This document shows, piece after piece, positions 1 to 64,000 of a stretch of DNA of 64,000 nucleotides. Under the pieces are notes generated by a model that was given only the letters and a program-made list of their open reading frames with translations, did no database searches and was not told the DNA's origin. The position numbers and the translations under genes are program-made. Within the stretch, counting starts at the first letter, position 1. Each line of letters starts with the position of its first letter. The stretch is from Malacoraja senta (lineage: Eukaryota): contig CM075988.1 of NCBI GenBank assembly GCA_038087875.1, positions 18,912,001 through 18,976,000 on the forward strand, read 5' to 3'.

Positions 1-219
1 CACTCACAACTTTCCAAACAACCCATCCCTTTCCATGTGTTGTGGAGAGCCCTCTCTCTGCAACTCCTTGGTTCACTCGCTTTGTAGAAAGCCGTTCTCA
101 TTGCTCAAACCTTTAAGGTTCATCAAGTAGAAACCTTGCCGTAAATTTACAACTCCTAAAGTCACCCAATACATTTCTTCTTCAAAGTCTTTGCCAGAAA
201 GGAGGTAACTTTAATAAAG

Positions 220-425
220 TCAGCGGGACAGGCAGCAGCTCTGGAGAGAAGGAATGAATGATGTTTCGGGTTGAGACCCTTTTGCAGAAGGGTCTGAAGA
301 AGCGTCTTGACCCAAAACGTCATCCATTCCTTCACTCCGGAGATGCTGCCTGTCCCGCGGAGTTACTCCAGCATTTTGTGTCTGTCTGCAGTTTAAATCA
401 GCATCTGCAGTTCCTTCCTACACAT
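220..425. repeat. Head-to-head inverted pair of Penelope-derived mini-repeats with a degenerate hammerhead core
   Basis: Left arm (gggacaggcagcagctctggagagaaggaatgaatgatgtttcgggttgagaccc) is the reverse complement of the right arm (ctgaagaagcgtcttgacccaaaacgtcatccattccttcactccggagatgctgcctgtccc). Similar sequence forms the pseudo-LTR at 29242-30222. Confidence 0.75.
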
Positions 426-1916
426 CTTTAATAACGTTTTTAATATGATGGAGGATTTGAGGAATTAGTGTACACATCACTACGACAGTTCAAAAAGACT
501 GTAAAAAGTTCTCAGAACTAGGGTTTAATGTTGAGAGCAGCAGAATTGAAACGCATGGAACTTATGTTTCTTGGTTAGATCACACTCTAAATATATAATA
601 TTTATAGGTTCTGGGAAAGATACATAAAAGTTTGGCGACAAAACGAAGGTACCTAACAGGGAACATAGACCGAAATTGTACCTTCTGGGAAAATGAGTGA
701 TGGAAGAGAGCTTTACAAAATTATTACAACAGGCTTGCCAGAGTGGATGGATAAAGAGATTTATATCCGCAGAACCTAATGCTTTAAATATATCAACAAA
801 TGCAGTAGGAAGTTCAGGAGAAACTATTTTTCCTTGTGTATTCTCATTGGGAATGGCAGATAGGAAAAACGTCAATGCCTCCAGGAGAAGTCACTGAAAA
901 AAGTCATACCCATAAAACACGGATAAGGAGCCAAAGAGCAGAGAAACATTTCATCCATGTAGGTCCAATTCATCCATACCGATCAAGGTACCCCATTTAA
1001 ACTAATCCCATTTGCCCGCGCTTGGCCCAAATCTCTCCAAATCTTTCTTATCCGTGTACCAGAGTCAGAGAGAGCAGCCGGGAGAGAAGTTAACTGAAGG
1101 AAGTGGCGCTGGGTTAGCTGAAGAATGGCGGTAGAGCCCTGTGTAGAGCAGAGGCACCAGTACAGACCTGTCGGCAGTGGCACTCAATGACATGCTCCAA
1201 AGTCAGAGTGTTTGGCGATATTTCAACAGTGATTTGCGAGCATTAGACTAGGTTAACTCGCACGAGCAGATTAAGCAGCGAGATAATTACTAGGACTTCA
1301 GATGCCCGTCTCTGTGGCCAGAATATTGAAAGGGTGCAGTATCTGGATCGCAGTAGATAACTTCCATTTACAGAGCGGCTGCCAGCTCGTTCAAAGAGAA
1401 AGCCAGGAAGAATTGGAATGGTGATTCAAATGTATTCACACATGTAACTTCGCAAGGTTAAAGAGGAGACTTTTGATCAAATTGCTCAGATCAAATGATC
1501 ATTCCCTTTCTTCCTTGTAATCTCGATGATGAGGTAATGAATTTATGAGTCACAGTCACACATAGATTTAATTTGGAACTTGACGGATAACTTTTTCATG
1601 CAGAGGGTGGTGGGTATGTGGAACGAGCTGCCAGAAGAAGCTGTAACGGTACAGGAGTAATCCATGGCATTGGAGCAGTGTTTAGCCGCACATTCGTGGG
1701 TCCAACTGCCAGTGCTTTTGTGATCACATTTGAGGAAGAGGACAATGTCAGGATTGAAGAACTCAGATTTGTAGCTTAATTGGCCTGGCATGAATGTAAA
1801 TTGTCCCTAGTAAATGTCAGATAGTGTTAATGGACGGGGATCGCTGGTTGGTGTGGACTCGGTGGGCTGAAGGACCTGTTTCTGCATTGTAATTAAGCTA
1901 AAACCGTAGATAATAT

Positions 1917-4169
1917 TTCAGATTCAGATTCAGATTCAGATTCAGATTCAACTTTATTGTCATTGTGCAGTGTACAGTACAGAGACAACGAAATGCAGTT
2001 AGCATCTCCCTAGAAGAGCGACATAAATATGAGCAGTAAATAAATAAATCTAATCTAATAAATCCTGGTGGGAGGAGTGTCCGGGGGGGGGGGGGGTGTG
2101 ATTGGCAGTCACTGAGGTACAGTGTTGAGTAGTGTAACCGCCGCAGGGAAGAAGCTGTTCCTGGACCTGCTGGTCCGGCAACGGAGAGACCTGTAGCGCC
2201 TCCCGGATGGTAGGAGGGTAAACAGTCTGTGGTTGGGGTGAGAGCAGTCCTTGGCGATGCTGAGCGCCCTTCGCAGACAACGCTTGCTTTGGACAGACTC
2301 AATGGTGGGGAGTGAGGAACCGGTGATGCGTTGGGCAATTTTCACCACCCTCTGCAGTGCTTTCCGGTCGGAGACAGAGCAGTTGCCATACCGTACTGTG
2401 ATGCAGTTGGTAAGGATGCTCTCGATGGTGCAGCGGTAGAAGTTCACCAGAATCCGAGGAGACAGATGGACCTTCTTTAGTCTCCTCAGGAAGAAGAGAC
2501 GCTGGTGAGCCTTCTTGACCAGAGTTGAGGTATTGTTGGTCCAAGAGAGGTCATCGGAGATGTTGACCCCCAGGAACCTGAAGCTGGAAACACGTTCCAC
2601 CTCCCTCCCGTTAATGTGGATGGGGGTGTGCATGCCGCCCATAGACTTCCTGAAGTCTACAATGAGCTCCTTGGTCTTCTTGGAGTTAAGGGCCAGGTTG
2701 TTGTCAGCGCACCATGCTGCTAGGAGCTGGACCTCCTCCCTATAGGCCGACTCATCGTTGTTGCTGAGGAGGCCAATCACCGTTGTATCATCTGCATACT
2801 TGATGATGGTGTTAGTACCATGTACAGGTGTGCAGTCGTAGGTGAAGAGGGAGTAGAGGAGGGGGCTCAGCACACAGCCCTGTGGAACGCCGGTGTTCAG
2901 GGTGAGGGTTGAAGAGGTGTGCTTGTCTAACCTAACAGACTGGGGTCTGTTGGTTAGAAAGTCCAGTATCCAGTTGCAGAGGGAGGGGTCGATGCCCAGG
3001 TCACCGAGTTTGGTGATCAGTTTAGAGGGTATGATGGTGTTGAATGCTGAGCTGTAATCGATGAACAGCATTCTTACGTAAGTGTCTCTGTTGTCGAGGT
3101 GGGAGAGGGCGGAGTGAAGTGCCGTTGAGATGGCATCCTCCGTACTCCTGTTCTTGCGGTAGGCAAACTGATAGGGATCCAACGTGGGGGGTAGGCAGCC
3201 TTTGAGGTGTGCCAGGACCAGCCTCTCGAAGCACTTGGCGATGATGGGAGTAAGTGCAACAGGGCGGAAGTCGTTGAGGCTTGCCGCAGTGGAGTGTTTT
3301 GGCACCGGCACGATGGAGGTGGATTTAAGGCACGTGGGCACAACTGCTTGGGCAAGTGACAGGTTAAAGATGTCAGTCCAGACGTCTGTCAGCTGCGCAG
3401 CACAGGCCCTGAGGACGCGCCCGGGGATGCCGTCGGGGCCAGCAGCCTTACGTGCATTAGTCCTACTCAGTGCCACGTACACGTCGAAGGGGGTGAGTGA
3501 GAGGGGCTGGTGATCGGCAGGGAGCACCGCCTTGATGGCCAACTGCCGATTGTCCCTATCGAAACGGCCATAGAAGTGGTTGAGCTCCTCAAGGAAGGAG
3601 GCGTTACTGGATGTGGGGGTGGTGTTGGTGGGTCTAAAGTCCGTGATGGCCTGGATGCCTTGCCACATGCGTCGGGGGTCGGAGTTGTTGTTGAAGTGCT
3701 CCTCAATCCTGAGTTTATGGCAGTGCTTGGCCTTCTTTATGCCCTTCTTCAGGTTAGCCCTGGATGAACTGTAGGCTCGGGCATCGCCTGACCTGAAAGC
3801 GGTGTCCCGTGCTTTCAGCAGTAGCCTGACCTCGCTGTTCATCCATGGCTTCTGATTCGGGAATATGGTCACCTGTTTGAGGGAGGTGACGCTGTTGATG
3901 GTGGAGTTTATAAAGTCCAGAACAGATGATGTATAGGAGTCAATGTCCGTGTGGGAGTCAAGGGTGGCCTGGGCTGCAAACGCCTTCCAGTCAGTGTTTC
4001 CAAAACACTGCTGAAGTGTGCAGTCCGCATCCTCTGACCAGACTTTAACTGTCCTCACAGTGGGTTTAACCCGTCTGATCAGTGGGGAGTACTTTGGGAG
4101 CAGGAACAATGAGAGGTGATCAGACTGTCCAAGGTGGGGGAGGGGGACGGCTTTGTAAGCTTCAGCCAT
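1917..4169 (-). mobile_element. Rex1/Babar-clade LINE, 5'-truncated, young
   Basis: Uninterrupted ORF from the end of the APE domain (LGQSDH) through RT ([29 protein letters not shown]) to the Rex1-type C-terminus (LPSGRRYRS...NSFFP). The 3' UTR ends in AATAAA plus a (CTGAAT)n tail at 1917-1950. Confidence 0.92.
2109..4169 (-). CDS. Rex1/Babar reverse transcriptase ORF (N-terminally truncated)
   Basis: ORF track 2109..4202. About 11 N-terminal codons come from flanking DNA; the remaining ~685 codons have no stop. Confidence 0.85.
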
Positions 4170-4767
4170 TTTTAGCTGTAGATGCGATAGGACTGGATTC
4201 ACATCATGTCACAGGGATGGCAATGGGGACCTTCAGAAATGGCATCGGTGTGAAGTTGATTTTTGTCTTGGGATTGAACACAAGGTTGTGAATTCTTTGG
4301 TATTTGAGAAAGGAACTTCATATAGCCTCCGGTTAAATTACAACTGGTCATTGATTCTGCCTTGGATCTTGCATAGTAATCCCCAGAGCTTTGTGTTAGG
4401 TTGTGGTTATACCTGCCCTCATGTCTCTAGTGCTCAGAGACTTTGACATCTCCCTATAGATAAGATTTTCTCTTTCAGGAATATTAAGTTGTTCAGTTGC
4501 GGAGTGGAATTGAATATGAGGAAGGTAAAGAATAAAAATAATTCATGAGGGAAAAATGAGAGAATTGAAAGGATGGTGTGAAGAAAGGACAACAAAAGGA
4601 TCTAAACATAGGCAGGATCGGTATAACATTGTCTACATCATCTCCCAGACGGAAGGCTTTGAACATTCAGCAATTAATCCATGGGGCTACATTGTTGGTT
4701 TATCCGACACCAGAGACTGGAAGCAAGGACTTCACATCGAGCTCTGTACCAGTCAATCCTATCCCAT

Positions 4768-5227
4768 GGGTGGCACAGTGGCACAGTGGTAGCGTTGCTG
4801 CCTTACAGCGTTTGCAGCGCAAGAGACCCATGTTCGATGCTGACTATGGGTGCTGTCTGTACGGAGTTTGTACGTTCTCGCATGACAGTGTGGAAATTCT
4901 CTGAGATCTTTGGTTTCCTCCCACACTCCAAAGACGTACAGGTTGGTAGGTAAATTGGCTTGGTATTAATGTAATTTGGCCCTAGAGTGTGTAGGACAGG
5001 CCCTCTCATAGATGAACTGAGGTCCAGGCCAATTTCAATTTTAGAGGCCCTCAAATCAAGATCCCTTTGAAGCAGATAGGCATGAGGCCCATGCCAAATG
5101 GCACTCGTTGCCCCCTCTCTGATAGGGCCTGGTGTAGGATAGTGTTAGTGTGCGGGGATTGCTGGTCAGTGCGGACTCGGCAGACCGAAGGGCCTGTTTC
5201 CGCACTGTATCTCTAAACTAAACTAAA
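4768..5227 (+). mobile_element. HE1-type tRNA-derived SINE interrupted by a MITE
   Basis: A-box-like tggcacagtggtag, B-box-like gttcgatgc, conserved core, and tail gaagggcctgtttccgcactgtatctctaaactaaac. Confidence 0.8.
4997..5131. mobile_element. 135-bp hAT-type MITE
   Basis: TIRs caggccctctcataga / tctctgatagggcctg, flanked by an 8-bp TSD GTGTAGGA (4989-4996 and 5132-5139). Confidence 0.75.
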
Positions 5228-6084
5228 TTATTCTAATAGAATTCCAGGAGTGCAGAGCAAAAGGTTTCAAGGATATTTTAGGAATCTTCTTGAGGAATGA
5301 AAGATCCTCACTGACTAGTGAGGACCTCTGTCCTGTGACTACTCAGAATAGAGAAGATACATCTGAGAGAACATTGAGGGTTTGTGTCTTCGTGCTGGGA
5401 GACTTTAGACCTTAGAGATACAGCAAGGAAACAGGCCCTTCGTGCCACCGAGTCCGTGCCGACCAGTGATCACCCATATACTAGAGCTATCGTACGAACT
5501 GTGGGAGATTAGCATCTCTGGAGAACATGCATAGGTATAGGTGATGTTTTGGGTCAGGATCCTTCCACAGACTGATAGTAGTAGGCAGAAGAAAATGAAA
5601 AGAGGTGGGGCGGGACAAAGCCTGGCGAGTGATAGGTGGATACAAGTTGGGAGGGGGGAGCTGTTGATTGGCAAATTGGTGGACAAAGGCTAGAAATTGA
5701 AAAGGTCTCCAGGTCTCTTTCTGTGACAGTATTCAGAGCCTTACTTCAAGGCGTTTGATACTTCTATAAGATCCTCTGATACTAATCTCTGCTTAATGAT
5801 CTTTTGGAATATTAGATGGAGTGGGAAATCAGATTTGCATCTTCCCACTGCACAAAATATGAATCTCTGACACATTCAGATTAATTTTTTCATACACTTT
5901 TGGTGAGCTGCATTGGGTGAGTTCCTATACCAGTAGCATCAGACTAAAACTGCTGTAGGCTGCACTTGGATGATCCAATGTCCTTTCTTTCCTTGCAATA
6001 ACAAATTTGAATTGTACAATTATGATATATATAAATAACATGCCAATTTGTAATATCTAATATCTATTTGTAATATTATGATAT

Positions 6085-6385
6085 AGTGGCTCAGCTAATC
6101 GAGCTTTTGCCTCACAGAGCCAGAGACCTGGGTTTAATCCTGACCGTGAGTGCTGTCTGTATGGAGTTTGCACATTCTTTCTGTGACCAGGTGTGTTTCT
6201 CCAGGTGCTCCTGTTTCCTCCCACATCTTAAAGACGTGCGGGTTTGTAGGTTAAATGGTGTCTGCAAATTGCTCCTAGTGTGTAGGGAGTGGATAAGAAA
6301 TTGGGACAACAAAGAACTCGTTTGAATAGCATAGACTCTGTGGGCTGAAGGGCCTGTTTTCATGCTGTATCTTTCAATCAATCGA
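6085..6385 (+). mobile_element. HE1-type SINE
   Basis: tRNA-like head, core, and gggctgaagggcctgttt tail with (tcaa)n. Confidence 0.75.
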
Positions 6386-6679
6386 TCAATTATCAGTGAG
6401 ATGATTTTGGTTAATCACCAATAATAAATTGCATAATGTTTTTAAGAAGGAACTGCAGATGCTGGAAAATCGAAGGTAGACAATAAGTTGTAGTTTGCAA
6501 AACATAAAGTGCTGGTGGAACTCAACCGGTCGGGTAACATCTGTGGAAGGAATGGACAGGCAACATGTTGGGTCTGGACCCTTCGTCACACTGATAGTGG
6601 TTATTCGCCTAGGCTAATCCGACTGCACTTTCCAACCATGAGCTCTCCCACCAAGAGCTACAATGGCCATAGGGCTATA

Positions 6680-7415
6680 GTCAGTGAGAAAAAGGAAATT
6701 GTGATCGACTTCAGATAGCGAAGTGGTATACATACCCTGATACACTGACAACAACATAATAGAGATGGTTGAAAGCTTCAAGTTGTTTGGAGTAAATATC
6801 ACCAGCAACTTGTCCTGGACTGGGCATATCGAAGCAATGGTCAAGAAAGCGCTTCTATTTATTTAGAAGACTTAGGAAGTTCGGCATGTCCCAAACAACA
6901 CTCATCAAATTTTACAGATGTTCCGTGAAAATCATTTTACAGGATGCATCACAGCATGGTTTGGGAATAGCTCCATCCAAGACCACAAGAAATTGCAGAG
7001 TTATGAACGTAGCCCAGACCATCACATAAGCAGCCTCTTTCCATTGACTCCATCTACACTTCACGTTGCCTCGGCAAGGCCACCAGCATAATCAAGGATG
7101 AGTCTCACCCTGGCCATCTCCGTGAACTTCTCCCCTCTCCCATCAGGCAAGAGATACGGAAGTGTGAAAACGCACACCTCTAGTTTCAGGGATAATTTCT
7201 TCCCAGCTGTAATCAGGCAACTGAACCATCCTGTCACCAACTAGAGAGTAGTCCTGAGCTACAATCTACATAATTGGAAAACCTCGGACTATCTTGGACT
7301 TTACTGGATTTTATCCCTTTTACTGTATCTGTACACTGTGGATGGCTTGATTGTAATCATGTATTGTCTTTTTGCTGACTGGTACGCGTGACAATAATAA
7401 ACTAAACTAAACTTA
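6680..7415 (+). mobile_element. Degenerate Rex1/Babar LINE 3' fragment
   Basis: Decayed KEIVIDFR, FKLFGVNI and LPSGKRY motifs; ends gacaataataaactaaactaaact. Confidence 0.7.
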
Positions 7416-7499
7416 ACGTGGCAACTCTATCACCAGCTTCCCCTCCTCATCACAAACCAGCCTGGCGTGAATGTCCTTCCAGGGAACAACTCACCATCT

Positions 7500-7960
7500 T
7501 GCTTGGGTTAACATATGATGTGCATTTGACGGCACTGGGCCTGTACTCGCTGGAGTTTAGAAGGATGAGGGGAGACCTCATTGAAACTTACCGAATCATG
7601 AAAGGCTTGGATAGAGTGGATGTGGAGAGGATGTTTCCACTAGTGGGTGAGTCTAGGACCAGAGGTCATAGCCTCACAATAAAAGGACGTTCCTTTAGGA
7701 AGGAGATGAAGAGGAATTTCTCTAGTCAGTGGGTGGTGAATCTGTGGAATTCATTGCCACAGACGGCTGTGGAGGCCAAGTCAGTGGATATTTTTAAGGC
7801 AGAGATAGATTGATTCTTGATTAGTACAGGAGTCGGGGGTTATGGGGAGAGGGCAGGAGAATGGAGTTGAGAGGGAGAGATAGATCAGCCATGATTGAAT
7901 GGCGGAGTGACCTGATGGGCTAAATGGCCGAATTCTGCTCCTATCACTTATAAACATGAA
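7500..7960 (+). mobile_element. CR1/HER1-like LINE 3' fragment
   Basis: LGLYSLEFRRMRGDLIETY...TRGHSL...VVNLWNSLP plus the CR1 3' UTR. Confidence 0.85.
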
Positions 7961-8789
7961 CTTTAAAGGTCAATCAGAGATGGGCAACAAACGCTGGCTT
8001 TGCAGACCTTGAGAATGAATATAAATTGTACTTTGAGGCATATCTGTACTCTAATTTGCCCTTGTAAATTGTAATTTTTAAATCACCCTTCAAGCAAATT
8101 GGTTATTCAATGCAATAAGTTTCACGAGTGACAGAACGTTCCACATCTCTCTCACAACCCACGTTCAAGAGCGCACACAGTCGCAGAGATGTGTTTTCTC
8201 ATTAGTTTTTTTAACGGTGAAAAAATGAGCCCTGAACATTGTCAGAGAACAGAGCGCCCGGCACAGCCAACATCTGAGATGATCGACAGGCTTACAAGCC
8301 TTGCTTTTATTTCTGTATGTAACAATTGGCTCCGAGCACTCTGTTGCCACGCAAATCCTTTCATCGCTCGTGAGTTCACGGAGATGGCTTCGCTCCTGCC
8401 ATTGCTGATTTCAATTGGACACAAAATATTCCTTCAAGTAAACTCTGCATTTTTGACAGTGTTCATCAGGTAACACCAATCATCACCGTAAACTGAAAAT
8501 AATCATTTCTTAATGTTATGCAGATTAATTTTAATGGGAATAAGTCTTAGCGGGGCGAGTTTGCTCATTAGATTGAAAAACAGAACCTGTTTATTTCACT
8601 GCAATAAGTAAATGAGTATTTCAAAGGGATGGGTTGTTATCATAGTCATTTAATTTTACACTACCAGAGGCTGTTGTTCCCATCAAAAGAAGTTAGTTAT
8701 TTAATAGATTTTTCTTGACTGTCTTTTAAGGAGTAAAGTGTGATGAATAATAAGGCTATTATCCATGCTTCCCGCTCTTTGATCTGCGG

Positions 8790-9262
8790 GACGGCACGGT
8801 GGCGCAGCAGGTAGAGCCCGCTGCCTCACAGCGCCAGAGATGCTGGCTCGATCCTGACTGCGGGCGCTGTCGCTGTGGAGTTTGCACGTTCGCCCTGTGA
8901 ACAGCGTGGGTTTCCTCCGGGTGCTCCGGTTTCCTCCCATGTCCCAGAAAAGGATGGGTTTGTAGGTTAAGCGGCTTCTGGAAATTGTCCCTAGTGCATA
9001 GGATAGAACTAGCATAAGGGGATCGTTGGTTGGCGTGGACTCGGTGGGGGGGAAAGGCCTGTTTCCATGCTGTATTACTAAACTAAAACTAAACCAATGA
9101 CGTGCGGTTTTGTAGGTGAATTGGCCTCTGTAAATTGCCCCGAGTGTACAGGGAGTGGTTGTGAAAGTGGGATAGCATAGAATTAGGTAAACGGGTGATC
9201 GATGGTCGGTGTGGACTGAGTGGGCCAAAGGGCCTGTTTCCATACTGTACCTCTACGTAAAT
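8790..9262 (+). mobile_element. HE1-type SINE with a tandem second 3' half
   Basis: Full head, core and tail, followed directly by a second core and tail. About 280 bp are nearly identical to 13500-13780. Confidence 0.8.
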
Positions 9263-10499
9263 AAGAATCTGTCAAGATCTGTTTGACACTGTCTATGATT
9301 TCTGTGCTGTATCTCTAAGCCAAACTAATCTGTGTTTGAGATTTTTCTTGTCAGATGAAGGCAACATTGCTTAATTCATGTAGAAATATTTTTGAGTTGA
9401 TCAGCCAGAGTCTCTGACTATCTCCTTCTGGTGTTATTCTGGTGTATGAACTCGTTGCTTCCAGTCCTCACCCAGGTTTCTTGCAAAGATACTCAGATGA
9501 GCATTGCACAATACTGTGGGAGCAACATTTCACTGGTTCAATGGTACTTAGTATCACATTTACCGATGGATGTGGTGGGCTGATGGGCCTGTTTCCGTGC
9601 TGTGCCTGTCTATGACTATAACTTTGAAGACTGCACTTCTAGCTGTGTCCTGCACCAGTCCATCAACCCAAGCCTGAGGCAGCAAAGTGGCGCAGCGGTA
9701 GAGTTGCTGCCTTATAGGCCTGTCCCACATAGGCGACGTTTTAGGCGACTGCAGGAGACTATGCAGTTGCCACATGGTCGCCACATGTTCATGGGTGGTT
9801 GCCTTCATGATCGTGAGGAGTTCCCGCATTCTGGGAACTAGTTGCGGCCTCATTATGGTCAACGCAAATTTTTCAACATGTTGAAAAATTAGCGGCGACC
9901 AGAATGAAGCCGCCATGGAGAGTAGCGAGAATTTGCGTGCTGTAGGTGAGCCGTCAGGAGGTCCTAGTGTGTTGCCAGGAGGTCGAAGGTTCTCGTAGGT
10001 TGTAGCCGGTGCTGACTGGTGAATTTCACTGGCTCATTGGGAAAGAAAATGTAAGCAGTAGTTTTCAGAACCAAGGATAACCGACCGGTAATGTTTTTTT
10101 TTTTTTATTTTTTTTATTTTTTAGAAGTACGGTAGATTACAGTAATGTACAACACGTATATATTAATACATTTTTTGTACCGCTTCACTTTTTTAAACTT
10201 TAAGAAAGAAAAAGAAAGAAGTAAGAAAAGTGAAGAAAGTGCGCAAAGGTTGTGAAGTGCAAAAGAGTGTTGGGAAAAGAAAGCCCCTTAGAAAAGAGGT
10301 TAGAGAAGGAAGTAAAGTTAGAAAATAGACCCTAGAAAAAAAAAGAGAAAGAAAGAAGGAACAATCGCTCTATTATAACTCTTATACCATACTTCATAGA
10401 GAAGGAACTACCAACCAAGTCTATTTTTATTTTACCTCCCATTACCAGGTCCAGATACCTTTTATTTATTTATTTGTTTTTCTAAATTACTATTGCACC

Positions 10500-12539
10500 T
10501 CATGCTTGTAATAGGTCCAAAAACGTAGACCACGTCTTTTGAAATTGATCTACTTTGCCTACTAGGAGGAATCTCATCTCTTCCAGATGTAATGTTTCCA
10601 ACATATTTGATGTCCACATTTTTATTGTTGGTGTGGGCGCATTTTTCCAGAATTTAAGTATAAGCTTTTTTCCCATTATTAGCCCATAATTGAGTAAATT
10701 CTTCTGATACACGTTTAATTCAGGAATACCTTCCGATATTCCAAAAATAATCCATTCTGGTTTTGGTACCAGTTTTATTTTGATTAATTTTGAAAAAATA
10801 TCAAATATTTCAAACCAGAATTTTTGGATTTTTGTACAAAAAACAAAAGAATGTGCTATGGTAGCTTCTTGACATATACATTTATCACAGATTGGTGAGA
10901 CGTTAGGAAAGATTTTATTTAGTTTGGTTTTTGAATAATATAATCTATGTAATGTTTTAAATTGGATAAGCGTATGTCGTACGTTGATCGAGCATTTATG
11001 CACCTGTAATAAATGATTATCCCAACTCTCTTTTGAAATTTTTATACCTAGATCTTGTTCCCAATCTCTTCTAATTCCATCTGTTGTGGGTATTTCTATA
11101 TTTAAGATGATATTATATAAGTATGATATTAAATTAACTGATTCCGCCTTTGTCTTCATTGCTTCATCTAGTAAGTCGGAAGGCATATTATAATAATCTT
11201 TTGTGTGTGTTTTCAAATAGTCACAGATTTGTATATATTTAAAATATTGATTATTTTTCAAATTATATTTCAGTTGTAGTTGTTGGAATGATAGTAATTT
11301 TTCTAATTCATACAGATCTTCGAGCGTTTTAATTCCCATTCTTTCCCATTGTATAAATGCTTTATCTATGATTGAAGGTTTAAACGATGGGTTATTGACT
11401 ATTGGTATTAAGAGAGATAGGTTTCTTAATTTTAGATTCTGTTTTATTTGCTTCCATGTTCTAATAGTGCTATATATAATTGGATTTTTATTATAATTTT
11501 TATTATTCAAATTTATTGGAGAGAGAATAATCGCTCCTATATTATTCGGGGAGCAATCCCCTTTTTCCATTATAATCCAGTCCACCTGCTGGGCAGAATT
11601 GTCCAGCAGGTGAATCATATTTTTAATATTTACTGCCCAGTTATAATACATAAAGTTAGGGAGCGCTAGACCCCCCAACTCTTTTCGTTTGTTAAGGTGT
11701 GTTCTTTGTATTCTGTGGGATTTGTAATCCCATATAAAATTTGTAATGTCTGAGTCCAGTTTTTTGAAAAACTTTTTTGGGAGATATATAGGTATTGATT
11801 GAAATAGGTAAAGGATTTGTGGTAAGAAAATCATTTTTATAGCATTTATCCTACCTATTAAGGACATCGGAAGTGTTTTCCAAAATTTAATCAGATTATT
11901 TAATTTCTTAAGTAGGGGATTATAATTAGCTTTAAACATATCATGGTAATTTCTAGTAATCTCAATTCCTAAATATTTGAATTTTTCCATAGCTATTTTA
12001 AAAGGGAATTTCCTGAGATGTGTTGAGTCTTTTGGTTTAATCGACATAATTTCACTTTTGTTCCAATTTATTCTATATCCTGAAAAGGATCCAAAGTCCT
12101 CAATTAAGTTTAATATATTTGGTATACTAATTTGTGGTTTTGTGATGTACAGTAGTACATCATCAGCATATAGGGATAGTTTGTTGTTTGAATATTTTGT
12201 GTTATAACCGTGAATATTCGAGTGTGTTCTTATTTTTTCAGCAAGGGGTTCAATTACCAAAGCAAATAACAGCGGTGATAGTGAACATCCTTGTCTGTTG
12301 CCCCTAGATAATTCGAATTTTGAAGATAATATATTATTAGTTAGTATTCTAGCCGTAGGTTTGTTATATAGTAGTTTTATCCATGCAATAAAGTTTTCTC
12401 CCAATTGGAATTTTTGCAATACTTTGATCATATAGTCCCATTCTACTTGATCAAACGCTTTTTCTGCGTCCAGTGAGATGATAGCTAACTCTTGGTCATA
12501 AGATTTATGTGAATGCATTATGTTAAGCAAACGTCTCAA
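10500..12539 (-). CDS. L1 ORF2, C-terminal part (RT and Cys-rich domain)
   Basis: SLDAEKAFD, GNRQGCSLSPLLF, LYADD, FKYLGI, GGLALPN and CDKC...HSFVFC; 679 codons with no stop. Confidence 0.88.
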   Translation of the reverse strand: MRRLLNIMHSHKSYDQELAIISLDAEKAFDQVEWDYMIKVLQKFQLGENFIAWIKLLYNKPTARILTNNILSSKFELSRGNRQGCSLSPLLFALVIEPLAEKIRTHSNIHGYNTKYSNNKLSLYADDVLLYITKPQISIPNILNLIEDFGSFSGYRINWNKSEIMSIKPKDSTHLRKFPFKIAMEKFKYLGIEITRNYHDMFKANYNPLLKKLNNLIKFWKTLPMSLIGRINAIKMIFLPQILYLFQSIPIYLPKKFFKKLDSDITNFIWDYKSHRIQRTHLNKRKELGGLALPNFMYYNWAVNIKNMIHLLDNSAQQVDWIIMEKGDCSPNNIGAIILSPINLNNKNYNKNPIIYSTIRTWKQIKQNLKLRNLSLLIPIVNNPSFKPSIIDKAFIQWERMGIKTLEDLYELEKLLSFQQLQLKYNLKNNQYFKYIQICDYLKTHTKDYYNMPSDLLDEAMKTKAESVNLISYLYNIILNIEIPTTDGIRRDWEQDLGIKISKESWDNHLLQVHKCSINVRHTLIQFKTLHRLYYSKTKLNKIFPNVSPICDKCICQEATIAHSFVFCTKIQKFWFEIFDIFSKLIKIKLVPKPEWIIFGISEGIPELNVYQKNLLNYGLIMGKKLILKFWKNAPTPTIKMWTSNMLETLHLEEMRFLLVGKVDQFQKTWSTFLDLLQA

Positions 12540-12979
12540 ACGTCAATAGACAATAATAAAATCTCAGAATTTTTAGATAATTGTAATCTACCACAATTAG
12601 AACGCAGGGAACAAGAGGAACTGGGAGCACAAATTACTTCTAAGGAGATAGAAGACACAATAAAAACACTAAAAAATGGAAAAACACCAGGACCAGACGG
12701 ATTCAGTAATGAATTTTATAAATCTTTTTATGATATAGTTACTCCACGATTACAAAAAATGTATACATATGCTTATAAAGAGCAAAACCTACCTGAAACA
12801 CTAGCGGAATCAACGATCATATTAATACTTAAAAAAGATAAAAATATAGAAGAACCAGGATCATATAGAGCTATTGCTTTGTTAAATACGGATCAGAAAA
12901 TAATAGCAAAAACATTAGCCAATAGATTAAGCAAGTATGTTAGTAGACTAATACATGAGGATCAAACAGGATTTATACC
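12540..12979 (+). CDS. Inverted upstream segment of the same L1 ORF2
   Basis: KTPGPDGFSNEFY...GSYRAIALLNTDQKI...EDQTGFIP normally lies just upstream of LRRLLNI, where the minus-strand ORF begins. Confidence 0.85.
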
Positions 12980-14004
12980 TAACCGACCGGTAATGTTAAT
13001 GTCCGCCGAACTTCACAGCCGTGCATCTCTGGCTTCTTAAAAGTTGTCTCCAAACCTTCTCTCTCCTTCTCCCCCCTCTCCCACCTCCCCCCACCCCCTC
13101 TACCCCCTCTTTTAAAGGACTTACCGTACACTGTGCTTCAGCCGTCTTAATTACAGCACCAACCTTCCTGTTCATCGCGGTGTGTGTCTGTATCACCTTG
13201 GTTTTGCACCGTGTGAATTTCACTCAGACAGCGCTCCCCCCGCTTGCCCTGTCCCCTGCCTGCATAACGGGCTGGTGAAGGAAGCGATGTGTGTGTGTTC
13301 CACTCTGACAGTTGCCGTTCCAGTTGCCGTCAACTTCACAATCGCCGGCAGTCGCCCGAAAAATCGCCTAAATGGGACAGACCCATAACAGCGTCAGAGA
13401 TCCGGATACAACCCTGACAACGAGTGCCATATGAATGGAGTTTGCACATTCTCCCTGTGACCGCATGCGTTTCTTTCAAGTGCTCTGGTTTCCAAAAAAG
13501 TGTGGGTTTGTAGGTTAAGTGTCTTCTGTAAGTTGTCCCTAGTATGTAGGATAGAACTAGCGTAAGGGGATCGTTGGTTGGCGTGGACTCGGTGGGGGGG
13601 AAAGGCCTGTTTCCATGCTGTATTACTAAACTAAAAGTAAACCAATGACGTGCGGTTTTGTAGGTGAATTGGCCTCTGTAAATTGCCCCGAGTGTGCAGG
13701 GAGTGGTTGTGAAAGTGGGATAGCATAGAACTAGGTAAACGGGTGATCGATGGTCGGTGTGGACTGAGTGGGCCAAAGGGATTCGCTATTCAGCGTGAAT
13801 TCGATGGACGGAAGGGCCTGTTTCCATGCTGTATCTCTAAACTAAAACTAAACCAATGTAAACTACCACCGCTGTCGTACTAACCCACTCAAGTCTTGCT
13901 GCCTGGGATCAGTCAATATTTGTGGTGCATGGTTCGAGTCACAAGTGATGACTTATGCAGTGGGTAACAGCCGTACACCATGGGTGCCTTTTATTTATGC
14001 CACT

Positions 14005-14312
14005 TTCAGTTTAGTTTTAGTTTAGAGATACAACACGGAAACAGGCCCTTCGGCCCGCTGAGTCTGTGCCGACCATTGATCTTCACGCACTAGTCTATCC
14101 TACGCACACTAGGGAAATGTACAATTTTACTCAGCCAATTAACCTACAAACCTGTACGTCTTTGGAGTGCGGGAGGAAACCAGAGCTCCCGGAGAAAGCC
14201 CACTCGAGTCAGCGGGAGAACGTACAAACTCCATATGGACAGACACCCGTAGTAAGGTTTGAACCCGGGTCTCTGGCGCTGTGAGGCAGCAACTCTACCG
14301 CCATGCCGCCCG
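14005..14312 (-). mobile_element. HE1-type SINE
   Basis: Reverse-strand head (gggcggcatggcggtagagttgctgcc), core and (ctaaa)n tail. Confidence 0.8.
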
Positions 14313-15279
14313 TGACACTGCGACACAACACTATCATGCATCTCATAGTGCCTACTTGAACCATCCAATTAATGGATGAGTTCTCAACTACATTCAGTGG
14401 TTAATGTCCATAAATAAATCTGATTCATGGTATCTGGGTATCAACTTTGTGTTAAGTATGCTAATTCTATGAAATGCAAATGTCAACCTCCAGTGCACAC
14501 AGATGGAAATTTGTGATTACAAATTCCACTTTTCTCTGAATTCTTAATAGTTCTAAAAGGAAATAAACTGCAATTATATTGCCAGGATATAGAGAAAGTA
14601 TTTGCAAACTTGTTTACACTCAGGAATTTGGATTGTGAAGAGTCTTTTTGGATTTGGCCCAATGCTAATCCAATTTCCTGATAAGTGGAGCTGTCGAGAT
14701 GAAGCTCGGTGTTGGGCGCTGAATCCAATGCTGGAAGTGCGTTCAACTGTATCTGGGGAACTAAATAAACAGAGACTGTAGAATGAACCAGCGCTGCTTG
14801 CGTTGATTGCAATGGAGGGCTTAGGCTAATACTGTAAGTCGCATCGAACGACTACACTTTGCTGAAATAACACCATTATGCGATGTACAGCTGGCCATTG
14901 CTGTATTACGTTGCATGTGTCGTAGAATCAGCGATCAAGGCGACTGGAAGTTTCATTGCATTTAGGTCCCAAATGCAGCCACCCCAATGTCACAGCTTTG
15001 AACTCCGGTGACCAGTTTCAGTGTTGAGGCAGGTGAGGTGGTCTCCAAATTAGTAATGATCAGAGGGCAAGCTGATCACACGTGTACAAGTTCCTGGAAC
15101 ACAAAGTAAAGGGTGAGTACCGATGGGAACTAAATAATGTCAGATTTAAATAGTCAACAAACGGGTGGCGCAGTGACGCAGCGGTAGAGCTGCTGCCTTA
15201 CAGCGCCAGAGACACGGGTTCGATCCTGACTACAGATGCTGTTTGTACAGAGTTTGCGACTATGTTTCAGAGTGAAGGA

Positions 15280-15840
15280 TAACACAGGTTTAGAATCTTG
15301 TGTTCAATTCTGGGGACCATGTTATAGGAAAGATGTTGTCAAGCTTGAAAGGGTTCAGAGAAGATTTACGAGGATGTTGCCAGGTCTAGAGGGAGTGAGC
15401 TATAGCGAGAGATTGAGTCGGCTGGGTTCTCTATTCCTTGGCGTGCAGGAAGATGAGGGGAAATCTTATAGAGGTGTACAAAATCATGAGAGGAATAGAT
15501 TGGGTAGATACACAGAGTCTTTTGCCCAGAGTAGGGGAAACGAGAACTAGAGGACATAGGTTCAAGGTGAAGGGGAAAAGATTTAATAGGTATCTGAGGC
15601 GTATCTTTTTCACACAAAGGGTGGTGGGTGTATGGAACAAGCTGCCAGATGAGGTAGTTGAGGCTGGGACTATCCCAACATTTAAGAAACAGTTGGACAG
15701 GTACATGGATAGGACAGGTTTGTAGGGATATGGACCAAGCGCAGGCAGGTGGGACTAGTGTAGCTGGGACATGTTGGCCGGTGTGAGCAAGTTAGGCCGA
15801 AGGGCCTGTTTCCCCACTGTATCACTCCATGACTCTATAG
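15280..15840 (+). mobile_element. CR1/HER1-like LINE 3' fragment
   Basis: LESCVQFW...LERVQRRFTRMLPG...TRGHRFKV...WNKLP, with a 3' tail shared with the SINEs. Confidence 0.85.
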
Positions 15841-16601
15841 AACATAGGAGAGTACAGCACAAGATATGTAAATTGCCCCTAATGTGTAAGGGAGTGGATG
15901 AGAAGGTGGAATAATGCAGAATTAGTGTGAACAGGTGATCGATGGTCGATGTGGACTCACTGGTCCGAAGGCCCTATTTCCACGCTGTATCTTTTGAACA
16001 GTCACTCAATCAAACTATTGCAGCATGAGTGTAACCGAATGACTATAACATCTCCTCAAAATAATTGACAGGCGCAAGTGGTGAATTCTAATGTTTAGAA
16101 CAGAAAGACCTGCATATGAATACAAAAACCCTGTGCTATTTTTCTTCGACTGAATCATAGTTTTAGTCCTTGTGTCTATCGAGACCAGCATGTCAGAAAC
16201 TACTAAGTAATTTATCATAGATGAAGCTGCAATATTTTTGCCTCAAGAACTTCAGCACAATGCATGAATTAAACACCGTTGGACTTGCAAGGGAAAATCC
16301 ATTCATTATTAATCTTGCAATAGCTTCTCAAATGGGTCCTTCTATTGATTCACGATGGAGAATATTTGAATCAATTCCACCTCAACTCAAAAAAGACAGT
16401 GACTTCCCTTTCCTTGCAGGAGAAACTTTTTCGCCTATAACATGTGCTTCAGTTCTCAGTAACAGTTTTAAAATATGGACACACATGCAACTCTTTAATA
16501 AAATATTTAGTGCTGTGTTGTGAGGCATCTGGTTAACATACGCAAACTGCGAAAGCATGAATGCTTTAAAACACGTTACAATGGTACCTGGTCATTCATT
16601 A

Positions 16602-16900
16602 ATTTAGTTTAGTTCAGAGATACAGCGCAGAAACAGGCCCATCGGCCCACCGTGTCTGCGCCAACCAGCGATCCTCGCACATTAACGGTATCCTACACAC
16701 TAGGGACAATTTACGTTTATACCCCGCCAATTACCGTAAAAACATGTACGTCTTTGGAGTGTGAGAGGAAACCGAAGATCTCGGAGAAAACCCACGCTGG
16801 TCACGTACAAACTCCGTACAGACAGCAGCCGTAGTCAGGATCGAACCCGGGTCTCTGGTGCTGAAAGGCAGTAAATACCGCTGCGCCACCGTGCCGCCCC
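16602..16900 (-). mobile_element. HE1-type SINE
   Basis: gggcggcacggtggcgcagcggta head and ggttcgatcc B box on the minus strand. Confidence 0.8.
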
Positions 16901-18679
16901 AGGCACAGAACGGATGCTTTTCGAGAAAAAAGCCATGAAAAACTCGCTGTCAGCTTCAAGGCATTCCACAAAATGTTCAACAACATCTGATAAGATGCAA
17001 ACTTGTCTTCTCCCCTGCAGATTAAATCATATTTATTTCAGTCATTGACATGGTGAACTCTTTGAAGAAACTGACAGCAGTAAAAATAAAATTAATTTCT
17101 CGGATGCATAAGGTAATGCAGAAGCAGAAGATCGGAAAGGTTTGAAGAGATATGGACCAAACCCAGGCAGGTGGGACAAGCTTGGATGGCGCATCATCAT
17201 TGACATGGACAAGTTGGGCCGAAGGGCGTGTTTCCAGCTGTATGACTCTATGACTCAATAGGACCACACGGTGGTGCAGCTGATAGAGCTCTGCCTCACA
17301 GCCCCAAAGACTTGGCTGCAGTAAATTGGCTGCAGTAAATAACTTTGAGTGTGTATTGAGTGGATGCGAATGTGGGATAACTTAGAACTAGTGTGAACGG
17401 GCGATGGATGGTCGGCACGGACTGAGTGGGCCGGAGGGCCTGTTTCCACGCTATATCTCCAAGTAAGTAAGTCTATCTGTATCTATCTGCAGTCTGAAGT
17501 AGGGTTCTGACCCAAAACATCACCCATCTTTTTCTCCAGTGATGCTGCCTGACTTGCTGAGTTACTCCAGCACTGTGTGCCTATCTTAAGAATCTATCAA
17601 GATCCCTTTGTGACTGCCTATGATTTTGACTGGAAGAAATCACATGCACAATGCTGATGAAGTATTGCATGTTTCTTTATGCTGAACCAACTATCCGTAT
17701 GGCACAAAACATATAAATCCTGGGAATTCCTCTGGAGACCACTCACATCTGGAGGAGGGGGGGTGTAAATCTCCTTTCAGCTGTAATTGGGTATGTAGTT
17801 TATTTCCCACAGAGTGAACAGTGTTTGTGGAAGGCCGCGGGTGTAATCGTTAGATCATCTATGCATGTGTGATCGTGGTACTGTCTACTGAAACTGACTG
17901 AGCAAGTGTGAGACGTTGTACTTTGGGAGGGGGAGGTATCTGGTTGATGGCAAAATACGTAACAGGCCCAAGGGCTGGATAGAGTGGATGTGGAGAGGAT
18001 GTTTCCAGTAGTCGGAGAGTCCAGACGGCACAGCCTCAGAATAAAAAGACGTACCCTTAGAATGGAGATGAAGAGGACTTTCTTGAACAGGACGGCAGTG
18101 AATCTGTGGAATGCATCGCCATAGAGAGTGGTAGTGGCCAAGTCATTGGGTATTATTAATATGGAGATTGATAGGTTCTTGATTAATAAGAGTATCAAAG
18201 GTTAGGGGTAGAAGGCAGGAGAATGAGGTTGAGAGGGATCATTCATGATCGAATGATGGAGCAGGCTCGATGGGCCGAATGGCCTAATTCTGCTCATATG
18301 TCTTATGAACTAATAAACAACATTAATGTGCAGAGATATCTTGAAGACCATGCTCATACACAAGTAGATAGAGTTTACCAGATCTATTCCTCTCTTGACT
18401 TTTTACACCACTATAAGATCAGCTTGCTCAACCTCTCCCTATAGCTCAGGCCCTCGACTCCTGACAACATCCTCATGAATTTTCTCTGCACCCTTTCCAG
18501 CTTGACAACATCTTTCTTATCTCAAAGAGTAGTGGAAGGTCTCCCGAACCACCCATCAAACATCACCCGTCTCACCTTAGCTAGTCCATACGTCCCACCA
18601 CAGTGGTCTCATTCATCGCATCCAAACCCATTGAACCAGAGTCAAAGCACATCAACGTCAACCCTGAAGGGGGGAAGAT

Positions 18680-19220
18680 GAGGCATGGTGGCATAACGGT
18701 GGAGCACCAGAAATCTGGGTTCGAACCTGACTATGGGTGTTTGTCTGTACGGAGTTTGTACGTTCTCCCCGTGACCTGCATGGGTTTTCTCCGTTTTTCT
18801 TCGGTTTTCTTCCATGCTCCAAATACATACAGGTTTGGAGGTTGGTTGACAGTATAAAAATGTAAAAATTGTCCATAGTGTGTGTAGAATAGTGTTAGCC
18901 TGCAATTAACCTTCCAGACCTGCACGTCTTTGGAGTGGGGGAGGAAACCGAAGATCTCGGAGAAGACCTATGCGGTCACAGGGAGAACCTACAAACTCTG
19001 TACTGACAGTACCCATAGTCGCGTTCGAACCCGGGTCCCGGGCGCTACAAGTGCTGTAAGGCAGCAACTCTACCGCTGCGCCATGGAGCCGCCCACCATC
19101 GTGCAATCGTGGAATTGTGCAATGCCTACACGTAGCAGCTGAGGTTAAAACTCAGGGTCAAACCCGGGTCTCTGGTGCTGTGAGGCAGCAGTTCTACCAG
19201 CTGTGCCACTGTGCTGCCCA
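18680..19220. mobile_element. Cluster of HE1-type SINE fragments in opposite orientations
   Basis: Plus-strand copy at 18680-18900 abuts minus-strand copies at 18905-19095 and 19145-19220. Confidence 0.65.
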
Positions 19221-19979
19221 ATAATGCAGAAGGGTTGAACACATTTCAAGCGCAACTTGCAGATAGAGTGAAGCGGCATGGATGCCTACCAGGATGCCCT
19301 ATCTAAGCTGGTATACACTTCCCACATTGGCCAGTATCCACCTAGACCTCTCCCATCCATCGTCTCAAGGCCGATTCTTTAAATGGAGTAGGGAGATGGA
19401 TTCAGAAGGTAGACTGGACAATTTGTGACCTCTCAATACCAATAAGCCTCAGCTAACGGCACGATATGATCATTGCCTGAGGAGCAGCTTGGCTTTGCTT
19501 TTGCCAAAGAAAACAAGAAGTGAGTTCTGTGAATTCCTGTTCTGTTTTACAACTTAGCTTCAATGTGTGAAATGGAAATGGAAACCATTTAACACACGTA
19601 ATTTAATGAATGAAGTACTGGTGTCATGTAGACCATTTAGATCAGGTTTTCATCACATGCTCTGTTGTTATTGTTTTTGGACAGTAGGTAATGTTTTAAT
19701 AATAGTCAGAGACCCAATTGAATTCCCTCTACTAACACCCTCCCCCACCTGACCTAAATAGTCCTCACCCTCAACAACCTTTCTTAAGAAGGGTTTCGGC
19801 CCGAAACGTTACCTATTTCCTTCACTCCATAGATGCTGCTGCACCCGCTGAGTTTCTCCAGCATTTTTGTGTACCTTTCTTTTTACTCCTCTGGCTATGT
19901 CCGGTGATCGCTGGTCGGTGCCGACTCGGTGGGCCGAAGGGCCTGTTTCCGCGCTGTATCTCTAAACTAAACGAAAGAT

Positions 19980-20370
19980 AAAGGTGTAGCCAACCATGCC
20001 GACCTTTTGTTGGTGACATCGAACAGCTCTTGTTCCAAACATACACTGGCACCATCCCCCAACTCCTTCTCTGATACATTAACGACTGCATTGGGGTTTA
20101 CCCCAAAGATAGATGCTGGAGTAACTCAGCAGTCCAGACAGCATCTCTGGAGCAGGGGAATAGGTGATAGGTACAGAACTCGTTAATTTTCATCAACTTT
20201 ATCAGTAACTTCCACCCTGCCCTCAAATTCACTTGATTGTCTCTGACACCTCCCTCCCCTTTCTTGATCTCTCTGTCCCCATCGCAGGGGACAGACCATC
20301 AACTGACATCTGCTACAAACCCACCGACTCCCACTGTTATGTGGACTAGACCTCCTCCCACTCTGCCCTC
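19980..20370 (+). mobile_element. Degenerate Penelope-like RT fragment
   Basis: Decayed LFVGDIEQLLFQ, L*YINDCIG (YIDD-like), FHPALKFT, PFLDL and YKPTDSH motifs, interrupted by a mini-repeat. Confidence 0.6.
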
Positions 20371-21049
20371 TCGAAACTGGTTCTTGCTGCACAAAGTATG
20401 GGTTGAACTGGAGCCTGTGTTTTTTATTCTGTGCCTCAGAGCTGAGACCCAGCACATGCCAATGTTTGATTGGGGCCATCTTAGAAGATCTTAAACTGTC
20501 TCAGAGAGTGGTTGGATTGGAGGAGATCATAGAGGTAGGCTTGGGTGATATCGTTGAAGGATGTGAACTAAGGATACAAAGTTTAAAACGGAGGCATTAT
20601 TATTAATCAGACGTTGGTGCAGAAACTTCTCAAAGTCTTTTACCATTTTTTTTGATTTTCACTTTTTGGTCTTTTTGATTTTTGAACCTTTTGAAGAATT
20701 AAGTTATTCTTTCTCCATTTATGCTTCATTGGGAGGCATTCTATGATTTATGACCATTGCACTGGGAATGCACTCATATCTGTTGAAACTTGAGTATTCT
20801 TCACTTCAAAATCATCTCCACCTCTTCCAGCAGGATATAAATCTGCATTTCCCGACCTGAGATGAATGATTGATTATCCGGTATCATTCCAATAAAATAA
20901 AATTATATCACCCTCACCCCCCACCCCTCCGTTCATTAACAAGAGGATCCATTGTGCATTCCAAACCCAAAACAAAACACGAGACTCCACTTAGACTCAC
21001 CAACGTCTAGGACAACTTTGACAAAACATCCCATATCTATATATTAATT

Positions 21050-21375
21050 TTTAGTTTAGTTTAGTTTAGTTTAGTTTAGAGATACAGCGCGGCCATTTCG
21101 GCCCACCGGGTCCGCGCCGACCAGCGACCCCCACACATTAACACTATCCTATACCCACTAGTGACAATTTTAACATTTACCAAGCCAATTAACCTACATA
21201 ACTGTATGTCTTTCGAGTGCGGGAGGAAACCGCAGATCTCGGAGAAAACCCACGCAGTTCACGGGGAGAACGTACAAACTCAGTACAGACAGCGCCCGTA
21301 GACAGGATGGAACCCGGGTCTCCGGCGCTGCATTTGCTGCAAGGCTGCAACTCTACCGCTGCTCCACCGTGCGGG
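21050..21375 (-). mobile_element. HE1-type SINE
   Basis: (tttag)n tail, core and tRNA-like head on the minus strand. Confidence 0.8.
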
Positions 21376-21785
21376 CCAGTGTGCCCAAAGTCTTCTTCAT
21401 CACTCTATCTACCTGTGGCATCACTTTCAGGGAACTTTGTACTCCTGGATCCCTCTGCTCAGCAACACTTTGCAAGGTCCTTCCGTTCACCGTGAAGGGT
21501 TGACCTTCCATATTGCAACACTCATGCTTATCTGAAATTAAACTCAATTTGACATTCCTTGACCCATGTGGCCAGCTGATCAAAGCCCTGCTGTAATTCT
21601 TCATCACCAACTTCAGCATCTACAATACCACCTATTTTAATGTCACCTGCAATCCTATTAATCATGAGTTGAACATTCTCAGCCAACTTGTTGCTATCGA
21701 CGACAAACAGCAATAGGGCCAGCACTGAACCCTGATGAACACCACTAGTTGTAGGCCTGTAGTCCGAAAAACAGCCTTCCACCAT
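21376..21785 (-). mobile_element. Degenerate CR1 RT fragment
   Basis: TSGVHQGSVLA...IAGDIKIGG (decayed FADDTKIGG). Confidence 0.7.
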
Positions 21786-22609
21786 CTGGAGTAACTTAGC
21801 GGGCCAGGCAGCATCTCTGGAGAGAAGGGAATGGGTGACATTTCAAGGTTGGGACTGAAGAAACCTTTTGTCTAACTTCTGTTTAAACCAATATCTGCAG
21901 TTTCCTTCCTACACATAAGAAAGCACGGGTCACTATGGACAACAATATCTTTCCTAGAGTCATCATACGCAGAAACAGGCCATTCAGCCCAACCCGCCTG
22001 TGCTGCCCATCTAAGCTACTTCATTTGCCCGTGTTTGGCCCTTATCCCTCTTGATCCATGTAACTGTCCAAATATATTTAAATGATGTATAGTACCTGCC
22101 TTAACTACCTTTGCTGGTAGCTCGTATTATATCGTATCATATACTCACCATGCTCTGAGTAAAAAGTTACCCCTCAGGTTCCTTTAAATCTTTCCCCTCT
22201 CCCCTTAAACATGTGTCATTCGGGTCAGTCTGAAGAAGGGTCTCGACCGAAACTCACCCATTCCTTCTCTCCGGTGATGCTGCCTGTGCTGCTGAGTTAC
22301 TCCAGCTTTTTATATCATCCTTTGGTTTCAACTAGCATCTGCAGTTCCTTCATACAGCTTCCACATCACCCTCTGCTTCCTTCTATGAAGCCAATTCTGT
22401 ATCCAGTTTGCTAGCCATGCCTAGATCTCATGTAATCAAAATGTTAAGTATACAAGGCTGAAGGCTTTCTATCTCAACACGTAAGGCATTCACAATATGA
22501 TGGGCAACCCAGCTGCACAGATGGATGTACATGGACATGATAAAGCTTTGATTGAGGAGAGAAGGCTGCAGGGTGTCTTGGAATGGGAACTAAATTTGAA
22601 TGATCACCA

Positions 22610-23035
22610 TGATTCACTGGAGTTCAGAACGATGAGGGGGGATCTTACAGAAACATATAAAATTATAAAAGGACTGGACAAGCTAGATGCAGGAAAAATG
22701 TTCCCAATGTTGGGCGAGTCCAGAACCAGGGGGACACAGTCTTAGAATAAAGGGGAGGTCATTTAGACTGAGGTGAGAAAAACTTTTTCACCCAGAGAGT
22801 TGTGCATTTGTGGAATTCCCTGCCACAAGGGGCAGTGGAGGCCAAGTCACTGGATGGATTTAAGAGAGAGTTAGATAGAGCTCTAGGGGCTAGTGGAGTC
22901 AAGGGATATGGGGAAGAAGGCAGGCACGGGTTATTGATAGGGGTGATGATCAGCCATGATCACAATGAATGGTGGTGCTGGCTCAAAGGGGCCGAACGGC
23001 CTCCTCCTGCACCTATTTTCTATGTTTGTATGTAA
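22610..23035 (+). mobile_element. CR1 LINE 3' fragment
   Basis: SLEFRTMRGDLTETY...LWNSLP with a (tatg)n tail. Confidence 0.8.
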
Positions 23036-23402
23036 TGACCATACTGAATAATGGAGCAAGCTCAATGGTCTCCTCCTGCTCCAGTTTCTCTGAGCTTCTA
23101 TGAGCCTTGTACCTCGTCTCTGCCTCTATCTCAATATGTATACCCCTGTCAATCCCAGCCCTGAATGCCTTTTACTACACCCCCCCCCAACCCAACCACC
23201 CACCCCCACCTGCTCACCCCCTCCTGCCCATGACCCACAGCCACCATTGGGTAGGGCAGGTTCAGAGGGATTTGGGCCAAATGCAGGCAGGTGGGACTAC
23301 TGTAGGGGACATATTAGTCAGCATGGGCTAGTTGGGCTGGTTAACCTGTTTCCATGCTGTATGGTTCGATGACTCTATGATAGGGGAAGCCATATCCGAT
23401 AC

Positions 23403-23463
<61 letters not shown>
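23403..23463. repeat. (TA)n microsatellite
   Basis: Directly visible dinucleotide run. Confidence 0.95.
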
Positions 23464-23467
<4 letters not shown>

Positions 23468-24117
23468 ATAAAACATTTTTACTACTCTTTTTGTTTGGTT
23501 GCACATCTCAGAAATAGAGTGGTGTGTGTTCCTGCAATGGAGGATGAAGCACTCTTTCACCGGAGATTGGGCACTGACTGTGGATGGGGTAGAGAGAGGA
23601 AGATCAGTTCCTCTATTCCCTAATGACAATGTGCGTTCTGTGTCCAGTATTGCTCAGAAGCCTCCGGTTGGAAACTTCAGCAGAGCAAATCAGTATGGGA
23701 TGCTGATAGCTTCTGAACTTCATGCACTATTCAAAGAATATAGAACATAGAACAGTGTGGCACAGAATCAGGCCCTTTGGCCCACAATGTCTGTACTGAA
23801 ACATCATGCCAAGACCAACATATCTGCCTGCACATGATCCATATCCTTCCATTCCCTGCATATCCATGTGCCTATCCAAAATCTCTTAAACACCTTTAAT
23901 ATATCTGCCTCAACCACCACTTTGGTAGCTCATTCTGGACACACACCAGGCTCTGTGTAAAAAAAAACTTGTTCCACACATCTCCTTTAAGCTTTGCCGC
24001 TCTCACCTGTATCATGTAAAACCCCAGATCAAAACACAACGTGCTGGAGGAACTCAACAGGTCACGGAGCATCCGTGAAGAGAATGGACCGATGAGGATT
24101 CTCATCGTCACATTTTT

Positions 24118-24599
24118 TAATTATTTTTTATTTTTATTTATTAGAAGTACATTACATTACAACCGCATACATTAGTACTGGTCATTTATATCTTCTTACA
24201 ATTAATGTACTCCATTTATTTTTTACACTAGAAAAGGAAAAGATTGAAAGAAAGAAGAAAGTGAAGGAAAAAGTGAGAGTGTAGGAAATGTGACAACAAA
24301 AAAGGACGAAGACCCTATAAGAGCAAAATTAAAAACAAAAGAAAAAGAGTTAAGAAATAGACCCTAGGAAAGAAAGAGAAAGAGAAAGAGGAAAAAGAGA
24401 GAAACAAATATTTTTATGAGCATTACGTAAATGGGACATACCAACTCTTCAACTATCATTCCCCCTTACCTGACCTCAATTTTTTTTTTTTTAAGTACTT
24501 TTGCACCCTATATTTGTAATAATTCTATAAATGCAGACCACGTCAGGTGGAAGTGATCTGGTTTACCTGCTAGGAGGAGTCTTATCTCTTCTAGGTGTA
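24118..24599 (-). mobile_element. Short 5'-truncated L1 (ORF2 end and 3' UTR)
   Basis: Homologous to 10096-10590; 14-bp TSD ATCGTCACATTTTT (24104-24117 and 24600-24613) at a TTTTT/AA site. Confidence 0.85.
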
Positions 24600-26147
24600 A
24601 TCGTCACATTTTTAAATATGAAAGCCCCACATCAATAACCCACAGTTTGGTTTCTTGTCTATTTTATATTCATTACATCATTAGCTTTAACCATTCTCTA
24701 CACAAGTTGTAGCAGACAAAATTGCTAAAATACATATTAAAGTATTTGAGTCCAGTATTCTGAGATATTTCTCACATTCTCCACATCAGCATCCCATTTA
24801 GTTTGCGATTCTATAACATTCTTGTCTGGCAAAGGGCATTTTTCTCAATGGTTTCCAGCAAGTGTCGACTTCTTTCACAGCCCAATGTTCATTGTTGCCA
24901 GGACTTGAGGGTCAGAGCTATAGGTGGAGGTTGGCTAGGTTATTCCTTGGAGTGCAGAGGAAATAGGTTTAAGATGAGATGGGAAAGATTTAATAGGAAT
25001 CTGAGGGGCAACTTTTTCACACAGAGGATGGTGGGTGTATGGAGTGAGCTGCCTGAGGAGGTATTTGAGGCTGGTTCTATGAGAACATTTAAAAGATATT
25101 TGGACAGGTACAAAGATAGGAAAGGTTTAGAGGGATATGGGTCAAGAGTCAAGAGTGTTTTATTGTCATATGTCCCAGGAACATGGGCAGATGGGACTAA
25201 CATAGATGAGGCATCTTGGTCGGCATGGATAAGTTGGGCCGAAGGGCCTGTTTCTGTAATGTATGACTCAATAACTCTATGACTCTAAATTGATATCTTC
25301 ACAATCCTGAAAGCACCGGTGAACCAAGAAATACTCAGGATTAAACCAATCCCACCTAGTGTGTAAAATTGGATATTCACTCTCTCCGAGGTAGATTCAT
25401 TCATTCATCAATTCCTCGTAACAAATAATTTCAGTTGTAACGTAACGGGAAAATTAACTTTCCTGTTGGATTTACATGGTGTTAAATTAATCAATTTTGA
25501 ATTTGCACATGATTACTTTTCAAATGAAGTAAATGCCAGATTTTCATCATTTGATAGAGGATAATTAGGCTCATGTGGTCAGTCACACAGCATATCACTG
25601 CTGCATTTGTCTAAAATACGTCACGACTGTTAATACCACAACCAAAATAATGGATCTAAGAATTCAGACAATTTGATTAAATGATCAATTATGCCAGGAA
25701 TCTAATTTTAAAACCTTGAAGTGAAGTGTTCTGAGTACTTTTCAGAACTACTTTTCAGAGGTACAGTGAAAAGCTTTTGTTGCGTGCTAACCAGTCAGCG
25801 GAAAGACAATACAAGACAATTCTGAAGGACGAACAGACACCTTGGAATTGGTGCTGCATTGAAACTCGAATCTTTCAGTTTAATTAGTTTGGTTTATTTA
25901 TTGTCGTGTGTACGGAGATGCTCACTATCCAGTCAAATCGTGGCATTCGGCAGCACAATAGGTCCTCTTGTGGAACAGCGCGCCATCTTGCAACTTCCAA
26001 GTCTGATCTTGGCCCAAGGGGATCGATCTGCAGTTTCTTATTTCCTCGCTTTAAGGCCCGGTGTCCTGGATTGGTGAAGTCGGGGTCGGCCTGGCCCAGC
26101 ACGATGCCGTCGGCTCCTTCCACCGCCGCTCCGTGCAGCAATTGCTG

Positions 26148-27547
26148 AGATACATAGATACATAGATACATAGAAAATAGGTCCAGGAGTAGGCCATTCG
26201 GCCCTTCGAGCCTGCACCGCCATTCAATATGATCATGGCTGATCATCCAACTCAGTATCTCGTACCTGCCTTCTCTCCATACCCCCTGATCCCTTTAGCC
26301 ACAAGGGCCACATCGAACTCTCTCTTAAATATAGCCAATGAACTGGCCTCAACTACCCTCTGTGGCAGAGAGTTCCAGAGATTCACCACTTTCTGTGTGA
26401 AAATGTTTTTCCTCATCTCGGTCTTAAAGGATTTCCCCCTTATCCTTAAGCTGTGACCCCTTGTCCTGGACTTCCCCAACATCGGGAACAATCTTCCTGC
26501 ATCTAGCCTGTCCAACCCCATAAGAATTTTGTACGTTTCTATAAGATCCCCTCTCAATCTCCTAAATTCTAGCGAGTATAAGCCAAGTATCCAGTCTTTC
26601 TTCATATGAAAGTCCTGACATCCCAGGAATCAGTCTGGTGAACCTTCTCTGCACTCCCTCTATGGCTATAATGTCCTTCCTCAGATTTGGAGACCAAAAC
26701 TGTACGCAATACTCCAGGTGTGGTCTCACCAAGACCCTGTACAACTGCAGTAGAACCTCCCTGCTCCTATACTCAAATCCTTTTGCTATGAAAGCTAACA
26801 TACCATTCACTTTCTTCACTGCCTGCTGCACCTGCATGCCTACTTTCAATGACTGGTGTACCATGACACCCAGGTCTCGCTGCATCTCCCCTTTTCCTAA
26901 TCGGCCACCATTTAGATAATAGTCTGCTTTCCTGTCTTTGCCACCAAAGTGGATAACCTCACATTTATCCACATTATACTGCATCTGCCAAACATTTGCC
27001 CACTCACCCAGCCTATCCAAGTCACCTTGCAGTCTCCTAGCATCCTCCTCACAGCTAACACTGCCCCCCAGCTTAGTGTCATCCGCAAACTTGGAGATGT
27101 TGCCTTTAATTCCCTCATCCAGTTCATTAATATAAATTGTAAATAGCTGGGGTCCCAGCACTGAGCCTTGCGGTACCCCACTAGTCACTGCCTGCCATTG
27201 TGAAAAGGACCCGTTTACTCCTACTCTTTGCTTCCTGTTTGCCAGCCAGTTCTCTATCCACATCAATACTGAACCCCCAATACCGTGTGCTTTAAGTTTG
27301 TATATTAATCTCTTATGTGGGACCTTGTCGAAAGCCTTCTGCAAGTCCAGATACAACACATCCACTGGTTCTCCCCTACCCACTCTACTAGTTACATCCT
27401 CGAAAAATTCTATAAGATTCGTCAGACATGATTTACCTTTCGTAAATCCATGCTGACTTTGTCCAATGATTTCACCACTTTCCAAATGTGCTGCTATCCC
27501 ATCTTTAATAACTTACTCTAGCAGTTTCCCCATCACTGGTGTTCAGA
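26148..27547 (-). mobile_element. CR1 LINE, 5'-truncated, with RT
   Basis: QHGFTKGKSCLTNL, LDLQKAFD, GVPQGSVLGP, FADDTK, VRPHLEYC; frameshift near 26590; (tatgtatc)n tail. Confidence 0.92.
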
Positions 27548-27549
27548 TG

Positions 27550-27971
27550 GACGTGGTCTACGTTTCTGGACCTATTACAAGCATGAGGTGCAATAGTAAT
27601 TTAAAAAATAAATAAAGAAAGAAATGGTATCAGGACCTGGTAATGGGAGGTAAAACAACAAAAACAGACTTGGTTGGTGGTTCCCTTTCTGCGATTGTTC
27701 CTACTTTCTTCTTCTTTCTTTTCTAGAATCTACTTTCTTACTTTACTTCCTTCTCTAACTTCTTTTCTAATGGGCTTTCTTTTCACAACACTCTCTTGCA
27801 CTTCACGTCTCTTGCGCACTTTCTTTACTTTTCTTACTTCTATCTTTCTCTTAAAGCTCAAAAAAATGAAGCGGTATAAAAAATGTATTAAGATATATGT
27901 GTTGTGTATTACTGTAATTTACCGTACTTCTAATAAAAATAATAAAAAAAAAATAATAAAAAAAAAAAAAA
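27550..27971 (+). mobile_element. Short 5'-truncated L1 3' end
   Basis: acgtggtctacgtttctggacctattacaagcatga matches the ORF2 end (TWSTFLDLLQA*) of the 10.5-kb L1; T-rich UTR and poly(A). Confidence 0.85.
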
Positions 27972-29241
27972 TATGCTGCTATCCCATCTTTAATAACTGA
28001 CTCTTTAATAAGATGATCTCCCAACGTGGTTTAAGGCAGCGAGACCACTGGATAAATGATCAGATGGCTGAGTGTGCTTTTAGGGCTGCGTTGTGTTCAG
28101 TTTGTGGCAGGATGGAGCGAGAAGCCGTCAAGTATTCCGCCATCTCACACGCTGCAAAATCCAACCCCTCTCTGCAGAGTGCCTCCGATCAGGACCTTTA
28201 AACGATTCTGAAGTGTCTGGCCCGTCTGAGTATCTGTGTGTACGGAATGCCCGGGCTGCCCTTACCCTGCTGCCAAAACCACCGTATTGTATAACCCAGC
28301 GTTCTGTACTATCTAGGGAACAGATAATAGCTTGTACTCTTTGGAAATGTGTGAAGCAAATTAACAAAGACAACAGTGGCAGGTGGCTAAGTTTATTATT
28401 TAGCGGCTGGGGAAAATGATGCTTCTGGCGAGAAGTGCAACAATTGACGGCAAAATAACCAGGTGAAGGTGAGCAGTAAGGACAGCCAATAGACTCTGGA
28501 TTTATCTCATTAACCCTTGCTGTACCGGCAACACTTTGAACGCACCATTATTTGTTTTACATACAGAGGTTTATATTGTTGAAGACGCAAGACTTTGAAA
28601 TGGAAAAACCAAAGTCTTGCAGCGATCAATGCATGGTGGATGCGCAATGTTGTAATATGAAATCAAATAAGTATTCCCACACAATGTTTTTAAAGTGCAC
28701 AGTGTGTGGGTGGTAAACATTTCTGTGAAGAACTCCCGCACTGCAAGCACCTACCATGCTGGAGACCACAGGAGAGGGAACGAATAATTCAAAGAACTAA
28801 AGGGCACAGCTTTAAGGTGAGAGGAGCAAAGTTAGAAGAAGTTGGTGGGAAAGTTATAGACACAGAGAGTGGTGGGTGCCTGGAACGCGCTGCTGTGACT
28901 GGTGGTGGAGGCAGATATGATAGTGCAGTTTAAGAGGCTTTTAGATAGGCACATTGATCTGCAGAGATTAGGGGGATATGGAGCACCTTAGAGGGATTAT
29001 GGACCATGGCAAAGAAAATTAGTTTAACTTAGCGTCATGTTTGGCATGAACATTGTAGGTCAAAGAGCTTGTTCCTGTGCTGCACTGCACTGTGTAATCA
29101 AAAGGAGCTGCAGATGCTGGTTTATACCAATGATAGTCACAACTTGCTGGAGTAACACAGTGGGTCAGGCAGCATCTCTGGAGATCATGGATAGGCGACT
29201 TTTCGGGTTGTGACCCTACTTTGAATACACAAAATGATGAA

Positions 29242-30222
29242 ATGTTTAAGAAGGAACTGCAGATGCTGGAAAATGGTAGGTAGACAAAAATGCTGGAGAA
29301 ACTCAGCGGGTGAGGCAGCATCTATGGAGCGAAGGAAATAGGCAATGTTTCGGGTCGAGACCCTTCTTCGGACTGATGTGAGGGTGGGGGTGGGGGTGGG
29401 GGGGGGAAGAAGAAAAAAAGAGGTGGAGACAGTGGGCTGAAGGAGAGCTGAGAAGGGGAGGAGAAAGTAGGGACTACCTGAAATTAGAGAAGTCAATGTT
29501 CATACTGGGGTGCAAACTGTCCGAGCGAAATATGAGGTGCTGCTCCTCCAATTTACGGTGGTTCTCACTCTGGCCATGGAGGAGGCCCAGGACAGAAAGG
29601 TCGGATTCGGAATTGGAGGGGGAATTGAAGTGCTGAGCCACCGGGAGATCAGGTTGGTTATTGCGAACCGAGCGGGGGTGTTCGGCGAAGCGATCGCCAA
29701 GCCTACGCTTGGTCTCACCAATAGTAGAGCAGCTGACATTTAGAGCAGCGGATGCAATAGATGAGGTTGGAGGAGGTGCAGGTGAACCTCTGCCGCACCT
29801 GGAAAGACTGCTTGGGTCCTTGAATGGAGTCAAGGGGGGAGGTAAAGCGACAAGTGTAGCATTTCCTGCAGTTGTAAGGGAAAGTGCCAGGAGAGGGCGT
29901 GGTTCGGGTGGGAAGGGACAAATTCACCAGGGATTTCCCTGAAAGGATTTCCCTGGAATTGGAGGAGCAGCACCTCATATTTCGCTTGGGCAGTTTGCAC
30001 CCCAGCGGTATGAACATTGACTTCTCTAATTTCAGGTAGACCCTACTTTCTCCTCCCCTTCTCAGCTCTCCCTCAGCCCACTGTCTCCACGTCTTCCTGT
30101 CTTCTCCCCCCCCCACCCTCACATCAGTCTGAAGAAGGGTCTTGATGCGAAACATTGCCTATTTCATTTGCTCCATAGATGCTGCCTCACCCGCTGAGTT
30201 TCTCCAGCATTTTTGTCTACCC
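29242..30222 (-). mobile_element. Penelope-like element: GIY-YIG endonuclease fragment with an inverted pseudo-LTR
   Basis: CRKCYTC...FTCTSSNLIYCIRC...GETKRRLGDRFAEH...VAQHFN...NIDFSNFR; a ~265-bp terminal segment is repeated in inverted orientation (29279-29553 vs 29957-30221); 15-bp TSD ACACAAAATGATGAA (29227-29241 and 30223-30237). Confidence 0.88.
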
Positions 30223-30619
30223 ACACAAAATGATGAAGTAACTCAGTCTGAGGAGTTACTCCAGCATTTTGTGTCTCTATTGCAGATGCTACAATATTGA
30301 GTAAATGCAAAATAACTCAGAAGATCAGGCAGCATCAGTGTAGGATGGATAGGCAATGTATTGGGTTGGGACCCTTATTGAGTGATTGTAGTAGGAGGAA
30401 GAGAGCTGGAAACTAAGAGGAGGCTGGACAAAGCCTGGACAAATACAGGTGAGGAGGGGGTGTTTGAATGGCAGACGGGTGGAGTAAGTGACAAAGGCTG
30501 GAAGTTAAAAGGAGGCAAAAGGGTGTCGTAAGAAGAGGAGTGAAATGTAATGTCAGAGGGCAGATATGGGTGGCAGGTGATGGTGTGGGGAAAAATTGGG
30601 GAGCCAGATAGTGGGAGGG

Positions 30620-30930
30620 TGGTATGGTGGCGCAGTGGTAGAGTTGCTGCCTTACAGCGCTTACAGAGCCAGAGACCCGGGTTTGATCCTGACTATGGGT
30701 GCTGTCTGTATGGAGTTTGTAGGTTCTCCCCGTGACCGTGTGGGTTTTCTCTGAGATCTTCGGTTTCCTCCCACACGTATAGGTTTGTAGGTTAATTGGC
30801 TTGATATAAGTGTAACTTGTCCCTAGTGTGTGTAGGTATACAGCGTTAATGTGCGGGGATCGCTGGTCGGTGTGAACTCGGTGGGCCGAAGGGCACTGTA
30901 TCTGTAAACTAAACTAAACGAAACTAAACA
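30620..30930 (+). mobile_element. HE1-type SINE
   Basis: tggcgcagtggtagag head, core and (ctaaa)n tail. Confidence 0.8.
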
Positions 30931-32939
30931 AATGGGTGCACACCAGGCTGGAGATAGGGTGCAGGCAAGAGAGGGGTTGGGGGAAAAAAAGGGGGAGAGG
31001 TGATACCTAAAATGAGAGAATTCATGGTTAGCTGTTTTGAAAGGAATGCACACAACCCTGCAGAAGGCAAGTTTCTCTTGACGGATTAGCTGGGAAAACA
31101 GCAAGCCCTGAAGGTGCATGTAGTCTCGTTGAGGCAGCAGGCGTGACCCAGGGGATTGTGGAGCCGGCGAACCCAAACACTAGTGGCAGGTGCTGAAGGT
31201 TGTCACATGCGTGGGTTTAATTGGAGGTTGCTGCTGCTCTCTGGAGCCTGGGTGTCAGGCAAGTGGACAGGGAGGGCAGAGCCAGTGGCAGCTTGTGAGG
31301 GACAGTGAGAGTTGAGGCAACACCATGTTTCAAGTAAAAAGGCTCAATGATGTAGACAGTAAATTTCAGCAGATAAATTTGACGGGTTCACAAAGCTCTT
31401 GTGAGGTTGCTTTCGCCTCTACCTGGAATGGAATTTCGATAACATTGACTAAATTAATACTCTAACACAATTTAGACTTCTGAAACGCAGTGAAAACAAC
31501 CGTACTAATTAAAAGCTGGGATCCAGCCAAACAAGCATATATTATTCAATTAATTAGTTCCACAGTAATAACCGGAGTTTCACTCGACTCATTTTAAAAT
31601 GGTCTTTGTGTTACCTCAAAGTCTCTATTTGCTATAGTAACTTTAAAATTAATTTTCAATACCTTTTGATGACTGAGCGAGAATTAAATAAAAACTTTCC
31701 AATTAGATATTTTTAAATATTAGAAATGACCAAAATTTATCAGGTTCACTATTTAATAGGATTTTCTTTTGTTAATGATTTCAACGAGCCCAATGTGTGT
31801 AAAATTTGAATATAATTGAAACCCATCTGTAATAAGTCTCCAATCAGTTGGATGCAAATTCCCAGCCTCTGAGTGTGTTTTGAGCATTCATATAATTTGG
31901 CTTAGCTTGGTTCGTGAAGATCCACCTTCGACATAGAAACACCTCTGAGCTTGTATTTTATAGTTGGAATTATTTTAATGGTCAAATAGCTAATTGCACG
32001 GCTCTATTACCCATTCTGTCAAGCATGGACGAGGTGGTTGTAACATTAAAATCACAGAGGGTTGAAGAATATTTCCTGTCATTTTGAATGTCACAGACAG
32101 GATTTTCTGTTGGTTAACAATGACTCACCGTCATTTCCCTCTTCACCATGTTCTTAAATATATTCTGTCACCGTGCATTGAGTCACGGGCAAGGCAGTAC
32201 ATTGGCGCAGTGGGCAGAGACGCTTCCTCACAGCGCAAGAGGCCCGAGTTCAATCCTGACCATGGTTGCTGTTTGTGTGGAGTTTGCACGTTCTCTCTGT
32301 GACCGTGTGGGTTTCTTCCTGGTGTTCCTGTTCCTCTCACATCCCAAAGACGTGTGTGTGCTAGAACATAGAACAGTACAGCACAGGAACGGGCCCTTCG
32401 GCCCACGATGTTTGTGCCAAACATGATGCCTAGCTGAACTGATCTCGTCTGCCTGCACATGATCCATATCCCTCTATTCCCTGTATTTCCGTGTCAAAAA
32501 GCCTCCTAAACTCCACTATTGTATCTGCCTCCACCGCCACCATTGCCAAAGCACACCAGTCCCCATCACTCTCATAAGGTCATAAGGAATAGTAGAATTA
32601 AGCCATTCGGCCCATCAAGTCTATGCCGCCATTCAATCATAGGTAAACTATCTCTTCTTCCTAACCCCATTCTCCTGCTTTCACCCCATAATCTCTGACA
32701 TCTGTACTAATCAAGAATAGTAAGATTAAACGAGAACTTACCAGTTTGAAGTTTGATCTGTATTTTATGAGGAGTTACGATAAGGGATTACGTGAAGAGC
32801 CCGTCCAGCACGCATGCGCGATATTCTTCAAAGCAGCGGTGTGGAATCACAGGAAACACAACAATTGAAATAAACATAGTAAAGAAAAGGAGAACTAAGA
32901 TACCAGTTGATCTCTATAATTGAGGGTGGGAGCGGAGGG

Positions 32940-33052
32940 CACGTAATCCCTCATCGTAACTCCTCATAAAATACAGATCAAACTTCAAACTGGTAAGTTC
33001 TCGTTTAATCTTACTATTTTACTTCGGAGTCACGTGAGTGACTACGTGAAGA
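32940..33052. repeat. DIRS1 internal complementary region (ICR)
   Basis: 32940-33018 is the reverse complement of 32716-32794, and 33016-33052 is the reverse complement of 37474-37510, each with one mismatch. Confidence 0.92.
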
Positions 33053-33211
33053 TTTTAAAGCTCTGTGATTTCAAACCGTGAAACACTTCACTCGCTGCCG
33101 AAGTCATTCAAGGGAGGAAGTATGTTATCGTAATCAACCATGAATCTGTTTGTAAACAATAATGGTATTTATTAAACAATAACAAAAGAAAAATGCTCCC
33201 CCGGGCTTAAA

Positions 33212-34196
33212 TCATATATTTGCAGATTCTAAAATTCTTTCTGCAAATAACACAGGTGCTGCTAGCGGCTTGTTGTAGAACGTTTGGAACGTTTTCTCCA
33301 TGGACCACACCGCTGTAGCCAGGATGTGGTTCAGTGGTACGTCCATCCTTTTAGCCGCCAATGTGGATGCTGCCCTAGTGGAGTGAGATGTATATACGTC
33401 AGTATCTACTCCAGCAGCTCCCAGTACCTGCTTTAGCCACCTTGAGATGGTTTGGCTCGACACCCGACCATGTGGTTGCTTGTGGCTGACCCATAAGGCT
33501 TTTTCTCTCCCTCGGGAATCTCTTCTGGCGTTGATGAGTCAGTAGGTGAGTCATGACACACAACCGCGGGTCAGGTGGGTATGCCCGGAAATCCATAACT
33601 AGGCCTGAAGTTCCTGGCCTGCTCTGCTTTACCAGCTCTTGAATGGTGAATGATACCCGGTCTGGTGTTATAACCATGTTATCCAGTCGCAGTAAGTAGA
33701 GGGACTGGACTCTTTGTGCTGAGACTAGTGCCATCAGCATGACCGTTTTCAGGGTTAGCTGTTCCAGAGTGAGATACCTGGCTGGTGACCATCCCCTTAG
33801 GTATGTCAGGACCACACTGACATCCCAGATTCTGGTGTATCTAGGTCTAGGGGGGTTAGAGTTGAATATACCCCTCATGAGTTTAATCACCAGCGGGTGA
33901 GACCCTATAGCCTGTTGTCCTGGAACTTGTTTTAAATAGACTGACAGAGCACTTCTGGCAGTATTGATGGCGCTGTAGCTCAATCCTTCATTATGGTGAA
34001 GGCCAGCCAGGAACTCCAGTACATTGGTTATGGTTGCAGATGAGTACGTTGTCCCAGTAGTCGAGCAGTATCTTTCCCACTTCCTGATGCTCGATAGGTA
34101 TTGTTTCCTGGTGGACATACGGTGGGACGCTGTCATCGTGTTGATGGTCCTGTCAGATGACCCCAGGCCCAGCAGTGGTCTTTTCATAACCTGCAA
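33212..34196 (-). pseudogene. DIRS1 tyrosine recombinase (frameshifted near 33535)
   Basis: SYSAINTARSALS, PRYTRIWDV, SAQRVQSL (catalytic R), HSTR (HxxR), W and FY (catalytic Y), spread across two frames. Confidence 0.88.
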
Positions 34197-34816
34197 CCCA
34201 GTAGGTTAATTTTGTCATGGCATGGATGACTTATGCCTGATACCGGGTGAGTCAATAGGTCTGGGCTACTGGGGAAGGTCATAGGAGTTTCAATGACCAT
34301 GTCGAGGACCACTGGGAACCATGGCTGTGTAGGCCAGTCGGGTACTATCAAAATACCTGAAGCAGAGTCCATCTGTATTTTGCGTAGTACCCTACTGATG
34401 AGGCAGAAGGGGGAAAAAGCATAAAAGAAATAGTTTCCCCAGTTCAGCGCGAATGCATCTATCGCTGCTGCCTCAGGGTCTGGTTCCCAAGCAATATACA
34501 TTGGTACGTGGTGATTTAGTCTGGATGCAAAGAGATAGATATCTGGTGTGGCATATTGCTTTGTAATTTTAGCAAAAGCTCTAGGATTTAACATACATTC
34601 GGTGTTATCATTGAATTTGCGTGACCTGGTGTCTGCCACTGTATTTAGCTTACCTGGTAGGTAAGTTGCTGGTAGCCAAATATGTCTATCGACACACCAT
34701 TGCCAGATTTTGTTGACCAAATTGTCACATGATATCGATTTTATTCCGCCCATATGGTTAATGTAGGCCACCACCGTGGTATTATCAATTTGTAAACGAA
34801 CATGCAAATGGTGCAT
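34184..34816 (-). pseudogene. DIRS1 RNase H C-terminus plus N6-adenine DNA methyltransferase-like domain
   Basis: DNTT...HMGG and NTVADTRSR (RNase H); PDIYLFASRLN, IDAF...W, YAFSPF and ILIVPDWPTQPWFP (methyltransferase-like). Confidence 0.82.
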
Positions 34817-36206
34817 ATCCGTAGAATATGCTTTTTAAACCATAAAACGCACCCAACATTTCCAAGTAATTTATGTCCAGTGTTTGTAGTAAAGATGATT
34901 CTAGGTTAGTCCATCTACCACCTGTGCTGGATATGGTATTAGTTGCTCCCCAGCCTTGAGCACTGGCATCTGTTTGTATAATTAATGTTGGGTTATTGAT
35001 GATGATAGGGCTGGAACTATGCCAAATATGTTCTATCCACCATTGTAACTCTGATATTGCTTCAATGGTTAATTTCATGGTTCGGTCAAAGTGACCTGCA
35101 TGTTGTTTCAACGCCTGTACTTTTGCCCTTTGTAGGTTCTGATAGTGCAGGGGTCCAAATTGTGTAGCTGAAAATGCTGCTACCAATTTGCCAATTACTC
35201 TTGCCACTTGTCGGATGGTTGGTCGATTGCTAACCATTAAATTGTTGCACGTCTGTGCCAATTCTGCTGATTTACCTTTTGGCAACGTTACAGACATGTG
35301 GACTGAGTTAATTGTGAATCCCAGAGAGTCCATAGTTGTGGATGGCGTCAACTTAGATTTATCTGGATGTATGACAAATCCCAGGGTTTCAAACAATTGT
35401 TTGGTAGCTAATACAGCTGATTTAGCCAACTCCATGGTTTTGCCTACTATTAGGATATCATCAAGATATGCCATGACAATATGTCTTTGTTTTCTTAATA
35501 TTGCCAAGGCTGGTTTTAATATCTTGGTAAATAGTCTAGGGGCTGATGTTAACCCATTAGACAACGCTTTATACTGCCATAGTTGCCCCATCCAGGTAAA
35601 TTTCAGGTATCTGCGATGACCCTTATGAATGGGTACTGAATAGTAGGCATCTTTTAAATCAATGCTTGCCATAAAGTATCCTTTGGAAATCAGTTGTTTG
35701 GCAGTTACAAATGTTTTCATTTTGAAATGTACATACTTAACAAAGGTATTCAGCGAGGTTAAGTCAATGATGATGCGACATCCACCATCTTTTTTGCTTT
35801 TGGTAAATATATTTGAGACAAATTCCAAAGGTTCATGTTTGGATTTCTCAATGACACCCTTTGTAAGTAACCTCACCAGTTCTGCTTGAGCCTCTAGTTT
35901 CTCTTTGACTGAGAGGGTAAAGACCCTTTGGGGTACGTGCTGAACTGGTGGCATGTTTTCTTGAATGAACTGTATTTTGTATCCCCGAATACTGTTAAGT
36001 ATATAACTATCATTCGTGAGAGACCTCCATGCTTCAATGAACAGGTGTAATCTACCCCCTGTTAGTACAGTCCCCCCACTTTTTATATGCTGGTAGGAAC
36101 CAGACCCACCTACCTCCATAGTTATGGGAGTGTTCATTGCTTCTGTTTTTTCATCTGCCGTTGTACTGCTGGATGTCCTGTTGGTTGGGGGTGGCGCATT
36201 TTCCAT
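34785..36206 (-). pseudogene. DIRS1 reverse transcriptase / RNase H
   Basis: GGRL, KKDGGCRIIIDL, SIDLKDAY, GLTSAPRLFTK, YLDD, TDASAQGWG, INYLEM; frameshift near 34820. Confidence 0.9.
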
Positions 36207-37334
36207 GGGGTCCGCTCTGGGCCCTGGCCTAAAAAAGGCTTTCGGGGATGGAATGCGGACCCCGAGCTTTCACCAGTCGTGAATGTTTGTTGTCGACTGG
36301 TGAACGCGGTGGGGTACTGCCGTCTGGGTTGTGTGGGTCTGCTCGTTCTGGGGCCTGCCCTCATGAGGCCAAATGCTTTGGACTCTTCCTCCAGGTCTTT
36401 CACTTGTCAAGTCCTTTCCAAATAACAGGATCTGCGGCTCTGAGGCCGGTGTTGTACACAGTCCTGCATATTTGGGATTGAGGGCAGGTCTTATTCTCTC
36501 CTTGCGGAGGTTGTTTATCTCATATTGAGTGTTGCACAGCAGAGCCAGAGTGTCTTGCTGGTTGGTGGTCATATCCACCCCATCCACGGAACGAGCATAG
36601 GATGTCATCCTTGTCGTCAGGAGCTTGAGGATACGTGTAATTTTAGCTCCTGTTTCCGGATACTCTGTCCAACATACCCCCAGATTTCTCTTCTTATAGG
36701 GGTTTGAGGGAAGGGACAGATGGTTAATGCTGGCCGCCAGTTTTGGCTGCAACGGCCGCCCTGCTCGTGGTGTAACCACGTAGCGATTCACCACACCCAG
36801 CAGCTCTTCCTGATCCTGTACCCCAAGCGTACTCCCGACATCTTCAGCCAATGACCCCTGTTCCTGACCAGCCCAGCCCTGGTCGCCAACGCTGCCCTCG
36901 GCTGAGGGGGAAGCGATGGCCAGTGCATTGTAGAGCACTGATGTGGGAGTGCCCGAGTTCCCTTGGCGAGACTGCTCCAGCTCCCGAAGCAAGTCTCGCT
37001 GGAGCATTTGCTCCATGAGCCTTTCCATGTGGCTCAGGCGGCTAGCTCTGCCGCTCTAAGGCGGAGAGTCCTCCTCATTGGAGTCAGAAATAACCGGCCG
37101 GTCAGTTTTTTGTCTTGATTTGCCTCCAGTCCGCTGCTGTTGGTCTGGCTGCGCTAGCGGTACTGGGCTCGGCTCGGTCTCAATGAGGGTGTGCCGCAGC
37201 ATGTGCGGTCCAGGTGCCGCCTCTCGCCCCCCACTGATGGGACACTCCCGTTCTGTTGGAGTCGAACGGGGGGCGGTCTTTTTCCCTGGCCGTGCTTTGC
37301 TCAGTTTCCCCAGCTTCTTGCCTGGAATTGACAA
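36134..37334 (-). pseudogene. DIRS1 gag-like ORF1 (disrupted)
   Basis: Fragments 37056-37334, 36270-37028 and 36134-36403 lie upstream of and overlap the RT ORF; they include LRKERIRPALNPKY...LLFGKDL. Confidence 0.65.
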
Positions 37335-37851
37335 AGCAGAGCAAAGGTTTTTGAATACGACCTCAGAGTAAGTACTCTGAGGTCGTTTAAACTTGTAGCG
37401 GGAGCGCCTGTACTCCCGTTCATCGCTGTTGCACTGCGTGAACGATAATGTCGCGCATGTGTGCTGGACGGGCTCTTCACGAAGTCACTCACGTGACTCC
37501 GAAGTAAAATCTATCTATCTCTGAGTAAAAAAAAACGTTCCTCGCGCATCTCCATTCAACCTTCCCCCTTTCATCTTGTAGAGATGTTGGACATTTCCAC
37601 CTAGGGTGAAAGGTTGTAAGGTTAACTCTTTGTTGTACCCGTGTTGTGGAATGGATTTCTGGCCTGTTTCATCCACTTGGTTCAGACAGAATGTCAAGAT
37701 CTACCAAAGTTAATTTCATGCTTGTGTCACAGGGCAATATTTATGCCCAGTTCATCAAGCTATCAACTCCAAAATAATCTGGAGATAAAAAAATTATTAA
37801 TCCTGTGTGCTGGAAATGACTCTGGTTGCGTAAACGAACGTCAGAACCAAG

Positions 37852-38260
37852 GATGTCCTGGTTGGGTAGCTCCTGGGTCTGGCCAAGCTGGCCATCCACG
37901 AGTCACGGCGCCAGGCGGAAGAGGGCTCTGCCCGAGCAGGTTGCCTGCCCCTTTTCCGGGGTTACGTCCGCGACCAAGTGGTACTTGAGAGGGATTATGT
38001 GCTGTCCACCGGCACCCTGGGGAATTTTCGGGACCGTTGGGCACTGCAGGGGGTGGAATCATAATCATAATAATCATAATAATACTTTATTAGCCAAGTA
38101 TGTTTTGCAACATACGAGGAATCTTTAACAAAAGTCATTTGAAAATGTAGTGATTTCGATAATTTGGTGATTTTTGTGCTATGGTGGTGGGTGTGCCATC
38201 ACTGTTTTGGTTGGTAAATATTTTTATAATAATTTAATACATTATTTTTGATTTAAAATA
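37852..38260 (+). mobile_element. Tx1-clade LINE 3' fragment
   Basis: LLGLAKLAIHESRRQA...LFRGYVR...FRDRWALQGVE (Tx1 ORF2 C-terminus), interrupted by a short minus-strand LINE tail with (cataat)n. Confidence 0.7.
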
Positions 38261-38394
38261 ATGAACACAGAACAATGTAGTGTTGAATAGTCCAGTGTAG
38301 GACAGTAGCGCTCATGAACAAAGTCTTTAGCCTTTCATGACCATGCTGAACATGCTGCCAAATTAAACCAATGCCTTCCGCCATTCTTAAATAT

Positions 38395-38710
38395 GTAATA
38401 ATAATAATAGTAATAATAATAATAATAATAGTAAACTTTATTGTCAATTCAAATAATGCAACAAGTAGTTACACAGAGGATTGAAATTGCGTTTCCCCAT
38501 ACTCCAATGTGCAAGTAATATTTATACCAATAAAAATAGACAATGGACATATACATTATATAAAATATTCATTAATACAAGTAGTGTAGTTCTGTTATAG
38601 ACTACTCTCGCACAAGACTGTGACAGTACAGACAACATATTAAACATAAAACGCACATCGCTATCGCGAGCTGGAGTAGCCGCTGCCGTACAGGACGCCG
38701 CCATCTTGGA
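38395..38710 (-). mobile_element. Short non-autonomous LINE derivative (CAAGATGGCG 5' end with a Rex1-like tail)
   Basis: Minus strand starts ccaagatggcggcg and ends gacaataaag plus (tta)n. Confidence 0.5.
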
Positions 38711-39174
38711 AAAATCTTCCTGTCCATTTTGTTTAGCAAACTTTCGGGGCGGGAGATTGCAACCCTACACGTGGTCCACCCTGTTTCGACGAATGCAATC
38801 AACCTGGCGTGCACAAACAGAAGATCAAACAGAACAAGTTGTCTTACAACATTAGGCTGTGCACGCCGTACGCAAGAAGAAGAAGCAAACTTTTAAGGGG
38901 TAAGACAAACACCATGTGTGGCAAGGAGCCAGGTACCAGGGAAATAGTAAACAAAGCCCATTCACTTCAAATCAGGAGAGAAGATACCCTTCAATAAAAA
39001 AGAAATAATTAAAGTTTATTTGAATCCCTTTGGCCCTATATTAACACCAAGTAAATCAGATTTTAAGCTTTGATGGCTAATTAATAAAATGGGTCATTTG
39101 ATAATTGCTGTCATGAAAACAGAATGCTTGGAGTTCTATATAAACATATCTCATAAAACCCGGATTATTTTGTT

Positions 39175-39490
39175 TTGTTTTTTATTTTTAGAGACACAGA
39201 GCGGAAACCACCGACCCACCGAGCCCGCTCCGACCAACGATCCCCGCGCATTAACACTATCCTACACGCACTAGGGACAGTTTTACATTTAGACCAAGCC
39301 AATTAACCTACAAACCTGTACCTCTTTGGAGTGTGGGAGGAAACCGAAGATCTCTGATAAAAACCCTCGTGGTCACGGGGCGAACGTACAAACTGTATGC
39401 AGACAGCACCCGTGGTCGGGATCGAACCCGGGTCTCTGGTGCTGTAAGCGCCGCAAGGCAGCAACTCTACCACCACGCCACCGTGCCGCA
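39175..39490 (-). mobile_element. HE1-type SINE
   Basis: Head, core and tail on the minus strand. Confidence 0.8.
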
Positions 39491-39839
39491 CTGTGGGAAG
39501 GTACATGGGCAAGTACAAGGAGGGGTTGTGGTGCTGGGAACTGTTGCACTATTTGACAAGATCATAGCCAATCTTCCACATCATTCTCTCCTGTTCAATG
39601 CATGTTTTCCATGAAACCCCGGATTCTAGCATTAAATATTCTCCTTGGTCTTCTCGAGGCAGAGAATTCCAAAAATCTATAACTGAGTGAAGAGGTCCTT
39701 TCTCATTGGTGCCAATGTCAAGTACCTCACCCTGCAGGTTTGTCCAATCAAGGGAGATGTCCTCTCAGTATCCTGTGCACTTTCTGTTATATCGTGTCAT
39801 TGAAGGCTAGTTTTTCTCAATAGGTTAAGAAATTAAGAA

Positions 39840-40222
39840 GGTTGTCGGGGGGAGTTCCTCCCACCACGGGTACCATGTAATCCCGTGCTACCTGCTCCAT
39901 GGTTGGATAGTCGGCGACTAAACCCGCTCCCCCACCTGGTTTGCCAGGCGAGGAGGAGGCTATGGACCCCCAGCAGGACCAAAAACAAGACCTGTTAAAG
40001 TGCGGATGAGCTTCTAGCGAGCCAACGGCCATCCACACTTCAGTGGAAGTTGCGATCCCTGTCGTACATAGCATTGTAAAGCACACACACCAAAATCCTA
40101 TACTTCCAGCAGCGGAAGTCCGCAGTAACTGGAGGACAGAGATGTGTGGTGCGTCCGTCACTGTTCCTGTCGGAAACCAGCACCACTGCGTCGCTAATGT
40201 TTTTAACGATGATGAATGAATG
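39840..40222 (+). mobile_element. 383-bp non-coding retroposon with a structured 5' end (possibly RTE-related)
   Basis: 9-bp TSD AATTAAGAA (39831-39839 and 40223-40231); (gat)/(gaat)n 3' tail; GC-rich hairpins at the 5' end; no tRNA A or B box seen. Confidence 0.65.
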
Positions 40223-41199
40223 AATTAAGAAATCCAAAAACAAACGCTAGAAACAAGTATGTGATCTGTGGACAACCTTGAGAGGAATTGCTGGAGTATG
40301 GCAGCAGGCTGGCTGACAAACTGTGATCCTGGGGCAGTGAATACCCTGGGTCGAGACCCTGCCCAGCCTGCTGAGCTCCTCCAGAAATCTGTTTTTTGCT
40401 CTGGATTCCAACATCCGCTGTCTCTGTCTCCAGTAGTAAGACTATCTTAGTCCAAGGTAGACACAAAATGCTGGAGTAACTCAACGGGACAGGCAGCATC
40501 TCTGGAGAGGAATGGGTGACGTTTCTAAGGAAGAAGGGTCTCGACCCACAACGTAGGAAGAAGGGACCCGACCCGAAACTTCACCCATTCCTTGTCTCCA
40601 GAGATGCTCCAGAATTAAAGTGTCCAGCAACCGAGCGATCAGGTAGGTTCAGGCGGGCTGAGCGAAGGTGTTCCGCGAAACGATCGCCCAGTCTGCGTTT
40701 GGTCTCACCGATGTGTAAGAATCAACATCGTGAACAACAGATACAGAAGCTGATATTGGAGGTGCAAGTGAACCTCTGCCTAACCTGAAAGGACCGCCGG
40801 CGTCCCTGGACAGAGTGAAAAGGAGGTATAGCGACAGCATCACTGAAGAACATGGAAAGGTGACGTTTTGGTTTGAGACTGGATGCAGGGTGAGGTTACC
40901 ACCACACTTATCGCTTTCTTTCCTCCTGACCAAATGATTGGTAAAGAGTTGGGTTTTAGGAGAATCGAGGGGGAGCGTGACAGGAATGATCAGGGAGAGG
41001 TTTCCAAGGATTTGTACCTCAGAACCTGATGGATTGTGGACTGATTAAATGCAGGGATGTTCAGCAAGACCAACGTCCGTGGGATGCGGATGGAGCTGGA
41101 AACAATTATAGAGATAGGAAAGGATGAAAACATTGAAGGGATTGAACACAACGATGCGATTATTATATTCTATAACGGTTGGTTGAAACATATAAGATT

Positions 41200-41575
41200 G
41201 AAACATATAAGATTGTTAAGGTTTTGGACTCGCTGGAGGCAGGAAACATGTTCCCGATGTTGGGGGAGTCCAGAACCAGGGGGCCACAGTTTAAGAATAA
41301 GGAGCAAGCCATTTAGAACCGAGACGAGGAAACACTTTTTCTCACAGAGAGTGGTGAGTCTGTGGAATTCTCTGCCGCAGAGGGTGGTGGAGGCGGGTTC
41401 TCTGGATGGTTTCAACAGAGAGCTGGATAGGGCTCTTAAAAATAGCAGAGTCAGGGGATATGGTGGGAAGGCAGGAACGGGGCACTGATTGGGGATGATC
41501 AGTCATGATCACATTGAATGGCGGTGCTGGATCGAAGGGCCGAATGGCCTACTCCTGCACCTATTGTCTATTGTG
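41200..41575 (+). mobile_element. CR1 LINE 3' fragment
   Basis: GHSLRIRSKPFRTETRKHFFSQRVVSLWNSLP with a (ctattgt)n tail. Confidence 0.85.
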
Positions 41576-43669
41576 ATTTAGCATTAATTCAGTACATTTT
41601 CTTCTGTTTTCGCGTCAAATATTTCCAAAAGCGAAGAACGTTGTAAGATTACTTTGCTCCCAGGAGGCACAATACATGCTGACTGCACACACAGATTCTC
41701 TAGACATGAAACAAGGTCAAGCTGAATTCTATGGGGGGGTGGAGGCAGAGATTCTCAGAAAGGTTAAGAAGTAATTGGATAAACAATTGAATAGCCAAGT
41801 TTCAGAAGGCCAGTGGTGAATGGGACTAGTGCCCATGAGTGCTTGATGGTTGGCTTGGGCTTGATGGGCCGAAGGGCCTGTTTCTTGGATGCATGGCACT
41901 AATTATATCATGATCGTTCATGAAAGGCCATTGATTAATTCTATCCACAGTCTGGCCTGCTGAATATTTCTATTTTTTAAATAAATGTCACCACACTAAT
42001 TCTTGGAATTGTGACCCTCTGTTGTCTCATTTTCACCTCTCGCCTTTGTCACTTATCCCACCATCTGACAATTACTCCCTAACCTGTACCTACCTATCAC
42101 TTGCCAGTCTCTGCCTTACCCCCACCTCTTTTTTCCAGCATTCTTCCCCACCCTCCCCACTCCATCACCGAAGAAGGGCCCCGACCGGAAATGTTGTCTG
42201 TCCATTCCCTCCACAGATGCTGCCTGACCTGCTGAGTTCCTCCAGCACCTTGTGGTTTGCACAAGATTTCAACATCTGCAGCTCCTTGTGCTTCCATTGA
42301 CGTTGGAGTCAACATGTTGGCATAAGAGGTGAGCAATAACGAGCTAGATGTTGTGAGAAGAAATGTCTTCACTCAAAAGGGTGTGAATCTTTGTATTGCT
42401 CCTCTGAGACAGTAGTGTTGCTTGGTCATTGAGAACATTCAAGACAGTGACTGATAGGTTTTTTTTGGATACCAAGTGCACCAGGAGATACGGTGAACAT
42501 GAATGGAGTGTTGAGCCAGAAAATCACCCATGGTAGAATAGACCCGAGGGGCTGAATGGTTCATTCTTGCTCCCTCGTCTTTGTATAATTCAGATATCTG
42601 GAAAAACGAACTCAAACTATTTCAGAAGAGCAATGTATATGGAGGCCCATTAACCAGATCTGAACATAGCAATTGAATACCCTATGAGGTGTAATGGACA
42701 TTGATATGCCAATTACAGTGATCGCAAGTCTATTTCACCATGTTTCTGCTTTGTTTAACTATTAACCATTTTAGGATGTCTTGTTGGAGTCAATATTGTT
42801 CTGTATTTTGAAGGATATTGTGCAGAAGGTTTGACAAATTATTCATGACTGTTAAATTAATCAGCCATAAAATGCCAAGGAAAGTGAAAGATTGCTTTGT
42901 AGTACTAAAGCTTTTTCTGAAAAGCTATCAAATGACATAGTGGGTAGGAGCTGTGGAACACAACTGCTGTGAGATGCGTGGCTCTGTCGGAGCTGGATTG
43001 AGCGCCGCTGGTCACACCCCTGCCCTTTACGGAACAGCTCACACAAGGAGCAACATGCACTGCAGGTCACTGGGATGAACTGAAGCAAGGTGGGTTAACA
43101 AAGTAAAGGTAACCTGGGACTCGAAGACACAACATGGTGTACCAAATTGTGAGGAACCTATCTGAACCCATCTTTGCTGTTTACAAATACTTATCTGTTG
43201 ACAGGATATCTCAAACATTCTTTTCATTGACTCATGGAGTCATACAGCACGGAAACAGGTCCCATGGCCCAGCGTGCCCAAGATATACCAGCTACACTAG
43301 TTTCACCTGCCTGCATTTCGCCCATGTCCCTCTAAATCGTTCCCATCCATGCATATTAGGTGTTGTGATAGTAGCTGCCTCAACTACCTCCTCCGGCGGC
43401 TCATTCCACATACCCACCACTCTTTGTGTGAAAAAGTTGTCCCTCAGGTTACTATTACATTTTTTCCCTCTCACATTGAAATGATGCCCTCTGGTTCTTG
43501 ATTCCACTACTCTGGGTAAGCCACCCTGTGCATTTACCCTATCTATTCCCATCATGATGTTACACACCTCTACGTTTCCTTCTGCTTTATAGAAAATGTG
43601 AATTATTACATTTCCTGGGTTCTTTTAAAAGAACAACAATGAATCCAATATTTAATCAAAGGGATCTAC

Positions 43670-44075
43670 TGAAGGGACTGCATCATAAAGGCAGCCAATA
43701 ACATCAAAGACCCACATCACCCTGGCCATGCTCTCATCTTGATGCTACCATCGGGGAGAAGCTACAGGAGCCTGAAAACCGTGACCTCCAGGTTCAAGAA
43801 CAGCTTCTTCACAGCTTCTTCCCAGCTCTTAAACACTGCACGACACTAACCTCAGCATCTATGATCTATGGACTGTCTTTGGTTGCACTATGGACTTTGG
43901 TTTTGAGCTGTGATAGTTACCTAGTATTGCAGTTATTAATATATACCGTATTGATTATTGTATATTTATCTGTATGTTATTGCATTTACAGGTCTGTTAA
44001 ACTTCAACAGGTAAGAATGTAATTCTTCTGTTTTTGATACATATGACAATTGAACACTCTTGATTCTTGACTCTC
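43670..44075 (+). mobile_element. Degenerate Rex1-like 3' end
   Basis: IIKAANNIKDPHHPGHAL...LPSGRSYRSLK...RFKNSFF with a (cttga)n tail. Confidence 0.65.
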
Positions 44076-46074
44076 AACTAATATATCCTTGCCTTGGAAC
44101 CACTGCTCTTTGTCAATGGAAGGGAAGAATACATTCCTATCTGTTACATTATTGTCTCATTTCTACAGGGATTTATCCCCTGAGGACAAGTAAAAGAGAT
44201 GAAAAACAACAGCAAAGTCATTAGCTTTTGATTACTCCAAGCAGCATAGCAAATATGGTCAAATTAGCACTGATGTGTGGAGTTACCAATAATAGAGATG
44301 GTTGACTTGAGAGGGAATGTCCTTTACTTGAATTGCTCCATCCTTTGTGTATGGCGACCGTCTTTGGTTTTAGTTTAGTACATAGAACATAGAACAGTAC
44401 AGCACAGGATCAGGCCCTACAACCCACTATTCCTGTGCCAAACTTGATGCCAAGATAAACTAACCTCATCTACCTACACAAGATCTATATCCCTCCATTC
44501 CAAGCACATCCATGTGGCTATCTGAAAGCTTCTTAAGTGCCACTATCTTAACTGCTTCCATCTTTGTGTACAAAAAAACTTGCCCCTCATAACTCTTTTA
44601 CACTTTGTCTCTCACGTTCAAGCTACGCCCTCTCTTTGACATTTCCATCCTGGGAAAAAAGGTTCTCATTGCCTATCTTATCTAAGCCTCTCATAATTGT
44701 ATATACTTCCATCAGGTCTCCGCTCTGCCTCGTTCTAGAGAAAAGAGTCCATGTCTGTCCAACCTCTCCCTTTAGCCTCTTCTTCTTATCGAGTCCACAC
44801 ACAAGATTAGAAGTTGTTCAGCCAGAGATGAATACACTTCTCGACATCTGCATACAATGCTGTCTGTCTTGTCGCTTCTTGTGCTTCTTGTGCGTGGTGG
44901 TGGAAAGATTGGTGGAAGCAGGGCCGCGACGTGAACGCTCTTTCCTTGACCCTTCCTTTTAGCGAACACTCTCTAATCCAGGCAGCATCATGCTAAACCT
45001 CTTCTGCACATTCTCAAAAGCCTCCACATCCTTCCTGTGCAGGGATGACCAGAACTACATGCATTACTCTAAATTCAGCCTAAACAAAGTCTTAGAAAGC
45101 TGCAATGTGATTTCCTGACACAATGCCCCGACCTTTAAAGGCAAGAGTACGGTATGCCTTTTTAACCACTCCATGTTGACATTTTCAGGGAGTTATGGAC
45201 CTGGCCCCATGATCCCACTGTACATTGATGTTATGAAAGGTCTTGCCATCAACCATATACTTTCTATTCAAAACTGCCGGATTCAAGACGACAGTTTCAC
45301 TAAATAAAATTCCGCTCCCTCCCAACTGATAGAGTTGCTGCTTCTCAGCACCAGAGACCCAGGTTTAACCCTGATCTCGGGTGCAGTTTGTCAATCATTG
45401 ATCACCCATCCTCTGTTGTCTCACTTCTGCAACCACTCCCTACACACTGGGGACAATTTACAGAGGGCCTATTAAACCTACAGACCCGCACATCTTTGGG
45501 ATGTGGGAGGAAACCGGAGCACCTGGAGGAAACTAAACGCAGTCACATGGAGAACTTGCAAACTCCACAAAGACAGCGCCCGAGGTCAGGATTGAACCCG
45601 AGCCTCTGGAGAAATGTGGCAGTGGCTCTGCCAGATGCACCACAGCTCATTTGTTTATCCTGTGAGGAGATTATGGAAGCTCTTCAGAAGTGCTTGGGTG
45701 GGAGGTGAAGGGAGTATGAAGATGATAAATTAAACAATCAACGACATGGATTTTGATTGGAGTGATGTTCGTTACAGAGCAGCTTTGTTTCATTAAAGGC
45801 GGGCTGTCTAGTTAATGTCTTCATGCAGCACTGAAGATGTCAAACACTATCATGTTATTACAGACATCCAATACTTGTTGAATTATTAAATAGGAGTGTT
45901 TCGTAGTATAGTTCATTAGTTTCATTTGAACCAAAATCATTTACATCATGCCATGAATACAATCACTGCCAACAAATACCAATTAATAATATGGTTTATA
46001 GGACAACACTCAGTATTATCCGAGTAGCATTAGAGCCATAGAGGGAGATAGCAGGCATCAGGCCCCCCAGCCCA

Positions 46075-46525
46075 CCATATGATGAGTGTTTGAAGGCACT
46101 GGGCCTGTACTCAGAAGGATGAGGGGAGGAACAATGAAATTTGCTGAATAGTGAAAGGCCTGGATAGAGTGGATGTGGAGAGGATGTTTCCACTAGTGGG
46201 AGAGTCAAGGACCAGAGGCCATAGCCTCAAAATAAAAGGACGTACCTTTAGAAAGGAGATGAGAAGGAATTTCTTTAGTCAGAGGGTGGTGAATCTGACG
46301 AATACATTGCCACAGACGGCTGTGGAGGCCAAGTTGATGGATATCTTTAAGGCGGAGATTGACTAGCAGGATTGATTAGTAAGGGTGTCAGGGGTTATGG
46401 GGAGAAGGCAGGAGAATGGGGTTGAGAGGGAAAGATCGATCAGCCATGATTGAATAGCGGAGTAGACCTGATGGGCCGAATGGCCTAATTCTGCTCCAAG
46501 AACTTATGATGTTATGAATTTATGA
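46075..46525 (+). mobile_element. CR1 LINE 3' fragment
   Basis: KGLDRVDVERMFPLVGESRTRGHSL plus the 3' UTR. Confidence 0.85.
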
Positions 46526-46732
46526 AGTCCTCACTGACTGTCGAGCACCCATTTGTATCGCTTTTACTCGAATCCCATTTTCTATTTTCCCGACGTTCCT
46601 CATGAACTCCCCCAGATTCTGCTGCTCACCCTGCACTATGAGGCAGTAATTTACAGTGGCCAATTAGCCTAACAAACTCAGTAAATCAGCACTGCCCAGT
46701 GGTCTACCATTAACTGTATATGTCCTATCCTA

Positions 46733-47090
46733 GGTACACAAAAATGCTGGAGAAACTCAGCGGGTGCAGCAGCATCTATGGAGCGAAGGAAATAATAATA
46801 ATAATAATGGATTTTATTTACGGGCGCCTTATACCGAGGTCTCAAGGACACCATACAGAGATTTATAGAAAACATATAATCAGAATTAAAAAAAAAAAAA
46901 GGTTATAAAGACCAATACATAAATCAGGGACAGAATTTCTTCCAAAAACACAAAAAAAGAAAATCAGAAGCACAATTTGAGGAGAGAGCAGCGGCAATTT
47001 AACGCCAGCGTCCACTCCCCCTCCGACCGCCATCTTGAACACAGACTAACAAATACAATTACAAACAATTAGGGCCGAAACCCTTCAGAC
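46733..47090 (-). mobile_element. Penelope-derived mini-unit with a TSD, containing a nested ~280-bp LINE derivative
   Basis: 14-bp TSD TATGTCCTATCCTA (46719-46732 and 47091-47104). The nested insert at ~46792-47070 has caagatggcg near its 5' end and an L2-like (tta)n tail. Confidence 0.7.
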
Positions 47091-50000
47091 TATGTCCTAT
47101 CCTACTTGACCTCTCAAAACGCTACACCTCGCACTTTGAGACGCCCATTATGAAGAAGTGTCCTGACCCGAAATGCCTCTCATTTCCTTTCACTGATGCT
47201 ACCTGATCTGCCGAGTTCCTCCAGCACTTTGTGTTATGCTCAAGACTGCAGCATCCACATTTTCTTGTACGTTACCTCACACTTTTATCTACCAATGCTC
47301 TGCTTAATTTTCCATCTGAACTACAGGTTTTGTTTGGTTCAGAGATACAACATGGAAACAGGCCCTTCGGCCCACCGAGTCCGTGCCGACCATCGATCAC
47401 CCGTTCACACTAGTCCTATGTTATCCCACCGATACATCCACCCTCACGCACTAGGGGGCAATTTACACGGGGCCAATTAACCTACAAATCCGTACGCCCA
47501 CGGGATGTCACAGGGAGAACGTGCAGACTCCACACTGACAGCAGCCGAAGACAGGATCGAACCTGGGTTTCCGGCGCTGTGAGGCAGCAGCTCTACCACT
47601 GAGCCACTGTGCTGCCCTATAAATAGTGCTGTGGTGCTGGACACTTTTCACAACACCACTAGCCTTTGTCACCTTTATGAACTTACGAACCACACACTCA
47701 CATCATAGTCACTAAAATAAAACAGATCCAGCCTGTTCATTACACAGTTTTACCCCGCCTGTTTCCACAGTTTAAAGTTTGCATTTGCTAATGTCAGCAA
47801 ATTTGTAACCTAACCTACAGCGTAATTTCTAACTACATTGATTTAGGGGAGGGTGTTAATGACTGTAGATGCATTCAGAAACAATGACGTGCCTCGCGGT
47901 AGAATCTTTCTGGATGAGTGAATTATTGTCGGTTAAAATGTCTTCCTTGTCAATAAGCATCTTGTGAAATTCAGTCCACCAAAGCAAAACTCCAACCAAA
48001 CAACTTGTCTAACAGATGCACAATTTCGAACACACTGTGAAGAGACGATGTTGGTGGGCGAAGGGCCAAGGGGGTGATGCGTGGCTGATTAAACCCGGTG
48101 CTCCGGTTTCTTCCCACACTCCAAACACGTACAGATTTGCAGATTGTAAATTGTCCCTAGTGTGTAGGATATTGCCAGTGTATGTGATTGCTGCTCAGCG
48201 TGGGCCAAATGGCCTGTTTCCATGCAGTATCTCCACAGTCTGACGTCCAAAGCCTTACTTAGCTTCTGCAAATTGTCCCTGGTCTGGGGGAGAGTGAATG
48301 AGAAAGTGGGATAACATGGAACTAGTGCGAATGTGTGAATGATGGTTGGTGTGGACTCGGTGGGCCAAAGGGGCCTGTTTCCATGCTGTATCTCTAAACA
48401 CTTTGAAAAAGCACTAGGATTTGTGGTATAATAGGAATCAGGATAGAGTCGCAACGTCATACAGCACAGAAACAGGCCCTTCGGCCCAACCTGTCCGTGC
48501 CGACCAAGATCCCCCATCTAAGCCAGTCTCATTTACCTGTCCCTGGCCTATATCCCTCTAAACCTTTCCTATCCATATACCAATCCAAATGTATGTTAAA
48601 TATTGTCTTTATATCTGCCTCAACTACTTCCTCTACAGATCATTCCACAAACACCTCACCCTCTGCATGAAAAGGTTTCCCCCTCAGGTTTCTATTAAAC
48701 CTTTGCCAACTCACCTTAAACCTATGCCCTCTGATTCTTGATTTCGCTATCCGAGGAATAATGCTCCGTATAATTCTGTACACCCGCTATAAGATCACCC
48801 GTCATCCTCCTGCCCTCCAAGGAATAGAGTCCTGGCCTGTCCAGCCTCTCCCTGTAGCTCAGGCCCTCGAGTCCTGGCAACATCCTCACAAATGTGGGAT
48901 TAGTGAAGAGAGATGGGGCTGAAATGACTGGTCTGCCGTGATCTTATCGAATGACACAGCAGCCACAAGGGCCCGATTCTTTTGAGTTCTTTTATTTCTG
49001 CATTTGAGGATGTGGTTTTAGTGAGTGCTACCTTAACAACTTGTAAAATTGGGATGAAAGGATTGACAATGTATTTACTTCAACCCAGGAGAATGTGACA
49101 TTACGAAGATTATTGCTCTGTCTCCCTGATGCTCTGTGACATTTCATGTGTGGGCTGTATGTAATAAAGAGGATTACACTCCTGGTTGTTAGATTCATAC
49201 CAACACAGACCTTAAAACCTGCCTGGAAAAATTGCTGAATTCTTGCATTCCCCGCAGCTGTAATTATATTACCAAGTTTACTCCCGATAGATAACAATCA
49301 ATATATCAAGGATATTACATAATGGTGTATCAAAGCATTGAGGGGACCCAACATGTCAAAGTGCAACAGAAGTAGGTAATCATTTTATTAAATAAATTAC
49401 AAATTCTTCGCTGCAGCAGCGGTAAAACCTGTTCCTTAACACAAGCAAGAAATCTGTCTGTTTGCAAATCCCCTGATCACCTGGGATTAAGTCCGATGCC
49501 AAATCCAAATACTGCAGATGCAGTATTTATACACTGCAGTGTGGATGTATAGGAAGTTGGTGAGGCCGCATTTGGAGCATTGTGTTCATTTGGAGCTATA
49601 GAGTCATACAGCAGGGAAACAGGCTGCCTGTTCCGACAGTGACTAGCAGTGTTCCACAGGGGTTGGTACTGGCCACTGTTCTTCACGTGGTCTATCAATG
49701 ATTTGGATGGGGAATTGAAGGCATTGTGGCCAAGTCTGCAGATGATACGAAGATAGGCGGAGGGGCAGGTAGTGTGGAGAAAACAGGGGCTCTGAAGAAG
49801 GACTTGGACAGGTTGGGAGAGGGGGCAAAGAAGTGGCAGGTGGAATACAGTGTAGCAAAGTGTGGAGACATGCATTTTGGTTGTTGGAATAAAGGTGTAG
49901 ACTATTTTCTAAATGGGGAGAGATTCAGAAATCTGAAGTGCAAAGAGACTTCGGAATGCTGGTACAGGATTCCCAAAAATTCCCCAAATGTTAATTTGCA

Positions 50001-50149
50001 AGTTGCATCAGTAATAAGGAAGGCAAATGCATTGCAAACAAATAATGCATCTGCTGTGCCACTGTGCCTGCCCAAATGTTAGCAGGACAAATGGTGAAAC
50101 TAAAGCTGGATTAGGAAAAGGTATAAATGTGGGAAGTAGAATGGGAAGT

Positions 50150-50460
50150 AGGGTGGCACGCTGGCACAGCGGTAGAGTTGTTGCCTTACAGTGCCAGCGA
50201 CCCGGGTTCATTCCTGACTATGGGTGATTGTCTGTACGGCGATTGTAAATTTTCCCTGGGACCTGCGTGGGTTTCCTCCAGGATCTCCGGTTTCCCCCCA
50301 CACTCCAAAGACGTACAGGTTTGTAGGTTAATTGGCTCGTTATAATTGTAAATTGTCCTTAGTCTGTGTCGGATAGTGTAAGTGTGCGTGGATCGCTGGT
50401 CGGCGCGGACCCGGTGGGCCGACGGGGCCTGTTTCCACGCTGTATCTCCTTGCCTAAACT
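50150..50460 (+). mobile_element. HE1-type SINE
   Basis: Full head, core and tail. Confidence 0.8.
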
Positions 50461-51967
50461 GAGGATTATTACCTGGAATTGTTGAACTCAGCATTCTGCC
50501 TATAATTTGCTACTTGAGCCGTTGTTGCGGCTCGGTGTTGAAGGCCGAGGATAGAAAGATGAGATTAAACAACAGATTAAACTGGCGGATGACTGGAAAT
50601 TCAGGCTTGCTTGTTGGTTAAATTGAAATGTTCTTCAAAATGGTGGCCAGCAACATTAGTCTCCACTCCACCACGTAGAGAGTATGCGCTCAGCATTAAG
50701 CAGATTGGTGTCCGATCGATTTCAACCTTATGTTCTTATTTATCAGTAAGATATTTCAATCAACAAAGAAGCTCCACAAATACAGATCAGCCATAACATT
50801 GGCAGAGCATCAATTTAAGCATTAGCAGCATGAGTTGCACTTGGGTAAATAAAACCAAAGTATTAAATTAAATAACCTGAATGGCATTCTCAATTTGGAC
50901 AATGAATTACATTAATCTGGAATGAAACCTAGCAACATAATTGGAAGACCTCTGCACTGTAAAATCCCCCATCTGTTTCAAAGGGACACCAAGTGCTGGA
51001 GTAACTCAGCAGGTCAGGCAGCATGGCAGTCTGGAGAACATGGATAGGTGATGTTTCAAGTCGGGACCCTTCAGATATCGGGAACCGAGTTTTATGAGAC
51101 CCTCTCTCCCTGCTTCCCCTCTGCGGAGTCTGAAGAATGGTCTTGACCCGATACGTACCTTCAAAATGGAGATGAGGAGGAATTAATTCAGCCAGAGGGC
51201 GGCAAATCTATGGAATTCATTGCCACAACATGGCAGTGGAGGTCAAGTCATTGGGTCATTCCATCTGGAGTTATCGGAGTTATCTACCGATGACTGGGTC
51301 TCTACTTCCGGACATGAAAGATGCTCCTGATGGTCAGGGGGGTCCACAGTCTGCGGGGCACAAGGAGGAACATTTAGGAATGAAATGAGGAATAATCTCT
51401 ACACCTGCAGAGTGACAGATCTGTGCCGTTCTCTGCCACGGAGAATAATCGAGAGCCAACTCATGAACAGTAATCTGGTGGGAGTTAGATGTGGTTATAT
51501 GGTTAGAGAGAGTGAAGGATGTGTGGGGAATGCAGCCACAGCGTAGTCAATGGATCATGTTGAAGAGAGGCCAGGCTCCCATTCTACTCCTGCTCCCATT
51601 CTACTCCCTGTTTCTTTGTTTATATGCTACTATAAGGCCTTGTTTATACATTATCTGCTCTAAGCAGCAACGACAGACACTTAGAGAATGGAACTGAGGC
51701 TTGGTCGAGTCATTGAGTCATACAACACGGAATCAGGCCCTTTGGCCCATCTCGTCCATGCCGACCGAGATGCCCCGTCTAAGCTAATTCCATTTGCTAG
51801 CATTTGGCCCATATCCCTCTCAACCTTTCCTTTCCCTAAAGTGGAACACAGCATCACAAGTACTCAAATGTGTAGGAAGGAACTGCAGATGGTTGCTTAA
51901 ACCAAAGATAGACACAATAAGCTGGAGTAACTCAGCAGAACAGGCAGCATCACTGGAGAGAAGGAAT

Positions 51968-51999
51968 GGGTGACGTTTCGGGTCGAGACCCTTCTTCAG
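51968..51999 (-). ncRNA. Minimal hammerhead-ribozyme core in a Penelope-derived repeat (best-preserved copy)
   Basis: Minus strand reads CTGAAGA-A-GGGTC-TC-GACCC-GAAA-C-GTC-ACCC, i.e. CUGAnGA, helix II, GAAA and a GUC triplet. Confidence 0.6.
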
Positions 52000-52061
52000 T
52001 CTGAAGGCGCTGTAAGGAAGCAAGTCCACTGCTGTGTGTGGGGCAGGAAGGTGTGGCCCTC

Positions 52062-52261
52062 NNNNNNNNNNNNNNNNNNNNNNNNNNNNNNNNNNNNNNN
52101 NNNNNNNNNNNNNNNNNNNNNNNNNNNNNNNNNNNNNNNNNNNNNNNNNNNNNNNNNNNNNNNNNNNNNNNNNNNNNNNNNNNNNNNNNNNNNNNNNNNN
52201 NNNNNNNNNNNNNNNNNNNNNNNNNNNNNNNNNNNNNNNNNNNNNNNNNNNNNNNNNNNNN
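52062..52261. other. Assembly gap (200 N)
   Basis: Run of n. Confidence 0.99.
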
Positions 52262-52651
52262 CAGGCCACCAAATTCATTTCATACCAAGCAGAGTACAGT
52301 TCACTTACGGCGTAGACTCACAGTTCTGGACTCACCTCTCACTCACAGTCTTCCAGGGTGACTGACTCACATCTGGCCTCCGGGGCTTTATACTCCTGCC
52401 CCCCCCAGAAGGGGCGTTACCTTCATCATGGTGATTGACAGGCAAGAGGACCAATCAGCTGATCTCAAGATATTTTAAACATTCATAACTTTTTTATTTT
52501 TCATCGATCGGAAAAATCCTCGGGGCTGCCTCAGCGGAGGAGGACTGTGAGTAAGATGGCCAAAAATAGCGATATATGGTAGCGTTTTTTTCTAAAATCA
52601 ATATACAGCGCAGACAGGAAGTGGTCAAGATGAGACTTTTAGTTATATAGA
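52262..52651 (-). mobile_element. Non-autonomous Helitron, 5' part (3' end in or beyond the gap)
   Basis: Minus strand begins A|TCTATATAACTAAAAGTCTCATCTTG, similar to the Helitron start at 57941. Confidence 0.6.
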
Positions 52652-52668
52652 TGTGTGGCTTTGGACAG

Positions 52669-52764
52669 TAGACAAAAATGCTGGAGAAACTCAGCGGGTG
52701 AGGCAGCATCTATGGAGAAAAGTAGGCGACGTTTGGGTCGAGACCCTTCTTCAGACTTTGTCTT
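52669..52764 (-). mobile_element. 96-bp Penelope-derived hammerhead mini-unit
   Basis: 17-bp TSD TGTGTGGCTTTGGACAG (52652-52668 and 52765-52781); core agtctgaagaagggtctcgacccaaacgtcg. Confidence 0.75.
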
Positions 52765-54364
52765 TGTGTGGCTTTGGACAGGTACATGGATAGGAAAGGT
52801 TTAGTCTACCAGTGTAGATGGGGCAATTTGGTTGCCATGAGCAAGCTGGGCCGAGTTCATAAGCTGTTGGAGCAGAATTAAAAATATCCATTGACTTGGC
52901 TCCACAGCCTTCTGTGACAATTAATTCCTCGGATTCACCACCCTCTGACTAAAGAAACTCTTCCTCATTGCCTTTCTAAAGGTACGTCCAGTTATTCTGA
53001 GGCTATGGCCTCTGGTCCTAGACTCTCCCACTAGAGGAAACATCCTCTCCACATCCACTCTATCCAGGCCTTTCACTACTTGGTAAGTTTCAATGAGTCC
53101 CCCCACCCCCCCCCCCCCTTCCCACCCCGTTAGCCGAGGACCTGTTTCCACGTTGTATGACTTTATGACTCAATGCCTCTGGAGGGTTAAGAGATAATTT
53201 AACGTAAGTTTTTAAGATATAATTAGCACTGCTCTTCTGGAACTGCAGTGACCTGGTTTGATCCTGATCCCCCGGAGCTTTCTGTGTGGTTTTCAAATTG
53301 CATTATGGTGAGAGTTTCCATAGCCTGAATAATTTTTTTAATGGAGTATAGGATGGCAAGACGTGACCTTATTGACGTGTACACGATCAGGAGGTGTAGG
53401 GAAGTTTGTTCCCCAAGGGTGGAGAATTCAAATCTAGTGGACATAGGCTTATGGTGAATGATTCAAGGATCCCAGGGGCAACTTTGTCATTCAGAGGGTA
53501 GTCTGTATCTGGAATAAGCAGTCAGAGGAAGTGGGTACAATTAGGACTTCAAAGACATTTTGACAGATATGTGGATCAGGAGGATTTAGAGGGATAAGGG
53601 CCGAATTCAGGCAAATTGGACAAGCCCAATATGTCAACTTGGTTGGCATGGACTAAGAGGGCCGAAGGGCCTGTTCCCATGTTGTACAGCTCAATGACGA
53701 TGAAGGGTGTTTCCAAAGATGGGTTCCGACTAGAAACGTCACCTGTTCCTTTTCTCCGGAGATGATGCCTGACCCACTGAGTTACTCCAGCATTTTGTGT
53801 CTATCTATGACGATGGCATTGTGCTGTGTGACTGTAGGGAATTAAGGAGCTGCTGGGGTTGACATGACTCCATGTGTCAAATGGCCTCTTCTGTACCCTG
53901 GTAAGAAAGGAAATAAGATGCCAAGGGGTAGTTTAAGATGAACAGAGGAAAACATGTTCCATTCTTCGTTTCAGAGTCCAACCGCGGTGGAAGTTGTGTG
54001 GGAAGGAATGGCAGATGCTGGTTTACACCAAAGAGAGACAAAAAATGCTGGAGTAACTCAGTGGATCCGGCAGCAACTCTGGAGAAAAGGAAGAGGTGAC
54101 ATTTGGGGTTGAGACCCTTCTTCAGACCTCAAAACGTTGCCTATTCCATTTTCTCCATAAAATGCTGCCTGACTCGCCGAGTTACTCCAGCATTCTGTGT
54201 CTATTCTCGGGTGGAAGTTGTTTGATAATCAGATGCAGGCACGTCAGGAACATTACCAGAGCAGAGTGTGAGGTGTCAGATGGAAATCGATGCATGCTGC
54301 CATTGAATATTTTTATAGCTGACCTTCCTAGTGTAGAATTAGATAACTGATCACAAGATTACAA

Positions 54365-54835
54365 GAATGATTCCAGGAATGAGTGGATTAGCATACAACG
54401 AATGTTTGACAGCACTGGGCCTCTGCTCGCTGGAGTTTAGAAGGTTGAGGGGGGACCTCATTGAAACTTACAGAATAATGAAAGGCATAGATAGAGTGGA
54501 TGTGGAAAGGATGTTTCCACTGTTGGGAGAGTCTAGGACCTCAGGTCACAACCTCAGAATTAAAGGGCGCTCTTTTAGAAAGAAGATGCGGAGGAACCTC
54601 TTTAGTCAGGGAGTAAATCTGTGGAACTCATTGCCACAGAAGGCTGTGGAGGCCGTCAGTGGATATTTTAAAGTCAGAGATAGACAAATTCTTGATTAGA
54701 ACAGGTGTCAAGGGTTATGGGGGAAGGCAGGAAAATAGGATTAGGAGACAGAGATCAGCCATGATTGAATGGTGGTGTGAACTCGATGGGCTGAATGGTC
54801 TAATTCTACTCCTATAACTTGTGAACGTGAACTTG
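54365..54835 (+). mobile_element. CR1 LINE 3' fragment
   Basis: MIPGMSGLAY...EFRRLRGDLIETY...NLWNSLP. Confidence 0.85.
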
Positions 54836-54849
54836 TGATTAGCCCCAAT

Positions 54850-55120
54850 CGGCACAGTGGCGCAGTTGGCAGAGATGCCGCCTCACAGTGCCAGAAACCC
54901 AGGGTTCGATCCTGACCTCAGGTACTGTCTGCGTGGAGTATGCATGTTCTCCCCTGTGACTGTGAGGCTTTCCTCTGGATGCTCCAGTTTCCTCCCACAT
55001 ACCAAAGCCTCCTAGTGTGCAGGGAATGAATGCGAAAGTGGGATAAGGTAGAACTTGTGACCGGCGCGGACACGGAGGGTTAACGGACTTGTTTCTGCCC
55101 TGTATCTTTAAACAAAATTA
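54850..55120 (+). mobile_element. HE1-type SINE
   Basis: tggcgcagttggcag A box and ggttcgatcc B box. Confidence 0.75.
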
Positions 55121-56469
55121 AATGGGATAGCATCACAGGTGTGAGGGGCAGGAAGGCATTCACCAGTTCCTAAAGTTTACAACAGAGTACAGTAATAATA
55201 TCTATTCCCCTCAGTGCTTTTTTTGTCGAAAAGGGGTGTTAGTACGCAGATGTAGTTTTTAAAGTTTTATTGATGCTGGTATGCTGTACAGGTGTATACC
55301 CTCACAAAGCTCTCCTTCCCTGTACCTTAGTAACAAGATGCAGGCTGGTATGCATGAGATTAATATGAGTTTCATGATTTGCAATGTGTGGTTATGCGTC
55401 GATGTATTATATAACATGTTCTTTGTTTAGCCATTCGTCTGGGGAAGGATCCCGAACCGAAACGTCACCTGTCCACATTCTCCACAGACGCTTTCTGACC
55501 CACTGAGTTACTCCAGCACTTTGTGTCTTATTTTGTAAACCAGCATCTGCAGTTCCTTGTGACTACATTTTGCCCGCTCTTTAATGATCAGCTTCAGTCA
55601 GACTGAGTTAATCTGGTCATGCAACCTTGCATCACCGAGGATTATTTGACAGCTTCACATAAACAGATCCCACAAGGCTGACCTCGTTCCTGCCTGACCA
55701 ACATTTTACACTGCCCTCTGTTTATGGATGTGCTGCTCTGTTTTCCAAACTGGATCTCATTCAACTCAATAAAGCCTCATTTGTTTTTTCCCCCCAAAAG
55801 TTAAAACGCATGCAGGGATTAACTCTGCTGAGAGTTGGAATGGCATCAACCAGAAATAGGTTTTTTAAAAGTGTTAATTGCATAATGGTGAATTGGAGAT
55901 AGATCACTGGACTGAATCTCTGATTATTTTTCCCCACAACCATCAACTGTTACAGAAGAAACACTCGCATTACATTAATTTCAGAGTTGGTGAAGTCTGT
56001 GTGCAGATAAATGGGAGTGAACTAAGGGATTCAATGGGGCAACAGTGTCAGATAATTTATTGCACTCCTTTTACAGCTACATCTCATTTGTCCCTATAGT
56101 ATTTTTGTCTCGTGGATTCGCTCTGAACTACCCGCGCTGAGTGACTTCAAAGTGAAAACATTGGTGCTCCAAATATGACTAAATAGTTAATTACACAGAG
56201 CTGTGAGCTGGAAGCTTCGCTGTTCAGACTGTAAAGAACAGGTAACTGTGAATAAAGTGATAGTTCTCCCCTCGTGATGTATCTTCTGGTGAAAATGAGT
56301 TAAGAGAGTGATTAGACATCCTTTCTGTTTAACGAGGGTGTTCATGGAGGTGAAGCCAAGGGGCTGGGGTAGCTGATAAAGATGGCAGAACTGCAATCAG
56401 ATGATGGGGATCTAGAGTGCAAGCATCAGGAGGGAAACACCTTCAATCCTGGACCTGAGACCAGAGAAG

Positions 56470-57710
56470 AGTACAGAGGAGGAACAGGCTCTTCAGCCCA
56501 CCATGTCCATGCCGCACCTGATGCCAAGTTAAACGAATCTGCATGTGATCTATTTCTCACCTTTCCCTGAATGTCCATGTGCTTATACAAAAGCCTCTTT
56601 AATACCACCATTGTATCCGACTCCATCACCACCCTTGGCAGCACATTCCAGGCACCCACCACACTCTGTTAAAAAAAATACTTGCCCCACGTAACTCCTT
56701 TAAACTTTGCCCCTCTCACCTCAAAGCTATATCCTCTGGTCTTTGACATTTCCAACCTTGGAAAAGGTTCTGACTGTCTAGACAATAGACAATAGACAAT
56801 AGGTGCAGGAGTAGGCCATTTCACCCTTCGAGCCAGCACCGCCATTCAATGTGATCATGGCTGATTATCTCCAATCAGTACCCCGTTCCTGCCTTCTCCC
56901 CATATCCCCTGACTCCGCTATTTTAAAGAGCCCTATCTAGCTCTCTCTTGAAAGCATCCAGAGAACCTGCCTCCACCGCCCTCTGAGGCAGAGAATTCCA
57001 CAGACTCACCACTCTCTGTGAGAAAAAGTGTTTCCTCGTCTCCGTTCTAAATGGCTTACTCCTTATTCTTAAACTGTGGCCCCTGGTTCTGGACTCCCCC
57101 ATCTACCCTATCCATGCCTCTCTTAATTTTATGAACTTCAATCACGTCTCTCCTCAGTCTCAGATTTTCTAGAGAAACCATTCCAAGTTTGTACAATATC
57201 TGATAGTTGATACCCTGTGATCCATGCAGTAACCTGGTAAACTTCTTCAGCCCCCTCTCCAACGCACTATAGAGAATGCTGCCATCCACGGGGACAATGT
57301 GTGGGAGGTGGGAGCAGTAAAAGTATGGTGGGACTAATGGGAACAGTGAGAGGGAGATGGGAATTGGTCATGTCATAAGGAATAGTAGGCCATTCGGTCC
57401 ATCAAGTCTACTCCGCCATTCAATCATGGTTGATCTATCTCTCCCATCTAACCCCATTCTCCAGCCTTCTCCCCATAACCTCTAACACCTGTACTAATCA
57501 AGAATCTATCTATCTCTGCCTTAAAAATATCCACTGAGGGCCTCCACAGCCTTCTGTGGCAAAGAATTCCACAGATTCACCACCCTCTGACTAAAGACAT
57601 TTCTCATCCCCTTCCTAAAAGAACATCCTTTAATTCTGAGGCGATGAACTCTAGTCCTAGACTCTCCCACTAGCAGAAACATCCTCTCCACATCCACTCT
57701 ATCCAAGCCT
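56470..57710 (-). mobile_element. Nested and adjacent CR1 3' fragments
   Basis: An older CR1 (56470-57270) is interrupted by a younger CR1 3' end (56778-57100, (gacaata)n tail); a third CR1 lies at 57370-57710. Confidence 0.75.
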
Positions 57711-57940
57711 GGTCTCAGAGATTGGGAATGGTGAGAGAGACAGATCAGATCAGCAGTGAGAAACGGGAACAGTGAACAGTGAATAATAAGAAAAGTGAGA
57801 GTAAAATGAAGGTGGGAACTGCAAGAGGGAGATGGGGATGTTGTGATGCACATGAAGTGAATCACAATGTATTGGGATTGAGACAGCAAGGAAACTACAA
57901 CAGACAGAAGAATCTTGCAGATCTTATAGAGATGATCGTA

Positions 57941-59358
57941 TCTCTATACTTATAAAACTCTGATCTTGGATGTGTGTGTATTTGCGTGTGTGTGTGATGT
58001 TCGTGTGCGTTTCACATCTTCTCGAAAACATGACACGCTAACGTTGACATTTTTACATATTCTGATAGAGATTTACGCCATGATGTCAAAAATTGGCTTA
58101 TCTGAAAATTTCATGCATTATTTCTCGAGTTATTTATGAAAATGTTCATAAATCTCAAATAACTTGGAAAATAAATGTGATGGTCTCGCTGAAGATGTCA
58201 CAATGGATCTGACTGCCTGCCTCTGCTCACGCTGCGAGTGACGTCACCCCTGTTCTGTCTTCTGTACTTCTTGGCTTCTTAACTTTTACTTCTTTAAATT
58301 CATCACTTAGCATTGTTAAACTGCTGCTCAGGTCGTGCTGCGTGCTCCACTGGGCTCCTTGAAGTTCTAGAACATGGCGGCGGCGGTCGTTATCGCCGCG
58401 CGGGCGCGGGGCTGCGCGGTGGGAAGGTGGCCTGGGAGAGGCCTTCTATGGAGACCTGCGATTCCTCCGTTGATCGCAGGGACTCGGGGAATCGCGACGC
58501 CTTTTCCTCGCTGGTGATCCCGATCCCACCTGGCGATCTCTGTCCGTCACAGGGGACGACCTCCTCTCCATCCCCCCCACCCGATTGTCAATCACGCGGG
58601 TGGGTGGGCTTCCCCTCACGGAAGCCACGATCAGCCGGCCCTCTGCTGCTTTTGACCGTCCTCAGATCACGCCCGCCCCGCGGCCTCCCTCGAGTCTCCG
58701 CCGCCCGCTCGCCATGGGCCCCACAGCCCGGCTCCCATCCTCCTCTCCCTCCCCCTCCTCCTCTCCCCCCCCTCCCTCCTCTCCCCTCTCCTCTTCCCAC
58801 CCCTCCTCCACTCATCCATCCTCCTCCCTCCCCCTCCCCTCTCCCCCTCCCCTCTCTCCCCCCTCCTCTCTACCCCCCTCCTCTCTCCCCCTCCTCTCCC
58901 CCCTTCCTCTCCCCCTCCTCTCTCCCCTCTACTCTCTGTTCCCCCTCACCCCATCCCTCCCATCCCACTCCCCCCTCCCCTCCCCCCTCTACCCCCCTCT
59001 CCCCCTCCCCACCCTCTCCCCCTTCCTCTCTCTCCCCCCTTTCCCCCCTCTCTCACCCTTCCCCTCTCCCCCCTCCTCTCTCCCCCTGCCCTCTCTTCCC
59101 CTCTCTCCCCCTCCCCCCTCTGCTCCCCCTTACCCCCTCTCCCCTCCCCTCCACTTCCCTCCCCCTCCCTTTACCCCCCACTCCCCCACTCTCCCCGTCT
59201 CCCCCCTCTCCCCCCACACCCCCCTCCCTCCTCCTCTCATCCCCCTCCCCCCCTGTGTGTGTGGGGGGTGGTTAGTGTGTGTGTGACGTCACAAGCCGCC
59301 CCACCCCCCGCAACCGCGCCTTGAGGGGACGGGACCCAACGGGTCCCACTTGGTCTAG
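57941..59358 (+). mobile_element. Non-autonomous Helitron (~1.4 kb)
   Basis: Starts TC after A; ends with hairpin GGGACCC-AAC-GGGTCCC (59331-59347) then ACTTGGTCTAG; splits a CR1 (atcttatagagatg / gatgtataaaatcatgag). The base after CTAG is C, not the canonical T. Confidence 0.8.
58735..59253. repeat. Polypyrimidine (C/T) low-complexity tract
   Basis: About 520 bp of CCT/CCCT/CT units. Confidence 0.95.
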
Positions 59359-61644
59359 CTGATGTATAAAATCATGAGAGGAATAGGTATAGTAAATGCA
59401 CAGAGTCTTATCCAGGGTAGGAGAATCAAGAACGAGAAGACACATGTTGATGGGGAGAGGGGAAATATTTAATAGGAATCTGAGGGGTAATTTTTTACTC
59501 AGAGCATGGTGAGTATATGATACGAGCTACCAGCAAAGGTAGTTAAGGCAGGTACTATACATCATTTAAATATATTTGGACAGGTACATGAATTTAGAGG
59601 AATATGGGCCAAACATGGGCCAAATGGAAGTAGCTTAGATGGGGCAGCACAGGCGGGTTAGGCTGAATGGCCTGTTTCCTGCGTGTGAGATAGTGTTGTC
59701 CATCGTGACCCTTGCTTTCTTATGTGCAGATGTTGGTTTAAACCGAAGATAGACACAAAAAGCTTCTTCAGACCCTACCTCAGTCTCGACCTGAAACGTC
59801 ACCCATTCCTTCTCTCCAGACATGCTGCCTGTCCCACTGAGTTACTCCAGCTTTTTGTGTCTATCTTGCTTTCTTATGGTGGGTAATGGAAAAAATAAAA
59901 CTGATTAAGGTGAGATACATTCTTTGCTGAATTCAGTCCGAATGCTTTCATTACTTCATAGAACTCCAGATCTGATTTAGATTTCACAGGTGGGGACTGG
60001 TTGGAGCTGTTGGTAGCTGAGCAGAGGTTGGTAAAAGGACATCCAGGAAGAGGTTGATCTGAAACCCAAAATGATTGAATTGAAATAAAGTAAAAGAAAA
60101 ACAATTCTGAATGGATTTCGAACATTGTAATTAGTTCAATGTCTGAAGCAGCCCCAAAGCTTCTTTCTGTGGTACTGCAATTTGATGTTTCAAATGAAAT
60201 ATCTGCATAAACGCTGATGAATTTTGACAGATTAAATCTGGAACAAATGATGCAAAGTGAAGCAATTAAAAAAAACCCTCCCTTGCTGGGATGTGCGTGC
60301 CACAGGCAAGGTGGCGTCTGATCCTTGTCCCCGAGACAACGGAGGTGTAGGTGGCCAGAGGAATGTTACTCCCTCACCATGTATCTGTGCACCTTAAATG
60401 GATCGACTGTAATCATGTGTCGTCTTTCTGCTGACTGGTTTTCTGGTTTTCGCACGCAGCAAAAAAGCTATTCACTGTACCTCGGTGTACGTGACAATAA
60501 ACTAAACTGAACAAGGACTCCGGCTCTTGACGGGGGAATGGACTTCAACAGGTGCACGGTGTAGTGGACACACTGACTGGTTGCATCAGGGGCCTGGGTC
60601 AGCAAACTCGAACCAAGCCAGGATCAAAGAAGAGAGTGGTGGACTATGCCCGATCCATCACAGGTATCATTGGCCACAGAGGGTCGTGGAGGCCAAGTCA
60701 ATGGATATTTTTTTAAGGCAGAGAGAGATAGGTTCTTGATTAGTATGGGTGTCAGGGGTTATGGGCAGAAGGCAAGAGAATGGGGTTTGGAGGGAAAGAT
60801 CGATCAGCCATGATTGAATGGCGGAGTAGACCTGATGGGCCAAACGGGTGAATTCTGCTCCGATCACTCATGAGCTTATGACCTAGGAACAAAGTGCTTG
60901 TGTAACAGCAGAGAACAGTGGCGAAAAAGGAAGGGTGACGTTTTGGGTTGGGACCCTTCTTCACACTGAAAGTAGAGGGGAGGGAACTGGAGGTAAGAGC
61001 ACTCCGAAGCATTACCCCATCCTTTTTCTCCAGAGGTGCTGCAGCACTTGTGTCAATCTTCGATATAAGCCAACACCTGCAGTTCCTTTCTACACAGGTA
61101 TCGGCCTTCCCAGGGATCTATGGGAGGCGCTGCCTCAGAAAGAGAGCCAATTTCATCAAAGGCCCACATCACCATCTCCTCAAGGCCATTAAATCCTGGT
61201 CTCTCTGTGACACCCGGATCTTGATAAATTAATAAATTAAAAATTCAACCAGAGGCCTAAACTCCTGATCGGGAGACATTAGTTTAAATCCCAATTATGG
61301 TACTGAGGGAATTTAACATTCAATTAATTAATTATAGGCAGTTAAAAGCTAGTATTAGTGAGAGAATGAACTGAGATATGAGAGAATGAGAAAATGAACA
61401 GTTTTTCTCTGATTGTGCAGATATATGGATAGGATGGGTTTTAGAGGAATATGGGCCAGAAGCAGACAAATGTGTCCCTGCAATGTAATCAACATGGACA
61501 AGGTAGGTAGAATTGGTGCGTATGACAATTAATTCAACTTGGCTTGATACAATAGTGTTTGTCGTAACAAAATACCTCCTGACGTGCTGGCACAAAACAG
61601 CCAATAGTACCGGAGCAATTTCCACTTTGCAAACACATGTCTAA

Positions 61645-62112
61645 TTTAGTTTACTTTAGTTTAGAGATACAGCACGGAAACAGGCCCTTCGGCCCACCGA
61701 GTTGATGCCAACCAGCGATCCCAGTCCACTAGCACTATCCTACACACGAGCGACTATTTACAATTTTTACCAAAGCCCATTTACCTGCAAACCTGCACAT
61801 CTTTTGTAGTTTAGTTTAGTTTAGTTTAGAGATACAGCAGAAACAGGCCCTTCGGCCCACTGAGTCCGCACCGACCAGTGATCCCCGCACATTAACATAA
61901 TCTTACCTATACACACCAGAGACAATTTACATTGATACCAACCCAATTAACCTACAAATCTGTATGTCTTTGGAGTGTGGGAGAAAACCGGAGCACCCGG
62001 GGAAACCCACGCGGTCACGGTTAGACCGTACAAACTATTTAGAGATAGCACCCTTAGTCAGGACCTGGTGCGGCGGTAAGGCAGCAACTCTACCACTGCA
62101 CCGCTGCACCGT
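61645..62112 (-). mobile_element. Tandem HE1-type SINEs
   Basis: Two (tttag)n tails with SINE cores; head near 62070-62112. Confidence 0.75.
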
Positions 62113-63649
62113 AATGATTTGCAGTGGAGCCACATTTCAGATGCAGGAGGCAACAGGGAGCCTGGATTTCCCCTGCTTGTTCAATACAACCAGCTGAGGG
62201 AACATTTTTTGAAGCAGCCCTACAAAGAAGTTAACAAATAGTTCAACAAATGTGAAAGCTGGTATCCTAGACAACGGGGCCCACCCGTGCTGAAATGTCG
62301 ACTGCATTATTCTGCTCAACTTCATTGTTTAATCCACAGTTCCGGCTCAGAGATGATGGTGTTACCGTTTGAGTCAAAACAGATTGGAAAGCATCAAAAT
62401 TAAACAGCCAGTGGAGACCAGCTCTGCTTCTGTCAACCACGAAGTTAAAACACTGGAAATAGACTGTTTCTATGGCTGGAGGGAATCATTCGAACTTCAC
62501 CACTCATTGAATTCGGGATACGCCAGCAGATATTTGAGCCATATTGACAGACAACAATTAGACAAATACAAATTTTCACTTTCCATTCTCATTGAAAGTT
62601 CAATGGATCAGGGTGATAAATAATGGCAAGGACAATTCTTTGTGGGGTATCTTCCTGCCTAGGAGGTATCTTAATCGTTAACAGGCTTTTTTAGCTGCAT
62701 TTCCAACAGAATACTAAACCATGTGCCTGAAGACAAGCTCGGAGCATCTTCTCTGCAACATGTCATCTCTACTTTCAGGGAAATAGCCTAATTATAGCCA
62801 ATTAAAGTCAAATCTTTCGCAACCAAAGTTACCTCCCATTACAGCCCTTCAATCAATGTGTTTAAAAAAAAAAACTTAAGCCAAACCCACAGCGACTCTC
62901 AGGGGATTTAATGCGCCTCTCAGGGATTTGTCACCAATGATGTACAAAGGGAAACTCATCTTGATGGGATATTATTTTAGCAACTTTCATTTCCATCGGA
63001 AAAGTCTGCAACAGATAAATGAAGTAAAAATCATTACAATAATTACCAAACTGCCTGGGAGTCAGCATAAATTTAACGATCCATCCCAGTAATATTTATC
63101 TGAATTAATGTGTAATTTTAAGACATTTTATGACTGCTTGAAATCCCCTCTGACACATTCGCTCAGTTGCAAAACTTGTTCTTATTCCACCTGACTTTAA
63201 ACCTTATTCCTTAATTGAATGGGATACTTAGCAAACTTTTAAGAACCACCGCAATCATCTTCTGTTGATGGACCAGAAAGCTCATTTAGGCAGGAGGTTG
63301 ATGAAGTAGTTCAGGTTCCACAGGGAGCATCTCTGTAGCTAAGTGGAAAATTTACAATTACCATAACGATTAACAAACTGCTTTCGGTAGAGGTCTACTT
63401 GTCAGTGGTCCCTGACTCTGATCGACATTTCAGCAGCAGGTTCTGGCGGAGAAACTGCTGGTCAGATTTTACCAAGATTTTAATAATTCATATCATCGAG
63501 TCCGTGTTTGGTACAGCACAGAAACAGGCTCAAAAAGCTGAGGATCTCAGCGGGTCAGGCAGCATCTCTGGAGAAAATGATAGATGATGTTTTGGCTCCC
63601 GGTTTTCCTGAACTGAACTTAGAATGGCAACTTAACCTGCCTGCTCACT

Positions 63650-63848
63650 TTGGGCGACTACTCCCGACCATACAGGCGGCATGGTCGCGGGGGTGATGCC
63701 TGTTTGGTCGTGAGTGGTCGCCCAAAGAGTCATACCTTTTTCTGGTCCCCGCTGGATTGTCAATATGTTGAAAATTTCGGCGACCTGCTGTGACTATGAC
63801 GGGTGCCGGCAAGTTGCCGAAAAAAACCGCGTAAGTAGGACAGGCCCT
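63650..63848. mobile_element. Fragment of a Harbinger-type MITE related to 9715-13385
   Basis: Right TIR taagtaggacaggccct followed by TTA; shares catggtcgc and atgttgaaaatttcggcgacc with the first copy. Confidence 0.55.
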
Positions 63849-64000
63849 TTAGGCTAAGACCTCTAGTCTAGACTCTCCCACTAGTGGAAACATCTCTCCA
63901 CATCCACTCTATCACAAGCCTTTCACTATTCTGTATGTTTCAATGAGGTCCACCCTCATTCTTCCCTTATGGAGAGAAGGAATGGGTGACGTTTCGGGTC

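Follow-up and report, generated by a model that had tools for sequence, protein, structure and literature searches.

Short hammerhead-bearing repeats in a batoid-like genome are probably abortive insertions of Neptune-type Penelope-like elements

Minimal hammerhead ribozymes (min-HHRs) are known from the pseudo-LTRs (pLTRs) of metazoan Penelope-like elements (PLEs) (Cervera & de la Pena 2014, PMC4209133). Points in common with the repeats described here are a core of CUGAnGA with an extra base, a G10.1-C11.1 pair, GAAA, a C-G palindrome, UH and a short helix I; the prevalence of single motifs (thousands in the published set, read there as truncated PLEs); and opposite-strand pairs 100-700 bp apart. 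The published set includes helices I of 2 bp (Fig. S3 of PMC4209133), and its nearest listed example is a Neptune element of Acropora digitifera. The present copies differ in having a helix II of only 4 bp and a helix I interrupted after 2 bp, and no chondrichthyan is among the 40 species of that figure. No description of a PLE min-HHR in a batoid genome was found in the literature searched. Neptune-clade PLEs (Craig et al. 2021, PMC8557442) share with the present family a reverse transcriptase (RT) followed by a C-terminal GIY-YIG endonuclease, a CX2-5CxxC linker and CCHH-type residues, as well as 5' truncation, an inverted 5' copy and an optional 30-40-bp tail at one end, whereas the copies described here have clear 9-17-bp duplications and little microsatellite targeting.

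Three other systems invite comparison. Poseidon of Anolis carolinensis (Frangieh et al. 2024, PMC11167929) likewise has two 3' end positions that bound the tail, a hammerhead upstream of them and insertions made from uncleaved RNA, although it belongs to another clade. Penelope elements of Adineta vaga (Arkhipova et al. 2013, PMC3846280) resemble the present family in head-to-head pLTRs, duplications (8-10 bp there), palindromes at some inverted junctions, solo pLTRs and host DNA between pLTRs, but are low in copy number, whereas stubs make up 5% of the DNA analysed here. Non-LTR retrozymes (Cervera & de la Pena 2020, PMC7229834; Li et al. 2026, 10.64898/2026.07.22.740005) share a type I hammerhead, pLTR ancestry and the lack of coding capacity; they differ in that their units, 150-450 bp long and each with its own hammerhead, are arrayed head to tail and give rise to circular RNA, while the present stubs are single or head to head.

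The DNA analysed (the window) is a single stretch of 64 kb. A profile built from it recovers 38 arms (E<=0.05), as against 0-1 in each of 10 shuffles, and these cover 3,261 nt, or 5.1% of the window (Table 1). A sequence-only reading of this DNA had described the repeat as abundant, which holds. Twenty of the 21 positions that it cited lie on an arm; the other, 47075, is a 20-nt minus-strand fragment (47072-47091). The repeat unit is ~95-135 nt long, with a conserved tail of ~65-105 nt behind the minimal-hammerhead core, and many arms are arranged as inverted pairs. Each unit is the 3' end (pLTR) of a PLE, and the short, decaying copies are probably unremarkable by-products of an element whose kind is already known; the retrozyme-like identity proposed for them finds no support in the window.

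Table 1. Hammerhead-bearing stubs and associated PLE features, in window coordinates
Position	Strand	Feature
218..425	.	Head-to-head pair (220-287 -, 292-425 +), 9-bp duplication
5511..5670	-	Stub with PLE-type 3' UTR, short tail
6440..6600	-	Old stub, long tail
17488..17587	+	Solo stub, start at CAGT-CTGA
19786..19878	+	Solo stub, young subfamily (UUCG loop), 9-bp duplication
20096..20168	-	Stub starting near cleavage site, inside PLE RT fragment (20006-20361 +)
21786..22354	.	Composite insertion in CR1 ORF2; 14-nt duplication with two gaps; stub arms 21783-21855 -, 21866-21915 +, 22228-22354 +; flank a copy of 59439-59850
24015..24118	-	Very old stub
29103..29222	-	Older stub; PLE inserted into its cluster
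29227..29241	+	Left 15-bp target duplication of PLE
29242..30222	.	5'-truncated Neptune-type PLE insertion, two arms head to head
29242..29373	-	Hammerhead core (U4>C, G16.2>A) and long tail
29374..29476	-	Pyrimidine-rich 3' UTR, CAG end just before hammerhead core
29477..29936	-	End of PLE ORF: Zn-finger linker (CX2-5CxxC type) and GIY-YIG endonuclease, frameshift near 29723 (tblastn with P0001-P0010)
29928..29941	.	Palindrome with 6-bp stem at inverted junction
29956..30126	+	Inverted arm: last 27 endonuclease codons and 3' UTR
30127..30222	+	Hammerhead core (helix II broken) and short tail
30223..30237	+	Right 15-bp target duplication; target is tail of older stub
30223..30293	.	Tail-only arms head to head (30223-30247 -, 30248-30293 +)
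30281..30480	-	Old stub with 3' UTR
40353..40421	+	Old tail arm
40447..40611	.	Head-to-head pair with local core duplication (about 40530-40583)
40593..40879	-	Stub arm (40833-40879), then older PLE endonuclease fragment
42075..42288	+	Old stub with 3' UTR, long tail
46727..46794	-	Young-subfamily tail, start just 3' of cleavage site; adjoins (ATT)n
47072..47091	-	20-nt core fragment, missed by profile
47151..47264	+	Old stub, 12-nt duplication with one mismatch
50980..51160	.	Head-to-head pair (50980-51072 -, 51128-51156 +)
51866..52006	-	Best-preserved stub: intact core, 4-bp helix II, ACGT; palindromic 5' junction; without helix I
52668..52765	-	Solo young stub, 17-bp duplication
53703..53806	+	Solo stub, 9-bp duplication
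53998..54209	.	Head-to-head pair (54004-54127 -, 54129-54212 +), 12-bp duplication
55437..55560	+	Solo stub, long tail
59725..59867	.	Head-to-head pair, 14-bp duplication; likely donor of 21786-22217 segment
60880..61097	.	Head-to-head pair (60880-60966 -, 61004-61097 +)
63509..63598	-	Stub starting inside helix II
63968..64000	-	Stub cut by window end

The PLE insertion at 29242-30222 carries the same core and tail as the short copies. The motif is present in its two arms, as had been claimed, and the earlier derivation of the repeat from a PLE pLTR is supported. The arms align with 250 identities, 15 mismatches and 16 gap columns, and in both the hammerhead core lies ~105 nt behind the stop of the GIY-YIG ORF. 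This copy is truncated and lacks the RT. Its endonuclease fragment is 57-76% identical to P0001-P0004 over the stretch searched, in agreement with tblastn, and the relatives P0003 and P0006 give matches to RVT_1 and then GIY-YIG. The traits of an endonuclease-bearing (EN+) PLE are thus present, with GIY-YIG C-terminal to a PLE RT as judged from these two relatives, and so are those of EN+ PLE insertion, namely an inverted 5'-truncated arm, an optional 30-40-bp tail and a target duplication. P0001-P0003 have a C-x4-C-x2-C linker with an aligned, partly decayed motif at 29936-29724; based on this linker and the domain order, rather than on an RT tree, the element would fall in the Neptune clade.

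The core, CUGANGAH ... GAAA ... UH, is the majority state in the arm alignment and is intact in the loose-end consensus of three sequencing runs. It had been said to be common to about 20 copies, which is true of the consensus and not of each copy, since CTGA.GA...GAAAC is matched at only three places in the window, the published core descriptor is matched at two, and the core is intact in two of the 38 single arms. Of the two descriptor matches, only the minus-strand copy at 51999 shows, in addition, a helix II of 4 bp and an ACGT palindrome; it lacks the first helix I pair, and no copy in the window satisfies the full published min-HHR descriptor. At non-CpG positions the core is better conserved than its flank, as the sequence-only reading implied (203/218 vs 1486/1824 downstream, p 4e-6; vs 898/1030 in the best two blocks of the tail, p 0.015). 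Over the 13 positions that make up core and palindrome there are 45 departures, 22 of which are CpG transitions. The anatomy is that of a minimal hammerhead, as had been proposed: CUGAnGA is followed by an extra base between A9 and G10.1 (A in 22/23 arms), G10.1-C11.1 is G-C in 17/21 arms, GAAA and UH are present, and the palindromic 15.2-16.2 pair, which would belong to helix III of a dimer, is mostly C-G (42/61), with losses mainly by CpG transition. G16.2 is the majority letter in all four sequencing runs (77-98%). Intact G16.2 stands at 94-98% in two runs presumed to be RNA and at 77-80% otherwise, a difference given no weight here because small assemblies drop rare variants.

Pairing is the weaker side of the motif. 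Helix II has 4 bp and a 4-nt loop, not the 5 bp and 2-nt loop described earlier, and the covariation expected of it was not seen, with none of eight helix pairs changed on both sides in 22 arms, close relatives among which the power is low. Helix I consists of 2 bp, a 2x2 mismatch and a further 2-3 bp in four of the five arms with undisturbed register. Its pair probabilities are 0.00 in all nine monomer folds, monomer and dimer folding give no hammerhead-like minimum, and in each of the three arms that could be constrained, a fold compatible with a hammerhead is 5.5-13 kcal/mol less stable than the minimum. An Rfam scan of the window returned 11 matches at E<=5, none of them to a hammerhead family; given this and the interrupted helix I, the motif is not a canonical type I hammerhead with a 6-bp helix I and a loop-loop contact.

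Mobilisation by PLE proteins, also proposed earlier, is supported by PLE-type duplications, inverted arms and the optional tail. Exact direct repeats of at least 9 nt, 9-17 bp long, flank seven of 27 events and are absent from the other 20, compared with 8/702 mismatched flank pairs, in a test for which event borders were placed by eye after some duplications had already been noticed. Neighbouring arms at most 60 nt apart are head to head in eight cases, tail to tail in three and tandem in one, the last being a nested insertion with its own duplication. The 3' ends fall at two positions about 35-40 nt apart (model 90-101 in 12/38 arms, 118 or beyond in 15/38), and the long tail is present on exactly one arm in 7/10 pairs and on both in none; head-to-head arms with a tail at one end only have been described for PLEs (PMC8557442, PMC3846280, PMC11167929). 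Junction palindromes with stems of at least 5 bp occur at 3/11 junctions vs 95/998 random windows, which does not establish that palindromes drive the junctions. A single stub adjoins a microsatellite, (ATT)n. At 21786-22354, a stub seems to have been copied anew together with 300 bp of flanking DNA. Among 33 curated arms, the pyrimidine-rich UTR is kept in seven, and 18 have their 5' end within -11..+6 of C3, a pile-up at the 5' edge of the ribozyme of ~10x the per-base rate further inside. At least 29/38 arms span the cleavage site and only 3/33 start near it, and therefore most stubs were copied from uncleaved RNA, in line with the substrate described in PMC11167929; this adds weight to the hammerhead not being the maker of the short copies. 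Contig depth in four of the 24 sequencing runs listed is higher over the tail than over the endonuclease (for X1, a summed depth of 33.9M in the highest tail bin vs 1.0-8.0M), which is not a measure of copy number.

In a tree of 27 of the 38 arms, the solo stubs 19783, 46791 and 52756 group with endonuclease-bearing arms (UFBoot 91-95), and the young subfamily does not separate from ORF-bearing copies. Because solo stubs are nested in this way, they are best regarded as abortive insertions rather than as a separate family; this interleaving and the ragged 5' ends do not agree with the repeats being, as described earlier, a non-autonomous family if that term is taken strictly. The main subfamily (51999-type) is represented in the window by no copy with an endonuclease. 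The tree also prompted the idea of two RNA templates for the arms at 54004-54212, which was set aside as two of the three diagnostic differences fit the decay of one CpG.

The copies are probably abortive, 5'-truncated insertions of several Neptune-type PLE subfamilies, reduced to the pLTR end. Direct support comes from the link to the GIY-YIG element, the inverted arms, the 9-17-bp duplications, the two 3' ends and the neutral-looking decay. Weighing against it are the non-random 5' ends, the apparent re-copying of one stub with its flank, the 20 of 27 events that have no exact repeat of at least 9 nt, and a window in which the main subfamily has no endonuclease-bearing copy. With the biochemistry of Anolis Poseidon and the rotifer structures as a model, the PLE protein would bind the pLTR/tail RNA and cut both target strands with a stagger. 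Of two internal sites ~35-40 nt apart, one would serve as the start of reverse transcription, which would often proceed from both nicks and give two outward-pointing arms. The cDNA would pass through the uncleaved hammerhead and usually stop at its 5' edge, where the C-rich tract begins, and its ends may be joined via short homologies. The core would be conserved because the source elements were under selection for it, likely as a weak, dimer- or protein-assisted ribozyme, while the inserted stubs would be mostly passive fossils.

We consider it possible but unlikely that the main subfamily forms a genuine SINE-like family of non-autonomous units, whose short RNA starts at TCAGT and is copied end to end in trans, the stub tail being the part that is recognised by or recruits the Neptune protein. 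TCAGT, which we take to resemble an initiator, favours this possibility, a discrete short RNA would likewise cluster the 5' ends at TCAGT/CTGA (18/33), and the composite insertion 21786-22354 terminates in tail sequence from an older stub. Internal promoters lie in PLE pLTRs (PMC2377424, PMC3846280), which are sufficient for mobilisation in trans (PMC3846280). Such an origin fits poorly, however, with 5' ends that are ragged over ~18 nt and lie elsewhere in 15/33 arms and with young solo stubs nested among ORF-bearing arms, and an RNA begun at TCAGT would be unable to form helix I, making the ribozyme a passenger. If it were true, the 5'-end pile-up would be explained, the stubs would be self-sufficient mobile units and the PLE counterpart of retroviral strong-stop DNA, at times dragging flanking host DNA (21786-22354), the hammerhead core would serve as a core promoter as well, and batoid genomes would hold a large natural record of PLE RNA starts and reverse-transcription start sites.

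Far less probable is an origin as non-LTR retrozymes, in which RNA of tandem hammerhead repeats would cut itself and form circles that PLE proteins then re-insert, leaving the dispersed copies as monomer offspring. The type I core related to a pLTR, duplications longer than 4 bp, one local core duplication (~40530-40583) and the report of retrozymes, monomers included, in one chondrichthyan (Li et al. 2026, 10.64898/2026.07.22.740005) are in its favour, but the hammerhead is minimal rather than canonical, circular permutation of the copies about the cleavage site is not seen, the lone tandem pair within 60 nt is a nested insertion, and the 21 TRF rows for the window include no tandem array of the unit. 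The retrozyme-like character suggested earlier thus finds no counterpart, there being no two consecutive head-to-tail units in the window each with a complete hammerhead. We give equally little credence to the motif being no longer a ribozyme even in the source elements, where it could be a promoter, splice-acceptor or protein-binding sequence or merely inherited. The lack of double-sided covariation, the interrupted helix I, the folding energies and the G16.2>A change in both arms of the PLE at 29242-30222 point that way; the conservation of the core relative to both downstream sequence and the best tail blocks, an anatomy that fits the published consensus with its 2-bp cases (PMC4209133 Fig. 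S3), and the Anolis motif, which cleaves only with protein (PMC11167929), point the other. An intron from the ORF stop to CAG/TCTGA, as in D. virilis Penelope, was also considered. By a crude matrix its acceptor scores in the top 2% but its donor only in the top 7%; no 5' exon is shared upstream of the short arms, and the sequencing-run contigs, whose alignment skipped the ORF-stop-to-CAG tract, gave only 15/947 joints. Exonised stubs were sought in annotated proteins, where nine candidates included none at E<=1, and no host gene or strand was found with Pfam on 148/306 candidate frames, which gave two weak matches. The host-gene search gave one further low-complexity match.

Reading the copies as abortive PLE insertions extends the known association of min-HHRs with PLE pLTRs to a batoid-like genome. 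Together, 38 arms in 64 kb and seven exact 9-17-bp duplications provide a ready junction data set, which bears on how PLE insertion is completed (two primed ends, an optional tail and a cDNA stop), a process still unproven in vivo.

The repeat unit scattered through this repeat-rich animal DNA consists of a hammerhead-like core followed by a tail of about 65-105 nt. An iterated profile search with 13 copies as its seed recovers 38 copies (arms, or stubs) in the window at E<=0.05, compared with 0-1 per shuffle in 10 shuffles, and these arms cover 5.1% of the window. Twenty of the 21 positions at which the sequence-only reading had placed copies fall on profile arms, and the remaining one is a 20-nt fragment. 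The core said to be common to the copies is the majority state of the arm alignment but is seldom intact in any single copy: the window holds three loose matches, the published core pattern has 2 matches versus 0.11 core matches per shuffle, one copy has helix II and the palindrome besides the core, and none has helix I as well. An Rfam scan of the window gave no hammerhead match at E<=5. The most frequent subfamily is typified by the arm at 51999, and no ORF-bearing copy of it lies within the 64-kb window.

Judged from their sequence, the short stubs are insertions of Penelope-like elements (PLEs). Seven of 27 events are bracketed by exact direct repeats, with lengths of 9, 9, 9, 12, 14, 15 and 17 nt; among mismatched pairs of flanks the rate was 8 in 702. 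Event borders were drawn by eye after some repeats had already been noticed, and the other 20 events lack an exact repeat of at least 9 nt. Of the 12 cases in which two arms lie no more than 60 nt apart, eight are arranged head-to-head, three tail-to-tail and one in tandem; the tandem case is the endonuclease-bearing PLE, nested in an older stub. On the 3' side, 12/38 arms terminate at model positions 90-101 and 15/38 at or beyond 118, and the long end is present on exactly one arm in 7 of 10 pairs and on both in none. The stubs thus resemble described PLEs, which are known for an optional 30-40-bp tail and an inverted arm layout (PMC8557442, PMC3846280); in Anolis Poseidon the optional tail reflects two internal reverse-transcription starts (PMC11167929). 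In a tree of the 27 arms, out of 38, that have at least 58 aligned columns, the solo stubs at 19783, 46791 and 52756 cluster with the two endonuclease-bearing arms (UFBoot 91-95), and their identities to the arm at 29373 are 81/91, 54/59 and 82/88, respectively. Older arms bearing the UTR (5572, 30381 and 42169) indicate that earlier PLE subfamilies also left stubs.

The endonuclease-bearing PLE is a single insertion bracketed by exact 15-bp repeats (see table). Its GIY-YIG fragment has 10 protein relatives (P0001-P0010), 6 of them named from sharks or rays, the best being from Leucoraja erinacea (76%), which points to an elasmobranch host, probably a skate or ray. P0003 and P0006 carry RT and then GIY-YIG, and P0001-P0003 have a C-x4-C-x2-C linker. 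Since linkers of this type mark Neptune/Nematis and not Penelope/Poseidon (PMC8557442), and in vertebrates Li et al. name no PLE clades other than Neptune and Poseidon (10.64898/2026.07.22.740005), the source PLE is probably Neptune-type, a placement from linker, domain order and clade listing rather than from a tree. Three stubs or PLE copies lie in or directly adjoin other PLE sequence (the two further ORF fragments and 29227-30237), which suggests that the PLE inserts into its own kind. Two shark or ray gene models, P0007 (RTP3-like) and P0008 (neuromedin-U receptor 1), terminate in sequence from the endonuclease of this PLE, for which exonisation or annotation artefact is a candidate explanation.

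Coordinates of PLE-related and other features in the window
Feature	Position	Strand	Description
PLE, minus arm	within 29242-30222	-	ORF end (linker + GIY-YIG), frameshifted near 29723; ~105-nt pyrimidine-rich UTR; core; long tail
PLE, plus arm	within 29242-30222	+	last 27 codons, UTR, core, short tail
PLE ORF fragment	20006-20361	+	
PLE ORF fragment	40593-40853	-	
Local repeat of core	~40530-40583		single, 27 nt; nearest to an array
Composite insertion	21786-22354		interrupts CR1 ORF2, which reads on across it; stub arm at each end
Assembly gap	about 52030-52230		200 N, directly upstream of best-preserved stub
HDV/CPEB3-like insertion	44790-44954	-	~165 nt in CR1 fragment; near-identical 13-14-nt repeats at borders
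DIRS-like retrotransposon	about 32700-37500	-	RT frame 34785-36269; tyrosine-recombinase frames 33212-34205; stops and shifts
Non-LTR RT frame	2109-4208	-	long
Non-LTR RT frame	10500-12542	-	long; with 12513-13040 (+)
Non-LTR RT frame	26252-27512	-	long
GC-rich hairpin	63644-63730		long; matches the MIR9677 model weakly (39 bits against a gathering score of 90); small inverted-repeat element likely

The non-LTR frames are, in table order, of three types, one with an ALKBH8_N match and another with an inverted piece, which we take to be Rex1/Babar-like and L1-like, respectively, the third being presumably CR1-like. The insertion at 44790-44954 opens with a fold like that of HDV/CPEB3, which matches Rfam RF00622 at 28.8 bits (E 0.0015), short of the gathering score of 35, and has P1 6/7, P2 7/7, P3 3/3, L3 as in CPEB3 and almost no P4. 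It terminates in (AAG)n, presumably an RTE type of tail, has one copy in the window and looks like a short non-autonomous retroelement, SIDE- or RTE-like, headed by a putative ribozyme.

Non-LTR retrozymes form head-to-tail arrays with hammerheads, mostly canonical, in consecutive units and give rise to circular RNA (PMC7229834; Li et al., 10.64898/2026.07.22.740005). No head-to-tail array of the hammerhead unit occurs within the 64-kb window, so the earlier "retrozyme-like" label is dropped and identity as a non-LTR retrozyme is not supported. One chondrichthyan is among the organisms in which Li et al. found retrozymes. Cervera and de la Pena described thousands of single minimal hammerheads (min-HHRs), read as truncated PLEs, as well as opposite-strand pairs, and the 40 species given there include no chondrichthyan (PMC4209133). 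Among the titles and abstract openings that literature searches brought up, none describes this stub family in skates or rays.

The core anatomy, as aligned, fits the published min-HHR consensus, and an Acropora Neptune min-HHR is almost identical in shape (PMC4209133). Its elements are CUGAnGA, an extra A in 22/23, G10.1-C11.1 in 17/21, GAAA, a C-G palindrome, U and H; helix II has 4 bp capped by a tetraloop, 88.5% of its cells being paired, and helix I consists of 2 bp and a further 2-3 bp, separated by a 2x2 mismatch. The core is better conserved than the downstream tail at non-CpG positions (203/218 versus 1486/1824, p 4e-6; versus 898/1030 in the two best tail blocks, p 0.015), with p values that are optimistic because the arms are kin and profile ends favour matches. 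Among the 45 departures seen at positions of the core and palindrome, 22 are CpG transitions, and 8 of those transitions fall on catalytic G12. No pair with double-sided change appears in the arm alignment. Helix I was never predicted in folds of arm RNA, and a hammerhead-compatible fold costs 5.5-13 kcal/mol more than the minimum-energy one. CpG decay, the lack of double-sided change, weak helix I and the costly fold speak against a functional ribozyme in the copies. Cleavage by published min-HHRs is poor even when they are dimeric (PMC4209133), and the one of Anolis cleaves only with protein, insertion being unaffected (PMC11167929); by analogy, ribozyme activity in the source elements could be compatible with weak folding. 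When contigs from four public runs, which represent three organisms (the two large runs having 201,545 and 216,601 records), were aligned to 29090-29955, summed depth, which is not copy number, peaked on the tail and was several-fold lower over the endonuclease in all four; an intact core was read in the loose-end consensus of three runs, from contigs uninformative on RNA ends.

The composite insertion, flanked by a 14-nt duplication with 12 positions matching, encloses a segment copied from 59439-59850, the alignment showing 365 identities, 29 mismatches and 56 gaps. The copy is 430 nt, from the locus at 59439-59867, 38 kb away. It comprises an older stub pair together with ~300 bp of its flank; because it holds the flank but just one of the two duplications that border the pair, the likelier donor would be the 59-kb locus. 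The old tail may have primed, in trans, the copying of a host RNA, or a cDNA may have jumped to a nearby template; a Pfam scan covering 148 of the 306 candidate frames turned up no host gene whose strand could help to decide. Capture of host DNA between pseudo-LTRs has a precedent in rotifers (PMC3846280).

At least 29 of 38 arms span the cleavage site, and 3/33 have their start no more than a few bases away. Because the arms span the site, the stubs appear to be copied from uncut RNA, with their length not set by self-cleavage. Of 33 5' ends curated by hand (omitting four tail-only arms and one cut at the window end), 18 fall between -11 and +6 relative to C3, another 8 sit deeper in the unit and 7 outside it, in the UTR, a rate per base about tenfold higher at the ribozyme 5' edge, which unrecognised old UTRs would exaggerate. 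It is possible that the enzyme stalls on entering the C-rich tract, or that CAG|TCTGA serves as a splice acceptor, for which D. virilis offers a precedent (PMC2377424). Alternatively, cDNA ends could pair or snap back at the self-complementary TCAG-T-CTGA, to which the palindromic 5' junction at 51999 corresponds, but stems of at least 5 bp occur at only 3/11 junctions versus 9.5% by chance. A further candidate is an RNA start at TCAGT, which in our view resembles the initiator consensus. If RNA starts at TCAGT, a stub would represent a short RNA copied over its full length, which would be the novel case.
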